Shown: one piece after another, positions 1 to 64,000 of the stretch
Layout of the letters: the number at the start of each line of letters is the position of its first letter
Position numbering within the stretch: position 1 is the first letter of the stretch
NCBI GenBank assembly: GCA_965243715.1
Contig: CBDEVU010000018.1
Location: forward strand, 18,473 to 82,472
Length of the DNA: 64,000 bases
Reading direction: 5' to 3'
DNA from: Candidatus Aldehydirespiratoraceae bacterium
Lineage (GTDB): Bacteria; Actinomycetota; Acidimicrobiia; Acidimicrobiales; Aldehydirespiratoraceae
Position numbers and translations under genes: made by a program
Notes under the pieces: generated by a model
Told to the model about the DNA's origin: nothing
Databases searched by the model: none
The model's input: only the letters and a program-made list of their open reading frames with translations

Positions 1-2
1 GT

Positions 3-353
3 CTCACCACCGGGCGGGCCTTAGACTCCTACAACACGGGTGTGCAGTCCGGTGGCTACGATAATCCGATCCGCTACGGAGATGCCCTAGAAATCAACCC
101 GACTGACGCCCGCGACCGTGACATCACCGACGGTGAACGGGTACTGGTTTCGTCGCCTCGTGGTTCGGTCGAGATGGAGGTCCGGGTTCAGCCCGATATT
201 CCCGTTGGCCTGGCGTTCACCACCTTTCACTTTCCCGATCTGGTCGATATAAACACGATCACCAACGACGAATGGGACCCCGATTCCGGAACGGCGGAGT
301 TCAAGGCAGCGGCGATCCGTATAGACAAGCTTTCGCTAGCCGCCCATGGCTGA
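3..353 (+). CDS. Molybdopterin oxidoreductase / formate dehydrogenase alpha-type catalytic subunit, C-terminal end (5'-partial, continues upstream of the window)
   Basis: The frame is open from the window edge (LTTGRALDSYNTGVQSGGYD...). EINPTDARDRDITDGERVLVSSPRGSVEMEVRV...FHFPD...EFKAAAIRI looks like the MopB C-terminal dinucleotide-binding barrel of FdhA/FdsA-type enzymes. Confidence 0.7.
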   Translation, partial: LTTGRALDSYNTGVQSGGYDNPIRYGDALEINPTDARDRDITDGERVLVSSPRGSVEMEVRVQPDIPVGLAFTTFHFPDLVDINTITNDEWDPDSGTAEFKAAAIRIDKLSLAAHG

Positions 354-2097
354 CCTCTACATTTCCGACGACACCGCCGACACGGTAGAAAGGGCGGCCG
401 TGGACGCCGCGCTGGGCGGGCGTTTTGTGGTGGTGCGCGAGACCGAGCGACTGGTCCGAGCGGGCACCGCAAAACGCCGCGACCACCGTCACCTGTTGCT
501 CCCCGCCCTGCACGCCTTGCAAAACGCGAAGGGTTGGATCAGCCCCGGTGGCCTCAACTACGTGTGCGAGATGTTGCAGGTCCCGCCCGCCGAGGCTTAC
601 GGCGTAGCAACCTTCTATGACCTCTTTAGTCTCGCTGAACCCGAGCACGCGGGCGATGTCACCCACGTGTGCGTTGATGCGGCCTGCCAAATTGCGGCGA
701 GCGCGGCGAAGATTGCCGAACTAAAGGCCGCCGGTGCCTTCGTCCACGAATCGCCGTGCCTGGGTCAGTGCGAGAAAGCCCCAGCGGTGTTCATCCAGGG
801 AGTCGGTGGTCCCGACCACGTCCCCGCCGATCTTGATCCGCTCGAATTTCATCAACTCGGCGACCCCACGCTCCGGCTACTGAAGCGAATCGGGGTCGTC
901 GACCCTACTTCGCTCGACTCCTACCGCGAACACGGCGGCTACGACGCGATGGCTGCCGCCGTCGCCATGGGCGCCGTTGCTGTTTGCACCGCTGTGGCTG
1001 ATTCGGGCTTATCAGGGCGAGGCGGCGCGGCCTTTCCCACCGGGATCAAGTGGCGGGCGGTGGCCGCCGAGAAGGGTCGCCCGAAGCACGTGGTTGCTAA
1101 CTGCGACGAGTCCGAACCGGGCACCTTCAAGGACCGAGTGGTCATGGAGCACGATCCCTTCGCGGTGATCGAGGCGCTCACCGTGGCGGGCTTCGCAACG
1201 GGAGCAGAGAACGGCTGGATCTACATCCGCGGCGAGTATCCCCTCGCTACCGCTCGGCTCGAAAACGCCATCGCCCAATGCGTTGAGGCGGGGCTTCTCG
1301 GCGACGATGCCGCCAATTCTGGCCATACGTTTAACGTCGAGGTGCGGCGCGGCGCCGGTGCGTACATCTGTGGCGAAGAGACCGCCCTGTTTGCGTCGCT
1401 CGAAGGATTCCGCGGCGAACCGCGCAGCAAGCCGCCGTTCCCGACCACCCACGGCCTCTTCCAGCAGCCGACGGCGATCAATAATCCTGAGACGATCCTC
1501 AACGTTCTCGACATCATGTTGATCGGCGCGGAGGCGTACCGCAGTCGCGGCACGGAGCGTTCACCGGGAACCAAGCTCCTGTGTCTCAGCGGCCGGGTCG
1601 CCCGACCGGGCGTGTACGAAGTCGAGTTCGGCGTCACGCTCGGGGCGGTCATCGAACTAGCCGGGGGCCTCACCGGAAACGGCGAGTTGGCCGCCATCTT
1701 GATGGGTGGCGCGGCCGGTTCGTTTGTCGACGCCTCGGCCCTCGATATGCCCCTCACCCTCGAAGACACCCGCGAACGAGGCACCACGCTGGGCTCCGGC
1801 GTCGTAATGCCCTTTACTACCGAAGTAGACATGGTCGATGTCTTAGTACGTATCTCGAAGTTTTTTCGCGACGAATCGTGTGGCCAATGTGTTCCGTGTC
1901 GGATCGGCACCGTCCGCCAAAACGAGACCATGGTGCAAATCCAACGCACTGGTTTGCTTACCGCCGAGCGGCGCGCCCTAGTCGACGACATCTCGGCGGT
2001 CATGGTCGATGCCTCGATCTGTGGCCTCGGGCACACGGCCGCGTCGGCCATCAACTCCGCCCTTGATTTGGGCTTGATCCCCGGTACTGACTCATGA
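346..2097 (+). CDS. NAD-linked formate dehydrogenase beta-type diaphorase: NuoE-like 2Fe-2S domain fused to NuoF-like FMN/NADH/4Fe-4S domain
   Basis: NuoE-like Cys pairs (VCVDAAC...CLGQC). NuoF motifs GRGGAAFPTGIKW, CDESEPGTFKDR, CGQCVPCR, ICGLG. 8-nt overlap with the upstream CDS. Confidence 0.8.
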   Translation: MADLYISDDTADTVERAAVDAALGGRFVVVRETERLVRAGTAKRRDHRHLLLPALHALQNAKGWISPGGLNYVCEMLQVPPAEAYGVATFYDLFSLAEPEHAGDVTHVCVDAACQIAASAAKIAELKAAGAFVHESPCLGQCEKAPAVFIQGVGGPDHVPADLDPLEFHQLGDPTLRLLKRIGVVDPTSLDSYREHGGYDAMAAAVAMGAVAVCTAVADSGLSGRGGAAFPTGIKWRAVAAEKGRPKHVVANCDESEPGTFKDRVVMEHDPFAVIEALTVAGFATGAENGWIYIRGEYPLATARLENAIAQCVEAGLLGDDAANSGHTFNVEVRRGAGAYICGEETALFASLEGFRGEPRSKPPFPTTHGLFQQPTAINNPETILNVLDIMLIGAEAYRSRGTERSPGTKLLCLSGRVARPGVYEVEFGVTLGAVIELAGGLTGNGELAAILMGGAAGSFVDASALDMPLTLEDTRERGTTLGSGVVMPFTTEVDMVDVLVRISKFFRDESCGQCVPCRIGTVRQNETMVQIQRTGLLTAERRALVDDISAVMVDASICGLGHTAASAINSALDLGLIPGTDS

Positions 2098-2963
2098 CCA
2101 TGATCGAAACCAAAGTCTCGTTGACCATCGACGGTGAAACCCTCGAAGTGCCGGAGGGGACATCGATTCACAAAGCCTGTGAGGCCGCGGGCATCGACAC
2201 GCCCACTCTCTGCTGGGCTGAGAACCTCACCCCAGTCAGTGTCTGTCGGGTGTGTGTGGTCGAAGTCGAGGGCAGTCGCGCTCTAGTACCGTCGTGTGCT
2301 CGTGCCGCCGAAGAAGGCATGGTCGTGGAAACCGATTCCGACCGAGTCCGTCACAGCCGCAAGATGGTGCTCGAGTTCTTGGGTTCAGGCGTCAACCTTG
2401 ACCAAGCCGAGGAACTCCACCAGTGGATGAAGTTCTACGGCTCTGAACCGGATCGTTACGACCAGTACGAACTTCCCGCCGTTGGAATGGGTGAGGCGCC
2501 CAAGATTCAAGACAATCTCTACATCCGCGATTACGACCGCTGCGTGCTCTGTTACAAATGTGTTGAAGCGTGCGGCGACGACGCTCAGCACACTTACGCC
2601 ATTGCGGTGAGCGGCCGCGGGTTCGATGCCCGAATCTCCACCGAGTTCGACGTGACCCTGCCCGATTCGGCGTGTGTGTATTGCGGTAACTGCATTGCCG
2701 TGTGCCCCACCGGCGCGATCCAGTTCAAGACCGAGTTCGACATGCGCCAGGCCAACGATTGGCGGCCCGCTGAACAGGACGTAACCCGCACGGTTTGTTC
2801 GTATTGCGGGGTGGGTTGCAACCTCGAATTGCACACCCAGGACGACAAAATCGTAAAGGTCACATCGCCCGCCGATCACTCGGTTACCAACGGTCACTTG
2901 TGCATCAAGGGGCGCTTTGGTTGGCAGTACGTCCAGCCCGTTGACGCTCCGAGTCGGCGCTGA
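2094..2963 (+). CDS. NuoG/FdhA N-terminal-type iron-sulfur protein (2Fe-2S, two ferredoxin-type 4Fe-4S, MopB-type 4Fe-4S) lacking a molybdopterin catalytic body
   Basis: CRVCVVEV region, CVLCYKCVEAC and CVYCGNCIAVCP motifs, then CSYCGVGC...GHLCIKGRFG. ATGA overlap with 346..2097. Stops after 289 aa. Confidence 0.7.
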   Translation: MTMIETKVSLTIDGETLEVPEGTSIHKACEAAGIDTPTLCWAENLTPVSVCRVCVVEVEGSRALVPSCARAAEEGMVVETDSDRVRHSRKMVLEFLGSGVNLDQAEELHQWMKFYGSEPDRYDQYELPAVGMGEAPKIQDNLYIRDYDRCVLCYKCVEACGDDAQHTYAIAVSGRGFDARISTEFDVTLPDSACVYCGNCIAVCPTGAIQFKTEFDMRQANDWRPAEQDVTRTVCSYCGVGCNLELHTQDDKIVKVTSPADHSVTNGHLCIKGRFGWQYVQPVDAPSRR

Positions 2964-2964
2964 T

Positions 2965-3011
2965 CCGCCGTTAGCTCAACCCCCGTTAGCTCAACCCGCC
3001 GTTAGCTCAAC
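2965..3011. repeat. Intergenic tandem repeat, 3 units of about 16 bp (CCGCCGTTAGCTCAAC / CCCCGTTAGCTCAAC / CCGCCGTTAGCTCAAC)
   Basis: Read directly from the sequence between the convergent stops of 2094..2963 (+) and 3007..3957 (-). The last unit contains the minus-strand stop codon. Confidence 0.9.
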
Positions 3012-3957
3012 GAGGGCCAAGGTTGTCGAGTATGGCTCGGGCATGGGCGGCGGGTGAGGCCGTGGTGGAAAGGGGGTGCGCCGCGACGGCGGCGGTGATC
3101 GTCTCTCGAAGGGCGGTTTCGACACGGGTGGCGATTTCGTAACGTAACCGTTGGTCCCGCCGGGTTTCTCGCTGTTCGGTGGCTTCGAGATGCTGGCGAT
3201 GGGCGCTAATGGCGGCCCACATTGCTGCGACACCGTCGCCGTCGGTGGCGGTCGTCATCAGGATCGGTGGGCGGTAGCCGGTTGGGTCAAGGTGTCCGCT
3301 CAGGTGGCTCAGGTCGAGCATCAACTCGAGGTCGCGACGAGCGTCCGATGCCCCCGGACGATCGGCTTTGTTGATCACGAACACATCGGCTACTTCCAGC
3401 AGTCCGGCTTTGTTGGCCTGCACGGCGTCGCCCCACCCCGGGTTCACTACCACTACGGTGGTATCGGCGGCTCCGGCCACGTCGACTTCGACCTGACCCA
3501 CGCCGACGGTTTCAACGATGACGGGGTCGAACCCCATCGCGTCGAAGACCCGGACGCATCCCGGCACGGACAGTGCCAAGCCCCCTGAGTAGCCGCGGGT
3601 CGCAACAGACCGAATGAACGCATCCTCGCCCGCTAGATCGTCCATGCGGACACGATCGCCCAGGATCGCTCCCCCGGTGAGCGGCGAGGACGGATCGACG
3701 GCGATAACGGCGGGCCGACAACGTAGTTCACTAAGCAAGCGGATCAACTGACCGGTGAGTGTGGATTTCCCCGCCCCCGGCGCGCCGGTGATGCCCACGA
3801 TGTGTGATCCGGTGGTTCGTGGCTGAGTGGCCGCGGCGATCTCGTCGGCGAACGGGCCGCCACGTTCGACCAGCGTGAGGAGGCGACCGATGGCGCGGTG
3901 GTTGTGGGCAAGGCCCGCTTCGACAAGTTCGGCGGGGGACAGTCCCCGAATGCTCAC
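3007..3957 (-). CDS. meaB: MeaB/ArgK-family G-protein chaperone of B12-dependent acyl-CoA mutases
   Basis: P-loop GITGAPGAGKSTL, DPSSP, VETVGVGQ, INKAD motifs. GTGA overlap with the upstream B12-binding subunit gene. Confidence 0.85.
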   Translation of the reverse strand: MSIRGLSPAELVEAGLAHNHRAIGRLLTLVERGGPFADEIAAATQPRTTGSHIVGITGAPGAGKSTLTGQLIRLLSELRCRPAVIAVDPSSPLTGGAILGDRVRMDDLAGEDAFIRSVATRGYSGGLALSVPGCVRVFDAMGFDPVIVETVGVGQVEVDVAGAADTTVVVVNPGWGDAVQANKAGLLEVADVFVINKADRPGASDARRDLELMLDLSHLSGHLDPTGYRPPILMTTATDGDGVAAMWAAISAHRQHLEATEQRETRRDQRLRYEIATRVETALRETITAAVAAHPLSTTASPAAHARAILDNLGPR

Positions 3958-4355
3958 GTATTCACCGCGGCGCGCACCGCGGCAACCACCTCGGCGGCGG
4001 GCGCACCTGGGCCGAGGATGGCGGCCACACCGGCGGCCTCCAACGCGGGCATGTCGACCTCGGGGACGATGCCGCCAACGATCAGCGGGATGTCGAGGTC
4101 GGCTTGATCGAGAGCCGTGAGCATGGCTGGAGCGAGCGTAAGGTGGCCCGCGTTATGCATCGAAAGTCCGATGGCGTCGGCGTCTTCTTGTTTGGCCGCG
4201 GCCACGATGGAGAGCGCGGTTTGGCGGAGGCCGAGATAGATGACCTCCATCCCCGCGTCGCGCAAGATGCGGGCCACAACCTTGATCCCGCGGTCGTGGC
4301 CGTCGAGTCCTAGCTTGGCTAAAACGATGCGAATCTGCTGATCCTTCGCCATCAC
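3954..4355 (-). CDS. icmB: Acyl-CoA mutase small subunit (cobalamin-binding domain)
   Basis: 133 aa. LAKLGLDGHDRGIKVVA contains the DxHxxG B12-binding motif. Overlaps the stop of the large subunit. GTG at 4355 or ATG at 4352 are both possible starts. Confidence 0.8.
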   Translation of the reverse strand: MMAKDQQIRIVLAKLGLDGHDRGIKVVARILRDAGMEVIYLGLRQTALSIVAAAKQEDADAIGLSMHNAGHLTLAPAMLTALDQADLDIPLIVGGIVPEVDMPALEAAGVAAILGPGAPAAEVVAAVRAAVNT

Positions 4356-5953
4356 ACGATTGCCTGTTCTACGTACCTGCCGAAAACGATTTCCATGGCC
4401 CAGGCGATCTCTTCCTCTGTGGCGTAGGCCCGAGTGGCGTCGATGATCGACGGCATTAGGTTCACGGTGGGATCCCGGGCATCGGCGGTGACCTGGCGGA
4501 GCGTGCGATGCACGGCGTCGGTGTCGCGATCTTGTTTGGCTGCCGCTAGGCGCTTGCGTTGGTACTCCTCGGTCGAAGGGTCGACCCGCAACAGGTTGGT
4601 CTCGTCGTCGTTGTTACCTTCGGTGAAGTCGTTCACACCCACCACGATGCGCCGATCGGCGTTGACCTCGCGGGCGAAACGATAAGCGGCGTCGGCGATT
4701 TCACCAACGAAGTAGCCGTTTTCGATCCCCGCGTAGCAGCCTTCGAGAATCGATCCGTCGCCGAGTTCGTCGAGGTGGGCAAAGACCTCTTCGGCTTGGC
4801 GTTCCATCTCATCGGTCATCCATTCGACGTAGGGCGCGCCGCCGAGAGGGTCGACGACGTTCGCCGCGCCGGTTTCGTGAGCCACGATTTGTTGGGTTCG
4901 TAACGCAATCCGGGCCGCTTTCTCGCTGGGCAGGGCGAGGGCTTCGTCGAAGCTGTCGGTGTGCAGACTCTGAGTCCCGCCGAGCGCCGCAGCTAAGGCC
5001 TGAAGCGCCACCCGAGCAATATTGTTCTCTGGCTGCTGGGCGGTGAGCGACACTCCGGCGGTCTGGGTATGGAAGCGACACATCATGGCCCGTTCGTCGG
5101 TGGCACCGTAGCGTTCCTTCATCCAGCGGGCCCAGATACGGCGGGCGGCCCGGAACTTGCCGATCTCTTCAAAGAAGTCGCTGTGGGAGTTGAAAAAGAA
5201 GCTGAGCCGTCGGCCGAATTCGTTAATGTCTTGGCCTTCGGCGAGGGCCGCTTCGACGTAGGCGAAGCCGTTGGCCAGCGTAAAAGCGAGTTCGTGAGCG
5301 GCGGTGGAACCGGCCTCGCGAATGTGATAGCCGGAGATCGAGATGGGGTGCCATCTTGGCAACTCGGCGGTGGTGAACTTCACCATGTCGGTGACTATCC
5401 GCATCGACGGGCGGGGCGGGTAGATGTACTCCTTTTGCGCCTGGTACTCCTTCAGAATGTCGTTTTGGATCGTGCCAGCTAGGTGGCGCCGAGCGACACC
5501 TGTCTTCTCGGCGACGGTCACGTACATGGCGAGAAGGGTTGCGGCAGGACCGTTGATAGTCATCGAGGTGGAGACACGGGCGAGATCAATGTCGGCGAAG
5601 AGGTCTTCCATGTCGGCCAGGGTGTCGACGGCCACGCCTGCCCGCCCGACCTCGCCGAGGGCCCACATACTGTCGGAGTCGCGGCCCATGAGCGTCGGCA
5701 TGTCGAACGCCGTCGAAAGCCCGGTGCTGCCGTGGCGGAGCAGTTCTTTGAACCGGGTGTTGGTGTCCTCCGCGGTTCCGAAGCCAGCAAACATTCGCAT
5801 GGTCCAAAGCCGGGACCGGTAACCGGTGGGGTGAAGGCCGCGGGTGAACGGATACTCACCGGGCCACGGAGCGTCCCCATAGACCGCCTCGACCGGTATG
5901 CCGGACATTGTTTGAGCAGGCACGGTTTGGGCAGGCACGGTTTGGGCAGGCAC
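4352..5953 (-). CDS. icmA: Acyl-CoA mutase large (substrate-binding TIM-barrel) subunit, isobutyryl-CoA-mutase-like specificity residues
   Basis: Collinear by eye with MutB (WTMRMFAGFGTAEDTN, GLSTAFDMPT, TIQNDILKEY, ISISGYHIREAG, HTQTAG). Phe at the MutB Tyr89 position and Gln at the Arg207 position. Start is ambiguous: GTG at 5953 lies inside a repeat, and ATG at 5908 (MSGIPVEAVYG) is equally possible. Confidence 0.75.
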   Translation of the reverse strand: MPAQTVPAQTVPAQTMSGIPVEAVYGDAPWPGEYPFTRGLHPTGYRSRLWTMRMFAGFGTAEDTNTRFKELLRHGSTGLSTAFDMPTLMGRDSDSMWALGEVGRAGVAVDTLADMEDLFADIDLARVSTSMTINGPAATLLAMYVTVAEKTGVARRHLAGTIQNDILKEYQAQKEYIYPPRPSMRIVTDMVKFTTAELPRWHPISISGYHIREAGSTAAHELAFTLANGFAYVEAALAEGQDINEFGRRLSFFFNSHSDFFEEIGKFRAARRIWARWMKERYGATDERAMMCRFHTQTAGVSLTAQQPENNIARVALQALAAALGGTQSLHTDSFDEALALPSEKAARIALRTQQIVAHETGAANVVDPLGGAPYVEWMTDEMERQAEEVFAHLDELGDGSILEGCYAGIENGYFVGEIADAAYRFAREVNADRRIVVGVNDFTEGNNDDETNLLRVDPSTEEYQRKRLAAAKQDRDTDAVHRTLRQVTADARDPTVNLMPSIIDATRAYATEEEIAWAMEIVFGRYVEQAIV

Positions 5954-5993
5954 GGTTTGGGCACGGTTTGGGCAGGCACGGTTTGGGCAGGCG
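5916..5993. repeat. 15-bp tandem repeat (plus strand GCAGGCACGGTTTGG) of about 5.5 units, including one 11-bp truncated unit at 5961..5971
   Basis: Read directly. On the minus strand it encodes (PAQTV)n at or upstream of the mutase start. Confidence 0.9.
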
Positions 5994-6031
5994 GGTTCTG
6001 AGGTTCGGCAGTCACCATGGCTCCATATTAG

Positions 6032-6043
6032 TTTGACATCAAA
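6032..6043. promoter_or_regulatory. Perfect 12-bp palindrome TTTGACATCAAA in the divergent mutase/marR intergenic region; candidate MarR operator
   Basis: Palindrome seen in the sequence 24 bp upstream of the marR ATG. Function is inferred from position only. Confidence 0.35.
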
Positions 6044-6066
6044 GTATCTCTTCTAGAGTACCGTAC

Positions 6067-6516
6067 ATGACACTCGACTTCGATCCGATTGACGAAGCGA
6101 CTTCGAATTGGCGCGCCGCGCACTGGCCCGCCGTCGAGGCCATGGCGGTCGCCACCTCGATCACCCGGGCTCAGCAAATCCTCGTCGCCCACATTGACGA
6201 AGCGCTCGCCCCGTTGGGTCTGAACCTCAGCCGGTTCGAAGTCCTAGCTCTGTTGTCTTTCACCCAAGAGGGTCACCTCCCGATGGGTAAGATCGGTGTT
6301 CGCCTCCAGGTTCATCCGGCCAGTGTGACTAATACGGTCGATCGGTTGCAATCGGACGGACTTGTGGTTCGTGTCCCTCATCCGTTTGACGGCCGAGCGA
6401 CTCTGGCCGAGATTACCGCCACTGGTCGCCACTACGCTAACGAGGGAGCGCACCTGTTAGGGGCGATCGAGTTTGGAGTCGGGGGTATGGAGTGGGCCAG
6501 CGGGCGGGCGTCGTGA
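6067..6516 (+). CDS. MarR-family transcriptional regulator
   Basis: 149 aa. Winged-helix pattern LSRFEVLALL...MGKIGVRLQVHPASVTNTVDRLQSDGLVVR...DGRATLAEIT. Confidence 0.8.
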   Translation: MTLDFDPIDEATSNWRAAHWPAVEAMAVATSITRAQQILVAHIDEALAPLGLNLSRFEVLALLSFTQEGHLPMGKIGVRLQVHPASVTNTVDRLQSDGLVVRVPHPFDGRATLAEITATGRHYANEGAHLLGAIEFGVGGMEWASGRAS

Positions 6517-6595
6517 AGGCGCTGGCCACTATGCGAGCCGCGGCCGGAGACTTCCCCGCAGAACACTGCGTTACGCTGCCGACTACGGAGGATTG

Positions 6596-7717
6596 ATGCT
6601 CGATTTCACCCTATCCCCTGAACTTGAAGAGCTCCGGACCCGCGCCCGTACCGTGGCCGCGCAAGGGGTGGCGCAGTATGGGGCACATGCCGATTCCTGG
6701 ATCAACGGCTTCTCGAAGGAGTTCAGTAAACGACTGGCCCAAGAAGGTTGGATCGGAATGACTTGGCCGGTCGAACACGGTGGCGGCGGCCAATCTAACC
6801 TAGCCCGCGTCATCATGGGGGAGGAGATGATCTCGGTTGGCGCGCCGATTGCCGCGAGTTGGTTTGCCGACCGTCAGATGGGTCCGTCGCTCATCGCTCA
6901 CGGCACCGCCGATCAACAAGCGGAGTTCTTGCCGGGGATGCTTTCGGGCGACGCTACGTGGTGTATCGGCATGTCGGAACCCGACGCGGGTTCGGACCTG
7001 GCGGGCCTCAAGACCGCGGCGAGACGTGACGGCAACGTTTTCGTCATCAACGGACAGAAGATCTGGACCAGCTTTGCCGCCATAGCCGACTACATCTATT
7101 TGATCTGTCGAACCTCAAGCGACGGTCCGCCCCATCAAGGGGTCTCGGAAATCATCGTGCCCATGGATCTTCGGGGAATCGAAGTTCGCCCGATCAAGGA
7201 CATGACAACCAACCAGCACTTCTGCGAGGTGTTTTTCAGCGATGTGCGGGTGCCCGTGGAGAACCTGGTGGGCATCGAAGGCAACGCCTTCAAACAAACG
7301 ATGGCACAGCTAGAACACGAGCGGGGCGGGATCGACCGTCTGGTCTCGAACCGATCCCTGTTCGACCAAGCCGTGCGGGCCGCGGATCGGTCCAACCCGC
7401 TGGTCCGCCAGCAGATCGCCCGACTCGAGACGAACTACCGCATCGGTCGCATCCTAGTGTACCGCGAGGCGTTGAAGCAGGCCCCGGTCGGATTTTCGGC
7501 CGCGACCAAATGCTTCTGCACTGAACACGAAATCGAAGTGGCCAACTTCGCCGCCGCGACGTTGGGCCTAGCTGCCCTCGCCGATGCTTCGCTCGCTCAA
7601 GCCATTGCCTACGCGCCCGCCTACACAATCATGGGCGGCACCTCCGACATCATGCGCAACATCTTGGGCGAGCGAGTGCTCGGGTTACCCCGCGAACCTC
7701 GGGTGCCTAGGGCGTGA
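6596..7717 (+). CDS. Acyl-CoA dehydrogenase
   Basis: ACAD motifs (GWIGMTWPVEHGG, WCIGMSEPDAGSD, INGQKIWTS, GGTSDIMRNILGERVLGLPRE). ATG at 6596 is preceded by GGAGGA. The longer ORF from 6473 overlaps marR. Confidence 0.85.
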   Translation: MLDFTLSPELEELRTRARTVAAQGVAQYGAHADSWINGFSKEFSKRLAQEGWIGMTWPVEHGGGGQSNLARVIMGEEMISVGAPIAASWFADRQMGPSLIAHGTADQQAEFLPGMLSGDATWCIGMSEPDAGSDLAGLKTAARRDGNVFVINGQKIWTSFAAIADYIYLICRTSSDGPPHQGVSEIIVPMDLRGIEVRPIKDMTTNQHFCEVFFSDVRVPVENLVGIEGNAFKQTMAQLEHERGGIDRLVSNRSLFDQAVRAADRSNPLVRQQIARLETNYRIGRILVYREALKQAPVGFSAATKCFCTEHEIEVANFAAATLGLAALADASLAQAIAYAPAYTIMGGTSDIMRNILGERVLGLPREPRVPRA

Positions 7718-7828
7718 GCCGCACCGATCAGTAGCTCCGAGGGCACCGCCTTGCCCGCGCCCGGCGAGTGTGGCATGCTAGGGCGCAGTCTTATTCCCCC
7801 CCCGGCCACGACCAGCGAAGGACCCCTG

Positions 7829-8686
7829 ATGAGATACGCCGCACCGACTTCGGTGGCTGAGGCCCAAACCCTTCTCGCCGACAATCCGGGGTCGCTGGTC
7901 TTTGCTGGCGCCACTGATCTCATCCCCCAGATCCGTAGTGGCCGTCCCGAACCAGCGATGATGGTTGACCTTAAGCGGATCAAGCGACTCGTGTCGGTGG
8001 CCCACGCCGACGGGATCTGGACGGTGGGAGCGGCCACTCCAACCTCAGGGTTGACCCAAAACCAAGACTTCACGGCCATGTTTCCTGGTCTGTCCGAAGC
8101 GAGCGGACTTATTGGATCCGACCAAATTCAGAATCGGTCGAGTTGGGGCGGCAACTTGTGCAACGCCTCCCCTGCGGCCGATTCCGTTCCCGCGCTGGTG
8201 GTCAACAATGCCCAGGTGGTTATCGCTCGGGCGGGCGATAGTCGTACGATTTCGGCACGAGAGGTGATCACCGGACCAGGCCAAACTTCTCTCACCCCCG
8301 GCGAGTTCGTGGTTGAGTTCACCGTCGCCGACCCTCCGGCGCACACCAGCGACGCCTACCTGCGCCTCATCCCCCGAACCGAGATGGATATTGCGGTCGT
8401 GGGGGTTGCGGTTCGCCTCACCATGAACGGCGACACGGTTGTCGCGGCATCGGTCGCGCTGGGCGCGGTGGCCCCGACAGTTGTGGAAGTGCCCGAGGCT
8501 GAGGCGGCCCTCGTGGGTTCGACGCTCGACGACGATGCCCTCGCGGCGGTGGCTGCGGCCTGCTCCGCTGCGTGTAATCCGATTGACGACAAGCGCGGCA
8601 CGATCGCCTACCGCAGGCAGGTCGCGGGCGTTTTGGCCAAACGAGCAGCCTTGATAGCGGCCGAACGAGCAGGAGGAATTGCCTGA
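7829..8686 (+). CDS. Xanthine dehydrogenase-family molybdenum hydroxylase, FAD-binding medium subunit (CoxM/CutM-like)
   Basis: FAGATDLIPQIR, GSDQIQNRSSWGGNLCNASPAADS, and a C-terminal CO_deh_flav_C-like segment (DDKRGTIAYRR). Start trimmed to ATG 7829 (MRYAAPTS). Confidence 0.8.
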   Translation: MRYAAPTSVAEAQTLLADNPGSLVFAGATDLIPQIRSGRPEPAMMVDLKRIKRLVSVAHADGIWTVGAATPTSGLTQNQDFTAMFPGLSEASGLIGSDQIQNRSSWGGNLCNASPAADSVPALVVNNAQVVIARAGDSRTISAREVITGPGQTSLTPGEFVVEFTVADPPAHTSDAYLRLIPRTEMDIAVVGVAVRLTMNGDTVVAASVALGAVAPTVVEVPEAEAALVGSTLDDDALAAVAAACSAACNPIDDKRGTIAYRRQVAGVLAKRAALIAAERAGGIA

Positions 8687-9168
8687 TGGTCCGAACCCAT
8701 GTGACATGCACTGTGAACGGTGATGACGTTGACTTCTTGGCCGCCGACGCGACCTCATTGCTGGACGCGTTGCGCGACGAACTCGGTCTGACCGGAGCGA
8801 AGGAAGGCTGCGGCACCGGCGACTGCGGTACTTGCTCAATTTTGGTTGACGGCAAGCTCAACTGCAGTTGCCTGATGCTGGCTCCGGAGGCGGAAGGCTG
8901 TGACATTCTCACTGTAGAAGGCCTCGCCGAAGGCGATCAACTCCATCCTCTTCAGCAAGCCTTCCTCGAGGGCGCCGCGCTGCAGTGCGGGGTATGTACT
9001 CCCGGCTTTCTCGTGGCGGCCAAGTTGCTGCTCGACGAGAACCCCGACCCGACCGAAACAGAGATCCGCTACGCCTTGGCGGGCAATCTCTGCCGATGTA
9101 CCGGCTATGACAAGATCATTCGTTCCGTGCAGGTCGCAGCAGTTCAATTGAGGGGAGCATCCCAGTGA
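8686..9168 (+). CDS. Molybdenum hydroxylase small subunit, two 2Fe-2S clusters (CoxS/CutS-like)
   Basis: GCGTGDCGTCSILVDG...NCSC and QCGVCTPGF...NLCRCTGY motifs. 1-nt overlap with the medium subunit. Confidence 0.9.
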   Translation: MVRTHVTCTVNGDDVDFLAADATSLLDALRDELGLTGAKEGCGTGDCGTCSILVDGKLNCSCLMLAPEAEGCDILTVEGLAEGDQLHPLQQAFLEGAALQCGVCTPGFLVAAKLLLDENPDPTETEIRYALAGNLCRCTGYDKIIRSVQVAAVQLRGASQ

Positions 9169-11387
9169 CCGTAACCGAGAATCCCACCGGCTATAAGTAT
9201 GTCGGCACCCGTCCCATCCGTCACGACGGCTACGACAAGGTCACCGGCAAGGCCCGCTTTGCCGCCGATTTGGCGGTGCCTGGTCAACTTACGGGTGCCA
9301 TGGTGCGCTCGCCGCACGCCCACGCCAAGATCCTGTCGATCGACACCACGGCGGCGGCCGCGATGCCCGGCGTGAAGGCCATCGTCACCGGAGACGACTT
9401 CCCTGCGCTCCCCGTTGAGCATCCCGAACACGATGTGGCTCTCAACTGCATCGCACGCGGCGAGGTGTTCTACAACGGTCACGTGATTGCGGCGGTTGCG
9501 GCGATCACGAAGGCCCAAGCGCAGGCCGCGGCGGCGGCCATTGTGGTTGAGTACGAACTGCTACCGGCGTTGATGACTATCGACGAGGCACTGGCCGACG
9601 ATGCGCCGTTGGTGAACCCCACCAACTTCACCCTCTTCTTAGAGAACACGGAACCGTCCAACATCGGCGGCGTGAACAAACTCGATCGAGGCGATGTCGA
9701 TGCGGCCATGGCTAGCGCCGACATCGTGGTCGAGCGAGAGTTCCGCACGATTGATGTCCACCAAGGATACATCGAGCCTCATGCCTGCGTCGCAGATACC
9801 AGCGCCGACGGTAAGACCAGTATTTGGTGTTCGTCGCAGGGGCACTTCCGGGTGCGTTCGAGCACCGCGGCGGTGCTTGGTTGGGAAAACGCTCGGGTGA
9901 AGGTCACGCCCGCGGAGATTGGCGGTGGATTCGGGGGCAAGACAACGATCTATCTCGAACCGATTGCTGCTCGCCTCTCGGAGATGGCCGGTCGGGCGGT
10001 GAAGATCACCATGAGCCGCGAAGAGGTACTTCGAGCCACGGGTCCGGCCCCGGCGAGCAAGATCAAGATGAAAATCGGGGCCTCCAAGAGCGGCGAACTT
10101 GTGGCCATCGATGGTTGGCTGGCCTATGCCACCGGCGGCTTCAAGTCGATTGCGGCGCTCCTCGGGGCGCTGTCGATTGCGTCATACAAGTTCCCGAACC
10201 TGAAGTTCGAGGCCTACGCCGTTTTGACCAACACGTCGAAGTCGGCCGCCTACCGCGCCCCCTCTGCCCCCCAGGCCGCGTTTGCGGTCGAGTCGATCAT
10301 CGACGAGATCGCCAACCTTCTCGGTAGGGATCCGATCGATCTGCGACTCCAGAACGCGGTAGTCGAAGGTGATCTCACCGCGATGGGCATGCCCCATCCC
10401 AAGATCGGCTTTGTCGAGACACTCACCGCCATCGAGAACTCCGATCACTACACCTCGCCGGTACCTCCCGGCGTGGGTCGTGGTTTCGGTAGTGGGTTCT
10501 GGTTCAACATCGGCGAGGAGTCGAGCGCTACTGTCAATCTGAACGAAGATGGAACGGCCACCGTTATAACCGGCAGTCCCGATATTGGGGGCAGTCGGGC
10601 CTCTATGGCGCTCATGGCCGCGGAGGAACTCGGCATCGACGTTTACAAGATTACGCCGGTCGTTGCCGACACGGAGTCGGTTGGTTTCACCGACGTCACC
10701 GAAGGCAGTCGGGCCACGTTCGCCACCGGCATGGCGGTTGTCGAAGCCTGTCGCGCCTTGAAAACTGAATTGTGTGCCCGCGCCGCGAAAATCATGAGCG
10801 TCGAACAAGGCGACGTGCGATGGGTTGATGGCCAGGCGGTCAGCGAAGGCCAAGAACCGCTTCCACTGGCGGCAATCACGGCTCAGGCCAAGAGCACCGG
10901 TGGTCCGCTGACCAGCACGGGTTCGCTCAATGCCCCTGGTGCTGGTCCGTCTTTTGCCTGTCATCTGGCTGATGTCAAGGTCGACGAAGAGACGGGCGAG
11001 ACGACTATTCTGCGCTACACGGCAGCCCAGGACGCGGGTACCGCCATTCATCCCAGTTACGTCGAAGGGCAATTGCAGGGTGGGTCCGCCCAGGGCATTG
11101 GGTGGGCGCTCAACGAGGGGTTCACCTTCGACGATGAGGGTGCGCTGGAAAACGCCAGCTTTCTCGATTACCGCATTCCAGTGGCCTCGGACTTGCCGAT
11201 GATCGAGACGATCATCGTCGAGGTGCCCAACCCGTCGCACCCGTATGGCGTGCGGGGGGTGGGCGAGACGAGCATCGTGCCGCCGTTGGCGACGATAGCC
11301 AACGCCATCGCCGCGGCCACCAACGTGCGTATGACTTCGCTCCCGATGTCGCCGCCCAACGTATTGGCCGCGATCAACGAACGCTGA
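9165..11387 (+). CDS. Molybdenum hydroxylase large (molybdopterin-binding) subunit, substrate unknown
   Basis: 740 aa. EIGGGFGGKT, SAAYRAPSAPQ, VRGVGETSIVP motifs. Lacks the CODH-type active-site loop. GTGA overlap with the small subunit. Confidence 0.85.
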   Translation: MTVTENPTGYKYVGTRPIRHDGYDKVTGKARFAADLAVPGQLTGAMVRSPHAHAKILSIDTTAAAAMPGVKAIVTGDDFPALPVEHPEHDVALNCIARGEVFYNGHVIAAVAAITKAQAQAAAAAIVVEYELLPALMTIDEALADDAPLVNPTNFTLFLENTEPSNIGGVNKLDRGDVDAAMASADIVVEREFRTIDVHQGYIEPHACVADTSADGKTSIWCSSQGHFRVRSSTAAVLGWENARVKVTPAEIGGGFGGKTTIYLEPIAARLSEMAGRAVKITMSREEVLRATGPAPASKIKMKIGASKSGELVAIDGWLAYATGGFKSIAALLGALSIASYKFPNLKFEAYAVLTNTSKSAAYRAPSAPQAAFAVESIIDEIANLLGRDPIDLRLQNAVVEGDLTAMGMPHPKIGFVETLTAIENSDHYTSPVPPGVGRGFGSGFWFNIGEESSATVNLNEDGTATVITGSPDIGGSRASMALMAAEELGIDVYKITPVVADTESVGFTDVTEGSRATFATGMAVVEACRALKTELCARAAKIMSVEQGDVRWVDGQAVSEGQEPLPLAAITAQAKSTGGPLTSTGSLNAPGAGPSFACHLADVKVDEETGETTILRYTAAQDAGTAIHPSYVEGQLQGGSAQGIGWALNEGFTFDDEGALENASFLDYRIPVASDLPMIETIIVEVPNPSHPYGVRGVGETSIVPPLATIANAIAAATNVRMTSLPMSPPNVLAAINER

Positions 11388-11391
11388 GGTT

Positions 11392-11637
11392 GTGGCTCGA
11401 GTTCACCTGATGGCCGACCATCGCCGGTTCACGGGCGGCGAGCAGGTCATCGATGTCGAGGGGGCCACGATTGGCGTTATCATCGACGCTCTCGAGGCCC
11501 GTTATCCCGGCCTCGGCCGGGTCCTTACCGAGGCCGCGTCGGTGGGTTTGCACGGCGAAATTCATGCCGAGCCTAAGTATCTAGCGGTGGCCGACACCGA
11601 CGATGTGTATTTTGTCGCCCCGCTCGCCGGCGGGTAA
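11392..11637 (+). CDS. MoaD/ThiS-like ubiquitin-fold sulfur-carrier protein with C-terminal Gly-Gly
   Basis: 81 aa ending ...DDVYFVAPLAGG*. GTG start 4 nt after the large-subunit stop. Confidence 0.6.
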   Translation: MARVHLMADHRRFTGGEQVIDVEGATIGVIIDALEARYPGLGRVLTEAASVGLHGEIHAEPKYLAVADTDDVYFVAPLAGG

Positions 11638-11712
11638 CCCGCACGTCATCGGGCCGCCCTGTGCGTAGCGTCTCAGTGCCCCTAGAGTCGATTCGCTGAC
11701 AGACTCCTTGCG

Positions 11713-12540
11713 GTGACCCTTCTACTCGGTCTTGGCTATTCCGTGGCGATCGGCGTCAGCGACTTCTTTGGGGCTTTCGCGACCCGCCGGTCCCAGGCGC
11801 TCACGGTTGTGTGTTCGGCGATGCTGGTCGGTGCCGTCACCGCCGCGTTGATGCTCTTGGTGGTCGAGAGCGAGTTCATCTGGGTCGACTTCTGGTTAGG
11901 GGCATTATCTGGTCTCTTCGTCGGATTTGCCCTCGTGACTATGTACCGCGGTATGGCGGAATCGTCGGCCGCGGTTGTCTCGCCGATTGTCGCGGTACTC
12001 GCGGTGGTGATTCCGATCAGCTACGACCTTGCGACCGGTGCGTCGTTGCCGTGGCTGGTCGCGGTTGGTGTCGCAGTTGGGGTTGGGGGGCTGGGGCTGG
12101 CCACCATCTCGCCGGAGTTAGGGGATCGAGTGCGGACGGGAGTGTTGTGGGCGGTGATGGGGGGTGTCTTGTTTGGTCTCACCTTGATTGTTTTGAGCTA
12201 TACGAGTCCCGAGTCCGGCTTGTGGGGCGCGTTCAGCCAACGCTTCGTCGCGTTCATCGTGGTCGGGGTGGTGGCCGTTAGCCGCGGCCAACGACCTTTC
12301 GTCATGCCGGTCCACGCGAAATACGTGATCGCGTCGGGGCTCGCCGGAGGGTTGGGGATCTCCGCTTTCGTTAGCGGCGTCCAGCGGGGTTCGCTAAGCG
12401 AGATCGCTGTCGCTGGCGCCATGTTCCCCGCGGTGACGGCCATCTTGTCCGCGGTGTTTGACAATCATCCCCTGCGTTGGTGGCAACTACTGGGAATCGG
12501 CATCTGCGTGGCTGGTCTCGCGCTCATCGGGTTGGGTTGA
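11713..12540 (+). CDS. EamA/DMT-superfamily membrane transporter
   Basis: 275 aa, about 9-10 hydrophobic helices, Gly/Ala/Val-rich. No soluble domain. Confidence 0.6.
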   Translation: MTLLLGLGYSVAIGVSDFFGAFATRRSQALTVVCSAMLVGAVTAALMLLVVESEFIWVDFWLGALSGLFVGFALVTMYRGMAESSAAVVSPIVAVLAVVIPISYDLATGASLPWLVAVGVAVGVGGLGLATISPELGDRVRTGVLWAVMGGVLFGLTLIVLSYTSPESGLWGAFSQRFVAFIVVGVVAVSRGQRPFVMPVHAKYVIASGLAGGLGISAFVSGVQRGSLSEIAVAGAMFPAVTAILSAVFDNHPLRWWQLLGIGICVAGLALIGLG

Positions 12541-13767
12541 CGGGATAAGGGCGGCGGCCACTAGGGCGAGGGCCAGAATCGCGGCGTAGTGGCCGAGAGT
12601 GTAGTAGCTCCAAGTGCCGACCACGACGCCGGAGAGAAGGCCGCCGATTGCCCCGGCCGCGATCATGGTGAAATCGGCCGCTCCCTGAACGCTCGCCCGA
12701 TCGTTGACGGCGAAGACGGCGGTAAGCATGGCGCTGCCAGAAATCATGGCGAACGACCAGCCGAGGCCCACTAGTAAGAGTCCGATGAACACCCCGAGGC
12801 TGTCCTCTGGGTCGGTGTTGGCGGCCAGTTCCGCCCCCGCGAACAAGATCACGCCCGCCGCGGCCACCATCATGGCGGCGGGGAGTCGGTCGACGAGCCA
12901 GCCGACCACCGGTGCAAAGAAAAACATGCCCACGATGTGGAGGGAGATTACGAAACCGATGATTTTCGCGGCGTGGTTACCATCGTTGAGGTGCAGGGGT
13001 GTGACCGTCATGACTGCCACCATGATCCCTTGACCGACGGCCATGGCGAGCACCGCGACTGAAGCCAAGCGGTGACCGGCCAACTTGGCGAACGACTCAC
13101 CGAGTCCGGGACGCCGTGCATCGGTTACCCCACCGAGTTCTCTGGCCAATAGGAGAGGGTCGGGTCGCAGCCCGCGGTCAACGATGAGCGCCGCACCGCC
13201 AAAGACGGCCAGACCGAGCAGGTAGGGGCCCGCCAGGCCGTCGAACCCCAGTTGCTCGGCGAGCCAACCGCTGGGGCCCAGTGCGAGGGTTGGACCCAGA
13301 ACCGCGCCGATGGCTGAGAACCACACGAGAAAGCCAATGGCACGGGCTCGGCGATCGCTTTCGGCTAGATCGGCCGCCGCGTAGCGAGCGGCAAGGTTCG
13401 TTCCGTTGCCGAACCCGATGAGCGCCGAACCCACGATCAGCAAGGGGAAGAGTTGGGTGAGTACCGAAAAAAACGACAGTAGGGCTCCCAGCGCGGCCAA
13501 GATCCAGCCCCAGCGAAGGCCAACTCGGCGTCCGTGACGGTCCATGAACCGAGCTAGAGGAATGGCGACGATTGCGCTGCCCACGCTGTTCATCGTGGCG
13601 GCGAACGTGGCCCAGCCGTCGCTCCCCGTCATCTCTTCGGCCGCTAGGGCGATGGCGGCAAAGCCACCGGCCATGCCCATGCCAGCTAGGCCAACCGCCC
13701 CCATGAGGACGCGGGTGGAATGCCGCTGGATGGCGGCGATTTCCTCAACGGTGGGGTGGGCCGTCAC
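12487..13767 (-). CDS. MFS transporter
   Basis: About 12 predicted TM helices and an MFS-like loop (PLARFMDRHGRR). Start set at the GTG that overlaps the upstream ALDH stop (GTGA). The longer ORF to 13935 runs inside the ALDH gene. Confidence 0.7.
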   Translation of the reverse strand: MTAHPTVEEIAAIQRHSTRVLMGAVGLAGMGMAGGFAAIALAAEEMTGSDGWATFAATMNSVGSAIVAIPLARFMDRHGRRVGLRWGWILAALGALLSFFSVLTQLFPLLIVGSALIGFGNGTNLAARYAAADLAESDRRARAIGFLVWFSAIGAVLGPTLALGPSGWLAEQLGFDGLAGPYLLGLAVFGGAALIVDRGLRPDPLLLARELGGVTDARRPGLGESFAKLAGHRLASVAVLAMAVGQGIMVAVMTVTPLHLNDGNHAAKIIGFVISLHIVGMFFFAPVVGWLVDRLPAAMMVAAAGVILFAGAELAANTDPEDSLGVFIGLLLVGLGWSFAMISGSAMLTAVFAVNDRASVQGAADFTMIAAGAIGGLLSGVVVGTWSYYTLGHYAAILALALVAAALIPSTQPDERETSHADADSQ

Positions 13768-15239
13768 CGGATAATGAATGGGTTGGCCATGGGCGCGGAG
13801 GAGGTGTTGATCCAGACCGTTTTGGTACGGGTGTAGTCGTGCATGACGTCTTTGCCAGACTCCCGACCGAGGCCCGAGTGGCCGTAGCCACCGAAGGGGG
13901 AGATGGGCGAGATCGCCCGATAGGTGTTGACCCAAACAATGCCGGAGCGGATTGCCTTCGAGACCCGAAGAGCACGCGCGAGGTTTTGCGTAAACACGCC
14001 GGAGCCGAGGCCGAAGTCGGTGTCGTTGGCCATCTCGACCGCTTCGTCTTCTGTCTCGAAGCGGATTACAGACATCACCGGTCCGAACAGTTCCTGGCGG
14101 GTGCTGGCAATGCTCTGGTCGGGGCAGGTGATGACGGTGGGGGAAAAGAAGTAGCCGTCGCTAAGCCCTAGGGGACGGGTTCCGCCGGTAATAATGGTGG
14201 CCCCTTGTTTAACTGACTGGGTTAGCACCTTTTCGATGTGGTCGCGCTGGGCAAGAGTGGCGAGGGGCCCTACCTGGGTTTCGATGGCGAGCGGATCACC
14301 GATACAAATTGCTTCGGCCCGGTGTTTGATCTCGGTGATAAAGGCGTCGTACACGCCTGACTGCACGAACACTCGAGAGCCCGCCACGCAACTCTGACCG
14401 GCCGCGCCGAAGTTGCCCGCTACCGCGGCGTTGATCGAACTTTCGAGGTCGCAGTCGTCGAAGATCAGCATCGGGGACTTGCCACCGAGTTCGTAGGAGG
14501 TGACCGCGAGGTTGTGGGCGGTGTTGGCTTGAACGAGGCGAGCCGCGGGCAGGCCTCCCGTGAACGCCACTCGGGCAATGTCTGGGTGGCTGGTGAGGGC
14601 TCGGCCGCACGGTTCGCCAAAGCCGGTGATGATGTTTATCACCCCCGGCGGGAAACCGACTTCGTCGATGACCCGTGCAAATTCGGCGAGTGGCCCGGGG
14701 GCATGTTCGGAGGACTTGACCACGACGGTGCAGCCCGCGGCGATGGCCGGCGCGACCTTGGTTGCGGTGAGGAACATCTCCGCGTTCCACGGCACGATCG
14801 CGGCAACGACCCCGATGGGTTCGCGATAGGTAAAGACCTGCATGTCAGGTTTGTCGATAGGCAGGGTGGCGCCCTGGATCTTGTCGGCTAGTCCGCCGTA
14901 GTAACGGTAGTAGTCGGCAACGTAGGCCGACTGGGCCTTAGTCTCCGCCGCTAGTTTTCCGGAGTCTGTGGTTTCGATTTCGCCTAGGTGCTCCGCCCGC
15001 TCGGCTACCAGATCGGCGAGTTTGAACAGGAGTCGGCCGCGCTGGGTTGGCAACATCTGGGCCCAGTCGTCGCGGTGGAGGGCTCTTTTGGCCGCGGCCA
15101 CCGAACGGTTGACGTCGTCTTCAGTGGCCCTAGCTGCGGTGGCCCACGGCTGACCGGTAGCGGGGTTGATCGATTCGAACGTTCCGCCGTCGGAGGCCTC
15201 GTCGAACCGGCCATCGATGTAGAGCGGGAAATGGTTCAT
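13764..15239 (-). CDS. NAD(P)-dependent aldehyde dehydrogenase
   Basis: ALDH motifs FTGG, YELGGKSP, NFGAAGQSCVAGSR, PFGGYGHSGLGRE. Confidence 0.9.
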   Translation of the reverse strand: MNHFPLYIDGRFDEASDGGTFESINPATGQPWATAARATEDDVNRSVAAAKRALHRDDWAQMLPTQRGRLLFKLADLVAERAEHLGEIETTDSGKLAAETKAQSAYVADYYRYYGGLADKIQGATLPIDKPDMQVFTYREPIGVVAAIVPWNAEMFLTATKVAPAIAAGCTVVVKSSEHAPGPLAEFARVIDEVGFPPGVINIITGFGEPCGRALTSHPDIARVAFTGGLPAARLVQANTAHNLAVTSYELGGKSPMLIFDDCDLESSINAAVAGNFGAAGQSCVAGSRVFVQSGVYDAFITEIKHRAEAICIGDPLAIETQVGPLATLAQRDHIEKVLTQSVKQGATIITGGTRPLGLSDGYFFSPTVITCPDQSIASTRQELFGPVMSVIRFETEDEAVEMANDTDFGLGSGVFTQNLARALRVSKAIRSGIVWVNTYRAISPISPFGGYGHSGLGRESGKDVMHDYTRTKTVWINTSSAPMANPFIIR

Positions 15240-15275
15240 GAGATTCCCTTACCCTAGCGATGGCATACTGCGGCG

Positions 15276-15791
15276 ATGGCCACAGTTCGGGTTTGGCGTT
15301 CACCAAAGGTGGAGATTCGCGAGTGCCATCTCGGTGGCTTGGCCGTGTTCGCCGCCGAACCCATATTCGTTGGGGAGCGGGTGGCGGTCAAGGTCGGGCA
15401 CGTGGTCGATACCGAGGAGGTACGGCGGCTCACGGAGACCGTTGGTGACTTCAGCCTGCAGATTGACGACGACACGTTTTTGTCGCCCCGACACCTAGCT
15501 GAGTACGATGACATGGTCGTACACATCAACCACTCGTGTGAAGCTAATGTCGGCTTCCGGGGCAATGTCGTCTACGTTGCGATGCGCGATATCGCCGCGG
15601 GCGAGGAGTTGCGCCATGACTACGCCACCGCCCGTCTGGCACCGTACCGTCTCGATTGTGCGTGCGGCGCCGCGGCGTGCCGTGGTGTGGTGACCGAATC
15701 CGACTGGGAACGCCTCGATGTGCAAGTCCGCTACGCCGGATATTTCATGCCTCACATCCAACGCCGAATCGACGCCCAGTCGGCGGGGTAG
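15276..15791 (+). CDS. SET-domain protein (putative lysine methyltransferase)
   Basis: INHSCEANV, GEELRHDY and a Cys-rich post-SET-like CACGAAACRG segment. Confidence 0.7.
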   Translation: MATVRVWRSPKVEIRECHLGGLAVFAAEPIFVGERVAVKVGHVVDTEEVRRLTETVGDFSLQIDDDTFLSPRHLAEYDDMVVHINHSCEANVGFRGNVVYVAMRDIAAGEELRHDYATARLAPYRLDCACGAAACRGVVTESDWERLDVQVRYAGYFMPHIQRRIDAQSAG

Positions 15792-15796
15792 AACAA

Positions 15797-16912
15797 CTAG
15801 AACCCGAGACTGCCATCGCTCGTGGCCTTAGGCCGCGTGGCGGGTTTTCGGTGTCGGGCAGGGTCGCCGCGTCGGCCTCGGTGTTTTCGCCCGTGGCAGT
15901 TCCAGCAGGGTAGTTCGAGGTTGTCGATATCGGTCGGCCCGCCATTAGCCCATTCTCTAGTGTGGTGGGCTTCGGTACGGTCCGGTGATGCTCCGCATTC
16001 GCTGCAGCCGCGATGGCGGGCGATGAGGGCGATCCACTGATCGCGGCTAGCCAAACGAGTGGAGCGCCCGAGCCACAACGGTCGGCCAACACCATCAAAG
16101 ACTTGCCCGACGACTTCGGCGGTGGGTCCGAGTTCGATGAGGACATCGTCGGGGACAGGACTGCCGTCGGCGAGTTCAGTGCTGCCCGATTCGAGACAGT
16201 GCAACAGGTGGACCATGTGCTTGGGATGAGGCTTGCCCGAACGGCTCGCCCGAGCACCAGTGAGCAACGCCACCATGGCATCGGCGCGGCGCTGCTTAGC
16301 GGTCCGGGAGTCGTCGGAATCGATCTGGTTAGCAAACTCCCGTAAGGCCGCTAGAGCCCGGGCGCCGTTGATCGGATCGAGACGGCTCAAGATGTTGACC
16401 ATCCCCTCGCCGTCAACCCAGTCAGTTACTTCACGCAAACGACGTTGCCGGGCGTGGCGCTTCTCAACCACTCCGCGAGATTCCCTGATGTTGACCCACT
16501 CGCGTGTCTTCTTAGCAAACCTGTCGGCAGGCAACTCCTCAGCCAACGCGAGCAGTTCCTCGGCTTCGTCGGGTGATACCCGCGCCGCGGCCTCAGCACA
16601 CACTGCGGCATGCTCAGTAGTGATAGCCCCGCTGGCCAAGCCTTCGGCCACAGCGGGCATCTGCGCCAACTGTGTAGCGACCTTGGCGTCTTGTTTGGAC
16701 TGGCGATTCGAGCGCCGCGACAGCGAATGCCCCACAGAGGCCGCATCGGCCCCCGAATCACCCAACGCGTCGATCCCAGCCAAACAAGCCAAGCGACGTT
16801 CTTCGGCGTGAGCGATCACCCGATCAAGCCCACCAATGGTTGTGGTCAACTCCGGTCGAGACATTCCATGGAGAGCAACCTCGGCCAAGTTGTCGTGCGC
16901 TTTCTGGAACAT
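15797..16912 (-). CDS. DUF222 / HNH endonuclease-domain protein (actinobacterial 13E12-type)
   Basis: C-terminal HNH core (CSECGASPDRTEAHHTREWANGGPTDIDNLELPCWNCH) after a long helical DUF222-like N-terminal region. Confidence 0.8.
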   Translation of the reverse strand: MFQKAHDNLAEVALHGMSRPELTTTIGGLDRVIAHAEERRLACLAGIDALGDSGADAASVGHSLSRRSNRQSKQDAKVATQLAQMPAVAEGLASGAITTEHAAVCAEAAARVSPDEAEELLALAEELPADRFAKKTREWVNIRESRGVVEKRHARQRRLREVTDWVDGEGMVNILSRLDPINGARALAALREFANQIDSDDSRTAKQRRADAMVALLTGARASRSGKPHPKHMVHLLHCLESGSTELADGSPVPDDVLIELGPTAEVVGQVFDGVGRPLWLGRSTRLASRDQWIALIARHRGCSECGASPDRTEAHHTREWANGGPTDIDNLELPCWNCHGRKHRGRRGDPARHRKPATRPKATSDGSLGF

Positions 16913-17023
16913 GTGTATATCGTATCAAAACGAAACTAGAACGTCAACAGTTTTGTCACAAATATTTCCAATCAGTTTGTCATAGCTATTGCTAATTAGA
17001 TGACGTGATGTCATATTCTGATC

Positions 17024-17923
17024 ATGGGAGTTGCGACCACCGACCCAGCGGTACGGCTTGATGTTCAATCGCTGCGCGTCTTTTGCGAACTCGTTGCATC
17101 TGATGGGTTCACCGCCGCCGCCACCCGTCTCGGCGTCACCCAATCGGCGGTCAGTCACAAGATCAAGCGGCTAGAAGAACGCATAGGGGTGGACCTGATT
17201 CGGCGCGACGGCCAATCGTTCGCGGTAACCGCCGACGGTCTCGATCTCCTTGTCCATGCTAAACAGATCGTGAGGGCGCATGACTTGGCCGTGGATTCGC
17301 TTCATCGGTCGCCGCTCGTCGGCACGCTGTGCCTCGGGTGCAACGAGGAAGTCGCGGCGACCCAACTCGCTGAGGTCGCCAGTCGGTTCCGTCGTACTCA
17401 CCCCAACGTCACCTTGGAGATCAAGGTCCACGACTCGGCGTGCGTTGCGGACTGGCTGGAATCCGGCGAGGTCGACCTCGCCCTCCTTCAGGTTCTCGAT
17501 GTCGATGGTGCGGTGCGGTCGAACGATGAAGTGTGGCGGCGTGACGAACTCGTGGTCAGGCAAGGCATGGTGGCTGATTTCGATGAAGCGGAACCCGTCC
17601 CGTTGATTTCGTTTGGTCCGCGGTGTTTGTATGAGCCGTGGCTCGTGAGTGCGCTAGCCGCCGTTGGTCGTTCGTTTCGGACCGTTCTGGAGTGCCCAAG
17701 CATTCAAGGGGTTCAGGCGGCGGTTGAGGCCGGACTGGGGGTGGCGGTCCTAAACACGCCCAACCTCACCAGAGCGATGAGGCCTTGGACCGGTCTGGAG
17801 GCGGTCGAACTCCCGCCGGTGGCGTTCGTACTCCGAGTCGCCCCAAGCAGTGGCCCGCGTCCGCTCGCCGAAGCGCTACGACACCATCTTTCGGTCGCGC
17901 TCGAGAAAAGGAATCCGCCGTGA
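17024..17923 (+). CDS. LysR-family transcriptional regulator
   Basis: N-terminal HTH (LRVFCELVASDGFTAAATRLGVTQSAVSHKIKRLEERIG) plus an LTTR substrate-binding domain. Confidence 0.9.
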   Translation: MGVATTDPAVRLDVQSLRVFCELVASDGFTAAATRLGVTQSAVSHKIKRLEERIGVDLIRRDGQSFAVTADGLDLLVHAKQIVRAHDLAVDSLHRSPLVGTLCLGCNEEVAATQLAEVASRFRRTHPNVTLEIKVHDSACVADWLESGEVDLALLQVLDVDGAVRSNDEVWRRDELVVRQGMVADFDEAEPVPLISFGPRCLYEPWLVSALAAVGRSFRTVLECPSIQGVQAAVEAGLGVAVLNTPNLTRAMRPWTGLEAVELPPVAFVLRVAPSSGPRPLAEALRHHLSVALEKRNPP

Positions 17924-19478
17924 GTACTCCCGCGTCCACCGCCGCGCCTAGGGCCCGCCGAGGGCGGGGTGCTCGCCGGCAAGCCCGTACTGCGTACACC
18001 CAACGCTTTTTGCCCGAACTCGAGAGAGGTTTGCCGTACCTCGACGCCCTACTGCCGGAGCAGGTACAACTCGTCCACGACCACACGATGAGGTTGCTGG
18101 AGACAACGGGAATCGACTTCCGCGACGACGAAGCCATTGAAATGTGGAGCCAAGCTGGTTCTGGCGGGGGAGTGGCTATAGACGGCTACCGCGTCCGCAT
18201 CGACCGCGAACTTCTCATGGGACTCATAGCCACCGTGCCGAGCGAATACACGATGGTTGCCCGAGATTCGGCCCGTACAGTCTCTGTCGGTGGCCGCAAG
18301 AGCATTTTCACTCCTGCCTACGGCGCGCCGTTCGTGCTCGACTTGGAGGGCAGGCGTCGGAACGCGACGCTCGAGGACTTCGACAATTTCGCCAAGATTG
18401 CCCACATGACTCCTGCCATGCAGATGAGCGGAGGTGTGCTGTGCGAGCCGATGGACATTGCGGTCGCCCACCGCCACCTTCGCATGACGTACAGCCTCAT
18501 CAAGCACTCTTCCAAGCCCTTCATGGGCTCTGTCACCTCTCGGGAACGAGCTCAAGACAGCCTCGATATGACCAAGATCGTGTTCGGCGAGGACTTTCTC
18601 GAGGAGAACACGGTCATGACCTGCTTGGCCAACGGTAACTCGCCGCTCGTGTGGGATTCCACGATGCTCGATGCGGTGAAGGTCTACGGGGCAGCTAACC
18701 AGGCCATGCTGTTTTCGCCCTTCGTGCTGGGTGGAGCCTCGACCCCCGCGTCGACGATTGGCTCGGTGGTGCAGATTAACGCCGAAGCGCTGGCCGGCGT
18801 GGCTTTTAGCCAACTAGTGCGGCCCGGAGTTCCCGCCGTGTACGGCCAGTGGCTGGCGACTGTTTCGATGAAAACCGGCGCGCCTATGGCGGGCACCCCA
18901 GAGATCGACCATATGAACCTTCTCGTTGGACAACTGGCCCGTCACTACGAACTCCCCTGGCGTTGTTCGGGATGTGCTCATCGTCGAAGCAGGTGGACGC
19001 ACAGGCGGGCTATGAGGCCGCCCGCAATATGTACGGTGCGGTCCTCGCGGGGGCAAACTTTGTTCTCTCCACCACCGGCTACCTCGAATCGGCGCTGTGT
19101 CAGAGCTATGCCAAAGCAGCCCTCGACGGCGAGCAAGCGGAAATGTTTCGCACGTTTGCCGAGGGCATTAGGTTTGATGAACTCGATGCCGCGCTCGACG
19201 CGATGAACGATGTCGAACCCGGGGGCCACTTCCTTGGCACCGCGCACACGCTGGCCAATTTCGAACGAGCTTTTTCGATGCCTGAGTTGATGGACTGCAA
19301 CGGGTTCGATCAGTGGACGGCGACCGGTGCGCAGGACGCCAACGCCCGTGGGGCTAAGAAGTGCCAGCAACTCCTCGCTGATTACGAAGAACCAACCTTG
19401 CCCGACGACATCGACGAGGCGCTACGTGATTTCGTCGCCCGGCGAATCACCGAGATCCCTGAGACTGGCAATGACTAG
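17920..19478 (+). pseudogene. MttB-superfamily (non-Pyl) quaternary-amine:corrinoid methyltransferase, copy 1, with its reading frame broken by an apparent 1-nt deletion near 18969..18971
   Basis: Two ORFs (17785..19206 and 18849..19478) are collinear with intact paralogs 33198..34760 and 58429..59976. Joining them gives LPWRCSG|MCSSSKQVDAQAGYE versus paralog LPFRSGGQFTASKYPDAQAAYE. GTG start overlaps the lysR stop (GTGA). Confidence 0.75.
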
Positions 19479-19502
19479 CACCCCGCCTCTGCTAAGCGGA
19501 AC

Positions 19503-20471
19503 GTGTGTGTGGCGCTGTCCTCGCCCTTTGACGATAGCGGCGAAACGCTTGACGAGGGTCGCTTGGGAGACCACATCGAGAGCATGATCGACGCTGGGGT
19601 CCACGCTTTGGTGCTGTGTGCGGGTACCGGTGAGTTTGCTTTTCTCTCGGAGCCAGAGAAGCGACGCATCATTGGACTGGGTTGTGAGATTGTCGCTGGC
19701 CGCATCCCCGTTGTCGCCCAAACCTCGGCCATCACCACGCGAGACGCCATCGAACGCACCCGCGAAGCCGCTGACCTCGGCGCCGCGGCCGCCATGGTGT
19801 TGCCCCCCTACTTCGAAGGTCCACTTGAGAGGGGTGTGCTCTACCACTACGAGAAACTGGCCAAAGCGACCGACATCCCAATCGTGCTCTACAATATACC
19901 GGCCAGTAGCGGATTTGACATTCACCCCGACCTTTACCGGCGGCTCATAGCGCTGGAAAACATCGAGTACATCAAAGATTCGACCGGCGACCTCGTCCGC
20001 CTACAGAAGTTGATCGCCATTGGCGGACACGTGCTCGCGGGCACTGATCCGTTGGCTCCTTACGCGGCGATGGCGGGCGCCGCGGGGTGGATCTGGGGGG
20101 CGGCGAACGTGATGCCCCACGAATGTGTGCAGCTGTGGAATCTCATACAGGCGGGCGAACATGGGGCGGCGCTGGAGCTGTGGGCCAAAATGCGGCCCGC
20201 CAATATGTTCTTTTGGGAGAACAACGTGGAGGCGGAATACAACTCGGCGGTCAAGACGGCAACCAACATGGTTGGCCGTCGCGTTGGCCCGTGCCGTCGT
20301 CCGGTGATGCCAATGACCCGTCAGGGCCGAGTGGCGCTCCAGACAGCCCTTTCCCCGCTGCCGATCAACGGAGTCGCTCGCGACACATTGGTGTTTCGTG
20401 AGTGGGATGACGAACGCGATTGGCTGGTTCAGATGACTCATCAAGCGGGCGTGAGCCGAGCGAAAGGCTGA
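19503..20471 (+). CDS. DHDPS/N-acetylneuraminate-lyase-family Schiff-base enzyme (possible pyrroline-4-hydroxy-2-carboxylate deaminase-like)
   Basis: GTGEFAFLSEPEKRRII, YNIP, and the active-site Lys context IEYIKDSTGD. Confidence 0.75.
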   Translation: MCVALSSPFDDSGETLDEGRLGDHIESMIDAGVHALVLCAGTGEFAFLSEPEKRRIIGLGCEIVAGRIPVVAQTSAITTRDAIERTREAADLGAAAAMVLPPYFEGPLERGVLYHYEKLAKATDIPIVLYNIPASSGFDIHPDLYRRLIALENIEYIKDSTGDLVRLQKLIAIGGHVLAGTDPLAPYAAMAGAAGWIWGAANVMPHECVQLWNLIQAGEHGAALELWAKMRPANMFFWENNVEAEYNSAVKTATNMVGRRVGPCRRPVMPMTRQGRVALQTALSPLPINGVARDTLVFREWDDERDWLVQMTHQAGVSRAKG

Positions 20472-20473
20472 CC

Positions 20474-21967
20474 ATGAACCTCACCTTTGACCCCGTAGCA
20501 CTGGCCGCATCGGTTACTCCGCCGACCCGGATGATGATCGGCGGCCGCTCCGTCGAAGCACTCTCGGGGTCTACTTTCGCCACCTTCAATCCGGCCACCG
20601 GTGTCGAACTGGCCCAAGTGTCGCAAGGTTCGGCGGCTGACATGGACCGAGCCGTCGCGGCGGCCCGTGATGCGTTCGACAACGGGCCGTGGGGACGCCT
20701 CTCACCCGCCGACCGGCGGGGCTTGCTGAAACGCTTCGCGCTCATGGTGGAGGCCCACGCTGACGAACTCGCCGTCATCGAGTCGCTCGAAGCGGGTAAG
20801 CCCATCTACGACACGTCGACCATCGACCTGCCCGAGACAGTCAACTGTTTGATGTGGCACGCCGAGTTGGCCGACAAGATCTACGACCAAGTGACGCCGT
20901 CGGGTCTCGGTGTTGTAGGGCTAGTGGTGCGAGAGTCGATCGGTGTCGTCGGTGCGGTGCTGCCGTGGAACTATCCGCTAATGATGGCGGCCTGGAAGAT
21001 CGGTCCCGCTCTCGCCGCTGGCAACACCATGGTGCTAAAACCGGCCGAGCAGACTTCGCTGTCGACAATCCGCATGGTCGAACTAGCCACCGATGCCGGT
21101 ATTCCCGACGGTGTGCTCAACGTGGTCCCAGGGTACGGCGAAACGGTTGGCCAGGCGCTGGGCCGCCACCACAGCGTTGATTGTGTGGGATTCACCGGAT
21201 CGACCGAGGTAGGCCGTAAGTTTCTGCGCTACTCCGCGGACTCTAACCTCAAGCGGGTGTTGCTGGAGTGCGGCGGCAAATCCCCGATGGTTGTCATGTC
21301 CGATGCGGAGGATCTGGACAAGGTCGCGGCGCACGCTTGTGAGTCGATTTTTTGGAACGCGGGCCAGAACTGTAGCTCCAATTCGCGGCTGATCCTGCAC
21401 GAATCGGTCGCCGCAGATGTCATGGCTCGCATCGACGAAGCGATACACGGTTGGGTGCTGGGTGATCCCCTTGATCCCGCAACTCGTATGGGGGCCATTA
21501 TCGAACCCGCCCATCTTGACAAGATCATGGGCGCCATCGAGAGGGCTAAGGCCGAGGGGGCTACTGTGCGTTGCGGTGGAAATCGCACTCGTCGGGAGTC
21601 GGGGGGTTGGTTTGTTGAGCCCACCATCTTTGAAGCCGTCACCGCCGACATGGCGATCGCCCAAGAAGAGGTCTTTGGGCCGGTGTTGTCCGTCTCGACC
21701 TTCACCCACGCCGATGAGGCAATAGCGATGGCTAACGACACGCCTTACGGCCTGCATGCCTCGGTGTTCACGAGCAATGTGCGCTCGGCTCATCTCGCTA
21801 GTCAACGGATCAAGGCGGGCACGGTATCGGTGAACTGTTACAGCGAGGGCGACATGACTACCCCGTTTGGAGGTTACGGACTCAGCGGGTTCAGCGGCCG
21901 AGATAACGGGGTACACGCCCACGAGCAATACACCGAGACCAAGACCATCTGGATCGACTTGGCATGA
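20474..21967 (+). CDS. NAD(P)-dependent aldehyde dehydrogenase
   Basis: FTGSTEVGRK, LECGGKSP, NAGQNCSSNSR, PFGGYGLSGFSGRD. ATG lies 3 nt after the upstream stop. Confidence 0.9.
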   Translation: MNLTFDPVALAASVTPPTRMMIGGRSVEALSGSTFATFNPATGVELAQVSQGSAADMDRAVAAARDAFDNGPWGRLSPADRRGLLKRFALMVEAHADELAVIESLEAGKPIYDTSTIDLPETVNCLMWHAELADKIYDQVTPSGLGVVGLVVRESIGVVGAVLPWNYPLMMAAWKIGPALAAGNTMVLKPAEQTSLSTIRMVELATDAGIPDGVLNVVPGYGETVGQALGRHHSVDCVGFTGSTEVGRKFLRYSADSNLKRVLLECGGKSPMVVMSDAEDLDKVAAHACESIFWNAGQNCSSNSRLILHESVAADVMARIDEAIHGWVLGDPLDPATRMGAIIEPAHLDKIMGAIERAKAEGATVRCGGNRTRRESGGWFVEPTIFEAVTADMAIAQEEVFGPVLSVSTFTHADEAIAMANDTPYGLHASVFTSNVRSAHLASQRIKAGTVSVNCYSEGDMTTPFGGYGLSGFSGRDNGVHAHEQYTETKTIWIDLA

Positions 21968-21977
21968 AGGGCCGACC

Positions 21978-23294
21978 GTGACCCGAGTAACGATTCGTCC
22001 CGACAACGATCGCCAGAACGGCTGGTACGAGACCATTGGACCGCACCCCGAACCCAAGGTGCTGGAGGGCGATACTGACGCCGACTATGTCGTCATCGGA
22101 GCTGGTTTTGGTGGACTGGCAGCCGCTCGTCGCCTAGCTGAACTCAACACTGGGGCATCGATTGTGTTACTGGAAGGCGACCGAATTGGCAACAACGCGG
22201 CGGGTCGTTGTTCGGGCTTCATCATCGATCATGCCCACAACATTAGAGCCAAGAACTTCGCCGACGACCGAAGTAACGCCAAGCGCCGGATTGCGTTGAA
22301 CCGAGCGGGTCTCGACTGGCTCGACGAGATAGTTCATCGCGAGGGGATCGACTGCGACTGGCGTCGGACGGGCAAGATTCATGCAGCCGCGTCGGACAAG
22401 GGAGTGGCCCTGCTCGACCGCTTTGCCGCCTCCCTCGAAGCAGTCGACGAGGACTACTCGATGCACGACGCCGACGAACTAGAGGCCATGTTTGGTACTG
22501 GGTTCTATAAGCGGGGTCTTCACGCCCCGCATTCGGTAGTAGTGCAACCGGCTCAACTCACGATCGGTTTGGCCCAAACCATGCCCGAGAACGTTGCCGT
22601 CTACGAAACATCGATGGTTACCGACTTCGACTTTGGTCCGCCGTCCACGGTCCGTACTGCTCGAGGGTCGGTCCGTTCGCCGTCTCTCGTGATCGCCGCG
22701 AACGGCTTCGGCGAAGGGTTCGGATTATACAAGAATCGACTCCTGCCTTTGATCACCTGGGGCTCGATGACTCGGCCTATGGGGAACGATGAGGTGGCGG
22801 CGCTGGGCGGTGACGACAATTACGCCATTATTCCCGCCCATCCGGCGGGCACAACCGTGCGCCGTCGCGCCGACCGGCGGATCCTCATCCGCAATCAGTA
22901 CACGTATAGTCGCCGCTCCGATGTCAAAAAGGGTTTGGCCGCCGTTCGTCGGATTCACGAGAGGTCGCTGCGCCGTCGGTATCCGATGCTCCCGAATCTG
23001 GAGTTTGAGTATTCGTGGGGCGGGGCCCTTAGCTTGAGCCGCAACGGCGCGGGCGTGTGCGGCCAAGTCGCCCCTGGCGTCTACTCGACTATGGTCTACC
23101 AAGGGGTTGGTATGGCTCAGGGTACGATTTCGGGCAAGTACCTTGCCGAACACATGATGGGTGAAACTAATCCGGCCATGAGTTTGCTCGCCGGATCGGT
23201 GGCCCCCAGCCGAAACTTTCCCGATCCGTTCAACGCTTGGGGGGTACGCCTGAGTGTTTGCGGGCGGCGGTGGCAAGCGGGAATAGAGGAGTGA
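21978..23294 (+). CDS. FAD-dependent oxidoreductase (DAO family)
   Basis: Dinucleotide fold DYVVIGAGFGGLAAARRLAE near the N-terminus. GTG at 21978 follows the ALDH stop. Confidence 0.75.
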   Translation: MTRVTIRPDNDRQNGWYETIGPHPEPKVLEGDTDADYVVIGAGFGGLAAARRLAELNTGASIVLLEGDRIGNNAAGRCSGFIIDHAHNIRAKNFADDRSNAKRRIALNRAGLDWLDEIVHREGIDCDWRRTGKIHAAASDKGVALLDRFAASLEAVDEDYSMHDADELEAMFGTGFYKRGLHAPHSVVVQPAQLTIGLAQTMPENVAVYETSMVTDFDFGPPSTVRTARGSVRSPSLVIAANGFGEGFGLYKNRLLPLITWGSMTRPMGNDEVAALGGDDNYAIIPAHPAGTTVRRRADRRILIRNQYTYSRRSDVKKGLAAVRRIHERSLRRRYPMLPNLEFEYSWGGALSLSRNGAGVCGQVAPGVYSTMVYQGVGMAQGTISGKYLAEHMMGETNPAMSLLAGSVAPSRNFPDPFNAWGVRLSVCGRRWQAGIEE

Positions 23295-23296
23295 CC

Positions 23297-24073
23297 ATGG
23301 CTGATTGGCGGGTGGATCTGCGGGGCAAGGTGGCGGTGGTGTCGGGCGGATCGTCGGGCATGGGGGCCGCGATCTGCGAACGACTCGCCGCTTGTGGCGC
23401 GTCCGTGGTGGTCGGGGGACGAGACGTTGATCGCGCTGCGGCCGTGGTGGCTACCATCACCGCCGCGGGCGGCCAGGCAGTGGCCGAAATCGGCAACATC
23501 GCCAACTCTGCTGTCGCGGATGCGCTAATTGCCGCGGGTGTGGACGGCTTTGGCGGGGTCGACATCGTGGTGAACGCCGCGGGGGTGATCTTTCGCGCTG
23601 ATGCACTTGGTACCGCCGACGATGTCTGGCGCCGGGTGATGGCCACCAATGTTGACGGCACTTTCTTTCTTTCGCGTGCCGCGGTGGGCGCGCTACGGCA
23701 GCGAGGTGGGGGATCGATTATCAATATCAGTTCCACCTGTGGCCTAGTCGGCGCGGCGGGTATCACCGCGTACTGTGCATCGAAGGGCGCGGTCACCAAC
23801 CTCACCAGAGCCATGGCCCTCGACCACGCCGCCGAAGGCATTCGTATTAACGCGATCTGTCCAGGTTCGGTTGACACTCCCATGCTTATCTCCGAACAAC
23901 CCGACGGCACTACACGAGAGGAGGTGATGGCTAGCCATCTGCTTTCGATCCCCGAGCGCCGGATACCAGCCCCCGGGGAGGTAGCCGAGTTGGTCCTCTT
24001 CTTGTGTTCTTCGGCCAGTCGGCACATCAACGGGGCCAACCTTTCCCTCGACGGGGGCTATACCGCCCAATGA
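23297..24073 (+). CDS. SDR-family oxidoreductase
   Basis: VSGGSSGMG, NAAG, and a YCASKGAV catalytic motif. Confidence 0.85.
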   Translation: MADWRVDLRGKVAVVSGGSSGMGAAICERLAACGASVVVGGRDVDRAAAVVATITAAGGQAVAEIGNIANSAVADALIAAGVDGFGGVDIVVNAAGVIFRADALGTADDVWRRVMATNVDGTFFLSRAAVGALRQRGGGSIINISSTCGLVGAAGITAYCASKGAVTNLTRAMALDHAAEGIRINAICPGSVDTPMLISEQPDGTTREEVMASHLLSIPERRIPAPGEVAELVLFLCSSASRHINGANLSLDGGYTAQ

Positions 24074-24831
24074 CGGATTTCTCTGGTATCACCGCTGTTG
24101 TCACCGGTGGCGCCCAAGGGATTGGTCGAGCGATCGCTGATCGCTTGGCGGCCGATGGGGCCGAAGTAGTTGTTGGCGATCTTCGTGATCCAGGAGATCT
24201 TGGCCCGCGACAACGCTGGGTTGAACTTGACGTCCGTGTCGAGGCATCGGTTGCGGCGCTGGCCGCGGCGTGTGACGGCGCTGTCGGCGTGCTGGTGAAC
24301 AACGCAGGCATAATGTTCGAAGCGTCGATCACGGAACAAACCGTTGAACAATGGGACCTCGCGATGGCCGTCAACCTCCGCGGACCTTGGCTGGTGACCA
24401 AAGCTCTCTTGGCCCGCCTCACGGCTGCGCCGGGCTCGGCGGTGGTCAACGTTGGCTCCATCGAAGGCATCGGCTCCAACCCCCACCACACTGCCTATTC
24501 GGCCTCGAAGGGGGGTGTACACGGACTTACCGTGGCGATGGCCGTAGATCTGGGCCCGCTGGGCGTTCGCTGCAACGCGGTGGCACCCGGCTGGATCGAC
24601 ACGGCTCTAAACCGAGACTATATCGACCGACTCCCCCACCGCGATCAGGCCCTAGCCGAATTGGCCGTGCTCCATCCGGTTGGCCATATCGGCGACCCTG
24701 CCGATGTGGCCTCGACGGTGGCATTTCTCGCGTCGCTGGACGCTCGCTTCGTGTCCGGGCAGGTCGTGGTGGTGGATGGCGGGCGGACGAGCAAACTTAG
24801 CCTCCCAGCGTCGCTCACTCCTGATAGCTAA
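24070..24831 (+). CDS. SDR-family oxidoreductase
   Basis: VTGGAQGIG, NNAG, YSASKGGV. ATGA overlap with the preceding SDR. Confidence 0.85.
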   Translation: MTDFSGITAVVTGGAQGIGRAIADRLAADGAEVVVGDLRDPGDLGPRQRWVELDVRVEASVAALAAACDGAVGVLVNNAGIMFEASITEQTVEQWDLAMAVNLRGPWLVTKALLARLTAAPGSAVVNVGSIEGIGSNPHHTAYSASKGGVHGLTVAMAVDLGPLGVRCNAVAPGWIDTALNRDYIDRLPHRDQALAELAVLHPVGHIGDPADVASTVAFLASLDARFVSGQVVVVDGGRTSKLSLPASLTPDS

Positions 24832-24874
24832 TGTCAGAAGGGAACAATCTGGCGCAGCCTAGCGTTGCGTACCC

Positions 24875-25561
24875 ATGAGACAATTCCTTTCCTCTAACCT
24901 CAAGTGGTTGCTCCCCGCGGGAGCGGTGGCGGTTGTTGTGGTGGCCTATCTCGCCTTCTCCGTCTTTGCCGTTCATACCTTCTTCATCGACAAGGAGGTC
25001 GCCGAAGCAATGCCCGTGTTCGCGTCTGGCGCCTCGGAAACCGACGTCGAAGTCGAGGCAATGAGTGAAGCCGAGGCAATGAGTGAAGTCGAGGTGATGA
25101 GTGAAGTCGAGGAGACTGAAGAAGCCAGTGCTGATGAAGCCAGTGCTGAAGAAGCCAGTGGTATAGGAACGGTTCCCGAGGAGCCTGTGGCCGATAATGC
25201 CCCAGCGGAAGCCACCACGGTAACCGTGGAGTATGCCGGCGATTTTGTCGACCGTAGCCACCCATCGGCGGGTGTGGCGTCGGTTCTCGGCGACGGTTCC
25301 GGTCAGCGCTTCGTTCGCTTCGAGAACTTCGAAACCGACAATGGCCCTGATCTCAACGTCTATCTTTCGACCGCTCCGCCGGACGCGCCAGCGGGAGATT
25401 TCGATGATGACTTCATCGACCTTGGCGACCTCAAAGGAAACGTGGGCCCACAAAACTACGAGATCCCCGAAGGTACCGATCTCGAGCGCTACTCAACGGT
25501 CGTGATCTGGTGCGTACGGTTCGGGGTGGCGTTCGGTACCGCCGGTTTGGTGGCCAGCTAG
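24875..25561 (+). CDS. Membrane-anchored DM13-domain protein with an acidic repeat linker
   Basis: N-terminal TM helix and (EAMSEx)n/(EASAx)n repeats. The C-terminal part (GDFVD...RFVRFENFETDNGPDLNVYLS...DLGDLKGNVGPQNYEIP...VVIWCVRFGVAFG) resembles DM13. Confidence 0.65.
   Translation: MRQFLSSNLKWLLPAGAVAVVVVAYLAFSVFAVHTFFIDKEVAEAMPVFASGASETDVEVEAMSEAEAMSEVEVMSEVEETEEASADEASAEEASGIGTVPEEPVADNAPAEATTVTVEYAGDFVDRSHPSAGVASVLGDGSGQRFVRFENFETDNGPDLNVYLSTAPPDAPAGDFDDDFIDLGDLKGNVGPQNYEIPEGTDLERYSTVVIWCVRFGVAFGTAGLVAS
25055..25165. repeat. In-frame tandem repeats: 3 x 18 bp (GAGGCAATGAGTGAAGCC-like), then 3 x 15 bp (GAAGCCAGTGCTGAT-like)
   Basis: Read directly. Lies in the linker of the DM13 protein. 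Confidence 0.9.
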
Positions 25562-26484
25562 CCGTGTTGAGCGAACTGCTCGGTCGGCAATAGGGCATCG
25601 AACCAGGCCCGAAGGGCACGAAGGCGGTAGTCGCGGTGCAGCGATGTCGGCCACGAGAGATAATGACCCGTATTTGGGTTGTGGACCTCAGGGCCCACCT
25701 CGACAAGGAACCCTCGTTCGACCAAGTCGGCGCGGAGGTACCGCCAACTCAAAATCACCCCATTGCCACTGATGGCCTGCTGCATCAAGGTGGAATAATT
25801 GTCGAACCGCATCCGGTTGTTGGGTTCGTGGTATTCGATTCCGTGCCCGGCGAACCACTCGGGCCACGACATCCATGCGCGTCCCACTCGATCGACATGA
25901 AGCAAAGGAGCGTCGAGCAGTTCGTGGGGCGACGAATCGGGTCCGAGTCCTAGACGCTCGGCGACGTACGGGGCGGCGACCGGTACGACGATCTCGGGGA
26001 CGAGTCGCTGGGATCGGTAACCGGGCCATTCACGGTAGCCAGCGCGGATCGTAACGTCGTAGCTGGCGGTGTCGAGTTCGGCGTCGCGATCGAAAATTAT
26101 GATGAACACCTCGCAAGGGTCGAGGGCGGCGTGGAGGCTGTCGATATTCGGAGCTAGCCAGGTCTGTGCGACACTCGGCTGGGAGGCGATAGTGAGCCGG
26201 TCCGTGGCCTTTTTAAGATCACCGAGGGTTGCTTCGAGCGTGTCGAAGGCGCCGGTCAACTCGTGATGCAAAGTGCTGCCCTCGCGGGTGAGTTCGATGC
26301 GGTTGGACCGGCGCTGGAACAGTAAAAAACCGAGTTGCGTTTCCAGCGTGCTGACGTGCTTAGACACCGCGGGCTGGGAGATACCGAGGTCTTCGGCGGC
26401 CGCGGTGAAGGATCCGTGGCGGCCTACGGCCTCAAAGACCGCGAGGCGCTGAAGTTGAGGTATCCGTTCGAGTAGTAACCGCAT
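25558..26484 (-). CDS. LysR-family transcriptional regulator, divergent from mcl-mtkAB-ppc (QscR-like position)
   Basis: HTH (LQRLAVFEAVGRHGSFTAAAEDLGISQPAVSKHVSTLETQLG) plus an LTTR effector domain. Confidence 0.85.
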   Translation of the reverse strand: MRLLLERIPQLQRLAVFEAVGRHGSFTAAAEDLGISQPAVSKHVSTLETQLGFLLFQRRSNRIELTREGSTLHHELTGAFDTLEATLGDLKKATDRLTIASQPSVAQTWLAPNIDSLHAALDPCEVFIIIFDRDAELDTASYDVTIRAGYREWPGYRSQRLVPEIVVPVAAPYVAERLGLGPDSSPHELLDAPLLHVDRVGRAWMSWPEWFAGHGIEYHEPNNRMRFDNYSTLMQQAISGNGVILSWRYLRADLVERGFLVEVGPEVHNPNTGHYLSWPTSLHRDYRLRALRAWFDALLPTEQFAQHG

Positions 26485-26516
26485 AACCGACTCCAGAACT
26501 CTGCCGAAGAAGGCAT

Positions 26517-26533
26517 TATAACCTGGGGTTATA
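26517..26533. promoter_or_regulatory. Inverted repeat TATAACC-TGG-GGTTATA (contains T-N11-A); candidate LTTR box between lysR and mcl
   Basis: Perfect 7-bp arms seen in the sequence, about 35 bp from the lysR start and about 60 bp from the mcl ATG. Function is inferred. Confidence 0.4.
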
Positions 26534-26590
26534 GGGAGTAGTTAGAAATCGCCTATGTGGCTCGAGACAGCGTATCTCTACGCTTAGAGC

Positions 26591-27544
26591 ATGAGTCACA
26601 CGCAGTATGCAACCGTCCGGCCTCGGCTCCATCGCAGCGAGTTGGCCGTACCTGGTTCGAACCCCAGCCTGTTCGCCAAGGCGCTCGAGTCCGACGTGGA
26701 TTACGTGTTCTTGGACCTAGAGGACGCGGTGGCTCCTGGCGACAAAGTCCAGGCTCGCGCCAACGTGATCGAAGCCTTGAACACGCTCGATTGGCGCGGC
26801 GCGGGCAAGACAATCTCGGTGCGTATCAACGGCCTCGATACCCACTATATGTATCGCGATGTCGTTGAGGTCGTTGAACAAGCGGGTCACCACCTCGACA
26901 CCATCTTAATCCCGAAGGTCGGCGTCCCCGGCGATGTGTACATGGTCGATGCCATGTGCAGTCAGATCGAAACGGTGATCGGTCGCAAAGGCCAGATCGG
27001 ACTCGAAGCCCTCATCGAAACCACGCTGGGCATGGCCAACGTCGAAGCCGTCGCCCAGTCGAGTCCGCGCCTTGAAGCCATGCACTTCGGTGTCGCGGAC
27101 TATGCCGCGTCGTGTCGAGCGCGCACGGTGGTGATCGGCGGCTTGAACCCCAACTATCCCGGCGATCAGTGGCATGATGGTCTCTCTCGGATGCTGGTGG
27201 CCTGTCGGGCCTACGGGTTGCGCGCCATCGATGGACCCTTTGGCGACTTCAACGATCCCGACGGTTTCATCGCTGGGGCCCGCCGAGCCGCCGCCCTCGG
27301 CTACGAAGGCAAGTGGGCTATCCATCCGGCGCAGATTGACCTCGCCAACGAGGTCTTTTCGCCGCCCGCGGAGGAAGTTGACCGAGCTCGTCGGATACTC
27401 GCCGCCCTCGACGAAGCGGCGGCCGCGGGCAAGGGTGCGGCGCAGCTCGAGGGTCGCATGATCGACGCGGCCTCGGCGCGGATGGCCCAAAACGTTGTCG
27501 ACACCGCAACGGCCATCGAAAACCGTCCCGTCCCGTCCCGTTAA
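26591..27544 (+). CDS. mcl: L-malyl-CoA/beta-methylmalyl-CoA lyase (HpcH/CitE family)
   Basis: Very close by eye to my recollection of Methylobacterium MclA: RLHRSELAVPGSNP, FLDLEDAVAP, RINGLDTHYMYRDVV, ILIPKVGVPGDVY, LIETTLGMANVEA, FGVADYAAS, MLVACRAYGLRAIDGPFGDFNDPDG, GKWAIHPAQIDLANEVF. Confidence 0.85.
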   Translation: MSHTQYATVRPRLHRSELAVPGSNPSLFAKALESDVDYVFLDLEDAVAPGDKVQARANVIEALNTLDWRGAGKTISVRINGLDTHYMYRDVVEVVEQAGHHLDTILIPKVGVPGDVYMVDAMCSQIETVIGRKGQIGLEALIETTLGMANVEAVAQSSPRLEAMHFGVADYAASCRARTVVIGGLNPNYPGDQWHDGLSRMLVACRAYGLRAIDGPFGDFNDPDGFIAGARRAAALGYEGKWAIHPAQIDLANEVFSPPAEEVDRARRILAALDEAAAAGKGAAQLEGRMIDAASARMAQNVVDTATAIENRPVPSR

Positions 27545-27574
27545 ACCTCGTCGTAGGCAAAGGAGCATCCTCTC

Positions 27575-28750
27575 ATGGATATTCACGAATATCAGGCGAA
27601 GAGCATTCTTCGTGACTACGGAATTGCCACACCCAACGGCGGCCTTGCGTACAGCCCCGACCAAGCGGTGTACCAGTCGCAGGAACTAGGCGGCGACCGC
27701 TGGGTCGTGAAGGCCCAAGTCCATACCGGTGGACGAGGTCAGGCGGGCGGGATCAAGATATGCGGAGATGACGAAGAGGTCTACGAAGCGGCCGAGGGCC
27801 TGCTGGGGAAGCGACTCATCACCCCGCAGACTGGCCCTCGGGGCAAGGGTGTCTACCGTCTCTACATCGAAGAAGCGTCGTCGATTGCGAGCGAGTTGTA
27901 TCTCGCCTTGGTGCTCGATCGGTCGGCTGAACGGATTGTTTGCGTGGCCTCCTCTGCCGGGGGCATGGAGATTGAGCAGATCGCCGAGCACTCGCCGGAG
28001 GCCATCCATCGCACCGCTATCGAGCCTGCGGTTGGATTGCAGAACTTTCAGGCTCGCAACCTAGCGTTCGCCATCGGTCTCGATAAGCAACTCGTGCAGC
28101 CGTGGTCGACCATCTTGACCCAGGCATACCGAGCTTTCCGTGACCTCGACGCAACCCTGCTTGAGATCAATCCCCTCGTTGTGACCGACGACAATCGCCT
28201 CCTAGCGGTGGACGCCAAGATGTCGTTCGACGACAACGCCACGTTCCGCCACCCAAGGATTTCGGAGTTTCGCGACAAGTCGCAGGAAGATCCTCGGGAG
28301 CGCGAGGCGAACGATCGAGGGTTGAGTTACGTCGGACTCGACGGAAACATTGGCTGCATCATCAACGGGGCAGGGTTGGCGATGGCGACGATGGACATGA
28401 TCAAACACTCGGGAGGGGAGCCCGCCAACTTCTTAGACATTGGGGGCGGGGCGTCCCCCGAACGGGTCACGAAAGCGTTCAAGTTGGTGCTGTCCGACGG
28501 CAATGTTGAAGCAGTCCTAGTGAACATTTTCGCGGGGATTAACCGTTGCGACTGGGTTGCCCAAGGGGTAGTGCAAGCCATGGAAACTCTCGACGTTCAG
28601 GTCCCCGTCGTTGTGCGCCTTTCGGGGACCAACGCGGCGGAGGGTAAGCGCATTCTTGATGAAAGCGGGATTGGCCTAATGACCGCGCAAACCCTCGCAG
28701 AAGCAGGTCAAAAGGCCGTGGACGTCACCAAAGAAGGAGTCCGACCATGA
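27575..28750 (+). CDS. mtkA: Malate-CoA ligase (malate thiokinase) beta subunit; succinyl-CoA synthetase beta paralog
   Basis: ATP-grasp SucC-like ([35 protein letters not shown]). Called mtkA because of the mcl-X-X-ppc context, which matches the serine-cycle operon composition. Confidence 0.7.
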
Positions 28751-29646
28751 GCATCGTCGTCGACCAAAACACCAGAGTCCTAGTGCAGGGTATAACCGGT
28801 CGCCTCTGTAGTTTTCACACCGAGGACATGCTGGCGTACGGTACCAATGTCGTGGGGGGTGTTACGCCGGGGCGATCGGGCGAGCAAGTCCACGGTGTTC
28901 CCGTCTTCGACACCGTTCGAGAGGCGGTGGGCGTGACGGGCGCAACAGCCAGCATCGTCTTCGTGCCGCCGCCGTTCGCGGCCGATGCCATCATGGAAGC
29001 CGCCGATGCGGGGATCAAGACGTGCGTGTGTATTACCGACGGTATCCCCGTGCAGGACATGATGAACGTCAAGCGCTACATGATGCGCTACCGTCGCGAT
29101 GATCGAATGCAGTTGATCGGGCCGAACTGTGCTGGCGTCATTAGCCCCGGTCGAGCTCTCTTGGGGATCATGCCCAGCCACATTTTCATGGAAGGAAACG
29201 TGGGCGTTATTGGGCGTTCGGGCACACTCGGCTACGAAGCGGCGAGCCAGATGTTGGAACTCGGGATCGGCATTAGTACCAGCGTGGGTATTGGCGGCGA
29301 TCCCATCAACGGAAGCTCGTTTCGAGATCACCTCGAAGCATTCGAGAACGACGGAGCAACTGACCTCGTCGTGGTGATCGGGGAGATCGGCGGTCCCCAG
29401 GAAGCGGAGGCCGCTGAGTACGCTAGGGACCACATGACCAAACCGTTGGTTGCCTATATTGCGGGTCTCACCGCGCCCGCCGGTCGAACCATGGGCCATG
29501 CGGGTGCCATTGTCACCACGCGCGGTGAGTCGGCGGCGGAGAAGGTGGAGATCCTTCGGGCTTGCGGTGTCACCGTGGTGGAGCGGCCATCGGAGTTCGG
29601 GCCGACGGTTCAGGCCGCGCTCGCCCGACTGAACGCACCCGTTTGA
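28747..29646 (+). CDS. mtkB: Malate-CoA ligase alpha subunit; SucD paralog
   Basis: SucD-like ([32 protein letters not shown] phosphohistidine loop). ATGA overlap with mtkA. Confidence 0.7.
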
Positions 29647-29647
29647 C

Positions 29648-32347
29648 ATGATGGCGTCGGCCGTGACCGATCCAAAGGTGACCGACATCGAACTGCGGTC
29701 TGATATTCGACGCCTGACCGAACAACTCGGTCAGGCCATCGCCAACCATCACGGTGCGGGGGCCCTTGATACTGTTGAGCGGTTACGTCGGTTGGTCCGA
29801 GAGGAGCGCAGCGGCGACCACTCGGCGGTGGGACGCATCGCGGTCATGCTGGGCGAACTCTCGGTGCGAGACGCCACCTTGGTGGTGCGGGCGTTCACGC
29901 TGTACTTCCATCTCGCTAACGTGGCTGAGCAATCACATCGAGTTGATGACTTTGCCGCCACCGATCCGCGTGCGGCCGACCGAATTGGCGCCATGATTGA
30001 GCGCCTAATTGACCACGACATCGACCCTGAAGAGATTGGTGATCTGTTCTCTCGCCTCGTCCTTCGTCCGGTGTTTACCGCTCATCCCACCGAGGCCACG
30101 CGGCGATCCATTCTGACCAAACAGGCGACCCTGTCGAGTTTGTTGCATGACCGGCGCACCGGCGCACCGACCCGCCGTATCGACCAGCGCATCGCCGAAC
30201 TAATCGACGCGATGTGGCACACCGACGAACTCCGCGCCGTCCGCCCCGACCCGATCGAAGAAGCTCGCTTCGTTCTCAACTATCTCGTGCGGACGATCAG
30301 CGACATCGTGCCGGAGGTGGTTGACGAACTTGGCTCCGTTCTCGCCCTTCACCAGATCGATTGGCGCGACAACCTCGCCCCAGTGCGGTTTGGGTCGTGG
30401 GTCGGTGGTGATCGCGACGGTAACCCTAACGTCACCCCGGAGGTCACGCTCCGGGTGCTGGACCTGCATCGTGATCAGGCCCTTGAACTCGTAACCGACG
30501 AACTCGAACGCCTGGCATCCTTTTTGAGTTTGTCCGATCGGGTGGCGTCCATGAGCGCCGAACTTTTGGCAAAAGCGGTGGCGGACCGCGAGGACTACCC
30601 CGAGTTTCTCGCCGAGGTAAACTACGCCGAGCCGTATCGGGTCTGCTGTGCGGTGGCGGTGGGCCGACTCCAGGCGATGCGCGCCGACGAAGCTTCGGCG
30701 CGTCGCTACGAGTCGACCGACGAGCTAACTGAACTACTTGAACTGTTCGATCGGTCGCTGCGTGAACACGGGGGAAGCGAGTTGGCCGATGGGCGCCTGG
30801 CCAGGACCCGCCGTCTCGTCGCGGCGGCGGGCTTTTCCATCGCCGCGCTCGACATACGTCATCATGGCGACGTTCAGCGAGCCTCCTTGGACCGCTTGTT
30901 GGGCGATGTCGGGTTGGACCTAACCGGGTTATCCGAGGAGTCACGGGCCGCGATTATTGGCCGAGAACTGGCGCAACCCCGCCCACTGACTTTCCCGATG
31001 ACTGCTACCGATGACGATTCGTTGGCCCTTTTCCGCAGCCTTCGCATCGCCTACGAACGTGATCCGGCCTGTCTTGGGAGTTTCATTGTTTCGATGACTC
31101 GGTCGGCGACGGACATCCTCACTACGGTGATTCTCGCTCGAGAAACCGGGTTGGTCGATCTCGCCGCGGGTCGAAGTGCGTTTGACTTCGTGCCGCTACT
31201 GGAGACCATCGCCGATCTTCAAGCCACACCAACGATCCTCCGCCAACTTCTCACGAACCCGCAATACCGCCAAATCGTCGAAATTCGTGGCGGAGTGCAA
31301 GAAGTAATGGTCGGCTATTCCGATTCGAACAAGGACGGCGGCATCACCACCAGCCAGTGGGAGATTCACAAAACGCTAAGCGATCTGCGGGACTTGGCGG
31401 TGGAGTTAGAGGTCGACATTCGGGTCTTTCACGGGCGGGGAGGCAGCATCGGCCGCGGTGGCGGGCCCACACACTCGTCGATTCTGAGTCAACCAAGCGG
31501 CCTGCTCGACGGTGGGGTGAAGTTCACCGAGCAAGGAGAAGTGATCGCCGAAAAGTACGGCCTACCGGAACTCGCCTTCCGCAACCTCGAACTCGGACTG
31601 TCCGCCCTCATCGAAGGTTCACTCGCCCACCAGACATCGCGTATCGAAGGCGAACAGAAGCGCCGGTGGTACGAGATCATGGACCTTGCTTCGGCGCGGG
31701 CGGAGGCGGCCTATCGGCGGTTCGTTCACCGCCCGGGTTTCGTGGAGTACTTCACCAGTTCCACTCCCGTGGAGGAGTTGGCTGGCATGAATATTGGTTC
31801 GCGACCCGCTCGGCGTCGATCGGATTCGGCCGGACTGGACGACCTGCGGGCCATCCCGTGGGTATTTGGTTGGACTCAGTCCCGCCAAATCATCCCCGGC
31901 TGGTTCGGCGTGGGCACGGCCCTGGAGGCGGCCCGAGAGGCGGGCTACGGCGTGGAACTGCGGCGGATGTACAACGACTGGCATTTCTTCTATGGCTTTA
32001 TCTCAGGCGTGGAGTTGATGGTGGCCAAGACCGACCTGAAGATCGCTCGGAAGTACGTGGAGACGCTGGTTGAACCAGAGCATCGCCATCACTTCGACAC
32101 TGTGGTTGATGAGTATGAACTCACCAAGCGTGAACTCAGGCGCATCGTTGGGGCGGAGGCTTTGCAGCACGCGCCCCTCCTGCGCCGCTCGCTCGACGTC
32201 CGTGACATCTACCTCGATCCCATCAATTTGATCCAGATCGAACTGCTCCAACGGTTCCGCTCCGGTGAGGCTCCGTCGGAGTCACTCAACCGGGCCCTGC
32301 TTTCGACGATCAACGGCATCGCCGCGGGGATGCGCAATACCGGATAG
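29648..32347 (+). CDS. ppc: Phosphoenolpyruvate carboxylase
   Basis: 899 aa. VFTAHPTE, GYSDSNKDGG, FHGRGGSIGRGGGP and C-terminal INGIAAGMRNTG motifs. Confidence 0.95.
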   Translation: MMASAVTDPKVTDIELRSDIRRLTEQLGQAIANHHGAGALDTVERLRRLVREERSGDHSAVGRIAVMLGELSVRDATLVVRAFTLYFHLANVAEQSHRVDDFAATDPRAADRIGAMIERLIDHDIDPEEIGDLFSRLVLRPVFTAHPTEATRRSILTKQATLSSLLHDRRTGAPTRRIDQRIAELIDAMWHTDELRAVRPDPIEEARFVLNYLVRTISDIVPEVVDELGSVLALHQIDWRDNLAPVRFGSWVGGDRDGNPNVTPEVTLRVLDLHRDQALELVTDELERLASFLSLSDRVASMSAELLAKAVADREDYPEFLAEVNYAEPYRVCCAVAVGRLQAMRADEASARRYESTDELTELLELFDRSLREHGGSELADGRLARTRRLVAAAGFSIAALDIRHHGDVQRASLDRLLGDVGLDLTGLSEESRAAIIGRELAQPRPLTFPMTATDDDSLALFRSLRIAYERDPACLGSFIVSMTRSATDILTTVILARETGLVDLAAGRSAFDFVPLLETIADLQATPTILRQLLTNPQYRQIVEIRGGVQEVMVGYSDSNKDGGITTSQWEIHKTLSDLRDLAVELEVDIRVFHGRGGSIGRGGGPTHSSILSQPSGLLDGGVKFTEQGEVIAEKYGLPELAFRNLELGLSALIEGSLAHQTSRIEGEQKRRWYEIMDLASARAEAAYRRFVHRPGFVEYFTSSTPVEELAGMNIGSRPARRRSDSAGLDDLRAIPWVFGWTQSRQIIPGWFGVGTALEAAREAGYGVELRRMYNDWHFFYGFISGVELMVAKTDLKIARKYVETLVEPEHRHHFDTVVDEYELTKRELRRIVGAEALQHAPLLRRSLDVRDIYLDPINLIQIELLQRFRSGEAPSESLNRALLSTINGIAAGMRNTG

Positions 32348-32421
32348 TGGCACGTATGCCCGATTCCCGCTTGATGGGAAGTCTTTGACTACGTTCCCAT
32401 AAAGCGGTAACCTCGGGGATC

Positions 32422-33201
32422 ATGTCCCACGTGCAAGCCGTCGATCGAGCGCTGCTCCTACTTAGCGAAATAGGCCGAGAGTCTGGCGGATTGGTCGACC
32501 TCGCGAGCCGTGTCGATTTGGCCACGAGCACAGCGGCTCGGCTGTTGAATACCCTGGAGTCGGCAGGTGCCGTTCGCCGCAGCGACGACGCGAGCTACGA
32601 GATCGGTCCGCTGATCCAGTCCCTGACCGCCGCGCCCGAAGGTAGCCAGCGCCTAGAGCAACTAGTTCATCCCCACCTCGTCGAACTATCTACTCAACTT
32701 GATGAAGCGGCGTGCCTTGCTTTGATCTCTGGTGACGAAACCGTCACCGTCGATCAGGTTGACGCCCCCAAGCCGGTCCAGGCCGAGAACTGGACGGGAA
32801 CCCGCGTCCCCCTTCACGCTGGGGGAGCGGGTCTGGTCGCCATGGCAACCTGGGACGACGTGGAGGTCGAGCGCTACCTAAGCGGCGAACTCGTGGCGTG
32901 CTCTGCCCTCACTGTCACCGACCCGGCAAAGCACCGGTGCCGCCTCGAGGAGATCCGTCGCACCGGCGTGTGTTGGACGCACGGCGAATACGTCGAAGGT
33001 CTATCCTCGCTGTCGGCGGCCATCCAAGATGTGTCGGGTCGAGCGGTGGCCGTGCTCTACACCTACGGGCCGAGCTATCGCTATCCCGCGCCCGGGTCGG
33101 CCGAAAAGGTGGCTCGCACCGTCTGGGCCCGTGCTGAACGCATCTCCATCCAACTGGGCTGGACGGGTTCGCTTACACCAGTGCGAAACGAGGCTTCGTG
33201 A
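32422..33201 (+). CDS. IclR-family transcriptional regulator
   Basis: N-terminal wHTH (VQAVDRALLLLSEIG...LVDLASRVDLATSTAARLLNTLESAGAVRR) plus an IclR effector domain. Confidence 0.85.
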   Translation: MSHVQAVDRALLLLSEIGRESGGLVDLASRVDLATSTAARLLNTLESAGAVRRSDDASYEIGPLIQSLTAAPEGSQRLEQLVHPHLVELSTQLDEAACLALISGDETVTVDQVDAPKPVQAENWTGTRVPLHAGGAGLVAMATWDDVEVERYLSGELVACSALTVTDPAKHRCRLEEIRRTGVCWTHGEYVEGLSSLSAAIQDVSGRAVAVLYTYGPSYRYPAPGSAEKVARTVWARAERISIQLGWTGSLTPVRNEAS

Positions 33202-34760
33202 CCGAGGTTCGCTCTTCTACCGGCACGGGAACCAAGCGGAAACGTGGTGGGGGTCGTCGCCAACGTCCTGCGGCGCCGGTTGGCCCGCCGCAACGGCCCT
33301 GGCAACTCTACCGCCGCCCGATTGAGGCCACCAAGGTTGTGTCAGAGGATGAACTCGAGAACATTCATCAGACTTCGCTCATCGTGCTGCGCGACATTGG
33401 CCTGGATTTTTTGCATCCCACGGCGCGCAAGATGTGGGCTGAGGCGGGGGCTAAGGTTGACGACGAGCGGGTTCGATTCGATCCCGCCCTCATCGAAGAC
33501 CTCGTTGCTTCGGCGCCGAGCGAGTTCGTGATGTACGGGCCGGATCCTGCCTACGACATTCACGTCGGCGGCGACAGCGTGGTGTTCACCGCCGTGGCCA
33601 GCGCCCCGAACTATGCCGATCGGGCGGGGGGTCGTCGTACTGGTAGTCAGGAGAGCTTTCGCACACTGGTGAAGTTGTGTCATCAACTTCACATCATCCA
33701 GAGCTTGCCTGGTTACCCGGTTGAGCCGATTGATCTCCACCCGTCGATCCGTCACCTTGAAGCTACCCGCGACATGCTGACCCTCACCGGCAAGGCCGTA
33801 CACGCCTACTCCCTGGGGAAGCAGCGCAACCTGGACTGTCTCGAAATGGTGCGGATTCGGCGCGGCCTTAGCGAGGACGAAATCGATACCCATCCCATTG
33901 TGCATTCGGTCGTTAACGTCAGTTCACCGTTGCGACTCGACGGTCCAATGATCGAGGGAATACTGCAGTTTTCGGCTCGTAACCAGCCCATTATTGTCAC
34001 GCCGTTCACCCTGGCGGGAGCAATGGCCCCAGTCACGATTGTAGGAGCCGTCGTACAGCAAAACGCCGAAGCCCTCGCCGGACTTGCCTTTTGCCAACTG
34101 GTTCGCCGCGGCTCGCCGGTGGTGTATGGCGGATTCACTTCCAACGTCGACATGCGCAGCGGGGCGCCCGCGTTTGGGACTCCTGAGTTCATGCAGTCGG
34201 CGATGCTCGGCGGCCAGCTAGCGCGGCGCTATAACTTGCCGTATCGCAGTTCTAACGTGTGTACTGCCAACACCATCGATGCCCAAGCGGGCTACGAGAG
34301 TGTGTTTTCGCTCTGGGGCGCGATCATGGGCGGGGCCAACATAGTTCTCCATGGTGCGGGCTGGATGGAAGGCGGACTGCAGGCCAGTCCGGAAAAGATG
34401 GTGATTGACGCCGACCTGCTCCAGATGGTGGCGACCTTCTTGCAACCGCTCATCGTCGACGACGCAACTATGGCGGTCGAAGCAATCGTCGACGTCGGCC
34501 CCGGCGGGCACTTCTTTGGCACCCAGCACACCCAGGATCGTTACCGAGACGCCTTCTACCGTCCCATGATCTCTGACTGGCGAAATTATGAAAGCTGGGA
34601 AGAAGCGGGTAGTCCAACGGCTTACGACCACGCCGAACGGGTCGCCCGAGACCTGCTCTCCACCTACGAACCACCACCCATAGACACCGCGGTGCGGGCC
34701 GAACTTGACGATTTCGTCGAGCGGCGAATCGCCGAGGGCGGTGTCGACACCGACTTTTAG
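33198..34760 (+). CDS. MttB-superfamily (non-Pyl) methyltransferase, copy 2 (intact)
   Basis: 520 aa, collinear with copies 1 and 3. No in-frame TAG. GTG start overlaps the iclR stop (GTGA). Confidence 0.85.
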   Translation: MTEVRSSTGTGTKRKRGGGRRQRPAAPVGPPQRPWQLYRRPIEATKVVSEDELENIHQTSLIVLRDIGLDFLHPTARKMWAEAGAKVDDERVRFDPALIEDLVASAPSEFVMYGPDPAYDIHVGGDSVVFTAVASAPNYADRAGGRRTGSQESFRTLVKLCHQLHIIQSLPGYPVEPIDLHPSIRHLEATRDMLTLTGKAVHAYSLGKQRNLDCLEMVRIRRGLSEDEIDTHPIVHSVVNVSSPLRLDGPMIEGILQFSARNQPIIVTPFTLAGAMAPVTIVGAVVQQNAEALAGLAFCQLVRRGSPVVYGGFTSNVDMRSGAPAFGTPEFMQSAMLGGQLARRYNLPYRSSNVCTANTIDAQAGYESVFSLWGAIMGGANIVLHGAGWMEGGLQASPEKMVIDADLLQMVATFLQPLIVDDATMAVEAIVDVGPGGHFFGTQHTQDRYRDAFYRPMISDWRNYESWEEAGSPTAYDHAERVARDLLSTYEPPPIDTAVRAELDDFVERRIAEGGVDTDF

Positions 34761-34782
34761 GCTGAATCATTTGAGATCAATT

Positions 34783-36051
34783 ATGACGGCAACCGACCGG
34801 CCGGCAACCGACCGGCCGAGAACCGACTGGACGAACAACGATGCTTGGCGCGGTACACGCGCCGACCTGCATAAAGCCACCGGCCTCAATCCCGACTGCT
34901 ACGCGGGGGAGGAGTTCTTTGCCCTCGAACAAGTTCGAGTCTTCGAGCGGGCGTGGGTCATAGTTGGTACCTCCCCAGAGGTCGCAGAACCGGGCCGCCT
35001 GCTCGTGCGTCGGGTGGGGCGCCGTTCGATCCTGATTAGCCGAGACAACGAGGGCGTACTGCGGGGCTTCTACAACACCTGTCGCCACCGAGGGACAGAG
35101 TTAGCCGAAGCCGACTGCGATGTCGCTGGCACAATCCGGTGCCCCTACCACCGCTGGAGCTACGGACTGGACGGCGTGCTGAAAGCTACGCCGCGGTTCG
35201 ATGACGTGCCGCGCCAGGACTTCAACCGGTCGGACTTCTCGCTGCTTGGCGTGCGGGTCGACACTTGGGGACCACTCCTGTTCGCCTGTCTCGATGCCGA
35301 GACCCCGCCGCTGGCGGAATGGCTGGGCGATTTGCCCGAACGAATGGCTGGCTATGGTTTCGAGAGTTGGCGAATCCAAGAAGAAGCCACGGTCGAGATA
35401 GCGGCGAACTGGAAGCTGATCTCGGAGAACTTCCAAGAGTACTATCACCTCACCTGGGTACATCCCGAGTTGGCCAAGATCAGCCGGGTGAAGGATCACT
35501 ATCGTTACCAAGGGCCTGGCATGTACTGCGGCCAGACCACGACCCCGGTGACCGGCGCCGCTGGTGACGCTTGGCTGGTACTACCGGTAGCCGAGGGACT
35601 CGACGAGTCCGATGCCACAAGCGGTCGACACCTCGCCATCTACCCCAACGTCATCTTCTCGGTGTTACCAAACCACGTGTTCGTCATGCGCCTTGAGCCG
35701 ATCGCGCCCGGCCTTACCCGAGAGACCTGTACCTTTTTGCTACCGGCGTCAACCCCACCGGTTACCGCTGACGACATGGCCGCCACCCGTGACTTCTGGA
35801 TAGATATCAACAACGAAGACATCGATATCTGTCAACGAGGCCAACGGGGCCTTACTTACGGCCACATCGAACCCGGCCCGCTGGCCCCCCGCTTCGAACA
35901 ACCCCTCCACCGGTTCCACAACATGCTCGCCGATTGCTTGACCGCCGATTCGCTCCAAACCGGCCTCACTATTCCTGCGGGCGACGACGGTTCTTTAGCA
36001 TCGCGCCTAGGAACGAAAGCAAATCCCTGCCCGCCCCAGATCGAAAAGTAG
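34783..36051 (+). CDS. Rieske 2Fe-2S non-heme-iron oxygenase alpha subunit (GbcA/Stc2/CntA-like N-demethylase candidate)
   Basis: Rieske motif CRHRGTEL...CPYHRWSY. The catalytic domain carries NFQEYYHLTWVHP. Start taken at ATG 34783. Confidence 0.8.
   Translation: MTATDRPATDRPRTDWTNNDAWRGTRADLHKATGLNPDCYAGEEFFALEQVRVFERAWVIVGTSPEVAEPGRLLVRRVGRRSILISRDNEGVLRGFYNTCRHRGTELAEADCDVAGTIRCPYHRWSYGLDGVLKATPRFDDVPRQDFNRSDFSLLGVRVDTWGPLLFACLDAETPPLAEWLGDLPERMAGYGFESWRIQEEATVEIAANWKLISENFQEYYHLTWVHPELAKISRVKDHYRYQGPGMYCGQTTTPVTGAAGDAWLVLPVAEGLDESDATSGRHLAIYPNVIFSVLPNHVFVMRLEPIAPGLTRETCTFLLPASTPPVTADDMAATRDFWIDINNEDIDICQRGQRGLTYGHIEPGPLAPRFEQPLHRFHNMLADCLTADSLQTGLTIPAGDDGSLASRLGTKANPCPPQIEK
34788..34830. 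repeat. 15-bp tandem repeat (GGCAACCGACCGGCC x2 plus a degenerate third unit) encoding ATDRP-ATDRP-RTD at codons 3-16 of the Rieske gene
   Basis: Read directly. Confidence 0.85.
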
Positions 36052-36063
36052 AAGGTAGTCCTA

Positions 36064-38619
36064 ATGAGTCCCGCGATGAAAACCAGTGTTCCGGTCGTGG
36101 TCATCGGCGGGGGTGTGGTCGGCGCTTCGGTTCTGTACCACTTAACTAAAAAGGGTTGGACCGATGTCGTCCTTCTTGAACGAACCGAGTACACCGCCGG
36201 TTCCACTTGGCATTCCGCGGGCGGAATGCATACCCTTAACGGTGATCCGAATGTAGCAAAACTTCAGCAGTACACGATCGACCTGTACAAGGAGATCTTG
36301 GAAGAGTCTGGCCTTGACGCCTCGATGCATCTCACCGGCGGTGTGATGCTGGCCGACACCGCCGAGCGTATGGATTGGCTGAAAATGAGCCACGCTCGGG
36401 GGCGTTATCTCGGGATGGAAACAGAATTGCTCTCCGCCGCCGAGGCCAAGGAGTTGGTACCGATCATCGACGAGCAGTACTTCGTGGGAGCCATGTGGGA
36501 CGCCAACGAAGGTCACCTCGATCCCAGCCAGATCACCCACGCTTACCTCGAGTGCGCTCGCCTGCGAGGGGCTCAAACCCATCGCCACTCGTGGGTCCGT
36601 GACATCACCCGCGCGGCGGACGGCGGATGGAACCTCACCGTTTACGACACCAACTCCAATGAGGACCAAGCCCTTGTCCACTGCGAGCACGTGGTCAACG
36701 CAGGGGGCCTATGGGCTCGTGAAGTCGGCCGCATGGTTGGCCTCGAACTCCCGCTACTCGCCATGGAGCACATGTACCTGCTAACCGAGGAGATCCCCGA
36801 GGTGGCGGAACTCACCCGGCGAGAAGGCAAGGAACTCATGCACGTCATCGACTTCGGTGGTGAGATCTATATGCGCCAAGAAGGCAACGGCTTGCTTCTC
36901 GGGACCTATGAGCGGGGCGGTAAGCCGTGGTCACCCAAAGTGACCTCGTGGGAGTTCGGCGCCCGTCTGCTGACCCCCGACATCGAACGCATCGCCGAGT
37001 CCCTCGACATCGGCTTCAAGCACTTCCCCGTCTTTGCTGAAGCCGGTATCAAAAAGGTCATCAACGGTCCCTTCACGTTCGCTCCCGACGGCAATCCGCT
37101 GTTGGGTCCGGTGCGGGGCCTGCCCGGCTACTGGTCGGCTTGCGCGGTTATGGCGGGGATCTCGCAGGGAGGTGGCGTCGGCCTAAGCCTCGCCAACTGG
37201 ATCACCGAAGGCGATCCCGGTTTCGATATTTGGGGGATGGATATTGCCCGTTACGGCGATTACTCCACCATGGCCTACACGAACGAAAAGGTGCGCGAGA
37301 ACTACTCACGGCGTTTCCAGATCACCTTCCCGAATGAGTTCTTGCCCCAGGCTCGCAACGTTCAGACATCACCAATATTTGATCTCTTAACGGCCAAGAA
37401 TGCGGTTTTTGGAGCAAGTTTTGGCCTAGAAGCGGCGCTGTGGTTCCAAGCCGAAGGCGAAGAACCGGTAGAGGAGGTCACCTTCGGCCGATCGAATGGC
37501 TGGGACCAGGTCCGCGCCGAGACCCTAGCCGTTCGTTCGAGCGTCGGCCTGTGGGAGACTACGGGCTTTTCTAAGTTCCGGTTCTCCGGGCCTGGAGCCC
37601 GGGCCTATCTTGATCGACTGCTGGCCGGTCGAATCCCGAACCCCGGTCGCCTGGCGCTCACCCCCATGACCAACGAGCGGGGCAACCTTATTGGTGACCT
37701 CACCGTCGCCACTCTGCCGGGCGCGGAAGGCGAAGCCGAAGGACCAGAACGCACCATCACTGGCGGGGCGACCGGCAACACTAGGGCCACGGAGGAGTTC
37801 GTGCTTTTCGGTTCGGGGATCGCCGAGCGGTACTACGAGCGTTGGTTTGATCAGCACCTTCTCGATGACAACTCGGTGCGTTACGACACGCTTGGTTTCG
37901 AGATGTGCGGGTTGTCCATCGCCGGACCCAACAGTCGGGCGCTGCTCGAAAAGGTCACCGATGCTGATGTCAGCCAAAACGGTATGCGGTTCATGTCCTT
38001 CCAGGAGATCACGATCGGCCTAGCGCCGGTGTGGTGCGGGCGGGTGACGTTCACCGGCGATCTGGGTTATGAGTTCTGGATGCCGGCCCGCTATCAGCGC
38101 TACGTCTATCAGACCTTGCTCGATGCGGGAGAGGAGTTCGACCTCGCCGTGTTCGGGCTTCATGCCCTTAACTCGTTACGCTTGGAGAAGAGTTTTGGCT
38201 CGTGGGCTCGAGAGTACCGACCGATCTATGACCCGTTCGAGGCCAACCTCGGTCGCTTTGTTCAGCTAGGCAAGGACTTCATCGGCCGCGACGCCCTCGC
38301 GGCGAAGTACGCCGAGGACGGCCCAGGCGCCACCCACCAACTCATCACGCTCATCGTCGACAGCGAACCCGGGCGGGCCGGGGTCGACGTGATCGGCGAC
38401 GAACCAATCTGGCGCAACGACGAAGTCGTTGGCTGGGTAACGTCGGGCGGTTTCGCCCACCACAGCAACGTCTCGGTAGCCCTCGGCTACATAGCGACAA
38501 TCCTAGCCCCAGCGGCCCGGGAGGCAGCTTTTGCGGTGGAGGTCTTGGGGGAGCGTCGGGCGGCGACGCTGGTGGAGGACTGTATTTGGGATAACCACGG
38601 CGAACGCATGCGGAGCTAG
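36064..38619 (+). CDS. Dimethylglycine/sarcosine dehydrogenase-like enzyme: FAD oxidoreductase fused to a GcvT-type tetrahydrofolate-binding domain
   Basis: 851 aa. VVVIGGGVVGASVLYHL, AGSTWHSAGGMH (covalent-FAD His context), and a C-terminal aminomethyltransferase fold (GDLGYEFWMP...). Confidence 0.8.
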   Translation: MSPAMKTSVPVVVIGGGVVGASVLYHLTKKGWTDVVLLERTEYTAGSTWHSAGGMHTLNGDPNVAKLQQYTIDLYKEILEESGLDASMHLTGGVMLADTAERMDWLKMSHARGRYLGMETELLSAAEAKELVPIIDEQYFVGAMWDANEGHLDPSQITHAYLECARLRGAQTHRHSWVRDITRAADGGWNLTVYDTNSNEDQALVHCEHVVNAGGLWAREVGRMVGLELPLLAMEHMYLLTEEIPEVAELTRREGKELMHVIDFGGEIYMRQEGNGLLLGTYERGGKPWSPKVTSWEFGARLLTPDIERIAESLDIGFKHFPVFAEAGIKKVINGPFTFAPDGNPLLGPVRGLPGYWSACAVMAGISQGGGVGLSLANWITEGDPGFDIWGMDIARYGDYSTMAYTNEKVRENYSRRFQITFPNEFLPQARNVQTSPIFDLLTAKNAVFGASFGLEAALWFQAEGEEPVEEVTFGRSNGWDQVRAETLAVRSSVGLWETTGFSKFRFSGPGARAYLDRLLAGRIPNPGRLALTPMTNERGNLIGDLTVATLPGAEGEAEGPERTITGGATGNTRATEEFVLFGSGIAERYYERWFDQHLLDDNSVRYDTLGFEMCGLSIAGPNSRALLEKVTDADVSQNGMRFMSFQEITIGLAPVWCGRVTFTGDLGYEFWMPARYQRYVYQTLLDAGEEFDLAVFGLHALNSLRLEKSFGSWAREYRPIYDPFEANLGRFVQLGKDFIGRDALAAKYAEDGPGATHQLITLIVDSEPGRAGVDVIGDEPIWRNDEVVGWVTSGGFAHHSNVSVALGYIATILAPAAREAAFAVEVLGERRAATLVEDCIWDNHGERMRS

Positions 38620-38625
38620 ACGAAG

Positions 38626-39933
38626 ATGCCGAACCGAATCCGACGATCCGTTCAAGAGGCCCTCGACGGCACTCCCGAAGTAGCCCACGCAGCCGGGGCC
38701 GGACACCATCTAGCCATAGGACCGGGCGAAGCCCTCACCGCGGAGTGGATTGCGTCGGGGTTGGAGTTGCCCAACCTCCCCGCCATGCGTCAGTACCGCG
38801 TCGACCGCACCGTTGAGCAACTCGAGCGGTTGGATTACGGTGGCATCATCCTCTTTGACCCGCTCAATGTGCGCTACGTAACCGACTCCACCAACATGCA
38901 ACTCTGGGCCATGCACAACGGTGCTCGCTATGCGTTCGTGAGTGCGGATGGCCACGTTATTTTGTGGGAGTACGAGCACTGCGAGTTCCTGTCGGGCCAT
39001 AGCCATGTCATCAACGAGGTGCGAACCGCTATCGGGTCAACATTTTTTCTCGGCGGCAACCGGTACGCGGAGCAGGCCAAGCGGTGGGCTGACGAAATGA
39101 TCGCCGTCGTTACCGAGCATTGCGGGGCCGGTGCTCGAATCGCGGTGGACCAGTGCCACCTTATTGGGTATCACGCGCTCGAGGGTGCCGGTTTCACCCT
39201 TGGCGAAGGCGGCGAGGTTATGGAGTTGGCACGTCGACTCAAGTCCGTGGATGAGATCAAGGCTATGAAGTGCGTCGCTCATAGCTGTCAGGCGTCGATA
39301 TCTGAGATGCATGAAGAGCTTCGTCCGGGGATGACCGAGCGCGATGTTTGGGCCATCTTGCACGCTGGCAACATCAAGCGGGCGGGGGAATGGATTGAGA
39401 CCCAGATCCTGTCGAGCGGTCCTCGAACCAACCCTTGGATGCAGGAGGCCAGTGCGCGGGTTATCGAAAAAGGCGACATTGTGGCCTACGACACCGACCT
39501 AGTCGGGGCTTACGGAATGATGATCGACATGAGCCGCACTTGGGTAGTCGACGCCCAACCCACTCGCCATCAGCAGACCCTGTTTGACATGGCCAAGGAG
39601 ATGGTCGCCGGAAACGCCGAACTCCTCACCCCTGGGCGCACATTTCGCGAGCTCAGTTTTAACGCCTTTTTGCCCGACGTGGAGCAATACCGTCACTATT
39701 CGGTGCTGTACCACGGAGTCGGTCAGTGCGATGAGTACCCGACTATCTATATGCCCGAAGCCTGGGATGCTTGGGGTCACGACGGTGTGCTAGAAGCTGG
39801 GATGGTCCTTACCTCCGAGAGCTACATTGGTTCACGCAACGGTGGTGAAGGAGTGAAGCTAGAGGATCAGTATCTCATCACCGACGACGGACCAGAGTTG
39901 CTAAGCGATTACCCGGTGACGCTCAAGATCTGA
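38626..39933 (+). CDS. M24-family metallopeptidase-fold protein, DddP-like (DMSP lyase candidate) or creatinase-like
   Basis: Pita-bread metal ligands (DTDLVGAYGMMID, YHGVGQCDE, TSESYIG, KLEDQ). GEWIETQILSSGPRTNPWMQE resembles my recollection of DddP. Confidence 0.55.
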   Translation: MPNRIRRSVQEALDGTPEVAHAAGAGHHLAIGPGEALTAEWIASGLELPNLPAMRQYRVDRTVEQLERLDYGGIILFDPLNVRYVTDSTNMQLWAMHNGARYAFVSADGHVILWEYEHCEFLSGHSHVINEVRTAIGSTFFLGGNRYAEQAKRWADEMIAVVTEHCGAGARIAVDQCHLIGYHALEGAGFTLGEGGEVMELARRLKSVDEIKAMKCVAHSCQASISEMHEELRPGMTERDVWAILHAGNIKRAGEWIETQILSSGPRTNPWMQEASARVIEKGDIVAYDTDLVGAYGMMIDMSRTWVVDAQPTRHQQTLFDMAKEMVAGNAELLTPGRTFRELSFNAFLPDVEQYRHYSVLYHGVGQCDEYPTIYMPEAWDAWGHDGVLEAGMVLTSESYIGSRNGGEGVKLEDQYLITDDGPELLSDYPVTLKI

Positions 39934-40854
39934 TCAATCGATAAGGGTGTCGCTGCGCACCCGCACTCGTTCAGCTGCTTCGTGGGCGGGGAGAACGCGG
40001 CCAAAGAGTTGTCGGGTTCGCACCACGCGCCCGATAACTTCAGGCTCTTCGGTGTAGGCGAAGATCGCTGCGTGCCGGGGTTTGGATCCTTCCGGTACGC
40101 GGGTCACGGAGTGGAGCGAATGTCGACCCCGAAAGATCTGTAGGTCACCGGGGCGAAGGTTGAGCGTGTGAACTCCGTCGCGGTCGCCTTCCAGGATGGC
40201 CTGGATGCGGTCGAAACCTTCGTCTTCAACCGACCGGATGGCGGGGACGTACTCGAAGCGACCCCCCTCGTCAGCCTCGTCGATGAGGACAGTGACGGCG
40301 AACTCGTTGGTATCGAAGTGCCACGTGAACTGTTGGCCTGGATCTAAGATGTTGGCCGTTAGCCCGGCCAGCGGATCGGCGTAGCAATACAGGTTCGAGA
40401 TTTCGAGGCAGTCGGCCACGAAACGGGCCAGTTCGGGGGCTCGAAACAGGCGGTCGGTGGCGCAACCCGATTCCCATGAATCGCCGGGGATGAAGCCGCT
40501 TGATCGTTCGAGGAAGGTGTTGACGGGGTGCCGGGACGAGAAGTCCGGGTTGTGATCAGGGTGGAAGTAAGGGTTGATAACTTGGGTCGAGTAGTGGGTG
40601 GTGGGCTTGCGTTCGATGATCTCGTGGCTAAGCACGGCAATGGCGTCCGGTCGCAGTAGGTCCTGCACCACAGCACAGCCGAGGGATCGCAGGCCTTGAC
40701 GCGCTTCGTTGACGGTCCGCTGATAGCCCGCCGAATCCGGCTCGTGAATGGGGTACCGGGCTAGGTCGATTAGGTCGGCGATAGTTGGTTTGAGTACGTG
40801 GCGGCTCACGTCGAAGGGTTCCTCGCCTTCTTGAAAGGTGACAAATCTGACCAA
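39934..40854 (-). CDS. Fe(II)/2-oxoglutarate-dependent oxygenase-family protein
   Basis: HxD facial triad context WHFDTNE, distal His in GRHSLHSVTRV, about 300 aa. Confidence 0.5.
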   Translation of the reverse strand: MVRFVTFQEGEEPFDVSRHVLKPTIADLIDLARYPIHEPDSAGYQRTVNEARQGLRSLGCAVVQDLLRPDAIAVLSHEIIERKPTTHYSTQVINPYFHPDHNPDFSSRHPVNTFLERSSGFIPGDSWESGCATDRLFRAPELARFVADCLEISNLYCYADPLAGLTANILDPGQQFTWHFDTNEFAVTVLIDEADEGGRFEYVPAIRSVEDEGFDRIQAILEGDRDGVHTLNLRPGDLQIFRGRHSLHSVTRVPEGSKPRHAAIFAYTEEPEVIGRVVRTRQLFGRVLPAHEAAERVRVRSDTLID

Positions 40855-40896
40855 GATAGTTGCATTTAGCAGAATGGTTGATCTTATAATACTCCA

Positions 40897-41565
40897 ATGA
40901 GCACAACCGTTACCCCGAACACCGCTACTCCAACGGCGAGCTATCCCGTGATGCTCGACCTCAGGGGCCGTCGGTGTTTGGTTGTGGGCGGCGGGAAGGT
41001 GGCCATGCGTAAGATTGCGGGCCTGCTGACCGCCGGTGCCAGGGTGATCGTGGTGGCCCCGGAACTGGATCCCGCGCTCGTCGCCATTGCGGGTGCGCCG
41101 GTGGTACTAGCTCGCCGCCAATTTCGTTCCGGTGACCTCAACTCGGTCGACCTTGTCATCACCTGCACTAACGATCCGGCGGTGAACGCCCGCGTCGCCG
41201 CGGAGGCAACAGCCCAAGGAATCTGGGTCAATTCGGCCGACGATCCGGCCAACTGCACATTCACCTTGCCTTCCGTCGCTCGGCAAGGCGACCTGACGGT
41301 AGCAGTCTCGACTAACGGCAAGAGTCCGGCCCTTTCGGCCTGGTTGCGAAAGCGTTTTGAAGAGCAATTCGACGATAGTTGGAGCGACCTTCTTGAGGTG
41401 CTCGCCGCGGTACGCATCGAGGCGCGCCAAGTCTGGGGAACCAGCGAAGTCGCGGGCTGGGATGCGGCCTTTGACTCGGCGCTAGTCGACCTCGTGCGCA
41501 GTGGCCGCCGGGCCGATGCCGCCGATGTTGTTCGTTCGCATCTTGGCCTAGTAGGTGCCGCATGA
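40897..41565 (+). CDS. Precorrin-2 dehydrogenase / sirohydrochlorin ferrochelatase (CysG N-terminal / SirC-like)
   Basis: Rossmann motif RCLVVGGGKVAMRK. Size and position immediately upstream of cobA. Confidence 0.75.
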   Translation: MSTTVTPNTATPTASYPVMLDLRGRRCLVVGGGKVAMRKIAGLLTAGARVIVVAPELDPALVAIAGAPVVLARRQFRSGDLNSVDLVITCTNDPAVNARVAAEATAQGIWVNSADDPANCTFTLPSVARQGDLTVAVSTNGKSPALSAWLRKRFEEQFDDSWSDLLEVLAAVRIEARQVWGTSEVAGWDAAFDSALVDLVRSGRRADAADVVRSHLGLVGAA

Positions 41566-42320
41566 CCGTTTATCTAGTAGGTGCGGGCCCAGGGGCCGCT
41601 GACCTTTTAACCCTTCGTGCCGCTCGTCTCCTAGGCAAAGCCGATGTGGTCATCCACGACCGCCTAGTGGGCGAGGAGATTTTCGATTTCATTGCTCCGT
41701 GGGCCGAACGGATTGACGTGGGCAAGGATCCGCACGGTCGGGTCACGTCCCAAGACGAGATCAACCGTCTACTGGTGCGCGCCGGGAAGCGGGGCGGAAC
41801 CGTGGTACGGCTGAAGGGGGGCGATCCGTTTATCTTTGGCCGTGGGGGAGAGGAGGCTCTCGCCCTGCAAGCGGCCGGCCTCGATGTCGCTGTCGTTCCC
41901 GGTATCAGTAGTTCGGTGGCCGCACCGGCCATGGCGGGCGTTTCGGTAACTCAGCGGGGCCTATCGAGTGGCTTCACCGTACTCACCGGTCATCAGGATC
42001 CGAAAACGGCTCGACCCATCGACTGGGACGCCGCGGCCCGGTTGGGCACCACGCTGGTGGTCTTGATGGGAGCCCGACGGGCCGCCGAAATTTCTCTCCG
42101 ACTGCAGGAAGGGGGGATGGCACCGGAAACACCGGTGGCGGTCATAACCAACGCCACGACCCCCGATCAAACCGTCGCCTACCTTCCCTTGATCGCGCTC
42201 GGGGAGCGCCCCGTCGTGAACCCAGCTGTGATCGTAATCGGTGAGGTTGCGGGTAGCCCCGTGCTCGACCCTCAGGACCCGACACTTCGTCAAATCATCA
42301 GCGAACCACAGAGGACGTGA
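41562..42320 (+). CDS. cobA: Uroporphyrinogen-III C-methyltransferase
   Basis: VYLVGAGPGAADLLTLRA, VIHDRLV, LKGGDPFIFGRGGEE, VVPGISS. Confidence 0.9.
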   Translation: MTVYLVGAGPGAADLLTLRAARLLGKADVVIHDRLVGEEIFDFIAPWAERIDVGKDPHGRVTSQDEINRLLVRAGKRGGTVVRLKGGDPFIFGRGGEEALALQAAGLDVAVVPGISSSVAAPAMAGVSVTQRGLSSGFTVLTGHQDPKTARPIDWDAAARLGTTLVVLMGARRAAEISLRLQEGGMAPETPVAVITNATTPDQTVAYLPLIALGERPVVNPAVIVIGEVAGSPVLDPQDPTLRQIISEPQRT

Positions 42321-44122
42321 TCGTGACCATCACCGAAAACCCGATGCCATACTTGCTACCCGCGGTGACCGACCCGGAAATGCGGGCCGATATCGAGAAG
42401 TTCAAGGTCATGCTCGACCGCTACCTCGGCGGCGACCTGAGCGAGGACGAGTTTCGTGTCTTTAGGCTGACCAACGGGGTCTACGGGCAACGCCAAGGCG
42501 GGACGAACCAGATGATTCGGGTTCGTATGCCCTACGGTTCGATTACCCCAGACCAACTCGACATGCTGGCCCATATCGCGGAGCGATACTCACGGGGTTG
42601 GGGCCACATTACTACTCGTCAGAATCTGCAATTCCACTTTATTGAACTCACTAAACTCCCCGAAGTCATGACGCTAATGGGATCGGTGGGGTTGACTACC
42701 CGTGAGGCCTGCGGCGACACCATCCGCAACGTTCAGGGTTGTCACCTTGCGGGGGCCTGTCCGTTTGAGATCCTCGATATCTCGGCTTGGGCTCAGGCCG
42801 CCAACGATCATTTTCTGCGGAATCCATTAGGCCAGCGACTGCCTCGGAAGTTCAAGATCAACTTCTCGGGCTGCGAAACCGACTGCGGCCAGGCCATGTT
42901 CAATGACGCCGGGGTGATTCCGGCCACTCGGCTACGCAACGATGGCACTACCGAGGTTGGCTTCCGCGTGTACATCGCGGGAGGGTTGGGTACTACCCCG
43001 TTTGCGGCCCGGGCGATCGAAGAGTTCACGCCCAAGGAAAACCTCATTCCCACCATCGAGGCGATTGTTCGCACCTTCGAACAAACCGGGAAGCGCGATA
43101 ACAAACTTCGGGCTCGTATGAAGTGGGTTGTAGAGACGCTGGGGTTCGAAGAAACCCAACGACGGGTGCTCAAGAACCGCCAGTTCCTTTCGGCCTCCGC
43201 CACCTGGCCGGGGGGAATCCCGGCCGTTGTAAAGCGCCACGGTGATACTCCGGCCGGACTTGGCTTGGGGGCCGTCGCTACGCCGATAGGTCAAGGAGTG
43301 CGCGTGCAACTCGGCGGGCTTACGTTGTACCAGCGATGGGACCAGGCCAACGTGGTACGCGGGGTGGCCAACGGATCGGTGTCGGCCTACGCTTGGTGTG
43401 AGTTGGGTGATCTCACGGCCATGCAACTTCGCGGTGTGGCCGCAATCCAGCGGGACTTCGAGGTCGACGTGCGTGCCACGAACCGGCAGAACTTCATTCT
43501 ACGCGGCCTGGCAGAGGAACAACTACCAGACCTCTACGACCGCCTGGTGGAACTCTCGATGGCGACCCCTGGCGCTGAACTCATCCGCGACGTCGTGGCA
43601 TGCCCTGGTGCCGACACCTGCAACTTGGCCGTGACCCAGTCCCGCGGCTTGGCCAAAGCCATCGCCGACGCGCTAGAGCGCGAAGGCCTAGCCGAGGTGG
43701 GCGGGCTGAGGATCAACATTTCGGGGTGCCCGAACTCATGCGGTCATCATCACACCGCTGACATTGGCTTTCACGGAGTGGAGCGCAGAGTTCACGGCCG
43801 AGCCGCGCCCGGCTACCAGATGCTGCTCGGCGGTTACGTCGGCGAAGCCCAAGCACATTTCGGTGAGCGGGCGCTGCGGTTGCCAGCCAAGAACGCTCCC
43901 GAGGCGGTCGTGCGGGTGGTTCGGCGGTTTGTCGATGAGCGGCTGGCCGCGGAATCGTTTCGCGGCTGGATTGAGCGGGTTGGTGGGACGAAGGTGTTAG
44001 CGGCCGAACTCAAAGAACTCGACCACTTCCCCGAGCCGGCACAGAACCCTGACTTCTATATAGACTACGATGAGTTCGTTCCGTTCAGCGCGGAGATCGG
44101 CGAGTCGGAGTGTGCCACATGA
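42317..44122 (+). CDS. Ferredoxin-dependent sulfite (or nitrite) reductase, siroheme/4Fe-4S
   Basis: NIR_SIR repeats and Cys cluster motifs (ACPGADTCNLA ... SGCPNSCGHH). GTGA overlap with cobA. Confidence 0.85.
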   Translation: MIVTITENPMPYLLPAVTDPEMRADIEKFKVMLDRYLGGDLSEDEFRVFRLTNGVYGQRQGGTNQMIRVRMPYGSITPDQLDMLAHIAERYSRGWGHITTRQNLQFHFIELTKLPEVMTLMGSVGLTTREACGDTIRNVQGCHLAGACPFEILDISAWAQAANDHFLRNPLGQRLPRKFKINFSGCETDCGQAMFNDAGVIPATRLRNDGTTEVGFRVYIAGGLGTTPFAARAIEEFTPKENLIPTIEAIVRTFEQTGKRDNKLRARMKWVVETLGFEETQRRVLKNRQFLSASATWPGGIPAVVKRHGDTPAGLGLGAVATPIGQGVRVQLGGLTLYQRWDQANVVRGVANGSVSAYAWCELGDLTAMQLRGVAAIQRDFEVDVRATNRQNFILRGLAEEQLPDLYDRLVELSMATPGAELIRDVVACPGADTCNLAVTQSRGLAKAIADALEREGLAEVGGLRINISGCPNSCGHHHTADIGFHGVERRVHGRAAPGYQMLLGGYVGEAQAHFGERALRLPAKNAPEAVVRVVRRFVDERLAAESFRGWIERVGGTKVLAAELKELDHFPEPAQNPDFYIDYDEFVPFSAEIGESECAT

Positions 44123-44535
44123 GTACAGCGGGGCAAATACCCGAACTCGAACTGACCGAAGCTTGGGCGATTTTGCGTGACGATCCCCAGGCCGTTCTCA
44201 TTGACGTTCGTACGCCGGAGGAATGGAAGCTAGTTGGTGTGCCAGTTCTGGACAGCATCAACAAGTCGCCTCGTTTGGCGTACTGGACCGCCTACGGCAC
44301 TGGGGCGCCCAACCAAGCGTTCCTCAGTGAGGCCACCGGCGATCTGGACCCCGATACGCCCTTACTCTTCTTGTGCCGCTCCGGCGTGCGCTCGAAGGCC
44401 GCGGCGGGCTTGGTGGCTCTTCACGGGTTCACAACGACGTATAACATCACCGCTGGTTTCGAGGGTAATCTGGGGCCGAATGGGCAGCGCAAGACGGGCT
44501 GGCGTGACTGCGGCCTTCCGTGGCGGCATACCTGA
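44119..44535 (+). CDS. Rhodanese-domain sulfurtransferase
   Basis: Active-site loop CRSGVRS. ATG 44119 overlaps the reductase stop (ATGA). Confidence 0.8.
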   Translation: MSTAGQIPELELTEAWAILRDDPQAVLIDVRTPEEWKLVGVPVLDSINKSPRLAYWTAYGTGAPNQAFLSEATGDLDPDTPLLFLCRSGVRSKAAAGLVALHGFTTTYNITAGFEGNLGPNGQRKTGWRDCGLPWRHT

Positions 44536-44548
44536 TGAAGTTGGGCTG

Positions 44549-45727
44549 ATGAAGTCGGAGGAGTTCGGCGAGGCCACCCGCCTCGTGCGGGGAGGCCTCA
44601 ACCGTTCGGCGTTCGATGAGACCGCCGAGGCCATGTATCTCACGTCGGGTTTCGTCTACGCCAGCGCGGCGGAAGCTCAGGCGGCCTTTGCGGGCGATAT
44701 CGATCGTTACATCTATGGCCGCTACGGCAACCCAACCGTCACCGTCTTCGAGGAGCGGTTGCGGTTGATCGAAGGAGCCGAGGTTTGCCGAGCCACGGCG
44801 AGTGGTATGGCGGCCGTCTTTGCGTCGCTCGCCTGTTTTCTCAAGGCAGGCGACAAGCTAGTCGCGTCGCGGGCGCTCTTTGGTTCGTGCAGCGTGATCG
44901 TCACCGAGATACTGCCCCGCTATGGCATCGAGACGGTGCTGGTCGATGGCCGCGACCTAGATCAATGGCAGGCCGCGCTGGCCGGCGGAGCGCAGGCGGT
45001 GTTCTTGGAAACCCCATCGAACCCCGGATTAGAGATTATAGATCTGGACGCGGTATGCGATTTTGCTCACGCCGCCGGTGCGCTAGTCGTCGTCGACAAT
45101 GTTTTTGCTTCCCCCGTCCTCCAGCACCCGATGCGGTTCGGGGCCGACATCGTTGTCTACTCGGCCACCAAACACATCGATGGCCAAGGCCGCACCCTCG
45201 GCGGGGCGGTACTCTGCACGGAGGACTTCGACGGCGAGCACCTGCAGGATTTTATGCGTCACACCGGGCCCTCCCTCAGTCCGTTCAACGCGTGGGTGCT
45301 CACCAAAGGACTCGAAACGTTGCGACTGCGCGTCGATGCGCAGTCGCGCGCCGCGGCGACAATTGCGGCGGTGTTGTCGGCTCACCCGCGGGTACGAGAG
45401 TTGCGCTATCCCACGCTCGAGAGCCATCCCGACGTCGAACTTGCTCGTCGGCAGATGGAATCGGGTGGCACAGTGGTGTGTTTCACGTTGGAAGGCGAAG
45501 AAGCCGATGCCTTCCGGGTGGTCGATACCTTGTCCATCTTTGATATTTCGAACAATCTGGGCGACACCAAGAGCCTAGTCACCCATCCGGCGACCACGAC
45601 TCATCGTCGGATTAGTCCGGAGCTACGAGCCGAGATGGGCATCACCGACACCATGATCCGGCTCTCCATTGGACTCGAGGACCCCGAGGACCTCCTCGCC
45701 GACCTCGCGAAGGCCCTGAGCGCCTGA
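44549..45727 (+). CDS. metZ: O-succinylhomoserine sulfhydrylase-type PLP enzyme (Cys/Met metabolism family)
   Basis: VYSATKHIDGQG PLP-lysine motif, N-terminal TRLVRGG, about 392 aa. The longer ORF from 44234 overlaps the rhodanese gene. Confidence 0.75.
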   Translation: MKSEEFGEATRLVRGGLNRSAFDETAEAMYLTSGFVYASAAEAQAAFAGDIDRYIYGRYGNPTVTVFEERLRLIEGAEVCRATASGMAAVFASLACFLKAGDKLVASRALFGSCSVIVTEILPRYGIETVLVDGRDLDQWQAALAGGAQAVFLETPSNPGLEIIDLDAVCDFAHAAGALVVVDNVFASPVLQHPMRFGADIVVYSATKHIDGQGRTLGGAVLCTEDFDGEHLQDFMRHTGPSLSPFNAWVLTKGLETLRLRVDAQSRAAATIAAVLSAHPRVRELRYPTLESHPDVELARRQMESGGTVVCFTLEGEEADAFRVVDTLSIFDISNNLGDTKSLVTHPATTTHRRISPELRAEMGITDTMIRLSIGLEDPEDLLADLAKALSA

Positions 45728-45752
45728 ACGGCTGAACGGCATGTAACGGAGA

Positions 45753-45778
45753 AGGGATGGAGCCGAAGCCCCATCCCT
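45753..45778. terminator. GC-rich hairpin (AGGGATGG-N10-CCATCCCT) between convergent metZ and proX; candidate bidirectional terminator
   Basis: 8-bp perfect stem seen in the sequence, followed by CTCGTTGTTTGG. The U-tract is weak. Confidence 0.45.
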
Positions 45779-45836
45779 CACTCGTTGTTTGGATTGTTCG
45801 GTGAGCTACAAGGCTCTTCGAATCAGTTCCTTAGGA

Positions 45837-47093
45837 TCAGCTAATCTCGGTGATTGCTTCGGCGATCCAGCCGTCGACGAGAGCCTGGTTCGTGGCCAGC
45901 CATTCGCTCGCAATGCGAACGATTTCCTCTTGGGTGCCGTCACCGTTACTCTGCTCGACCATCAGGACCAAAATGTCGATCAGCGAAGGCTTGATCTTCG
46001 GGAAGAGCGCGCCCAAGACCGGGTTCGCTTCTAGAACCTCGGTACGGGCGGTGACCTGGATGTCAGCGGCCTTCCATCCCAACTGGCAGGGGTCGGTGCA
46101 GAACTCAGGACCAAAGCCGGAGAAGCCCTCTTCTTGGGTGTGGGCTTCGCCGCCCTCGGTTCCCACCGGGTTTGAGTCGTCTAGGATCTTGGTTGGGTGC
46201 ATGGTGAGCCAGTACACGTTGTCGCCGGGGATGAGTTTGGTGACGTAGGCGGACGGCGACCAAGTGTAGATAGCCATAGGCTCGCCTGCGTTGGCCTTAT
46301 TGAGAGCCTCTGCGATCATCGCGTCGTAACCGGCCTTGGTCTGCTCGATGTTGTTCCACTCGTAGAAGGCGATTTGGGAGGTAAAGATGTCGTCGCAGGT
46401 CCAACTCTCAGGACAGCCGAAGATCTCAGCCTTGCCGTTTCCGTCGCTGTCGAACAAGGCGACGAGTTCGGGGTCATCGTTGATCTGCTGCATGGAGGTG
46501 ATGTTGTATTCGTCGACGACCGACTTGGTAGTCAAGAAGCCTTGCACACCCGAGTTCGGGAAAAGGCCCTCGACTACGGTCAAGTAATCTCCTACGATAC
46601 TGCCGTCGGGTAGCTCAGCGGCGTGCCAACTAAAGTGGCCGGGGTACCAACTGTTGGTCCAGAAGTCCATGGAACCTTCAGCCATGGCCAAGTAAGCGGC
46701 GGACGGATCGAGCTCTTTGTTCTCCGGTAGACCGATGGTGTAGCCCATCGAGGTGAGGATCTGGTTGTAGATCTCGGCCTGGATATAGCCCGACGCCCAA
46801 GTGGCCCGGCCCATTACGAGTTCAACGCCCTCGCCAATCGTTGCGGGGTCAAGGCCCCCATTAGCGTCTTCTTCATGTTCATGAGCGTCTTCTTCGGCCA
46901 TGTCTTCTTCTTCGGCCATGTCGTCTTCTTCGGCCATGTCTTCTTCAGCCATGTCTTCTTCTTCAGCCGCGGCCGCAGAGTCGTCTTCACCTGCGTCGGA
47001 ACTGGTGTCGGTGGTTTCGTCGTCGCCACACGCCGCTGCGAACAGTGCAAACACTGCAAACAAGGCGAGCAGCATTTTGGTGCTCTTTTTCAT
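45837..47093 (-). CDS. proX: Glycine betaine/proline betaine ABC transporter substrate-binding lipoprotein
   Basis: Lipobox LFAAAC after MKKSTKMLLALFAVFA, an acidic repeat linker, then an OpuAC-type domain (WASGY, WYPGHFSW aromatic box-like). ATG 47093 is preceded by GGAGGGG. Confidence 0.8.
   Translation of the reverse strand: MKKSTKMLLALFAVFALFAAACGDDETTDTSSDAGEDDSAAAAEEEDMAEEDMAEEDDMAEEEDMAEEDAHEHEEDANGGLDPATIGEGVELVMGRATWASGYIQAEIYNQILTSMGYTIGLPENKELDPSAAYLAMAEGSMDFWTNSWYPGHFSWHAAELPDGSIVGDYLTVVEGLFPNSGVQGFLTTKSVVDEYNITSMQQINDDPELVALFDSDGNGKAEIFGCPESWTCDDIFTSQIAFYEWNNIEQTKAGYDAMIAEALNKANAGEPMAIYTWSPSAYVTKLIPGDNVYWLTMHPTKILDDSNPVGTEGGEAHTQEEGFSGFGPEFCTDPCQLGWKAADIQVTARTEVLEANPVLGALFPKIKPSLIDILVLMVEQSNGDGTQEEIVRIASEWLATNQALVDGWIAEAITEIS
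46887..46968. repeat. Imperfect 15/18-bp tandem repeats (GTCTTCTTCGGCCAT-like, 5 units) encoding (MAEED)n in the ProX linker
   Basis: Read directly. Confidence 0.85.
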
Positions 47094-47225
47094 TCGTTTC
47101 CCCTCCTGGGAATAGTGATGCCGAGTGGCATGCGCCACGCGACGATTAGAGATCATAGTGGATTATTGGTAATGGCGCGTCGTTGGCACAGATTTACCGG
47201 ACGGCAGCCGCCGTGACATACCTTC

Positions 47226-49352
47226 CTAAACTGTCTCGTGGACTCTCTTCTCGATGGCTGTGGAGTCGCGGTGGAGGACCAAATCGGCCTCGTCGTCGAA
47301 GACCTCGATCCGGAAGAACTCATTTATCAAGGACCTGCCACTCGACACGAAGAACAGGCCCGCCATCAAGACGAGGAAGGCGCCGATGCCGCTGACGTAG
47401 CCATCGTCGGAGGAGCGGGCGAGCGAGGCGATCCACGCTCCGCCAATCGCCGCGATGGAGAGACCAAGGCCGACCGACACCACACTCCAGCGCCACTTTT
47501 TGTGGGGGGCCGCGCCGAAGGCACCGGAAGCCATCACGACCGCTCCCACCCCGATCAAGCCAAGACGGATGAGAAGCGGACCTAAGCCGGTGCCAGCATC
47601 GTTCCAGCTATCGTGGATTTCCTTGCTCAGTCGCCGAGCCGAGCTGTGGATCGCCGAGATCTCCACCGCGTTCTGTGAGGTCAAGGCCGGGTTCTCGTCG
47701 GCCTCTACGGTCAGACGCTCAACCTCGGCGACGTCCTCGGGACTCAGAACTGAATTGTCGCGTTGGTCGAACGACCAACCCGACAATGAGCCGATGACCA
47801 ACACACCGATCGCCAAGGCGGCACCAACCAACTTGTGGTACTCGGTGCCTTTCGGGACTGGCCGGTGCGGTGCGTACGGCGCATCGGACAATGCCGTCAG
47901 CCCTCCGATAATGGCGATCACCGTACCGATCAAGGCCACGGTGACGCCGATGCCGTCGCTGTAGTTGAGCGCCATATTCGATGGGTTCATGGCGAAGTAC
48001 CCGATGGCACCACCGAATCCGAGGAACGCCGCCATGGTGACACCATCAGCGCTGAAGTAGCGGGGGCTGCCAACCCGGGTCAGACGGCTGAGGGCCGCCA
48101 AGATGATAAAGAGGGAGCTGCCCAAGACTATGAAGCCGAAGAAGGTTCCCCCTTCGGCCGCCAGACCGCTGAAGCTCGCACCGAAGAGATCGGCATCACT
48201 GAAACGACTGTGGCTGGTGACCATGCCCGCGTCGGTGCCCCATGTGAGAAACACCGAGACAACGCCGATGACCGCACCCACGATGGCGATCTTGAGGCCT
48301 CGGCCCTCCTTTGGCGAGATGCCAGCCGGATGGCCGCCGTAGTTCTCCTCTTCAAGTTCCGCATCCATGGCGCTATCGACATCGAGTAGTTGGGCCTGCG
48401 GGTTCGCTCGGTTAGCCCATGCCCCCCGAATCTTCTGCATGAGGCTCGCGCCGTGGCCTTCAACGGGCTGGGAGATGCGGTCGAGGGTGACCGCCACTAA
48501 GAAGAAGGCCAAACCGGCTGACGCGCCCCGTGCGACATTCTGGCTCGATAGCGCTCGGAACATGAGAGCACCAAGACCGCCCGCCCCCATGATGGCCGCT
48601 ATGCCCAACATCGAGATCGACAACAGCAAGGTCTGGTTGACGCCGGTCATGATGGCTGGGCGAGCCAGCGGGATCTGGACATCGGTGAGTACCCGATACT
48701 CCGACGCGCCGTAAGCTCGACTGGCTTCGACCACGTCTTCGGGAACTTGTCGGATACCGAGATTGGTGAGTCGAATGAGCGGAGGCAAGGCGAACACCAT
48801 CGTCACCATGGTGGCCGAAACCTCACGCAGTCCGAAGAAGAAGATGAACGGCAACATGTACACGAACGAATGCACTACCTGCATGGCATCGAGCACGGGT
48901 CTCACCACCGACCACACGGGATCTATTCGACCACAGGCAATGCCAACGGGTATACCGATGGCAACGCAGAGAATCACCGCCACAAAGATGAAGCCGATGG
49001 TCTTGGCCGTCTCGATCCAGTAACCCGGGCCAAGAATGCCGCAGAAGCTCAAAGCGACGAGGGCGAAGAGTCCGACGCGTAAAGAGCGGAACATCCAGCC
49101 GATCATGAACATCAAGAGGACAATCCAGATCCAAGGGAGTCGCACGAGGAAGTCCGTGACCAAGAGGTTCAAAAGGGTGTCGAACGGCCACTTGATCACA
49201 TCGAGGAGTCCGCCGAGTTGGTTATCAATCCAGAACACGCCCTGCTCAACCCATTCACCAAATTCGATCTCCCATTCGTCGAGGACCGCCGTTTCGTAGA
49301 TCTTAGGATTGTTGGAACCGGTTGATTCTGCTTCTTGGATGAAACTCATCAC
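47226..49352 (-). CDS. proW: Betaine ABC transporter permease (ProW/OpuAB-like, N-terminal ~300 aa) fused to a ~400-aa polytopic membrane extension of unknown function
   Basis: The BPD_transp_1 region contains the EAA-like loop (EASRAYGASEYRVLTDVQIPLARP). The C-terminal 400 aa has about 8 extra hydrophobic helices with no motif I recognise. Confidence 0.75.
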   Translation of the reverse strand: MMSFIQEAESTGSNNPKIYETAVLDEWEIEFGEWVEQGVFWIDNQLGGLLDVIKWPFDTLLNLLVTDFLVRLPWIWIVLLMFMIGWMFRSLRVGLFALVALSFCGILGPGYWIETAKTIGFIFVAVILCVAIGIPVGIACGRIDPVWSVVRPVLDAMQVVHSFVYMLPFIFFFGLREVSATMVTMVFALPPLIRLTNLGIRQVPEDVVEASRAYGASEYRVLTDVQIPLARPAIMTGVNQTLLLSISMLGIAAIMGAGGLGALMFRALSSQNVARGASAGLAFFLVAVTLDRISQPVEGHGASLMQKIRGAWANRANPQAQLLDVDSAMDAELEEENYGGHPAGISPKEGRGLKIAIVGAVIGVVSVFLTWGTDAGMVTSHSRFSDADLFGASFSGLAAEGGTFFGFIVLGSSLFIILAALSRLTRVGSPRYFSADGVTMAAFLGFGGAIGYFAMNPSNMALNYSDGIGVTVALIGTVIAIIGGLTALSDAPYAPHRPVPKGTEYHKLVGAALAIGVLVIGSLSGWSFDQRDNSVLSPEDVAEVERLTVEADENPALTSQNAVEISAIHSSARRLSKEIHDSWNDAGTGLGPLLIRLGLIGVGAVVMASGAFGAAPHKKWRWSVVSVGLGLSIAAIGGAWIASLARSSDDGYVSGIGAFLVLMAGLFFVSSGRSLINEFFRIEVFDDEADLVLHRDSTAIEKRVHETV

Positions 49353-50569
49353 ATGAACACCTCTCGCTCGAAGTTGTCTATGAGGCTCTCGACTCGGCCC
49401 ATTTCTTCCATGATGTGGCGGGGGTCGAGATTGCCGACGAGACAGCCCTTGTCATCAACGACGGCGATGGGCAGGCCCTGACCGGCCGCGGCGTAGACCG
49501 TGTTGAGGGTAGAGTGAGCCGTAGTTGATTTGAAGTCCGTACGGACTCCGTCGACAATACTGGTTTGGTCCTGGTTGGCGGCATTGATGCCGTCAGCGGC
49601 GGTGAAGACACCGGTTGGCGCGCCGTTGTCGTCGAGCACGAATGCGCCTGCTCGGTCACCGAGTTGAGTCAAGGCATCCCGTAGTGACATTGAGGCCGAC
49701 ATTGGGGCCGGTTGCAACATGATTTCGTGGACCTCTATTACGCGGCCCTGGTCGACGTCCTGCACGAACTCCGCCACGTACCCGGTGGCGGGCTCTGTGA
49801 GGATCTCCTCGGGGGTCCCGATCTGGACGACCTCGCCGTCTTTCATGATGCAGACACGGTCGCCGATACGAAGGGCTTCGTTGAGGTCGTGGGTGATAAA
49901 CAGGATTGTCTTTTTCAGTTCCTGCATGATTTCCATCATCTCGTCTTGCATCTGGCGCCGGATGAGCGGGTCGAGGGCGCTGAACGCCTCGTCCATTAGC
50001 AAGATTGGAGGATCGGCGGCGAGGGCTCGGGCTAATCCCACCCGTTGCTGCATACCGCCCGACAGTTGGCTAGGTGAGTAACCGGCATAAGCCTGCAGGC
50101 CGACGAGCGAGAGCGCCTTTAGCGATGCGGCGTCGCGCTCGGACTTATGGAGGCCCTGAATCTTGAGGCCGTAACCTACATTGTCGATTATCGAGCGGTG
50201 AGGGAACAGGGCGAAGTGCTGGAACACCATTCCGGTTTCCTCGCGGCGAAACGCCTGAAGTTCACGCCCCCCGAGGGTTTGCACGTCGACACCGTCGACC
50301 CACACATGACCGTTGGTGATGTCAAGAAGTTTGTTGACGGTGCGGATGGCGGTCGATTTTCCTGAACCAGATAAGCCCATGATGACAAAAATCTCGCCGC
50401 GAAGAACCTCAAAGTTCACGTCGCGAAGACCAACTACATGTCCGGTGCGGGCGTGTACCTCATCCTTTCCCATACCAACTTGGGAAAGCTCGAATGCTCG
50501 GCCCCCTGGCTGGGGTCCGAATATTTTATATACGTTCTCCACCTTGACGATCACGTCCGGTTTGATCAT
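49349..50569 (-). CDS. proV: Betaine/proline ABC transporter ATPase with tandem CBS domains
   Basis: Walker A GLSGSGKST, signature LSGGMQQRVGLARAL, Walker B ILLMDEAFSALD, and a CBS-like C-terminal half. ATGA overlap with proW. Confidence 0.9.
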   Translation of the reverse strand: MIKPDVIVKVENVYKIFGPQPGGRAFELSQVGMGKDEVHARTGHVVGLRDVNFEVLRGEIFVIMGLSGSGKSTAIRTVNKLLDITNGHVWVDGVDVQTLGGRELQAFRREETGMVFQHFALFPHRSIIDNVGYGLKIQGLHKSERDAASLKALSLVGLQAYAGYSPSQLSGGMQQRVGLARALAADPPILLMDEAFSALDPLIRRQMQDEMMEIMQELKKTILFITHDLNEALRIGDRVCIMKDGEVVQIGTPEEILTEPATGYVAEFVQDVDQGRVIEVHEIMLQPAPMSASMSLRDALTQLGDRAGAFVLDDNGAPTGVFTAADGINAANQDQTSIVDGVRTDFKSTTAHSTLNTVYAAAGQGLPIAVVDDKGCLVGNLDPRHIMEEMGRVESLIDNFEREVFM

Positions 50570-51041
50570 ATGGTTCCTTCCTTGATGCCGTGTAACTCTT
50601 ACGTATTTTCGTTGTCAGGCGCAAGCGCGTCGGGGAATCCGTTTGAGTATCGAGGGTTGGGTGTGACAGAAAGCACGCCCTAGTGCTGCCTGAAAGTAGT
50701 CCTGAGGGGAGATACTAGTACCAAGATCGCGCGGGCGACGCCGGTTGAAATACAGAACCAGCATTCCCGTTACCTAAGAAAGACCTAGGAGTGACCATGG
50801 TGAACCATCACCTTGCCCCGGTGTCTCGCGCATGGCGTGACGCCTTCGGACCCGGCTTTGTTTCCGGGCCTTCGGAGAAAACACTTTGGGCCGTCTCCGC
50901 GGCCGAACGAACCTATCGGTCAAACCGGTAAGTCAAAGCAGCAAAATCCCTCCCCCATGAGCGGTCCTTTGTCGGCGTCGTTGGCGTCGACAAAGGATTC
51001 GCCTACAATCAGCGTTTAGTACTGACGTTGGAGAGGGGCAG

Positions 51042-52334
51042 ATGATCGAACCAGAGTTCTTTCGCTTTGACACGCTGAGCCTCCACGCGGGACAGCAACC
51101 GGACCCCACGACGGGTGCTCGTGCCGTGCCGATCTATATGACCACATCGTATGTTTTTGACGATTGTGATCAAGCGGCGGGTTTGTTCAATCTGGAGAGG
51201 CCCGGTCACCTCTACTCTCGCCTCACCAACCCCACTGTCGCGGTGCTCGAAGAGCGCTTAGCCGCCCTTGAAGGCGGCGTTGGCGCGGTGTGTACGGCCA
51301 GCGGACAAGCGGCTTTTCACCTCGCGGTCGTCACCTTAATGGGCCAAGGGGGCCACATTGTTGCCAGCCGTAACGTGTACGGCGGTACTTATCAACTGCT
51401 GAACGTCACCTTGCCTCGGTTCGGTATTACCTGTTCGTTCGTCGATCCCCGCCTGCCCGAAGAGTTCGCGGCGGCGATTCGGCCGGAGACCCGCCTCGTT
51501 TTCGCCGAAACGCTCGGCAACCCGGGCATCGAGGTGCTTGACATAGCGGCGATTGCGGCGGTTGCCCATGCCGCGGGCCTGCCCTTGATGGTTGACTCCA
51601 CCTTTTCCACTCCTTACTGCATTCGCCCTATCGAACACGGGGCCGACATCGTGATGCATTCGGTTACCAAGTTCTTGGGCGGCCATGGTGTTGCCCTGGG
51701 CGGGGTTTTGATCGACGGCGGGCGCTTCGACTGGGAAGGCAGTGGGCGCTTCGACACGATGACCGAACCCTACGTTGGCTACCACGGCATCTCCTTTGCC
51801 GATGAGTTCGGCCCCGCCGCCTACATCACCAGAGCCCGAGCCGAAGGCCTGCGCGATTTCGGTGCCGCTATGAGTCCGGCCAATGCTTTTCATCTCATCC
51901 AGGGGGTCGAGACCCTGCCCCTTCGTATGCAAAAACACGTGGCTAATGCCCAGGCCGTCACCGAGATGTTGGTCGCCCACGATGCAGTGGCGTGGGTCAA
52001 GTATCCCACCGCCCCTGATCACCCCGATCGCGAATTGGCCGCCGAGTTGTACCCCAACGGGGCTGGCGCGATCTTGAGCTTCGGTATCGAGGGGGGCCGA
52101 GAGGCGGGACGAAAGTTCATTGAGGGGGTGAAGTTGGCCTCGCACTTAGCTAACGTCGGTGATGCCAAGACCTTGGTGCTCCACCCGGCCAGTACCACCC
52201 ATCAACAACTCAGTGCCGCGGATCTGGCTAAGGCCGGGATCGGCGAAGAACTCATCCGCTTGTCGGTCGGTTTAGAAGATGTTCGCGACATCATCGACGA
52301 TCTTCGCGCCGCCCTTAAGGTCTCGCAGCGGTAG
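51042..52334 (+). CDS. metY: O-acetylhomoserine aminocarboxypropyltransferase (sulfhydrylase)
   Basis: 430 aa. [25 protein letters not shown]-lysine motif, [10 protein letters not shown]. Confidence 0.9.
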
Positions 52335-52341
52335 CAGTCTG

Positions 52342-53205
52342 ATGGAGTTTGATTTTAACGGCCAAACCGTTCGCTACGCCAACGGCGGTAAAGCCCATGA
52401 CGGTACAGCCCATGACGGTACAGCTCATGACAGTACAGCTCATGACGGTACAGCCCATGACAGTGCAGCTCCGGCGGTCGTGATGATCCACGGCGCGGGG
52501 ATGAACCGCACCTTTTGGCAGATGCAAACCCGTTACCTTGCCCATCACGGATACCGCGTGGTCGCCGTCGACCTTCCCGGCCACGGCGGCTCGCACGGAC
52601 CGCTGCTCGAGACCATCCCCGAAATGGGGGAGTGGATGGCGGAACTCGTCAGGGCTATGGGGCTCGCACCGGCTCACCTCGTTGGTCATTCGATGGGGAC
52701 CTACATCGGGCTTGAGACCGCTGCTCAGGCCCCTGACGTTGTTGGCTCCCTAGTGCTCATCGGCACCGCGGCGGCGATGCCGGTACATCCTGAGTTGCTC
52801 GACGCGGCCATGAACAATGTTCCCCACGCGAGCAACCTCATGTCGTCGTGGGGCTTCGGTGCGCCAGCGCGTATCGGCGGCCAGACGACCCCCGGCCGGT
52901 GGCTCGTTGGAAGTTCGCGGGCCTTGCTCGATGTTTCGCGCCCGCGGTCGCTGGGCGTCGACATGGCAGCGTGCAACCGTTACACTTCGACCCTAGAAGC
53001 GGCTGGCGCGGTCCGTTGCCCGACGACTTTCATCTTGGGTTCGCTCGACAAAATGACGCCAACTAGCCGAGCGGTCGATCTCATAAAGGCGGTCGGCTCA
53101 GCCCGCACCGTCACGCTCGACAATATTGGTCACATGCTGCCGATCGAAGCTCCCGACGAAACCCGCGAGGCGATCGTCGCTGCTCTCGCCGCGGCTGTGG
53201 ATTAA
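52342..53205 (+). CDS. Alpha/beta-fold hydrolase with an N-terminal (AHDGT)5 repeat
   Basis: HGAGMN oxyanion region and nucleophile elbow GHSMG. ATG 52342 lies just after the metY stop. Confidence 0.75.
   Translation: MEFDFNGQTVRYANGGKAHDGTAHDGTAHDSTAHDGTAHDSAAPAVVMIHGAGMNRTFWQMQTRYLAHHGYRVVAVDLPGHGGSHGPLLETIPEMGEWMAELVRAMGLAPAHLVGHSMGTYIGLETAAQAPDVVGSLVLIGTAAAMPVHPELLDAAMNNVPHASNLMSSWGFGAPARIGGQTTPGRWLVGSSRALLDVSRPRSLGVDMAACNRYTSTLEAAGAVRCPTTFILGSLDKMTPTSRAVDLIKAVGSARTVTLDNIGHMLPIEAPDETREAIVAALAAAVD
52393..52467. repeat. 15-bp tandem repeat x5 (GCCCATGACGGTACA-like) encoding AHDGT/AHDST/AHDSA
   Basis: Read directly. Codons 18-42 of the hydrolase. Confidence 0.9.
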
Positions 53206-55007
53206 CGAACGACTGACGCTAGGTGGCGCAACTCAGGGGGCGACGACGTAGGGTCGATCGCGATCTCCATCCAACCCCGGACGCTATTTACTAGCCAGGC
53301 TCGGCGGGCTCGCTCGAGGTCGGGCAGTCGCAGAACGGTTTCGCTAAGGCGACGATTGGCGAGCAGTTCGGCCCGAAAGGTGCCCGCGAGGAGACCACTG
53401 GTGGCATCTGGAGTCAGGCGCTGGCCGTCGATCTCGAGCACTAGGTTAGCAACGGTGGATTCGGTGAGTTCGCCCCGCTCGTTCCAGAGCAATACGTCAT
53501 CGAACTGCGGGTGACGCGCACGCGCCATGTCGTAGGTTTCGCGCCGGGTTGTCTTGTGTCGGAGGAACTCGTCGCTGCTGTCGATTGGTTGATCGTTTAG
53601 GGTGACCTTGGTGACGCCACGGCGGGTCGGGATTGGCTTGGTCTCGATTTCGATGACCCCGTCGAGCCCTACGAGAACCCGCACGGCTAAGCCGTGATTG
53701 GCCCGGATGGCGTCGAGGTTGCGGCGAACCTCGTCGGTGTCGAGATCGAAGCCGAAGTGGACCGCGGCGAGAGCCAGCCGCGCTAGGTGACGGTCGAGCA
53801 GAACAGCCCCCGCGCCGGGCTCCCACGCGAGGGTTTCGAGCAGCCGGAACGGGCGGGCCGCTCGATGCAAGACCCGGGCCTTGTCGTGGGCTTCTTGCCA
53901 TTCGGCGGTGGGATTAGAGTCCCACACGATGCCGCCCCCGACGCCGTAGGTGGCACAGCCCGCCTCGGTATCCACCCACGCCGTGCGGATAGCGATATTG
54001 AACTCGAAGTCCCCGCCGGGTTCGATCGCGCCGACCGCACCGGTATAGATGCCCCGAGGGGTCTGCTCGAGATCGGCGATGAAACCCGCGGTCGCGACTT
54101 TGGGGGCGCCGGTTATCGACGCGCCGGGGAAGGTAGCCCGAAAGACAGCGGCGAGATCAGCATCGCTATCGGCCACAACGGTGGAGGTCAACTGATGCAC
54201 GGTGGGGTAGCTTTCGACTGTGTGCAACTCGGTGGTGCGAAGGGTGCCGACCTCGGCCAGCCGGCCCAGATCGTTGCGAGCCAAGTCGACGATCATCGTG
54301 TTCTCGGCGCGGTCCTTTTCGCTGCGCACCAACTCGTCGGCGAGGGTGCGGTCGACTTCAGGATCGGGGTGCCGAGGTCGGGTTCCCTTCATCGGTCGGG
54401 TGTGAAGGGTGCGACCGGTGCGACGCAAAAAGAGTTCGGGCGAGGCCGAACAGACAGCTCGGGTGCCGAAGTCAAGGAATGCAAGGTGGTCAGCTCGTTG
54501 AGCACGGCTCATGGCCGCGAATAAGGCCAGCGGATCGCCGGAGAAAGTAGCGCTAAGGCGCATTGTGTAGTTGACCTGATAGGTCTCGCCCGCGGCGATG
54601 AGTTCCTTCACCCGTTCGATGTCTTGTTCAAAGTCGGCTTGCTCACGGGTGCAGTTCCACCGACCGGTGGCGAAGTCGCCCCCCGCCGGGCCGCGGGAGG
54701 GCTTGGCCGTGTCGAAGGCGGCGAAAGAAGCGAGTGGAACGTCGCTGGCTCGCAACGAGCGCAGGGCAGGGTCGAACGCCGGGGCGGCGTCGTAGCTCAC
54801 CATTCCAATCACCCAGGAACCGGCGTGAGCTGCGGCCTCGGCGGCGGCCAAAACATCGCTGACTTCTTCGAGGGTGTTGGCGTGGAAGCTAGCGGTTGGA
54901 TGGTCGAACGCGACCCACCGTCGACCGCCCTTAGTGGGGTAACGAAGCAGAGCTCGACGCAGCGACACCGTTAGAAGTATGCCCGCTACGCTGCTCGCGT
55001 ATGCCAC
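53202..55007 (-). CDS. Aminodeoxychorismate synthase component I fused to an aminodeoxychorismate-lyase-like (class IV aminotransferase fold) domain
   Basis: Chorismate-binding motifs (FPGASITGAPK, RGIYTGAVG, IAIRTA, GGGIVWDS) followed by a C-terminal ~200-aa PabC-like region. The start is uncertain: GTG 55007 overlaps the divergent gene, and GTG 54968 is an alternative. Confidence 0.75.
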   Translation of the reverse strand: MAYASSVAGILLTVSLRRALLRYPTKGGRRWVAFDHPTASFHANTLEEVSDVLAAAEAAAHAGSWVIGMVSYDAAPAFDPALRSLRASDVPLASFAAFDTAKPSRGPAGGDFATGRWNCTREQADFEQDIERVKELIAAGETYQVNYTMRLSATFSGDPLALFAAMSRAQRADHLAFLDFGTRAVCSASPELFLRRTGRTLHTRPMKGTRPRHPDPEVDRTLADELVRSEKDRAENTMIVDLARNDLGRLAEVGTLRTTELHTVESYPTVHQLTSTVVADSDADLAAVFRATFPGASITGAPKVATAGFIADLEQTPRGIYTGAVGAIEPGGDFEFNIAIRTAWVDTEAGCATYGVGGGIVWDSNPTAEWQEAHDKARVLHRAARPFRLLETLAWEPGAGAVLLDRHLARLALAAVHFGFDLDTDEVRRNLDAIRANHGLAVRVLVGLDGVIEIETKPIPTRRGVTKVTLNDQPIDSSDEFLRHKTTRRETYDMARARHPQFDDVLLWNERGELTESTVANLVLEIDGQRLTPDATSGLLAGTFRAELLANRRLSETVLRLPDLERARRAWLVNSVRGWMEIAIDPTSSPPELRHLASVVR

Positions 55008-56152
55008 TGACGCGTTATGCGCGTATTGAGGAGTCGCCGTACCTGCAACGAGCGCTCGCTCACTGCGACGACGACGCGGCTCTCGCTGTCTATAACCGTA
55101 TGTATCACTTGCTGCACTACGGAGATCCTGTCGCCGAGTATTGGGCTCTCGTCGATGGCGTCACGCTGTGGGACGTGGCCTATGAACGTCAGGTGGAGAT
55201 CGTTGGGCCCGATGCCTGGGCGTTTGCCCAAACGCTAGTCACACGCGATCTCAGTCGGTGCGAAGTCGGGCAGTGCCGGTATGTGTTCATAACCAATCCG
55301 GCGGGCGGAATCATTGCCGATCCTGTGTTGTTGCGGCTCGCTGAGGATCGGGTTTGGTTGAGCGCGGCTGATGCCGACGTTCACCTGTGGTGCCAAGGTC
55401 TCGCCCACGCATCGGGACTCGACTTGATGGTGTCGGTGCCTGACGTGGCCCCAGTGCAGATTCAGGGTCCCCGAGCTGTTGATGTGATGGTCGACCTGTT
55501 CGGCGACGACATTGCCGAAATGGGCTTTTTCCGCTTGGGTCGATTCCGGCACGGCGAACTTGATTTGGTGATATCGCGCAGTGGCTGGGGGGAGGACCTC
55601 GGATTTGAGGTTTACGTACAGAACGCCCGAGCCGAGAGTAACAGGGCCGCCGAACACTGGTGGGATGAAGTCCTGCGGGCGGGAGAGCGCCACGAGATTA
55701 TGGTCGCGGGCCCGAATCACGTGCGTCGGATCGAGGCCGGAATGCTAGCTCACGGCTGCGATATTGACGATACCACGAATCCCTTCGAAGTCGACATGGG
55801 CTACACGTGGATGGTAAACCTCGATCACCCCGACGATTTTGTGGGTCGCGCCGCCTTGGAGAGTATTCGGCGCCAAGGTCCAACTCGCCGCCTCGTTGGG
55901 GTCGACATCGATGGACCATCTCTTGGCTCGTTCGTCGACGGCTTGATGCCGCGACCCCTCGATGTTTTGATCGAGGGTAACGTGGTTGGCTCGCTCACGT
56001 CGGCGTGTTACTCGCCACGACTGCGTAAAAATATTGGTTACGCAATGGTACCGACGGCTTCGGCGGACCTCGGCAGTCGATTTGTCATAAACCATCCCCG
56101 CTTCGGTGCTCTGCGCGCCGTGGCCGTAGAGAAACCGCACTGGCGCCGATGA
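55001..56152 (+). CDS. GcvT-family tetrahydrofolate-dependent aminomethyl/methyl-transferase, DmdA-like
   Basis: 383 aa. LWDVAYERQVEIVGPDA...RDLSRCEVGQCRYVFITNPAGGIIADPVLLRLAEDRVWLSAADADVHLW resembles my recollection of DMSP demethylase DmdA more than canonical GcvT. Confidence 0.6.
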   Translation: MPLTRYARIEESPYLQRALAHCDDDAALAVYNRMYHLLHYGDPVAEYWALVDGVTLWDVAYERQVEIVGPDAWAFAQTLVTRDLSRCEVGQCRYVFITNPAGGIIADPVLLRLAEDRVWLSAADADVHLWCQGLAHASGLDLMVSVPDVAPVQIQGPRAVDVMVDLFGDDIAEMGFFRLGRFRHGELDLVISRSGWGEDLGFEVYVQNARAESNRAAEHWWDEVLRAGERHEIMVAGPNHVRRIEAGMLAHGCDIDDTTNPFEVDMGYTWMVNLDHPDDFVGRAALESIRRQGPTRRLVGVDIDGPSLGSFVDGLMPRPLDVLIEGNVVGSLTSACYSPRLRKNIGYAMVPTASADLGSRFVINHPRFGALRAVAVEKPHWRR

Positions 56153-57483
56153 CCGACTACGAACCAATCGATTACGAACCAATCGATTACGAACCAATTG
56201 ACTACGAACCAATAGAGGGCGGTCCCTGGCTCGACGATCAATCACCGACCACCGCGGCGTGGGCGCTGTTTTTCGCCATCTTCTTGCTGATGGCGGGTAA
56301 CGGCCTCCAAGGCTCGCTCATCGGCGTTCGTACCGAAGCGGAAGGATTCTCGGTTGCGGTCGCGGGAGTCATCATGGCCGCCTATTTCGCTGGATTCCTT
56401 GCGGGCACCCGCTACGCCGAGTACCTCTTAGCCCGCGTTGGTCACATTCGCGTCTTTGCCGGATTGGCCTCAATGGCCTCCACCGCTGTCTTAGTACATG
56501 CACTGTTCGTTAACGCCTACACGTGGGGCGCGATGCGTTTCGTTACCGGCGTATGCATGGCTGGCTTGTACGTGGTGGCCGAATCGTGGCTCAACGATCT
56601 AGCAACTAACGCCACCCGAGGCCGCCTGCTTTCGGTCTATATGGTCGCCACGATGGGCGGCATGGCGTCGGGTCAGTTCCTGCTTGACCTAGCCGAACCG
56701 GGAGGGTTCGAGTTGTTCATGCTCTCCTCGGTGCTGGTCTCGGCGTCGTTGGTGCCGGTGGCGCTGTCGGCGTCGTCGAACCCTCCCCTCGGCGTGCCCG
56801 ATTCGTTGTCGTTGCGCGAACTGGCCCGTCGTGTTCCCGGCGGTGTCTATAGCGCGTTCTGGGGCGGCGCCTCGATGGGCGTCCTTATCGCGTTGGGTGC
56901 CGTGTATGCCGTAGCGGTCGACGTGCCGGACTCGCGCCTCCCCGCTTTTTTGGCTGCTCCCCTAATAGGGTCAGTGGTTCTGCAATGGCCGATTGGTCGA
57001 CTTTCCGACAGCGTCCCGCGCGGCAACGTGATGGTATCGGTGGCCGCCGCGGCCAGCGGTATCTGTGTCGCTCTCACCCTGGTCGACCCAAGGAGTTGGA
57101 CCACCGTCGGGCTGATGTTTGCCTTGGGCGGCACCTCGTTCCCGCTCTACTCGCTTACCATTGCCTACACAGCGGATCAGCTACCCTCATCACAACTCAC
57201 CGCGGGTTCGGCCGCTCTCGTTCGGATCAACGGGATCGGCGCGCTGGCGGGGCCGTTGGGCGCGTCGGCCGTCATGGCCGTCACCAATGAGGTGGCGTTC
57301 TTTTGGGCCATGGCGGCGACCCACGGGGTTATCGTCCCGTACCTGCTGTATCGCATGGTGGTCGCCGAAACGGTCTCGGTCGACGATCAAAGCAAGTTCA
57401 TTGCGTTTCCCGCCCGGGCTTCCGCCGCCGCGACGAGCCTGCTCGGGCGCCACCGCAAGCCGCCGAGCGTCCACCGCGAATGA
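56149..57483 (+). CDS. MFS transporter with an N-terminal (DYEPI)4 repeat
   Basis: About 12 TM helices. ATGA overlap with the GcvT-like gene. Confidence 0.75.
   Translation: MTDYEPIDYEPIDYEPIDYEPIEGGPWLDDQSPTTAAWALFFAIFLLMAGNGLQGSLIGVRTEAEGFSVAVAGVIMAAYFAGFLAGTRYAEYLLARVGHIRVFAGLASMASTAVLVHALFVNAYTWGAMRFVTGVCMAGLYVVAESWLNDLATNATRGRLLSVYMVATMGGMASGQFLLDLAEPGGFELFMLSSVLVSASLVPVALSASSNPPLGVPDSLSLRELARRVPGGVYSAFWGGASMGVLIALGAVYAVAVDVPDSRLPAFLAAPLIGSVVLQWPIGRLSDSVPRGNVMVSVAAAASGICVALTLVDPRSWTTVGLMFALGGTSFPLYSLTIAYTADQLPSSQLTAGSAALVRINGIGALAGPLGASAVMAVTNEVAFFWAMAATHGVIVPYLLYRMVVAETVSVDDQSKFIAFPARASAAATSLLGRHRKPPSVHRE
56155..56214. repeat. 15-bp tandem repeat x4 (GACTACGAACCAATC-like) encoding DYEPI, starting at codon 3 of the MFS gene
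   Basis: Read directly. Confidence 0.9.
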
Positions 57484-57494
57484 CGAGTCGAAGC

Positions 57495-58412
57495 TCAGTC
57501 GGTGACTTCCCATGGCGCGACCCACTCGCCCGCCATGCGAAAGGAGAGCCCGGCATCGTCCTCCAGACGTTTAGCCACATGAAGTTCGCCCGCGTCGCGG
57601 CCGTAGCGCTCGGCGGCTTCGGCAAAAACCCCTTGGGCGGCATCGGTCATCACTAGGTCGCGGCCCACATGGCGCGCCAAGTCGCCGATGAGCCTGAGGT
57701 CTTTGAGACACAGGTCGAGCGTGAACGAGGGGTCGTAGTGGCCAGCAAAGATCGATGGGCCATCGTGGCGGGCTACGAATGAGTCGCCGACCGAGTCGCA
57801 GATCGCGTCGTAGAGGACCGACAATTCGACCCCGTTGGCCATACCCAGCGCGAAACCTTCGCCGATCGCCGCGGCGTGGATGAACCACAATTGGTTGGTG
57901 ACGAGTTTCACGACGTTTCCCGTGCCGAGTCCGCCACAGCGGATGACGCGTCCCATGGTTTCGAGTACGGGAGTGACTCGGTCGAGATCGGCGTCGCGGC
58001 CGCCCGCGAAGAGGGTAAGTCGACGATTGCGGGCCCCGTCAACGGCGCCGGTAACGGGTGAGTCGACGACGGTGACACCTTCGGGGGCTTCGTCGGCCAG
58101 TGCCTGCACGACCTCGCGTCGATTCGTGGTGAGATCCGCCCATAGCGATCCGGGCCGTAGCGCGGCGAGGGCGCCGCTGGCGCGCATTACCGCTTCGACA
58201 TGATCCGGGCGCGGTAGCGAGGTCAACAAGATGTCGGCTTGGGAGGCCACCACGGCAACATCGTTGGCCGTGCTCGCGCCAGCCGCGGTGGCTTCGGCGA
58301 CGGCTTCTGGTCGAAGGTCGAAGGCCACTACAGTAAAGCCCGCCTCGATCAGGTTGAGGCACATGGGGAGTCCCATGTTGCCGAGGCCAATGAACCCGAT
58401 GGTGTCAGTCAC
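57495..58412 (-). CDS. NAD(P)-dependent beta-hydroxyacid dehydrogenase (3-hydroxyisobutyrate/6-phosphogluconate dehydrogenase family)
   Basis: IGFIGLGNMGLPMCLNL Rossmann motif directly after GTG 58412. The longer ORF to 58682 runs into the mttB copy-3 gene. Confidence 0.8.
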   Translation of the reverse strand: MTDTIGFIGLGNMGLPMCLNLIEAGFTVVAFDLRPEAVAEATAAGASTANDVAVVASQADILLTSLPRPDHVEAVMRASGALAALRPGSLWADLTTNRREVVQALADEAPEGVTVVDSPVTGAVDGARNRRLTLFAGGRDADLDRVTPVLETMGRVIRCGGLGTGNVVKLVTNQLWFIHAAAIGEGFALGMANGVELSVLYDAICDSVGDSFVARHDGPSIFAGHYDPSFTLDLCLKDLRLIGDLARHVGRDLVMTDAAQGVFAEAAERYGRDAGELHVAKRLEDDAGLSFRMAGEWVAPWEVTD

Positions 58413-58428
58413 GACGATGCTCGTTTGG

Positions 58429-59976
58429 TTAGTAGGCTGCGTCAGGCATTTCCGACTTGCGCCGTGCGATGTAGTCTTGAAGTTCGGCGTCGATTGCCTC
58501 GTCCAAGCCCGGACCTTGGTATTCGGCGAGCATCCGCTTCCATGTCCGGTTGGCTCGCTGGGCCGCGGTGAGTCCGCCATCTTCGGTCCACTGTTCGAAG
58601 CTGTTGTTGTCGGCTTCGGTCGACCGGTAGAAGGCGGTTTCGAAGTTGGCCAGGGTGTGATTGTTGCCGAGGAAGTGCTCACCGTGGGGATTGCTGCGGA
58701 AGGCGTCCATGGCCTGGCCGTTCTCGGACATGTCGATACCGCGGGCGTAGACGCCCATCATGCCGAGTTGGTCGGCGTCGAGGATGAGTTTTTCGTAACC
58801 TAGGGCCAAGCCGCCCTCTTGCCAGCCAGCGGCGTGCAACACAAAGTTCACCCCCGCGTTTATGGCGGGCAGAATCGTGGAGGCTGATTCGTAGGCCGCT
58901 TGGGCATCGGGGTACTTCGACGCAGTGAACTGGCCGCCGGAACGAAAGGGCAGGCCCACCCGGCGTGCCAGCGAAGCCATGACGTTGATGGCCTGGCCCG
59001 CCTCGGGTGTGCCGAAGGTCGGTGCGCCGGTGGCCATCGACATAGACGAGGCAAAGGTGCCGAAGATAACCGGTGCGCCGGGTCTAACCAGTTGCACGTA
59101 GGCCATTCCCGACAACGCCTCGGCGAGGGCTTGAGCGGCGAGCCCAGCAACGGTGACCGGCGACATGGCCCCCGCGAGGATGAACGGCGACATGATGCAC
59201 GCTTGGTTGGCCCGGGCGTATTGCGTAGCGGCGCCGAGCATCGTGGCGTCCCAGCGCAACGGCGAGGAGGCATTGATGAGCGAGGTCATCACGGTGCGAT
59301 CCTCAAGGTCGCCGCCAAAGCCGATGCGGGCCAACTCGATAGAGTCCGCGGCTCGGTCCGCCGCAGTCACCGAACCCATGAACGGCTTGTCGCTGTACTT
59401 GAGGTGGGAGTACACCATGTCGAGATGGCGCTTGTTGACCGGCACATCGACGGGTTCACATACTGTGCCGCCGCTGTGGTGAAGGTGAGGCAGGTCGTAT
59501 ACGAGTTTCACAATGTTTTGGAAGTCCTCGATGGTGCCGTAGCGGCGACCGTTGTCGAGATCCATCACGAACGGGGAACCGTAGTTCGGGGCAAATACCG
59601 TGCAGTTCTCGCCGATTTTCACGCTTCGTTCGGGGTTGCGGGCGTGCTGAAGGTAGAACCTCGGCGCGTTCTGCTGAATGATTTCGCGGCACATTCCTTT
59701 GGGGAACTTGACGAGGTCACCGGTTACGGCCGCCCCCGCGGTGCGCCACAGGTCAAGGGCCTCGGGGAACTCCTGAAAGGCGATCCCGATCTCGGCCAGG
59801 ATGGTTTCGGCGTTCTCCTCGATCTGGCTGAGGGCGTCGTCGTCGAGCATGTTGACTGGGGGAATCTTGCGCTCTAGGTAGGCAACGGTGGCCGCGGTTG
59901 ATGAGGCCCGAGCGGCTTGTCGCCCCGCTCGCCCTCCCCCTCGACGGCCGCCGGAACGGGCTGCGGTTTCGCTCAT
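58429..59976 (-). CDS. MttB-superfamily (non-Pyl) methyltransferase, copy 3 (intact)
   Basis: 515 aa, collinear with copy 2. No in-frame TAG. ATGA overlap with the upstream activase gene. Confidence 0.85.
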   Translation of the reverse strand: MSETAARSGGRRGGGRAGRQAARASSTAATVAYLERKIPPVNMLDDDALSQIEENAETILAEIGIAFQEFPEALDLWRTAGAAVTGDLVKFPKGMCREIIQQNAPRFYLQHARNPERSVKIGENCTVFAPNYGSPFVMDLDNGRRYGTIEDFQNIVKLVYDLPHLHHSGGTVCEPVDVPVNKRHLDMVYSHLKYSDKPFMGSVTAADRAADSIELARIGFGGDLEDRTVMTSLINASSPLRWDATMLGAATQYARANQACIMSPFILAGAMSPVTVAGLAAQALAEALSGMAYVQLVRPGAPVIFGTFASSMSMATGAPTFGTPEAGQAINVMASLARRVGLPFRSGGQFTASKYPDAQAAYESASTILPAINAGVNFVLHAAGWQEGGLALGYEKLILDADQLGMMGVYARGIDMSENGQAMDAFRSNPHGEHFLGNNHTLANFETAFYRSTEADNNSFEQWTEDGGLTAAQRANRTWKRMLAEYQGPGLDEAIDAELQDYIARRKSEMPDAAY

Positions 59977-62048
59977 GATGGTTCCTCGGTTTCTTTCGGT
60001 CGTCGGCGGCGCCGGCCTCGACCGGCACCGTCTTGAGCTTCAGTGCGTTCGGGTAAGTCAACTATGGCCCGCAGGTGCGGACTAGGGGCGGTGGCGTGCG
60101 GGAAGGCCATCGCGGCGACAAATAAGTCCTGGAAGCGAGGCTCTGTGGCGGTCTCGATCTTTTCGATCTGCCGCACGGCCGCGGCGATCTCGTGGCGTTG
60201 CTGGGCCGAGACCAAGAGGCGCACTGCCCCCGCACCCGAGGAGTTGCCAACTGCCCGAACGCTCTCGACTGGGCAGTCGGGTACGAGTCCGAGAACGAGG
60301 GCGTAGATCGGATCGATGTGAGTACCGAAAGCGCCAGCGAGACGAACGTCGTGGACTTCGGCAATGCCAGCGTGTTCCATCAACAAGTCGATGCCCGCCC
60401 GCAGCGCCGAACCGGCTAACTGGATCTGTCGTATATCGTTTTGGGTGATGGCCAGTTGCGGCTCTTCGGTGCCGTCGTTGTTTTGGCCCGCGGCGCGGAT
60501 CACATAAGTAAACGTTCGTCCATCGGCCACGACGCGCGGCGAGCGCTCGGCTAGCGAACCCTGAATTACGCCTTTGTGGTCACATATACCGGCGAGGTAG
60601 ATCTCGCCCACGATCTCGATGATGGCTGAGCCACAGAGGCCCGCGATGTCGAGTTTGGCGGTCTGGCGGGCGAATTCTGGTTCATCGGACCAAGCGTCGG
60701 CCCCGATCACCCTGAAGCGCGGCTCGAGCGTGGTGCGGTCGATACGGATGCGCTCAATGGCCCCGGCTGTGGCGCGCATGCCACAAGATATTTGCGCCCC
60801 TTCGAACGCCGGGCCGGTGGGAGAAGACGCGGCGTAGGTGCGTTGGGCGGTACCGAGGACGATTTCGGCGTTGGTTCCAACATCGACTAGAAGTTGAGGT
60901 TCGGTCGTGCGGTGAGTGCCTTCGTTGAGGGTGGCCGCCGCGGCATCGGCTCCGACATGCCCCGCGATGCACGGGGCAATGTGGGCTCGGGCGTTAGGTA
61001 ACGCCAGGCCGAGTTCGTCGGCTCGCATGTCGACGGGTTCGCCGATCGTTAGCGTGAACGGCGCGGCGCCCAGCGGGGTCGGATTAATGCCCAAAAAGAG
61101 GTGATGCATCACCGGATTACCGACCAACACGACATCGTGAATGCGGGACCGAAGGTCAGAGGGGGCAAGATCAGAGGCGAGTCCGGTGGCGAGGTCTTCG
61201 ATCAAGTCGTCAAGTGCTTGGCGGATTACCGCGGTGAGTTCGTCCTCCCCCCCGGGATTCATCATGACGTAGCTGACCCGGCTCATAAGATCCTCGCCGA
61301 AGCGGATTTGTGGATTCATGGCGCCGCTGGTGGATACGACCTCGCCGGTGGCTAGATCGACGAGGTATCCGGCGAGAGTGGTGGAGCCAACGTCGATGGC
61401 CGCGCCGTAGATTGCTTCGTCGAACCCGGCCCGTACCGCCATCACCGTGCCATCCGCGTGGACAATCGCGGTGATGGCTCGTGAGCCGTGGACGATGGCC
61501 GGATGCAGGTCGGGGAGCACGCGGGCATCGACGGTGGCTCCTTCGATGCCCCAGTCTTGGCGAAGGGCTTCTCGGAGCAGTTCAGCGTCGGATCGCTCGT
61601 CGCCCAATTCGACTTCGGGCAACTCGATGTAGCGGGCTGCGATAAGGGGGTCGAGGGTGAGCCCGGCTAGGTCGATCTTCTTGCGTACAACGGGACGATG
61701 GACTTGCGAGGCGGCGGGAATATCGACGACAACATCGGCATAGACCGTTGCCTGACAGCCGAGACGGTTCCCTTCTTCGATCGTGCGGCGACCCTTGTAG
61801 TTCGTCTCGACCGATGTCCACGCGGACACCGCGTCGCGGGTCGAGGTGATGTTCCATTTGGCGAATTCGCCCTGCGTGGGGCTGACCTGGCAGCGGCCGC
61901 AAAGACCGCGACCGCCACAGGTCGAGTCGATGTCGACCCCAATCCTGCGTGCCACGTCAAGCACGGTGGTTCCGGGCGCGACGGTGGTCTGGACCCCGGA
62001 CGGGGTGAAGACGATCGTAACGTCGTCGGCTCGGATGGGTGGGAGCAT
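59973..62048 (-). CDS. Corrinoid reductive activase (RamA/RACE-like): N-terminal plant-type 2Fe-2S ferredoxin plus an ASKHA (DUF4445) ATPase body
   Basis: CGGRGLCGRCQV...LGCQ ferredoxin motif. The long ASKHA-like region has DVGSTT / DVGTNAE phosphate-binding-type motifs. 691 aa. Confidence 0.75.
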   Translation of the reverse strand: MLPPIRADDVTIVFTPSGVQTTVAPGTTVLDVARRIGVDIDSTCGGRGLCGRCQVSPTQGEFAKWNITSTRDAVSAWTSVETNYKGRRTIEEGNRLGCQATVYADVVVDIPAASQVHRPVVRKKIDLAGLTLDPLIAARYIELPEVELGDERSDAELLREALRQDWGIEGATVDARVLPDLHPAIVHGSRAITAIVHADGTVMAVRAGFDEAIYGAAIDVGSTTLAGYLVDLATGEVVSTSGAMNPQIRFGEDLMSRVSYVMMNPGGEDELTAVIRQALDDLIEDLATGLASDLAPSDLRSRIHDVVLVGNPVMHHLFLGINPTPLGAAPFTLTIGEPVDMRADELGLALPNARAHIAPCIAGHVGADAAAATLNEGTHRTTEPQLLVDVGTNAEIVLGTAQRTYAASSPTGPAFEGAQISCGMRATAGAIERIRIDRTTLEPRFRVIGADAWSDEPEFARQTAKLDIAGLCGSAIIEIVGEIYLAGICDHKGVIQGSLAERSPRVVADGRTFTYVIRAAGQNNDGTEEPQLAITQNDIRQIQLAGSALRAGIDLLMEHAGIAEVHDVRLAGAFGTHIDPIYALVLGLVPDCPVESVRAVGNSSGAGAVRLLVSAQQRHEIAAAVRQIEKIETATEPRFQDLFVAAMAFPHATAPSPHLRAIVDLPERTEAQDGAGRGRRRRRPKETEEPS

Positions 62049-62072
62049 TAGCTGACGTTAGGCTGTGTGGCG

Positions 62073-62976
62073 CTAGGTTGGCCGGCGACGGCCGCCGCGA
62101 CGACGGGCTCCACCCGCGCCGCCTCCGGCGTTGGGATCGCGGTTCTCGCGAATCCAAGAAGCGCAGTTGTTGTCGCTTCCGGTGAGAACGTCGGCCGCCA
62201 TGATCGCAGTCTTTACCTCGGGGTGCATCGGGTTCATGATCGCTGAGGTCATGCCCGCACCCATCGCCATGGCGAGGAACGTTCCCGTGACGTGCGTGGC
62301 GGTTAGGAAGGCCAAAGCTGACGTTCGACGCCCCGCAGGTAGTGTTGACGCCGAGTTCCTCGCGCAGGCGGCGAACGAGAGAGAACACTTGTTGGCCCGC
62401 AGTGCCAATCGCGCCGATGGGCATCACGAGCGGATCGACGACAATGTCGTGGGCTGGGATCCCGAAGTCGGCCGCGGTGTGGACGATCTTTTTGGCCACC
62501 GCGAAGCGAACGTCTGGGTCTTCTGAAATACCGGTTTCGTCGTTGGATATGGCCACGACAGCCGCACCGGCTCGAGCAACCAGCGGGAGGACCCGTTCGA
62601 GGACCTCTAGTTCGCCGGTCACCGAGTTAATAAGCGGCTTGCCGTCGTAGGCCTCGATACCGGCTTCGAGCGCCTCGATGATTGAGGAGTCGATGGCCAG
62701 CGGCACATCGGTAATCGACTGCACGAGTTTGATGGCCTGGGCGAGTAGCGCCGGTTCGTCGGCTAGCGGGATGCCGGCGTTCACGTCGAGCATCTGCGCG
62801 CCCGCCGCAACCTGGGCTAGGGCATCGGCCTCCACGCGGCTGAAGTCGCCGTTCTTCATCTCTTCGGCCAAGAGTTTGCGGCCGGTTGGGTTGATGCGCT
62901 CGCCAATCATGACGAACGGACGGCCAAAGCCGATCACGACCTCTTTGGTCGCCGAACTAATAACGGTCTCGGTCAC
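62073..62976 (-). pseudogene. Pterin-binding methyl-corrinoid:tetrahydrofolate methyltransferase (MeTr/MtgA/MetH-domain-like), with its frame broken by an apparent 1-nt insertion near 62288..62296
   Basis: Frame A (61957..62976) reads IGERINPTGRK...LDVNAG...AIDSS...INSV...CGASNVSFGLPNRH and then becomes nonsense. Frame B (62073..62408) resumes VTGTFLAMAMGAGMTSAIMNP. Deleting one base restores GLPNRHAVTGTFL with the family-typical spacing. Confidence 0.7.
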
Positions 62977-63323
62977 TGGGCTTCTCCTGGCTGTTCAGGG
63001 TCGAGACCACCGGCGGCGACAAGCGCCTCCAAGCGGTCTCGGGGATAAGTTGATTCGAGGATTTCGGCTGTCTGGCGAGCGACGGCGATGGGATCACCGT
63101 CAACGGAGGTCGCCACACGACGCCACTCGTTGACGTAGGCGTCGGCATCGGTCAGGCCCGCCACGGCGGCGGCTCGGTCGATGGCAACCTGGAACCGTTG
63201 ATGCAAAAGCACCGGTTCTTTGGCGCCTTGTCCGCCGGTGGCGGTGACCTGGGCCGGAATGTCACGCCAAAAGATCGTGATCAAGCCCGGTCCGCCCCGA
63301 CCGCGGCGTCGGTTGGTGGTCAT
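62973..63323 (-). CDS. Small 'virulence factor'-family protein (Pfam Virulence_fact, PF13769 as I recall), function unknown
   Basis: 116 aa. IFWRDIPAQV motif after an RG-rich N-terminus. 4-nt overlaps with both neighbours. Confidence 0.55.
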   Translation of the reverse strand: MTTNRRRGRGGPGLITIFWRDIPAQVTATGGQGAKEPVLLHQRFQVAIDRAAAVAGLTDADAYVNEWRRVATSVDGDPIAVARQTAEILESTYPRDRLEALVAAGGLDPEQPGEAQ

Positions 63324-63943
63324 TTGCTTGCCCGTTCGTTTAGGGCGCCACGGCTGATCTCGACTAGGGCTGGTTCGAGGTCGCCGTAGCTAGTGGATAC
63401 CCGCTCGAAGCGAAGGCCTAGACGATCGGCCGCGGCTTGGCCCCGGGTGTCGAGATCAGGATCAGAGGTTTGGGCAAGATAGATCATCTTGGTGTAGTTA
63501 CCGAAATACATGTCCCGCAGTTCTGGGTGGGCTTCGATACCAAGACCGTCCATGATGATTCGGTCGAAATGTTTGACGAGAAAGTCGGTGAGGTAAAACG
63601 CCGTCGGATCGTCATTGTGCATGTCGAGAAATTCTTGCTGGCCCGCGAAGAACTGGTAGCAGTGGTCGCCGGGGAGCATCTCAATTCCCGCTTGGGCGCA
63701 GATATCGGCCAGTTCGCCCGCCGTCCCGCAGTCGGCGTAGCCGAGCAAGATGCGGTCGAAGTTCCCTTGAGCTCGGTCGAGTCGGGCTCGGACCGCATCA
63801 GGAATCTCTGTTGGTCGGTTGTGTAAAACGGCTGGGAGACACTCCAATGTGACATTGTCGAGTTGGTGTAGTCGCGCAATGTCACGGATCTCTCGAGCCA
63901 GGGCACCACAGGCCAAGATTAGAACCCGCGGCGCGGCGTTCAC
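63320..63943 (-). CDS. DUF1638-domain protein, function unknown
   Basis: 207 aa. VLILACGALAREI, LLGYADCGT and GDHCYQFF are motifs as I recall them for DUF1638. GTGA overlap with the upstream CDS. Confidence 0.6.
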   Translation of the reverse strand: MNAAPRVLILACGALAREIRDIARLHQLDNVTLECLPAVLHNRPTEIPDAVRARLDRAQGNFDRILLGYADCGTAGELADICAQAGIEMLPGDHCYQFFAGQQEFLDMHNDDPTAFYLTDFLVKHFDRIIMDGLGIEAHPELRDMYFGNYTKMIYLAQTSDPDLDTRGQAAADRLGLRFERVSTSYGDLEPALVEISRGALNERASK

Positions 63944-64000
63944 GCGGCCCGCTTGGCTGACATCAACGCCGAAGCCGTCTCGGCCGCCACCGCGGCATCG
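63940..64000 (-). CDS. 3' end of an upstream co-oriented CDS (possibly the corrinoid-binding carrier protein); only 19 codons visible
   Basis: Open frame ...DAAVAAETASALMSAKRAA* ends in a TGA that overlaps the DUF1638 GTG. The identity is pure context inference. Confidence 0.3.
   Translation of the reverse strand, partial: DAAVAAETASALMSAKRAA

Follow-up and report, generated by a model that had tools for sequence, protein, structure and literature searches.

The window analyzed here, a stretch of 64,000 nucleotides, raises the question of whether several methyltransferases of the MttB family may draw on a single corrinoid relay in an Acidimicrobiales bacterium. A first-pass annotation had described three collinear MttB-family genes, and a Pfam search of the window recovered three PF06253 genes at these positions, although copy 1 proved to be split between two frames. 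Given their E-values, the three matches are not attributable to chance. The relevant features are the following:

17024..17923, + strand: LysR-family regulator (Pfam HTH_1 plus LysR_substrate)
17920..19478, + strand: MttB1 (copy 1), non-Pyl MttB-family methyltransferase, interrupted (PF06253 in two frames)
19471..20471, + strand: DHDPS-family gene with split N-terminus (Pfam DHDPS)
20474..24831, + strand: aldehyde dehydrogenase, DAO-family FAD oxidoreductase and two SDRs, the conserved tail of the MttB1 operon (Pfam)
32422..33201, + strand: IclR-family regulator (Pfam)
33198..34760, + strand: MttB2 (copy 2), intact non-Pyl MttB-family methyltransferase, 520 aa (PF06253 1-500/500, E 3.5e-190)
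34783..39933, + strand: Rieske oxygenase alpha subunit, DAO-FAO_M-GCV_T enzyme (dimethylglycine/sarcosine-dehydrogenase-like, DMGDH-like) and M24 protein (DddP/creatinase-like) (Pfam, NCBIfam)
45837..50569, - strand: OpuA/ProU-type betaine ABC transporter, with binding protein, fused permease and ATPase (Pfam OpuAC, BPD_transp_1, ABC_tran plus CBS)
57495..58412, - strand: HIBADH-like NAD(P) dehydrogenase, last gene after MttB3, 305 aa as called in a sibling strain (Pfam, NCBIfam)
58429..59976, - strand: MttB3 (copy 3), intact MttB-family gene within the corrinoid operon, 515 aa (PF06253 E 6.4e-219)
59973..62048, - strand: RACo/RamA-like ATP-dependent reductive activase with N-terminal 2Fe-2S domain (Pfam Fer2, RACo_linker, Raco_middle, RACo_C_ter)
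62073..62976, - strand: methyl-corrinoid:tetrahydrofolate methyltransferase (MtgA/MtgD-like), frameshifted (PF00809)
62973..63323, - strand: PF13769 ("virulence factor") small protein, conserved operon member (Pfam)
63320..63943, - strand: DUF1638 protein (Pfam)
63940..64000, - strand: 3' end of an MtgC-like corrinoid protein gene, last 19 codons plus stop (translation)

Paralogy and predicted binding pockets

All three copies are free of internal stop or TAG codons and end with TAG, TAG, and TAA, respectively, as expected from the first-pass view of non-pyrrolysine enzymes. Pairwise identity among the copies is 35-42%, compared to cross-phylum identities of 63% (copy 1 to Mesorhizobium), 67% (copy 2 to L047) and 59% (copy 3 to the Sinorhizobium meliloti protein, PDB 4yyc). 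The tree resolved three clades, one per copy, each with 100% bootstrap and each including other phyla. Judged from these comparisons, the three genes are ancient paralogs. The DAQA.YE motif is found in all of them, whereas NAEALAG..F.QLVR.G.P..YG, which had also been reported as shared, is exact in copies 1 and 2 only and reads LAEALSG..Y.QLVR.G.P..FG in copy 3.

Binding pockets were mapped on the experimentally defined site of Desulfitobacterium hafniense MtgB (Y97/R312/H348/F356; PMC13080624), to which position 352 (Ile in MtgB) was added. At positions 97/312/348/352/356, the copy 1 clade carries Y/R/S/Y/A, the copy 2 clade A/R/H/W/G and the copy 3 clade Y/R/H/W/G, the latter being identical to 4yyc. 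The carboxylate-binding Arg (R312) is thus kept by all three copies, none of which carries the strict D. hafniense glycine-betaine tetrad in this mapping, and the predicted signatures differ between copies while being conserved within each clade.

Recent duplication is refuted by the low mutual identity and the three fully supported clades; the first-pass annotation had accepted that recent duplicates with identical pockets would speak against its proposal, and the copies turned out to be divergent, with clade-conserved pocket differences. It is likewise very improbable that the three enzymes are redundant on one substrate. MttB2 and MttB3 could be redundant glycine-betaine enzymes because they have four of the five pocket positions examined in common (R/H/W/G) and differ at 97 only, and glycine betaine co-induces two PF06253 proteins in Ruegeria pomeroyi (PMC12478193). 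However, besides the identities and clades given above, three pocket positions set copy 1 apart, copy 2 departs from copy 3 at Y97, and each copy has its own conserved gene neighborhood, with its own regulator for copies 1 (LysR) and 2 (IclR).

Operons and the putative shared back end

The stop of the LysR gene overlaps the start of MttB1 by 4 nt, as does that of the IclR gene with MttB2, which bears out the placement of both copies after these regulators. LysR genes precede copy-1 orthologs in most Acidimicrobiales loci, and IclR genes precede copy-2 orthologs at 23 of 80 loci. The order LysR-MttB1-DHDPS-like-aldehyde dehydrogenase-DAO-SDR-SDR is conserved across phyla, and synteny of the operon tail was observed in about 15 Acidimicrobiales MAGs, in Mesorhizobium, where a ProVWX betaine transporter accompanies the operon, and partially in a Gammaproteobacteria MAG. 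The second operon is arranged as IclR-MttB2-Rieske-DMGDH-like-M24, with a DMGDH-like gene found 3' of copy-2 orthologs at 45 of 80 loci. The betaine transporter scored 211 bits against NCBIfam ProX, slightly below the cut-off of 215. Genes for sulfur assimilation and homocysteine synthesis (a sulfite reductase, two Cys_Met_Meta_PP proteins, an alpha/beta hydrolase) are located between the cluster of copy 2 and that of copy 3.

MttB3 and the activase gene overlap by 4 nt and form one gene string with Pterin_bind, PF13769, and DUF1638, the corrinoid operon being linked through such 4-nt overlaps. The reported association of copy 3 with the activase and the pterin methyltransferase therefore stands, except that the latter is frameshifted; the string lies on the minus strand. 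The location of copy 3 inside a corrinoid operon holds as well; of the MtgC-like gene, only the last 19 codons are inside the window. They correspond to the C-terminus of L001:9315-10004 (229 aa), which continues past the window end and displays B12-binding_2 and B12-binding domains with DIHDIG as the DxHxxG motif. The activase is AcsV-like by NCBIfam, with a score under the cut-off. The PF13769 protein is kept in L108, L110, and the S. meliloti cluster, and DUF1638 has a genetic link to corrinoid reactivation (PMC5764234, PMC12478193). The operon adjoins leuS, a position conserved in two complete relatives, and matches the S. meliloti and Paracoccus clusters described as MtgBCDE (PMC12478193).

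MttB3 matches 4yyc with an E-value of 2.7e-193 and 59-60% identity, in a joint clade with 100% bootstrap, which identifies it by homology as the ortholog of the MttB gene in the S. meliloti mtgBCDE cluster. In high-GC relatives, copy-2 orthologs fill the MttB slot of MtgC-DUF1638-MtgD-RACo-MttB2-DMGDH operons, whose MtgC is 72-80% identical to that of this lineage. Such operons are direct comparative evidence that different front ends would use this type of back end. Because MttB3 is the S. meliloti ortholog and copy-2 orthologs occupy the same operon slot, we infer with good support that one corrinoid back end probably serves several MttB front ends. Within the roughly 75 kb covered (the window and 10 kb beyond it), out of a genome of at least about 2.8 Mb, a single operon set for activase, pterin methyltransferase and corrinoid protein was present, and further corrinoid proteins, activases, and pterin methyltransferases may thus lie elsewhere. 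The first-pass proposal of one back end for three front ends agrees with this single set and with the copy-2 ortholog operons, at the level of an inferred relation.

The operon would act as a cobalamin relay composed of the MtgC-like protein, DUF1638, PF13769, the MtgA/MtgD-like methyltransferase, the RACo/RamA-like activase and MttB3, with MttB1 and MttB2 as further front ends in separate and separately regulated operons. Each MttB would bind a different carboxylate-bearing quaternary amine and methylate Co(I) on the common corrinoid protein. The pterin methyltransferase would then pass the methyl group to tetrahydrofolate, and the activase together with DUF1638 would rescue oxidized Co(II). 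MttB2 most likely converts glycine betaine to dimethylglycine. The substrate of MttB3 may be glycine betaine or a close analog, because it is an ortholog of the alphaproteobacterial mtg-cluster enzyme, and that of MttB1 is predicted to be a different betaine, possibly proline-derived.

It is unlikely that MttB1 and MttB2 instead have their own corrinoid protein, and perhaps methyltransferase, elsewhere in the genome, leaving the MtgC operon to MttB3 only. Methanogens do use a cognate corrinoid protein per methylamine methyltransferase (PMC13080624), and the region covered is a small part of the genome. Against this stand the MttB2-containing operons with a closely related MtgC and the use in R. 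pomeroyi and Eubacterium limosum of one corrinoid protein with several paralogs (PMC12478193). Moreover, the copy-1 ortholog loci, viewed with 10 kb on either side, are all devoid of a corrinoid protein gene, an observation that was also counted against the shared back end.

Comparison with known systems

The putative shared relay has its closest counterpart in the MtgBCD(E) system of R. pomeroyi DSS-3 and S. meliloti, made of the same parts (PF06253, MtgC-type protein, pterin-binding methyltransferase, RamA/RACo-like activase, DUF1638, and PF13769). In the aerobic R. pomeroyi, one MtgC/MtgD serving up to seven PF06253 paralogs was genetically demonstrated (Mausz et al., 2025; PMC12478193). 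Likeness extends to several PF06253 paralogs per genome with one MtgC/MtgD (here within about 75 kb), to serine-cycle and betaine-transport genes nearby and, for MttB3, to the pocket residues of 4yyc. Unlike these Pseudomonadota, the present host belongs to the Acidimicrobiales, the genes form a single tight co-directional operon with MttB3 at the end, no MetF-like methylene-THF reductase (MetF2) is present within the window, LysR and IclR regulators take the place of GlxA-type ones, and the pterin methyltransferase is frame-broken. An MtgE/Bmt homocysteine S-methyltransferase homolog, also part of the alphaproteobacterial clusters, is absent from the window and the 10 kb beyond.

This absence bears on a reading in which the MtgC-DUF1638-pterin methyltransferase-RACo set would, like its Phaeobacter and Ruegeria counterparts, mainly work as a split methionine synthase, with the MttB paralogs as methyl-feeding add-ons. 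We regard such a primary role as improbable, although R. pomeroyi has dual-function MtgC and MtgD proteins (PMC12478193) and the genes separating the copy 2 cluster from that of copy 3 include some for homocysteine synthesis; it would moreover be compatible with a shared back end. The split methionine synthase of Phaeobacter inhibens (Price et al., 2018; PMC5764234) likewise shows DUF1638, a RamA-like activase and a separate pterin-binding module after a corrinoid protein gene, but the present operon includes an MttB-family gene and no homocysteine-binding module was seen here.

Among anaerobes, MtgB/MtgC/MtgA of D. hafniense (glycine betaine:corrinoid:THF; PDB 2qne, 9yce; PMC13080624) belongs to the same superfamily and follows the same three-component logic. 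Identity of the three copies to MtgB is only 31-42%. Copies 1 and 3 retain Y97, copies 2 and 3 retain H348, and none retains F356, which gives way to Gly or Ala, a Trp or Tyr standing four residues before it. An Arg/Gly-rich N-terminal extension, shared with 4yyc, is absent from MtgB. The anaerobic acetogen E. limosum, compared by description, also combines one corrinoid protein and THF methyltransferase (MtqC/MtqA) with several front ends, MtpB, MtcB, MtyB, and MthB (PMC12478193, PMC13080624). Methanosarcina MttB/MttC/RamA (pyrrolysine trimethylamine methyltransferase; PDB 7xcl) shares the Pfam family, TIM-barrel homology and a RamA-type activase, but identity is 23-27%, no UAG/Pyl occurs here and the Pyl column holds Cys, Cys, and Phe. 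Scores against TIGR02369 are 244-318 bits for a cut-off of 525.

Frame-breaking indels and their meaning

Three indels break reading frames in this sequence, two of them in genes, copy 1 and the pterin methyltransferase, whose interruption the first-pass annotation had missed. MttB1 measures 1559 nt, which is no multiple of 3, and presents two PF06253 pieces (E 6.2e-125 plus 9.2e-56), frame 1 covering positions 2-336 and frame 3, from about 18972, positions 340-500. The cause is a 1-base deletion at 18969 (about codon 351), where GGG at 18969-71 replaces GGGG of the sibling strain; once repaired, the translation matches the intact P0001 (519 aa) of that strain at 100% identity. In the DHDPS-family gene, a 2-base insertion (AA) at 19500-19501 breaks the conserved N-terminus MTxxPLLxGVC, in frame in the sibling strain and orthologs, and the ORF is readable only from GTG at 19503. 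A 1-base insertion at 62295 (about codon 227) limits the pterin methyltransferase to PF00809 1-211/244, whereas its 300-aa sibling version covers 1-243/244 and reaches 360 bits for NCBIfam NF005719 (cut-off 259).

The indels reflect either strain-specific decay or assembly error. That they are real mutations, in a strain losing a pathway kept by sibling strains of the same community, falls somewhat short of an even chance. All three are missing from the near-identical siblings compared (one sibling contig for 18969 and 19500-01, three sibling strains for 62295), the MttB1 deletion is also missing from 20 of 20 GTDB orthologs, and sibling MttB1 proteins in the public cluster are full length (519, 515, and 519 aa). 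Over the roughly 56 kb compared (window positions from 7.9 kb on), all the remaining coding indels between strains have lengths divisible by 3, and the three frame-breakers all fall within two MttB operons (about 13.5 kb). Substitutions relative to the sibling strain amount to 54 synonymous and 13 non-synonymous, which looks like genuine divergence in a sound assembly rather than noise. The public assembly as deposited also contains the truncated products, 428 aa (MttB1) and 339 aa long, on a contig of 215,857 bp.

Conversely, the MttB1 indel shortens a homopolymer from G4 to G3, as sequencing errors classically do, and the two indels of the copy 1 operon, with only 530 bp between them, could stem from a single stretch of poor local assembly. 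MttB2 (whose protein is identical in three sibling strains), MttB3, RACo, DUF1638, and PF13769 are intact, and a divergence of about 0.2% is too small for relaxed selection to show.

If the indels are real, they make MttB1 a pseudogene and truncate the methyl-corrinoid:THF methyltransferase, which would leave the corrinoid back end non-functional and the relay unable to work as described in this strain. We consider the whole picture probable, the shared relay included: the window would belong to an island for the catabolism of methylated osmolytes and C1 compounds in an aerobic marine Acidimicrobiales bacterium. The first-pass annotation had called the modular layout poorly documented in aerobic Actinomycetota, a view outdated by the R. 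pomeroyi precedent of 2025, in which 5% of the ocean mtgC reads were also assigned to Actinomycetota (PMC12478193); the layout is thus not new in aerobes, and the Acidimicrobiales are a new host for it.

Three deeply diverged MttB-family genes

Three members of the MttB family (Pfam PF06253) are encoded in the window, and all of them pass the gathering score, MttB1 as two pieces:

17920..19478 (+): MttB1, matching PF06253 in two frames (417.5 bits over profile positions 2-336 and 189.3 bits over 340-500)
33198..34760 (+): MttB2, 520 aa (1-500/500, 632.7 bits, E 3.5e-190)
58429..59976 (-): MttB3, 515 aa (1-500/500, 727.5 bits, E 6.4e-219)

The first-pass annotation had listed these three genes; all are present, but copy 1 is broken in frame and copy 3 lies on the minus strand. 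In MttB1, frame 1 covers profile positions 2-336 and ends in ...LPWRCSG, frame 3 resumes at 340-500 from MCSSSKQVDAQAGYE..., and the length of 1559 nt makes a single open reading frame impossible. The LysR and IclR regulators assigned to copies 1 and 2 do precede them, each overlapping the start of its copy by 4 nt. Among the proposed shared motifs, DAQA.YE occurs in all three copies, whereas only copies 1 and 2 match the longer NAEALAG..F.QLVR.G.P..YG exactly.

Pyrrolysine use is ruled out by the lack of an internal TAG, as had been noted earlier: the three copies contain terminal stops only, and the column occupied by pyrrolysine (X) in the Methanosarcina MttB structure 7xcl holds Cys, Cys and Phe in copies 1, 2 and 3. 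Their scores against TIGR02369, the equivalog model of pyrrolysine MttB, are 278, 318 and 244 bits, all below the cut-off of 525. An Rfam match to PYLIS_3 lies inside MttB3 (58830-58929, minus strand, 39.9 bits for a cut-off of 38) and begins directly after the column holding pyrrolysine in MttB, in a region homologous to the mttB coding sequence; since no UAG is found there, it is best read as coding-sequence homology and not as a functional element. All three copies, like 4yyc, the MttB-family structure from the mtg cluster of S. meliloti, carry an N-terminal extension rich in Arg and Gly and about 25-45 residues long (for instance RRGRGARRQAR, KRKRGGGRRQR and GGRRGGGRAGRQAAR; regions 17920-18010, 33198-33310 and 59880-59976), of which the D. 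hafniense MtgB and the Methanosarcina MttB are devoid.

The copies share only 35-42% pairwise identity, less than each shares with its orthologs from other phyla: 63% between MttB1 and Mesorhizobium, 67% between MttB2 and a high-GC metagenome locus, and 59% between MttB3 and S. meliloti 4yyc. In a neighbor-joining tree (100 bootstraps) they fall in three clades, each with 100% support, and 4yyc belongs to the MttB3 clade; the references in this tree were 4yyc, MtgB and MttB only. Judging from this divergence, the three genes are ancient paralogs.

The glycine-betaine site of D. hafniense MtgB was defined by mutagenesis and a ligand-bound structure, with Y97 and F356 making cation-pi contacts and R312 and H348 binding the carboxylate (Picking et al., PMC13080624). 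R312 is kept in every characterised member of the family and binds the acidic group of quaternary-amine substrates (PMC13080624). We mapped these four positions and position 352 (Ile in MtgB), with a numbering verified on the MtgB structure 9yce.

Table. Pocket residues of the three MttB clades at the positions of D. hafniense MtgB
Clade: 97, 312, 348, 352, 356
MttB1 clade: Y, R, S, Y, A
MttB2 clade: A, R, H, W, G
MttB3 clade (same as 4yyc): Y, R, H, W, G

Within a clade the signature does not vary, even across phyla, and the alignment of 20 clade members shows Arg in the R312 column throughout, as in the three copies themselves. These conserved signatures suggest that all three copies probably bind carboxylate-bearing quaternary amines. 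The tetrad Y97/R312/H348/F356 is matched by none of the copies (Y/R/S/A, A/R/H/G and Y/R/H/G), and four residues before the F356 column a Trp is found in copies 2 and 3 and a Tyr in copy 1. By its pocket residues, none of them is thus a strict D. hafniense-type MtgB, which weakens that assignment but not the notion that they act on a betaine. Recent duplication with identical pockets, which the first-pass annotation had named as the result that would speak against its reading, is not what we found: the pockets differ and the copies are far apart.

The corrinoid operon and its proposed front ends

MttB3 belongs to an operon on the minus strand, divergent from leuS, which is complete in L001, a sibling-strain locus that continues past the end of the window. 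Its order is MtgC-like corrinoid protein, DUF1638, PF13769, pterin methyltransferase, RACo activase, MttB3 and a HIBADH-like dehydrogenase, with 4-nt overlaps between successive genes, including that of the mtgC-like gene with the DUF1638 gene in L001. The window holds only the last 19 codons of mtgC, identical to those of L001, where the protein (L001:9315-10004, 229 aa) carries B12-binding_2 and B12-binding domains and the DxHxxG motif as DIHDIG. The activase (691 aa) exhibits four Pfam domains (Fer2, RACo_linker, Raco_middle and RACo_C_ter), and the pterin methyltransferase of the sibling strains reaches 360 bits against NF005719 (cut-off 259). Two closed genomes of relatives (3.3 and 3.4 Mb) have the same operon adjoining leuS. 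Rfam searches of the window, and of the sequence upstream in the sibling locus, yielded no riboswitch that reached the gathering threshold.

This arrangement resembles that of Alphaproteobacteria. The MttB3 homologs of S. meliloti and Paracoccus methylovorus (60-61% identity) adjoin genes for a cobalamin-binding protein, DUF1638, in part PF13769, MetF, a MeTHF:cobalamin methyltransferase and an ASKHA (RACo) protein, and in S. meliloti bmt lies 6 kb away; this cluster has been named MtgBCDE (Mausz et al., PMC12478193). An MtgC-type corrinoid protein beside DUF1638, a RamA/RACo-like activase and an MttB3 orthologous to the alphaproteobacterial gene are the features of the aerobic MtgBCD(E) system present here. 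MtgE/Bmt (PF02574-type) was found neither among the annotated window genes nor in the 10 kb beyond.

Sulfur-assimilation and homocysteine-synthesis genes (40897-45727 and 51042-53205, plus strand) flank a betaine ABC transporter between the MttB2 and MttB3 clusters; they encode parts of sirohaem synthase, a sulfite/nitrite reductase, a rhodanese, two Cys_Met_Meta_PP enzymes and an alpha/beta hydrolase. By analogy with the link of MtgC/MtgD to methionine synthase in Ruegeria, their vicinity would be suggestive, with the reservation that MtgE was not found. A PabB-PabC fusion for folate synthesis (aminodeoxychorismate synthase/lyase; 53202-55007, minus strand) lies beside the folate-dependent demethylase genes.

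Among 80 metagenome loci surveyed around MttB2 orthologs, a DAO-FAO_M-GCV_T gene resembling dimethylglycine/sarcosine dehydrogenase lies 3' of the ortholog in 45, and IclR lies 5' in 23. A Rieske gene is found nearby in 19 loci and an M24 gene in 12, the latter travelling with MttB2, Rieske and the dimethylglycine-dehydrogenase-like gene (DMGDH). In six high-GC loci (0.71-0.72), the MttB2 ortholog stands within an operon of the order MtgC-DUF1638-MtgD-RACo-MttB2-DMGDH, whose MtgC and MtgD are 72-80% and 65-73% identical to the proteins of the window lineage. Of all the observations, these operons argue most strongly that the back end accepts different MttB front ends. They also suggest dimethylglycine as the product of MttB2, and hence glycine betaine as its putative substrate, and they provide evidence that lineages have exchanged front ends at the operon slot.

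The modular layout proposed earlier is well supported in two respects, the distinctness of the front ends and the single back end that is visible; that one MtgC/MtgD back end serves all three is inferred.

A closed 3.45-Mb relative (L110:15218-19452) has an MttB2-type gene, together with its DMGDH-like partner, at a distance of only 8 kb from the MtgC-MttB3 operon; the interval holds an MFS transporter and a GMC oxidoreductase (choline-dehydrogenase-like). In the window, the best match of an M24 protein (38626-39933, plus strand) is DddP, a DMSP lyase (448 bits, cut-off 600), and that of a GcvT-family protein (55001-56152, plus strand) is DmdA, a DMSP demethylase (290 bits, cut-off 410). As neither score reaches its cut-off, the use of DMSP in this Acidimicrobiales lineage is no more than a lead.

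The MttB1 operon and three window-specific frame breaks

The order LysR-MttB1-DHDPS-like-aldehyde dehydrogenase-DAO-SDR-SDR is kept in about 15 Acidimicrobiales MAGs and partly in one Gammaproteobacteria MAG, the clade ranging over Acidimicrobiales, a Gammaproteobacteria MAG and Mesorhizobium. On plasmid pM0123d of Mesorhizobium amorphae, the ortholog (64% identity) sits with a ProVWX betaine importer, LysR and GlxA regulators, two SDRs, a hydantoinase/oxoprolinase and an M24 protein, near a block of FAD-oxidoreductase, DHDPS, aldehyde dehydrogenase and GntR. The pocket of this clade is distinctive, with Ser in place of the carboxylate-binding His and Tyr in place of Trp. Searches of the MttB1 neighbours against PDB and NCBIfam did not go beyond generic matches to DHDPS, aldehyde dehydrogenase and DAO, which name no substrate. 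The trio of DAO, DHDPS-family enzyme and aldehyde dehydrogenase is reminiscent of D-hydroxyproline catabolism, which makes a proline-derived betaine a lead for MttB1 and not a result.

Directly upstream of the LysR-MttB1 operon, a DUF222/HNH endonuclease gene (15797-16912, minus strand) occupies the position held by CoxL/CoxS-like genes in other Acidimicrobiales MAGs, which points to a mobile insertion or to a rearrangement at this site.

At least four strain contigs of the ENA metagenome assembly ERZ26693861 match the window at 99.1-99.8% identity, none of them perfectly. In the comparison, which covered the window from about 7.9 kb onwards, the window and a 2.8-Mb sibling contig differ by 54 synonymous, 13 non-synonymous and 2 intergenic substitutions; these differences are genuine divergence under purifying selection. 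In a DM13-domain gene (24875-25561, plus strand), an acidic repeat (EAMSEVE..., 25054-25121) is hypervariable across the siblings, with in-frame indels of 12, 15 and 18 bp. Coding indels between the strains have lengths in multiples of 3, apart from three that are specific to the window:

18969, MttB1: 1-base deletion (GGGG to GGG); the sibling gene (1560 nt, 519 aa) equals the repaired window sequence
19500-01, DHDPS-family gene after MttB1: 2-base insertion (AA) splitting the conserved N-terminus MTxxPLLxGVC
62295, pterin methyltransferase: 1-base insertion at codon 227, absent from three sibling strains

The insertion at 62295 replaces the canonical C-terminus ...GLPNRHHITGTFLAMAMGAGMTSAIMNP... 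by out-of-frame sequence and shortens the Pfam match from 1-243/244 to 1-211/244, positions 212-244 being lost. A programmed frameshift or recoding in MttB1 was rejected, as the sibling has one extra G and a continuous frame, and no slippery heptamer is present; all 20 MttB1 orthologs in GTDB align as one unbroken segment. Shortened products of 428 aa and 339 aa are found in the public collection on a 215,857-bp NCBI/ENA contig, so the breaks are present in the deposited assembly. They may be real pseudogenisation, as the background between strains is clean and all three fall within the two MttB operons, or they may be assembly errors, one of them being a homopolymer contraction and two lying only 530 bp apart. 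If real, they would be an instance of a B12-dependent pathway being lost at the level of strains inside a single population.

Taken together, we consider it possible, albeit rather doubtful, that the MttB1 clade embodies an uncharacterised specificity of the MttB superfamily, maybe for a proline-derived betaine such as hydroxyproline betaine, operating aerobically via the shared MtgC/MtgD in a strain that is losing the pathway.

Host, occurrence and meaning

In GTDB, the nearest genomes are MAGs of marine Acidimicrobiales/Acidimicrobiaceae, none of which exceeds 85% protein identity. An aerobic host is in line with the O2-dependent enzymes predicted from the window, namely a Rieske oxygenase, flavoenzymes of the DAO type and a CoxMSL-like enzyme. 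Three further gene sets were observed:

26591-32347 (+): serine-cycle-type block between the MttB1 and MttB2 clusters, with an HpcH/malyl-CoA-lyase-like gene, malate--CoA ligase beta (NF010647, 665 bits, above the cut-off of 604) and alpha subunits and PEP carboxylase
3007-5953 (-): split methylmalonyl-CoA-mutase-family enzyme (533-aa catalytic and 133-aa B12-binding subunits) with a MeaB GTPase chaperone
346-2963 (+): Nuo51-type flavoprotein, then a 289-aa protein with only the N-terminal Fe-S domains of a formate-dehydrogenase/NuoG-type subunit, the molybdopterin domain being absent after them

The first fits an assimilation of the C1 units released by demethylation, the second is another B12-dependent system that raises the B12 demand of the region, and the pair of the third also adjoins MttB2 orthologs in two metagenome loci (L044 and L045).

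Cobalamin-dependent betaine demethylation was long regarded as anaerobic chemistry. In 2025, it was reported as a major aerobic route of glycine betaine in marine Alphaproteobacteria, with RamA and DUF1638 co-induced and up to seven PF06253 paralogs alongside, and Actinomycetota accounted for 5% of ocean mtgC reads (Mausz et al., PMC12478193). A RamA-like protein and DUF1638 had already been linked to corrinoid reactivation (Price et al., 2018, PMC5764234). According to these works, the modular layout, which the first-pass annotation held to be poorly documented in aerobic Actinomycetota, is already established in aerobes. Full-text literature searches found no paper describing it in Acidimicrobiia, and in protein searches Acidimicrobiales MAGs yielded close homologs by the thousand; the locus is frequent in nature, yet undescribed. 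Its novelty is confined to a new phylum-level occurrence and no new kind of system is involved.

What remains of interest is the uncharacterised MttB1 clade, the exchange of front ends at the operon slot and the three window-specific frame breaks. The locus presents the same machinery in marine Acidimicrobiales as a tight operon with three deeply diverged front ends, whose clades, with their distinct pockets, are candidates to widen the known substrate range, and it offers a means to assign ocean betaine turnover and B12 demand to Actinomycetota.

Follow-up and report, generated by a model that had tools for sequence, protein, structure and literature searches.

Organization of the operon

Analysis of the window, which is the whole 64-kb stretch of DNA under study, identified the following run of co-oriented genes:

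17024..17923, + strand: LysR-family regulator (Pfam HTH_1 and LysR_substrate)
17920..19478, + strand: MttB-superfamily methyltransferase copy 1, non-pyrrolysine (Pfam MTTB on both pieces)
19471..20471, + strand: DHDPS-family Schiff-base enzyme, candidate pyrroline-4-hydroxy-2-carboxylate dehydratase/deaminase (Pfam DHDPS, 188 bits)
20474..21967, + strand: PuuC-like aldehyde dehydrogenase (ALDH), candidate alpha-ketoglutarate semialdehyde dehydrogenase (Pfam Aldedh, 551 bits)
21978..23294, + strand: DAO-superfamily FAD enzyme of an uncharacterised subfamily, candidate (N-methyl)hydroxyproline dehydrogenase (Pfam DAO, 151 bits)
23297..24073, + strand: short-chain dehydrogenase SDR 1 (Pfam adh_short)
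24070..24831, + strand: SDR 2 (Pfam adh_short)

The GTG start of mttB is overlapped by the stop of the LysR gene (GTGA), and the gap between mttB and the GTG of the DHDPS gene is 24 nt. The gaps for DHDPS-ALDH, ALDH-DAO, and DAO-SDR 1 are 2, 10, and 2 nt, respectively, while SDR 1 and SDR 2 overlap by 4 nt. A sequence scan found no promoter or terminator signals exceeding chance inside the operon. The gene set, positions, and tight spacing described in the first-pass annotation were confirmed, with the Pfam families as stated and the genes overlapping or lying 2–24 nt apart. The gene order also stands, but the frame-breaking indels in mttB copy 1 and the DHDPS gene had been missed.

Frame-breaking indels in the window

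Comparison with three strains (L002, L097, and L098) that are 99.2–99.8% identical to the window revealed that the mttB copy 1 frame is split by a 1-nt deletion, with GGG at 18968–18970 in the window and GGGG in the three strains. The two pieces, 17920–18971 and 18972–19478, match positions 2–336 and 340–500 of the Pfam MTTB profile, and in all three strains mttB is intact (515–519 aa). The DHDPS gene is intact in these strains as well. In L097 and L098, it starts at an ATG overlapping the mttB stop (19471 in the window), giving a product of 332 aa. In the window, an extra AA at 19500–19501 throws this ATG out of frame, so that the GTG at 19503 is merely the first in-frame start. A 1-nt insertion is also located at about 62294, in the gene of the pterin-binding methyltransferase.

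The indels in mttB and at the 5' end of the DHDPS gene are more likely to be assembly errors than true inactivation. The alternative, that the operon is decaying in this strain, with genuine mutations behind both frameshifts (mttB and pterin methyltransferase) and behind the displaced start of the DHDPS gene, so that the pathway does not function here, is possible but doubtful. All three frame-breaking indels relative to the near-identical strains hit methyl-transfer or hydroxyproline-type genes, and the AA insertion is not explained as a simple homopolymer slip. However, real evolution would hardly produce three frameshifts alongside just 41 substitutions across about 29.5 kb; such a ratio is typical of consensus indel errors, and all the genes are intact in the three other assemblies of the species.

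The DAO, DHDPS, and ALDH enzymes differ from the canonical hydroxyproline enzymes

The canonical bacterial pathway of trans-4-hydroxy-L-proline (LhpA-G in Pseudomonas and Azospirillum; HypRE, HypO, HypD, and HypH in Sinorhizobium meliloti) and the trio of DAO, DHDPS, and ALDH share the same series, in which a FAD dehydrogenase, a DHDPS-family deaminase, and an aldehyde dehydrogenase lead to 2-oxoglutarate, whereas the enzyme lineages differ. Similarity tests rejected membership of the DAO, DHDPS, and ALDH in the canonical LhpB/HypO, LhpC/HypD, and curated KGSADH families, respectively. The DHDPS-family enzyme has DapA as its best model match and shares 31% identity with S. meliloti HypD over 230 aa (62 bits); the equivalents of K161 and Y133 are retained, while T44, Y107, and R138 are replaced by G, F, and S. 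The top NCBIfam match of the ALDH is PuuC (532 bits, under its cut-off of 850), and its identity to S. meliloti HypH, the ALDH in the corresponding position, is 28%. The DAO gave no BLAST match to a HypO-type enzyme, with similarity undetectable, and no match among PDB sequences at E<=1e-5; its weak NCBIfam matches include L-pipecolate oxidase. Taken at their word, the sequence comparisons by which the first-pass annotation had proposed to judge its reading thus go against it.

All three have closer relatives elsewhere. The DHDPS is 38–44% identical to the DHDPS proteins adjoining DAO and ALDH genes in Paracoccus versutus, Agrobacterium, Leisingera, and Mesorhizobium NZP2077, the ALDH is 53–57% identical to the ALDHs of 4HypE- and HpbD-linked clusters, and the DAO aligns along its entire length with the FAD enzymes of the reference clusters at 31–40% identity. 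Judged by these comparisons, the trio forms a second, non-orthologous set beside the canonical enzymes. Because the three proteins lie outside the experimentally characterised LhpB/HypO, LhpC/HypD, and KGSADH families, their candidate roles are drawn from gene context. Cereibacter sphaeroides SDRa and Mesorhizobium NZP2077 SDRy share 40% and 47% identity with SDR 1, and SDRb and SDRx of the same two organisms share 49% and 51% with SDR 2.

MttB copy 1 belongs to a distinct clade

Alignment to MtgB showed that copy 1 carries Y-R-S-A at the positions of Y97, R312, H348, and F356. The equivalents of Tyr97 and of R312, the Arg that binds the substrate carboxylate (PMC13080624), are therefore conserved, whereas Ser and Ala stand at the positions of H348 and F356. 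The proteobacterial trio-linked MttBs have the pocket T/A/H-R-H-G, unlike copy 1. In a neighbor-joining tree with sampling confined to MttBs near the DAO family, the trio-linked MttBs, including copy 1, form one clade, with copies 2 and 3 and MtgB falling outside it. Copy 1 shares 50% identity with the C. sphaeroides MttB and 63% with that of Mesorhizobium NZP2077.

The module is conserved in other genomes

The six-gene cassette recurs with its order kept and its flanks changed in marine Acidimicrobiia contigs (L001, L003–L006, and L015–L017), which excludes chance juxtaposition; the LysR-MttB order is also kept in L001 and L015–L017. When 80 species genomes were scanned with the DAO as anchor, 52 of the 80 loci proved to have a DHDPS gene within 10 kb of the DAO gene, and 46 had both DHDPS and ALDH genes. 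MttB, Rieske oxygenase, and OpuAC transporter genes occur at 22, 16, and 25 of these loci, and a HypD-type DHDPS at none. Among the accessory genes of the DAO family, a P5C-reductase-like (P5CR-like) one recurs most often, which points to cyclic imine chemistry.

Several neighborhoods of trio relatives contain 4-hydroxyproline epimerase (4HypE) or the hydroxyproline-betaine 2-epimerase HpbD. On Rhizobium johnstonii pRL12, relatives of the trio adjoin 4HypE in a region that also has a Rieske pair and a betaine ABC transporter, and 4HypE also adjoins trio relatives in P. versutus and Pseudaminobacter (L062). In Mesorhizobium, an MR/MLE gene, an orthologue of HpbD, lies directly 3' of the trio-linked MttB in L088, L072, and L090, and an MR/MLE gene is present in L073 as well; among PDB sequences, the gene product matches P. 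denitrificans HpbD (4e8g/4izg/4j1o) best, at 472 bits. Plasmid pB of C. sphaeroides 2.4.1 has the order MttB-enolase-SDR-SDR / FAD-ALDH-DHDPS-GntR / ProX ABC. The enolase matches pdHpbD at 671 bits and corresponds, by gene count from hpbJIH (RSP_3998-4000), to RSP_4007, that is, rsHpbD, whose best substrate is tHyp-B with a more than 10-fold preference in kcat/Km (PMC3950512). This characterised epimerase is flanked by relatives of all six window enzymes, whose identities to the window proteins include 57% for the ALDH, 32% for the DAO, and 28% for the DHDPS. The window DHDPS belongs to another subfamily than the HpbD-linked DHDPS proteins of C. sphaeroides and Mesorhizobium L072, L088, and L090 (28–29% identity).

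Related arrangements are found in other genomes. In Mesorhizobium NZP2077, MttB and the trio are accompanied by ProX, a pair of SDRs, two genes of the proline-racemase family, and genes for an M24 protein and an MLE enzyme. Phaeobacter inhibens has SDR-SDR-MttB adjoining the trio and ProX, and in Aminobacter MttB occurs with genes for a B12 protein, an MLE enzyme, and a P5CR-like protein. In L074 a complete corrinoid set adjoins the trio, and the genome lineage of the window likewise has a complete set. The module is therefore widespread and not peculiar to this genome. In the first-pass annotation, the combination of an MttB homolog with a hydroxyproline-type lower pathway was not known to have been described; literature searches found no published description of a cobalamin-dependent (hydroxy)proline-betaine module, so this part stands.

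Other demethylation and transport genes in the window

Three further regions of the window carry related genes:

32422..39933, + strand: second demethylase operon, with IclR, MttB copy 2, Rieske oxygenase alpha subunit, DMGDH-like FAD/GcvT enzyme, and DddP-like M24 protein (Pfam, NCBIfam)
45837..50569, - strand: ProX/OpuAC-type betaine ABC transporter, with binding protein, permease, and ATPase (Pfam OpuAC, BPD_transp_1, and ABC_tran)
58429..63943, - strand: corrinoid methyl-transfer machinery, with MttB copy 3, RACo-type reductive activase, pterin-binding methyl-corrinoid:THF methyltransferase, and DUF1638 (Pfam)

The copy-2 operon, which directly abuts the copy-1 cassette in L001, is a candidate source of a second N-demethylation. 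The transporter scores 211 bits against NCBIfam ProX (cut-off 215). The corrinoid protein lies just past the window end, and L096 has a B12-binding protein immediately upstream of DUF1638. The 4-hydroxyproline (betaine) epimerase proposed as a check was sought within the 64-kb window, where neither HpbD, 4HypE, nor any other epimerase was found.

Proposed pathway and alternative substrates

With moderate confidence, we interpret the operon as the marine-Acidimicrobiia version of a widely conserved, uncharacterised catabolic module whose substrate would be a betaine with a proline ring, probably that of 4-hydroxyproline or a closely related N-methylated compound. We infer this substrate, each of the reactions, and the sharing of the corrinoid protein, while the families, operon structure, conservation, co-localisation with HpbD, 4HypE, and ProX genes in other genomes, and MttB clade are observed directly. 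MttB copy 1 would transfer one betaine N-methyl group to a corrinoid protein, from which the pterin-binding methyltransferase would pass it to tetrahydrofolate, with the RACo protein re-reducing the cofactor; the latter two, encoded with MttB copy 3 at the far window end, would be shared. The demethylated product, N-methyl-hydroxyproline or, if a second methyl group has also been removed, hydroxyproline, would then be oxidised by the DAO flavoenzyme to an imine of the 4-hydroxy-pyrroline-2-carboxylate type. Dehydration and deamination of the imine by the DHDPS-family enzyme, via a lysine Schiff base, would yield alpha-ketoglutarate semialdehyde, which the ALDH would convert to 2-oxoglutarate. 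The SDR pair belongs to the conserved module, and one guess is that it inverts the 4-hydroxyl by way of a 4-oxo compound. The canonical pathway runs without SDRs, and the pair counts against this explanation, as do the lack of an epimerase in the window, the mismatches in DHDPS subfamily and MttB pocket, and the frameshifted copy 1. The first-pass proposal of an MttB demethylase feeding hydroxyproline-type DAO, DHDPS, and ALDH enzymes is strongly supported by gene context, but not by the similarity tests it had suggested.

In Paracoccus denitrificans, Pelagibaca bermudensis, and Rhodobacter (Cereibacter) sphaeroides, the known pathway for hydroxyproline betaine and proline betaine comprises HpbD, the Rieske pair HpbB/C, and HpbA, followed by a cHyp oxidase, an imino-acid dehydratase/deaminase, and a KGSA dehydrogenase (PMC3950512, PMC4113996). 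The lower pathway involves the same three superfamilies as in the window, the cluster holding rsHpbD and the hpbJIH transporter has relatives of the window ALDH, DAO, SDRs, and MttB, and the neighboring copy-2 operon has a Rieske oxygenase and a DMGDH-like demethylase. In contrast, the first demethylase of the window operon is a corrinoid-dependent MttB instead of a Rieske oxygenase, HpbD is absent, an SDR pair is included, and the DHDPS subfamily differs from that of C. sphaeroides. In P. denitrificans, growth on proline betaine depends genetically on the Rieske enzymes (PMC3950512), indicating that an MttB route is not needed there. Copy 1 shares its fold and family (PF06253), without pyrrolysine, with Eubacterium limosum MtpB of the MtpB-MtqC-MtqA system (proline betaine:THF) and with MtgB, MtcB, MtyB, and MthB. 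As in MtpB-type systems, a corrinoid protein, a pterin-binding methyltransferase, and a reductive activase are the partners, whereas the host is an aerobic marine actinobacterium and the gene shares its operon with genes of an oxidative lower pathway, which would consume the demethylated product instead of leaving it to be excreted. Ruegeria pomeroyi MtgBCD, a cobalamin-dependent glycine betaine demethylase, likewise comes from an aerobic marine heterotroph with several pfam06253 paralogues sharing one corrinoid/THF module, and the substrates of the extra paralogues were explicitly left open (PMC12478193). Copy 1, however, is in a separate clade and lacks the glycine-betaine motif, and its neighbors point to a ring betaine.

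It is less probable that the same architecture serves another ring betaine, such as stachydrine, 3-hydroxyproline betaine, homostachydrine (pipecolate betaine), or plain N-methyl-hydroxyproline, with the trio and SDRs processing the matching cyclic imine. HpbD enzymes also racemise proline betaine (PMC3950512), but rsHpbD strongly prefers tHyp-B, and a DHDPS-type step would be superfluous for the unhydroxylated compound. PutA lies two genes from the cassette in L003–L006, and the Aminobacter MttB clade is paired with an MLE gene, a 660-aa FAD enzyme, and the P5CR-like gene without the trio; against these stands the adjacency of the trio to 4HypE in three genomes. The L-pipecolate oxidase match of the DAO and the difference between the copy 1 pocket and those of HpbD-linked MttBs are also consistent with another ring betaine.

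A hydroxylated quaternary amine outside the proline family (e.g., carnitine or homoserine betaine) is an unlikely substrate. After demethylation by MttB, cleavage of the C-N bond by the DAO would then leave an aldehyde or a 2-oxo acid. The DHDPS, working as a pyruvate aldolase, would split a 4-hydroxy-2-oxo acid, while the ALDH would oxidise the aldehyde and the SDRs the hydroxyl, a role that suits them. The ALDH is PuuC/KauB-like, and such enzymes typically use amino- or guanidino-aldehydes, while the Lys/Tyr pair used by aldolases is retained in the DHDPS. In L003–L006 the cassette is bordered by genes for TauD, a CaiB-type CoA transferase, and an acyl-CoA dehydrogenase, but L001 and the window do not share these conserved borders, and the recurrent HpbD, 4HypE, other proline-racemase-family, and P5CR-like neighbors would be left unexplained.

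A mammalian-type route, in which the DAO oxidises C5-N to 3-hydroxy-P5C, the ALDH forms 4-hydroxyglutamate, and, after transamination, the DHDPS acts as a 4-hydroxy-2-oxoglutarate aldolase releasing pyruvate and glyoxylate, is very improbable: the DHDPS-family human HOGA1 matches at 88 bits, malyl-CoA-lyase-like, malate-CoA ligase, and PEP carboxylase genes 3' of the operon in this strain could take up glyoxylate, and the proteobacterial homologues carry a glyoxylate-catabolism GO term (PGAP), but the module has no conserved aminotransferase, L001 and L003–L006 lack the mcl-mtk-ppc block, the replaced T44 and Y107 belong to the aldolase proton relay, and a 2-epimerase (4HypE/HpbD) beside the trio is sensible only for D-specific C2 oxidation.

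The reading as a module for 4-hydroxyproline betaine or a close relative thus offers a testable substrate for a large group of uncharacterised enzymes.

Organization of the mttB copy-1 operon and its surroundings

To characterize the operon of mttB copy 1, the first of three mttB genes in the window, we compared its products with Pfam. The gene families assigned by the first-pass annotation were borne out, as follows:

17024-17923, + strand, LysR (Pfam)
17920-19478, + strand, MTTB, copy 1 (Pfam)
19503-20471, + strand, DHDPS family (Pfam)
20474-21967, + strand, aldehyde dehydrogenase, ALDH (Pfam)
21978-23294, + strand, DAO-family flavoenzyme (Pfam)
23297-24073, + strand, short-chain dehydrogenase (SDR) 1 (Pfam)
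24070-24831, + strand, SDR 2 (Pfam)

The genes are indeed as tightly spaced as that annotation described, with overlaps or gaps of 2–24 nt. A promoter and terminator scan inside the operon gave no signal above chance and was uninformative. The sequence has a G+C content of about 62% and is related to MAGs of marine Acidimicrobiia. The cassette order MttB-DHDPS-ALDH-DAO-SDR-SDR is kept, with unrelated flanks, in the marine Acidimicrobiia loci L001, L003–L006, and L015–L017. In L001, the cassette is followed directly by IclR-MttB2-Rieske-DMGDH-like genes, while in the window a DM13 gene, a LysR gene, and an mcl-mtkAB-ppc block stand between the copy-1 and copy-2 operons.

The serine-cycle-type block at 26591-32347, missing from L001, contains a malyl-CoA-lyase-like HpcH/CitE gene, malate-CoA ligase MtkA (above its NCBIfam cut-off), MtkB, and PEP carboxylase. 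An M24 protein (38626-39933) scores 448 bits against the model of the DMSP lyase DddP (cut-off 600), and a GcvT-family protein (55001-56152) reaches 290 bits with the DmdA model (cut-off 410); the window thus has the look of an island devoted to breaking down methylated osmolytes. The ProX-type ABC transporter permease on the minus strand (47226-49352) is unusually long at 708 aa, with a BPD_transp_1 profile match at residues 133-290 only. The DM13-domain protein (24875-25561) carries an acidic EAMSE-type repeat (25054-25071), and its size varies between strains from 222 to 233 aa by whole 18-nt units. Directly upstream of the operon, at 15276-16912, lie genes for a SET-domain protein and a DUF222/HNH endonuclease, the latter of a type common in Actinobacteria.

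Three frame-breaking indels

The MTTB profile matched copy 1 in two pieces, positions 2-336 and 340-500, lying in different frames. Comparison with three assemblies of the same species, L002 (99.2–99.5% identical to the window), L097 (99.77%), and L098 (99.25%), revealed that the frame is broken at 18968-18970, where the window reads GGG versus GGGG in all three, each of which carries an intact mttB copy 1 of 515–519 aa. In L097 and L098, an ATG overlapping the mttB stop opens the DHDPS gene, whose product has 332 aa; in the window, an additional AA at 19500-19501 puts that ATG out of frame and makes the GTG at 19503 the first in-frame start. The gene for a pterin-binding methyltransferase carries the third frame-breaking indel, at about 62294 (62294-62295). 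All three sit in methyl-transfer or pathway genes. With 3 frameshifts against 41 substitutions over approximately 29.5 kb, consensus or assembly errors nevertheless seem likelier than real mutations. Between mttB and the DHDPS gene, L002 carries an insertion of about 400 nt (9592-10009) with a 119-aa putative membrane ORF and, by eye, a lower G+C; this insertion is missing from the window, L097, and L098.

MttB copy 1 belongs to a trio-linked clade distinct from MtgB

Copy 1 is a member of PF06253, scoring 417 and 189 bits over profile positions 2-500 across the two pieces. The intact allele encodes 519 aa without an internal stop, and an in-frame UAG is absent. The Arg equivalent to R312 of the glycine betaine methyltransferase MtgB, which binds the carboxylate of acidic quaternary amines (PMC13080624), is present in window copies 1, 2, and 3 and in all 25 aligned MttBs linked to a DAO, DHDPS, and ALDH trio. 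At the positions of the MtgB motif Y97, R312, H348, and F356, copy 1 reads Y, R, S, and A, keeping the Tyr97 and Arg312 equivalents with Ser and Ala replacing H348 and F356. In a neighbor-joining tree sampling MttBs found near the DAO family only, the trio-linked MttBs of Acidimicrobiia and Proteobacteria form one group, with window copies 2 and 3 and MtgB outside it. Copy 1 as a glycine-betaine MtgB is therefore ruled out by both pocket motif and tree. The pocket residues of the MttBs are not alike between phyla. Among the three copies, copy 3 is the nearest to the glycine-betaine motif (Y-R-H-G).

The partner proteins of a corrinoid methyltransferase are encoded beside copy 3:

58429-63943, - strand, MttB copy 3, RACo activase, pterin-binding methyltransferase, 116-aa small ORF, and DUF1638

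RACo, Pterin_bind, and DUF1638 occupy 59973-63943, on the minus strand at the 3' end of the window. The corrinoid protein lies just past the window end: in contig L096, which is 99.8% identical, the next gene upstream (7315-8004) encodes a B12-binding protein. All three parts of a corrinoid-dependent system (corrinoid protein, methyl-corrinoid:THF methyltransferase, and reductive activase) are thus encoded in the genome lineage, and we infer that copy 1 uses this copy-3-linked machinery. In locus L074, the trio, MttB, corrinoid protein, DUF1638, MTHFR, pterin methyltransferase, and RACo occur in one run.

The proposed lower-pathway enzymes form a second, non-canonical set

The first-pass annotation had proposed comparing the three enzymes downstream of copy 1 with LhpB/LhpC/LhpG-type and HpbA-G proteins; by literal similarity tests, none of them is a member of the canonical hydroxyproline families. 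The best-scoring model for the DHDPS protein was NCBIfam TIGR00674 (DapA), at 180.7 bits, below the cut-off of 206.15. Comparison with the verified E. coli DapA revealed that it keeps K161, the Schiff-base Lys, and Y133, with T44, Y107, and R138 replaced by G, F, and S. A true DapA or a sugar-acid aldolase is excluded by the cut-off, the missing T44, Y107, and R138, and the catabolic gene context. The protein also lies outside the HypD lineage (31% identity to S. meliloti HypD over 230 aa, 62 bits), and is 30% identical over 200 aa to the K. vulgare DHDPS linked to 4-hydroxyproline epimerase (4HypE). The ALDH is PuuC/KauB-like, its best NCBIfam model being PuuC at 532 bits (cut-off 850), against 349 bits for GucD (cut-off 770) and 343 for DioxValDh (cut-off 750); its identity to the ALDH at the hypH position of S. 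meliloti is 28%, and it falls outside the curated KGSADH families. For the DAO, there was no BLAST match to the K. vulgare FAD enzyme or the S. meliloti hypO-region ORFs at E<=1e-5, and tblastn of a HypO-type FAD enzyme against the window also gave no match, placing it outside LhpB/HypO. Its NCBIfam matches were all weak; a single-sequence search of the PDB found no match, and a profile search found only distant glycine oxidase and L-amino-acid deaminase matches.

The three window proteins instead resemble, over their full length, the trio members of R. johnstonii, P. versutus, C. sphaeroides, and Mesorhizobium, and the closest relatives of all three are grouped in catabolic clusters. Identity to these members is 53–57% for the ALDH and 31–34% for the DAO; the DHDPS is 38–40% identical to the P. 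versutus and NZP2077 type and 28–29% to the R. johnstonii and C. sphaeroides type. On R. johnstonii pRL12, the neighbors of the DHDPS-ALDH-FAD trio are a gene that PGAP names 4-hydroxyproline epimerase, a Rieske pair, and a betaine ABC transporter, and in P. versutus it adjoins an epimerase 74% identical to that of R. johnstonii (ALDH 53–55%, DAO 33–34%, and DHDPS 29–40% identical to the window for these two trios). The window DHDPS subfamily is the type found beside 4HypE in P. versutus and in NZP2077, and is not that of the HpbD clusters (HpbD, hydroxyproline-betaine 2-epimerase) of C. sphaeroides or of Mesorhizobium L072, L088, and L090.

A DAO-family profile scan with one genome per species yielded 80 loci, whose neighbors were counted within 10 kb. 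A DHDPS gene was present in 52/80 and DHDPS together with ALDH in 46/80, while an OpuAC-type transporter accompanied the DAO in 25/80, MttB in 22/80, and a Rieske oxygenase in 16/80; a HypD-type DHDPS was found near 0/80. The commonest accessory gene encodes a P5C-reductase-like protein, and its recurrence suggests cyclic imine chemistry. These comparisons bring to light an alternative candidate set of enzymes, not orthologous to the canonical one and defined by its location next to 4HypE or HpbD, for the lower part of hydroxyproline breakdown. In Pseudomonas (L036–L044 and L063), DAO-family members occur without DHDPS, with the P5C-reductase-like gene directly after and a GlxA regulator near; the two enzymes may form a D-/L-imino acid conversion pair. 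An Azospirillum plasmid locus contains a proline-racemase-family gene, and the trio was not found there.

Trio-linked MttB genes lie beside the hydroxyproline-betaine epimerase

An MR/MLE gene is found together with the trio-linked MttB in L073 and in Mesorhizobium L088, L072, and L090, where it directly follows MttB. Its L088 product scores 472 bits against P. denitrificans HpbD (PDB 4e8g/4izg/4j1o). PDB entry 4mgg we take to be the Labrenzia cis-3-hydroxyproline dehydratase. On plasmid pB of C. sphaeroides 2.4.1 (L099, 13920-25775), the gene order is MttB, an enolase, and two SDRs, next FAD, ALDH, DHDPS, and GntR genes on the opposite strand, and finally a ProX ABC transporter. Compared with the window, the MttB is 50% identical, the ALDH 57%, the DAO 32%, the DHDPS 28%, and the SDRs, which keep the same order, 40% and 49%. 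The pB enolase matches P. denitrificans HpbD with 671 bits and, by gene count from hpbJIH (RSP_3998-4000), is RSP_4007, the rsHpbD characterized by Kumar et al. (PMC3950512), with a kcat/Km of 4,300 M-1 s-1 on hydroxyproline betaine (tHyp-B) versus 170–390 on proline betaine (PMC3950512). This experimentally studied hpbD thus has an MttB-family gene and two SDR genes as its neighbors.

Searches that started from MttB revealed concordant groupings. Mesorhizobium NZP2077 combines an MttB 63% identical to copy 1 with the trio, two proline-racemase-family genes, ProX, the SDR pair, M24, and MLE, and in Phaeobacter inhibens SDR-SDR-MttB adjoins the trio and ProX. Aminobacter carries MttB, a B12 protein, MLE, a 660-aa FAD enzyme, and a P5CR-like gene; the trio is absent. 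An apparent mutual exclusion in the DAO-anchored loci had suggested that the SDR pair substitutes for HpbD, an idea dropped because C. sphaeroides pB has both.

The reading of the operon as a hydroxyproline-betaine route, offered by the first-pass annotation, thus stands in part. Relatives of its MttB and trio lie beside HpbD or 4HypE in other genomes; against it, the canonical families were not matched and the epimerase of the Hpb pathway is not in the window, where tblastn with HpbD, MLE, and proline-racemase-family queries over all 64 kb gave no match. By indirect tracing, none of the homologues of an Acidimicrobiales MLE enzyme was placed on the 2.8-Mb contig of this genome.

Proposed pathway and its implications

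Gene content, conservation, and co-localization were observed directly; every chemical step below we infer. MttB copy 1 would take one N-methyl group off (hydroxy)proline betaine and pass it to the shared corrinoid/THF system. The DAO enzyme would then oxidize the ring amine at C2, its substrate being either N-methyl-hydroxyproline itself or, once a second methyl group has been removed, hydroxyproline; that second demethylation might be the work of the neighboring DMGDH-like or Rieske enzyme. The DHDPS-family enzyme would dehydrate and deaminate the DAO product, and the ALDH would yield 2-oxoglutarate. The SDR pair, too, is a conserved part of the module.

We tentatively propose, as a possibility short of an even chance, that the copy-1 MttB clade is a hydroxyproline-betaine (and perhaps proline-betaine):corrinoid methyltransferase working in aerobes, an O2-independent alternative to the Rieske HpbBC, and that with a dedicated SDR pair and the non-canonical oxidase, deaminase, and ALDH set it forms a complete B12-dependent route, in which the leftover N-methyl group may be released as methylamine by the deaminase. 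Besides the missing epimerase, points that count against a hydroxyproline-betaine route are that Rieske enzymes suffice for proline betaine in P. denitrificans, that the window DHDPS is not of the subfamily seen in the C. sphaeroides and Mesorhizobium L072, L088, and L090 HpbD clusters, and that MttB pocket residues vary with phylum.

The first-pass annotation knew of no description of such a combination, and our literature search found no account either: neither MttB paired with dihydrodipicolinate or with hydroxyproline nor a mention of RSP_4008, RSP_4004, or RSP_4002 was found, and the mBio paper that describes the R. sphaeroides cluster is silent, in its main text, on a methyltransferase, a corrinoid, or the SDRs. 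Cobalamin-dependent glycine betaine demethylation has been described in aerobic marine bacteria, with the extra pfam06253 paralogues left unassigned (PMC12478193). On these grounds we regard the operon as a new arrangement of known kinds. The combination of MttB and trio is widespread and not unique to this genome.

Two recent papers describe the role of such paralogues as an open question in gut anaerobes as well as in aerobic marine bacteria, the latter with up to seven of them (PMC12155760, PMC12478193), and our analysis gives one MttB clade, spanning Actinomycetota and Alpha- and Gammaproteobacteria, a concrete and testable substrate class. C. sphaeroides 2.4.1, Phaeobacter inhibens, and Mesorhizobium are tractable hosts in which the same genes flank the characterized epimerase. 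If the proposal is true, cobalamin would be required to use plant- and alga-derived proline betaines in abundant marine Acidimicrobiia, in roseobacters, and in rhizobia, the model strain of HpbD characterization among these organisms, and vitamin B12 supply would be tied to how proline-type osmolytes are turned over in the sea and in the rhizosphere.

Follow-up and report, generated by a model that had tools for sequence, protein, structure and literature searches.

The pyrrolysine-containing MttB of Methanosarcina (PDB 7XCL; TIGR02369) is recognized by an in-frame UAG at Pyl334, within the loop LPSYVAGS-Pyl-SDAK. MtgB of Desulfitobacterium hafniense (PDB 2QNE/9YCE) has a sense codon at this position; its substrate is bound by Y97, R312, H348 and F356, with R312 binding the carboxylate (PMC13080624). 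The Sinorhizobium-type homologue 4YYC falls in the non-Pyl class of quaternary-amine:corrinoid methyltransferases of the MttB superfamily. Three mttB paralogues are present in the stretch of 64,000 nucleotides that was analysed here as a whole (the window), together with a Rieske oxygenase, a dimethylglycine-dehydrogenase-like gene, GCV_T proteins and an OpuAC-type ABC transporter; the window is a methylated-amine catabolic island. The first paralogue, copy 1, is broken in its reading frame at a run of three G. Its parts, its upstream neighbour and the other two paralogues are the following:

17024..17923, + strand: LysR-family regulator directly upstream of copy 1, its stop overlapping the mttB start (Pfam HTH_1 and LysR_substrate on the syntenic gene of haplotype L001)
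17920..18969, + strand: 5' segment of mttB-family copy 1, from M1 (GTG) to S350, in the original frame (translation; Pfam MTTB match; overlap of the GTG with the LysR stop; start of the public gene call P0122)
18969..18971, + strand: GGG run, one G short of GGGG, the break lying within the Ser350-Gly351 codons TCG GG(G) (haplotype comparison)
18972..19478, + strand: 3' segment of copy 1, from M352 to D519 and the TAG, read in the -1 frame, which remains open and conserved (translation; haplotype identity; SNPs)
18975..18977, + strand: TGC encoding Cys353, aligned with pyrrolysine-334 of MttB (gapless alignment to 7xcl; codon checked)
19204..19206, + strand: TGA ending the out-of-frame reading (translation; P0122)
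33198..34760, + strand: mttB-family copy 2, intact, 520 aa, with Cys at the Pyl-equivalent position (translation; Pfam MTTB)
58429..59976, - strand: mttB-family copy 3, intact, 515 aa, with Phe at the Pyl-equivalent position (translation; Pfam MTTB)

An earlier note on this DNA had described copy 1 as split by a -1 frame break at GGG 18969..18971, and both open reading frames were reproduced by translation. The first, 17785..19206, reads ...LARHYELPWRCSG and then runs into an Arg/Ser/Pro-rich tail up to the TGA at 19204-19206; the second, 18849..19478, lies one base behind and reads ...GMCSSSKQVDAQAGYEAARNMY... until the TAG at 19476-19478. The G run has the context TCGGGATG. Upstream of the break copy 1 reads ...LARHYELPWRCS, and past it homologous reading resumes in the -1 frame as GMCSSSKQVDAQAGYE... 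As written, the gene encodes 428 aa, the last 77 residues of which are nonsense, and the public gene call for the window, P0122, is the same 428-aa product with its start at 17920. The biological start is this GTG at 17920, overlapping the TGA of the upstream LysR gene, and not the mechanical TTG at 17785.

Insertion of one G at the run yields LPWRCSGMCSSSK and a protein of 519 aa. The note's claim that one added G restores the gene was borne out, since the repaired protein spans the whole Pfam MTTB profile (PF06253; 626 bits against a cut-off of 25; positions 2-500 of 500 in a single stretch; E = 3e-188) and GGGG is found in three near-identical haplotypes. Its score against the TIGR02369 model of Pyl-type MttB is 277 bits, below the equivalog cut-off of 525 bits, and its closest structures (phmmer against the PDB) are 4YYC (E = 2e-139) and MtgB (E = 2e-112). 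Copy 1 is of the same fold family as the Methanosarcina enzyme, but differs from it in carrying TGC (Cys353) in place of the UAG at Pyl334, in its TIGR02369 score and in having no PYLIS_3 match. As judged from its sequence, copy 1 is a non-pyrrolysine MttB-superfamily methyltransferase, like 4YYC.

The break lies in the active-site loop. In the phmmer alignment to 7xcl, the segment LPSYVAGSXSDAK, in which X is chain position 334, pairs with LPWRCSGMCSSSK without gaps, and Pyl-334 stands opposite Cys353 (TGC 18975-18977), two codons after the break; the distance of about two codons given in the note was thereby confirmed. Its assignment of the Pyl-equivalent residue also stood in the alignment: Cys in copies 1 and 2 (LPYRSSNVCTANT in the latter) and Phe in copy 3 (LPFRSGGQFTASK). 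On the other side of the break, R310, H346 and F354 of the 9yce chain correspond to the published R312, H348 and F356 of MtgB with a constant offset of 2, and the carboxylate-binding R312 aligns with R348 of copy 1, three residues ahead of the break. R348 and Cys353 thus flank the break, which places it in the conserved loop, as had been proposed. The intact gene contains 15 homopolymer runs of at least four nucleotides, and the broken G4 run is one of them; that the break is so close to the Pyl position is best explained as a coincidence of where this run lies, without mechanistic meaning.

Apart from the retained arginine and the sense codon at the Pyl position, which it shares with MtgB, copy 1 differs from this enzyme at two of the substrate-binding residues: H348 is replaced by Ser and F356 by Ala in the alignment to 9yce. 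Because this His and Phe are not kept, the substrate of copy 1 is probably not glycine betaine and would probably be another quaternary amine. Of note, the RCSGMC loop (window 18961..18977) contains two cysteines, the second being the Pyl-equivalent residue, and it is invariant in 19 of the 20 orthologous loci L004-L023, which extend from Acidimicrobiales as far as Mesorhizobium. Taken with the DHDPS-like, aldehyde dehydrogenase and DAO genes nearby, this loop is a hint that the MttB subgroup may act on a separate class of substrates that is so far uncharacterised.

Copy 1 belongs to an apparent operon consisting of the LysR gene, mttB, a DHDPS-like gene, an aldehyde dehydrogenase, a DAO-type oxidase and two SDR genes. 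Inspection of this operon revealed no corrinoid protein, reductive activator or methyl-acceptor methyltransferase adjoining copy 1. The copy 3 operon comprises a corrinoid reductive activator (RACo), a pterin-binding methyltransferase, a DUF1638 gene and a B12-binding protein, and the only set of B12-binding protein, RACo and Pterin_bind genes in the region is this one, about 40 kb from copy 1. A corrinoid protein, RACo and a pterin methyltransferase, like those of other non-Pyl quaternary-amine:corrinoid methyltransferase systems, are present in the window, though beside copy 3, and copy 1 may or may not use them. Within copy 3, the Rfam model PYLIS_3 (pyrrolysine insertion sequence of mttB) matches 58830..58929 on the - strand with 39.9 bits, against a gathering score of 38. 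Its UAG aligns to a UUC Phe codon, which independently supports the placement of the Phe. This match is the only one to PYLIS_3 in the window, and it looks like homology between coding sequences, not a functional element or recoding signal.

A protein search with repaired copy 1 retrieved P0001, also of 519 aa, which differs by a single conservative I/L exchange and is encoded on a 2.8-Mb contig of the ENA metagenome assembly ERZ26693861. The cluster of P0001 contains two further intact versions, from other contigs of ERZ26693861, and the truncated P0122 of the window. The three ERZ26693861 haplotypes (L001, L002 and L003, on contigs at 638x, 372x and 340x) are syntenic with the window at 98.8-99.8% DNA identity and carry an intact gene of 515-519 aa. 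At the break site all three read GGCGTTGTTCGGGGATGTGCTC (GGGG), where the window has GGCGTTGTTCGGGATGTGCTC, and the 75 aa around the junction of repaired copy 1 are 100% identical in the three. Four SNPs separate copy 1 from L001; three are synonymous, including both of those downstream of the break when read in the -1 frame. These synonymous SNPs and the one-residue difference indicate that the 3' part of copy 1 shows no decay.

More distant relatives gave the same picture. A further 20 loci, drawn from GTDB species representatives, encode proteins 62-85% identical to repaired copy 1; they belong to Acidimicrobiales-type MAGs, to two Mesorhizobium genomes and to one gammaproteobacterial MAG. 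The best match, at 85%, is in a Candidatus Microthrix MAG, and the organism of the window would fall among the Acidimicrobiales-like actinobacteria. In all 20, (W/S)RCSG is read without a change of frame, and in 19 the sequence is LPWRCSGMC. The codons at the site vary synonymously (TCG GGC/GGA/GGT, or AGC GGT), and where the intact allele has G4, the other orthologues have G2-G3. The G4 run is hence a peculiarity of the window's species, and a slippery motif is not conserved. The comparison with orthologues that the note had suggested thus left all 23 related loci (three haplotypes and 20 GTDB loci) without the break. A scan of JGI metagenomes for either allele, with the pattern CGTTGTTCGGGN{0,1}ATGTGCTCATCG, gave no matches.

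The window as a whole differs from the 638x contig by 106 SNPs. The 88 that were classified, in window 7920-64000, comprise 65 synonymous, 18 non-synonymous and 5 intergenic changes, a ratio that indicates strong purifying selection and a low dN/dS. Against this background there are four private frame-disrupting small indels (6489, 18969, 19500-19501 and 62295), about one per 16 kb. Besides copy 1, they affect three genes:

6067..6516, + strand: MarR-family regulator, GGG to GG at 6489, 149 aa instead of 176 (intact in the four near-identical haplotypes L028-L031)
19471..20471, + strand: DHDPS-family gene with a private AA insertion at 19500-19501 (three haplotypes without the insertion; Pfam DHDPS)
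61957..62976, - strand: pterin-binding (MtgA-like) methyltransferase with a private +1 at 62295 and a SNP at 62291 (comparison with haplotype L026; PF00809)

The AA at 19500-19501 shifts the ATG at 19471 out of frame along with the gene's first 10 codons (MTSTPPLLSG), leaving the GTG at 19503 as the sole in-frame start; the Pfam DHDPS match begins at profile position 2 in L001 and at position 6 in the window. The pterin methyltransferase covers positions 1-211 of the 244 of PF00809 in the window and 1-243 in L026; in the window an Arg-rich tail, overlapping the RACo gene, takes the place of its last ~70 conserved residues. Among the remaining indels of the window, a difference of CC in the C run at 7796 is also seen between the sister haplotypes. 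The others change the length of repeats by 11-18 bp and lie in intergenic DNA, at the 5' end of a gene or, with the frame preserved, inside genes. At window 25054..25071, 52405, 2968..2991, 5949..5960 and 46933, the window and the sister haplotypes have unequal numbers of 11-18 bp tandem-repeat units, which looks like natural repeat-length polymorphism.

When the sister haplotypes were compared with each other, no gene-body frameshift was found in three independent pairs with 325 SNPs. The excess of frame-disrupting indels thus lies on the side of the window and is significant (Fisher p = 0.004; p = 0.016 with the single upstream CC length variant scored against the haplotypes). Copy 1 is an otherwise intact gene under purifying selection with a G4 tract one nucleotide short, and this shortfall is most likely a consensus error of the assembly, which we infer from the excess of indels. 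GGGG would have been under-called as GGG, a homopolymer consensus error, while the genome was sequenced or assembled, and the organism would then make an ordinary 519-aa protein by standard decoding. We favour this reading because the intact allele is present in near-identical strains, because no orthologue has the break, and because private frame-disrupting indels are in excess; spread over unrelated genes at a low dN/dS, this excess resembles consensus errors.

Two of the three single-base private indels (6489 and 18969) are contractions of a G run, as is typical of homopolymer errors. As in draft genomes and MAGs with homopolymer consensus errors, the contraction in copy 1 is a private, single-base one in a gene that is otherwise perfectly conserved, with a comparable event at 6489 in the same assembly. 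Unlike such errors, two of the four private indels (the AA after GCGG, and the base beside the SNP, at 62291-62295) are not homopolymer events. Other points against an error are the low frequency of such events, about one in 16 kb of an otherwise clean window, and the origin of all near-identical intact comparators in the single metagenome assembly ERZ26693861. Real frameshift polymorphisms at about 1 per 50-100 SNPs between bacterial strains are not unheard of.

We therefore considered, as a serious if less likely alternative, that replication slippage in the G4 tract has genuinely and very recently removed one G in this strain alone, inactivating copy 1. The 428-aa product would lack the part of the active-site loop that follows Gly351 and the entire C-terminal third, and the loss would be tolerated through the two remaining paralogues or because the pathway is dispensable in the strain. 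The base is indeed missing from the deposited sequence, the depositor's gene call is the truncated 428 aa, and G4 tracts are natural slippage targets; yet secondary decay is absent, since the downstream frame is open for 169 codons and the SNPs there are synonymous. Two of the other private lesions (19500-19501 and 62295) strike the same metabolic system, possibly reflecting relaxed selection, but the fourth private frameshift, in the unrelated MarR regulator, indicates that the lesions are not confined to one pathway and weakens the idea that they cluster there. Although the two indels that are not of the homopolymer type would fit real mutation, four disruptions within 0.17% divergence would be unusual, the more divergent sister haplotypes are free of any gene-body frameshift, and the regional dN/dS is low.

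A third possibility is that the GGG allele is real and that ribosomes shift by -1 at G_GGA, with tRNA-Gly re-pairing from GGA to GGG, so that the full-length enzyme is made. Such a single-tRNA slip is chemically possible and would yield exactly the conserved sequence, and the site is close to the position of the known recoding event of the MttB family. Yet the break is in none of the 23 related loci, the three closest of which are in frame with GGGG, and the varying TCG GGC/GGA/GGT or AGC GGT codons of the orthologues do not preserve a slippery motif. Copy 1 resembles genes with programmed -1 frameshifting (dnaX, IS elements) in that its downstream frame is the -1 of its upstream frame, but it differs from them in the conservation of the break and in its signals. 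There is no X_XXY_YYZ heptamer, the sequence being T_TCG_GGA, which allows only a single-codon slip at G_GGA (TTCGGGATG). The 90 nt downstream (18973-19062) fold at -31.9 kcal/mol, against a mean of -32.2 for shuffled sequences (z = 0.10), and neither a PYLIS-like nor another meaningful Rfam match was found around the break. Furthermore, the assembly has three more private frameshifts, which points to a generic cause. We consider recoding in copy 1 highly improbable, and programmed frameshifting, with break and motif unconserved and the downstream structure unremarkable, is effectively excluded by these comparisons. It is about equally improbable that a real GGG allele allows low-level -1 slippage of tRNA-Gly at a newly arisen, leaky G_GGA site, or, in a milder version, that the strain is in a real burst of gene inactivation with four frameshifts in 64 kb.

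Other explanations were rejected more briefly. A link of the break to pyrrolysine or PYLIS found no support, as neither PYLIS_3 nor another meaningful Rfam model matches around the break and the one PYLIS_3 match of the window lies in copy 3. A phase-variable homopolymer switch would usually have a tract of 7 or more, against G4 here and G2-G3 in orthologues. An established pseudogene does not fit a 3' frame open over 169 codons with two SNPs that are both synonymous, although the power of this argument is low at 0.2% divergence. The AA insertion at 19500-19501 does not compensate the -1, as it is a +2 insertion past the stop of the second frame, in the next gene.

The order given in the note, with homopolymer error ahead of inactivating mutation and recoding last, is hence supported by the GGGG haplotypes, the excess of indels and the occurrence of the break in 0 of 23 loci. 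A consensus error being the preferred reading, copy 1 should be annotated as one intact MttB-family gene of 519 aa; at most, it could be called a strain-specific pseudogene, and its annotation as two open reading frames or as a recoding candidate is unwarranted. About one spurious or private frameshift per 16 kb is to be expected in the source assembly, which affects analyses of gene content and pseudogenes in this genome.

Two further observations concern the surroundings. In L003, an AT-rich insertion of ~420 bp (4546..4963, corresponding to window 19463..19486) lies between mttB and the DHDPS-family gene; it encodes a hydrophobic ORF of 119 aa and replaces the last four mttB codons. Directly upstream of the window lies a formate-dehydrogenase-like molybdopterin subunit (L028 6329..8260), the 3' end of which is in window 1..353. 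It is called as two genes of 89 aa and 543 aa in the same frame, split by a TGA at L028 6596-6598 in all four haplotypes. Folding of the 70 nt downstream of this TGA is not unusually good (z = -0.3). The motif at the TGA is CNRT-TGA-HAPSVVG, and from its sequence this codon is a candidate selenocysteine codon.
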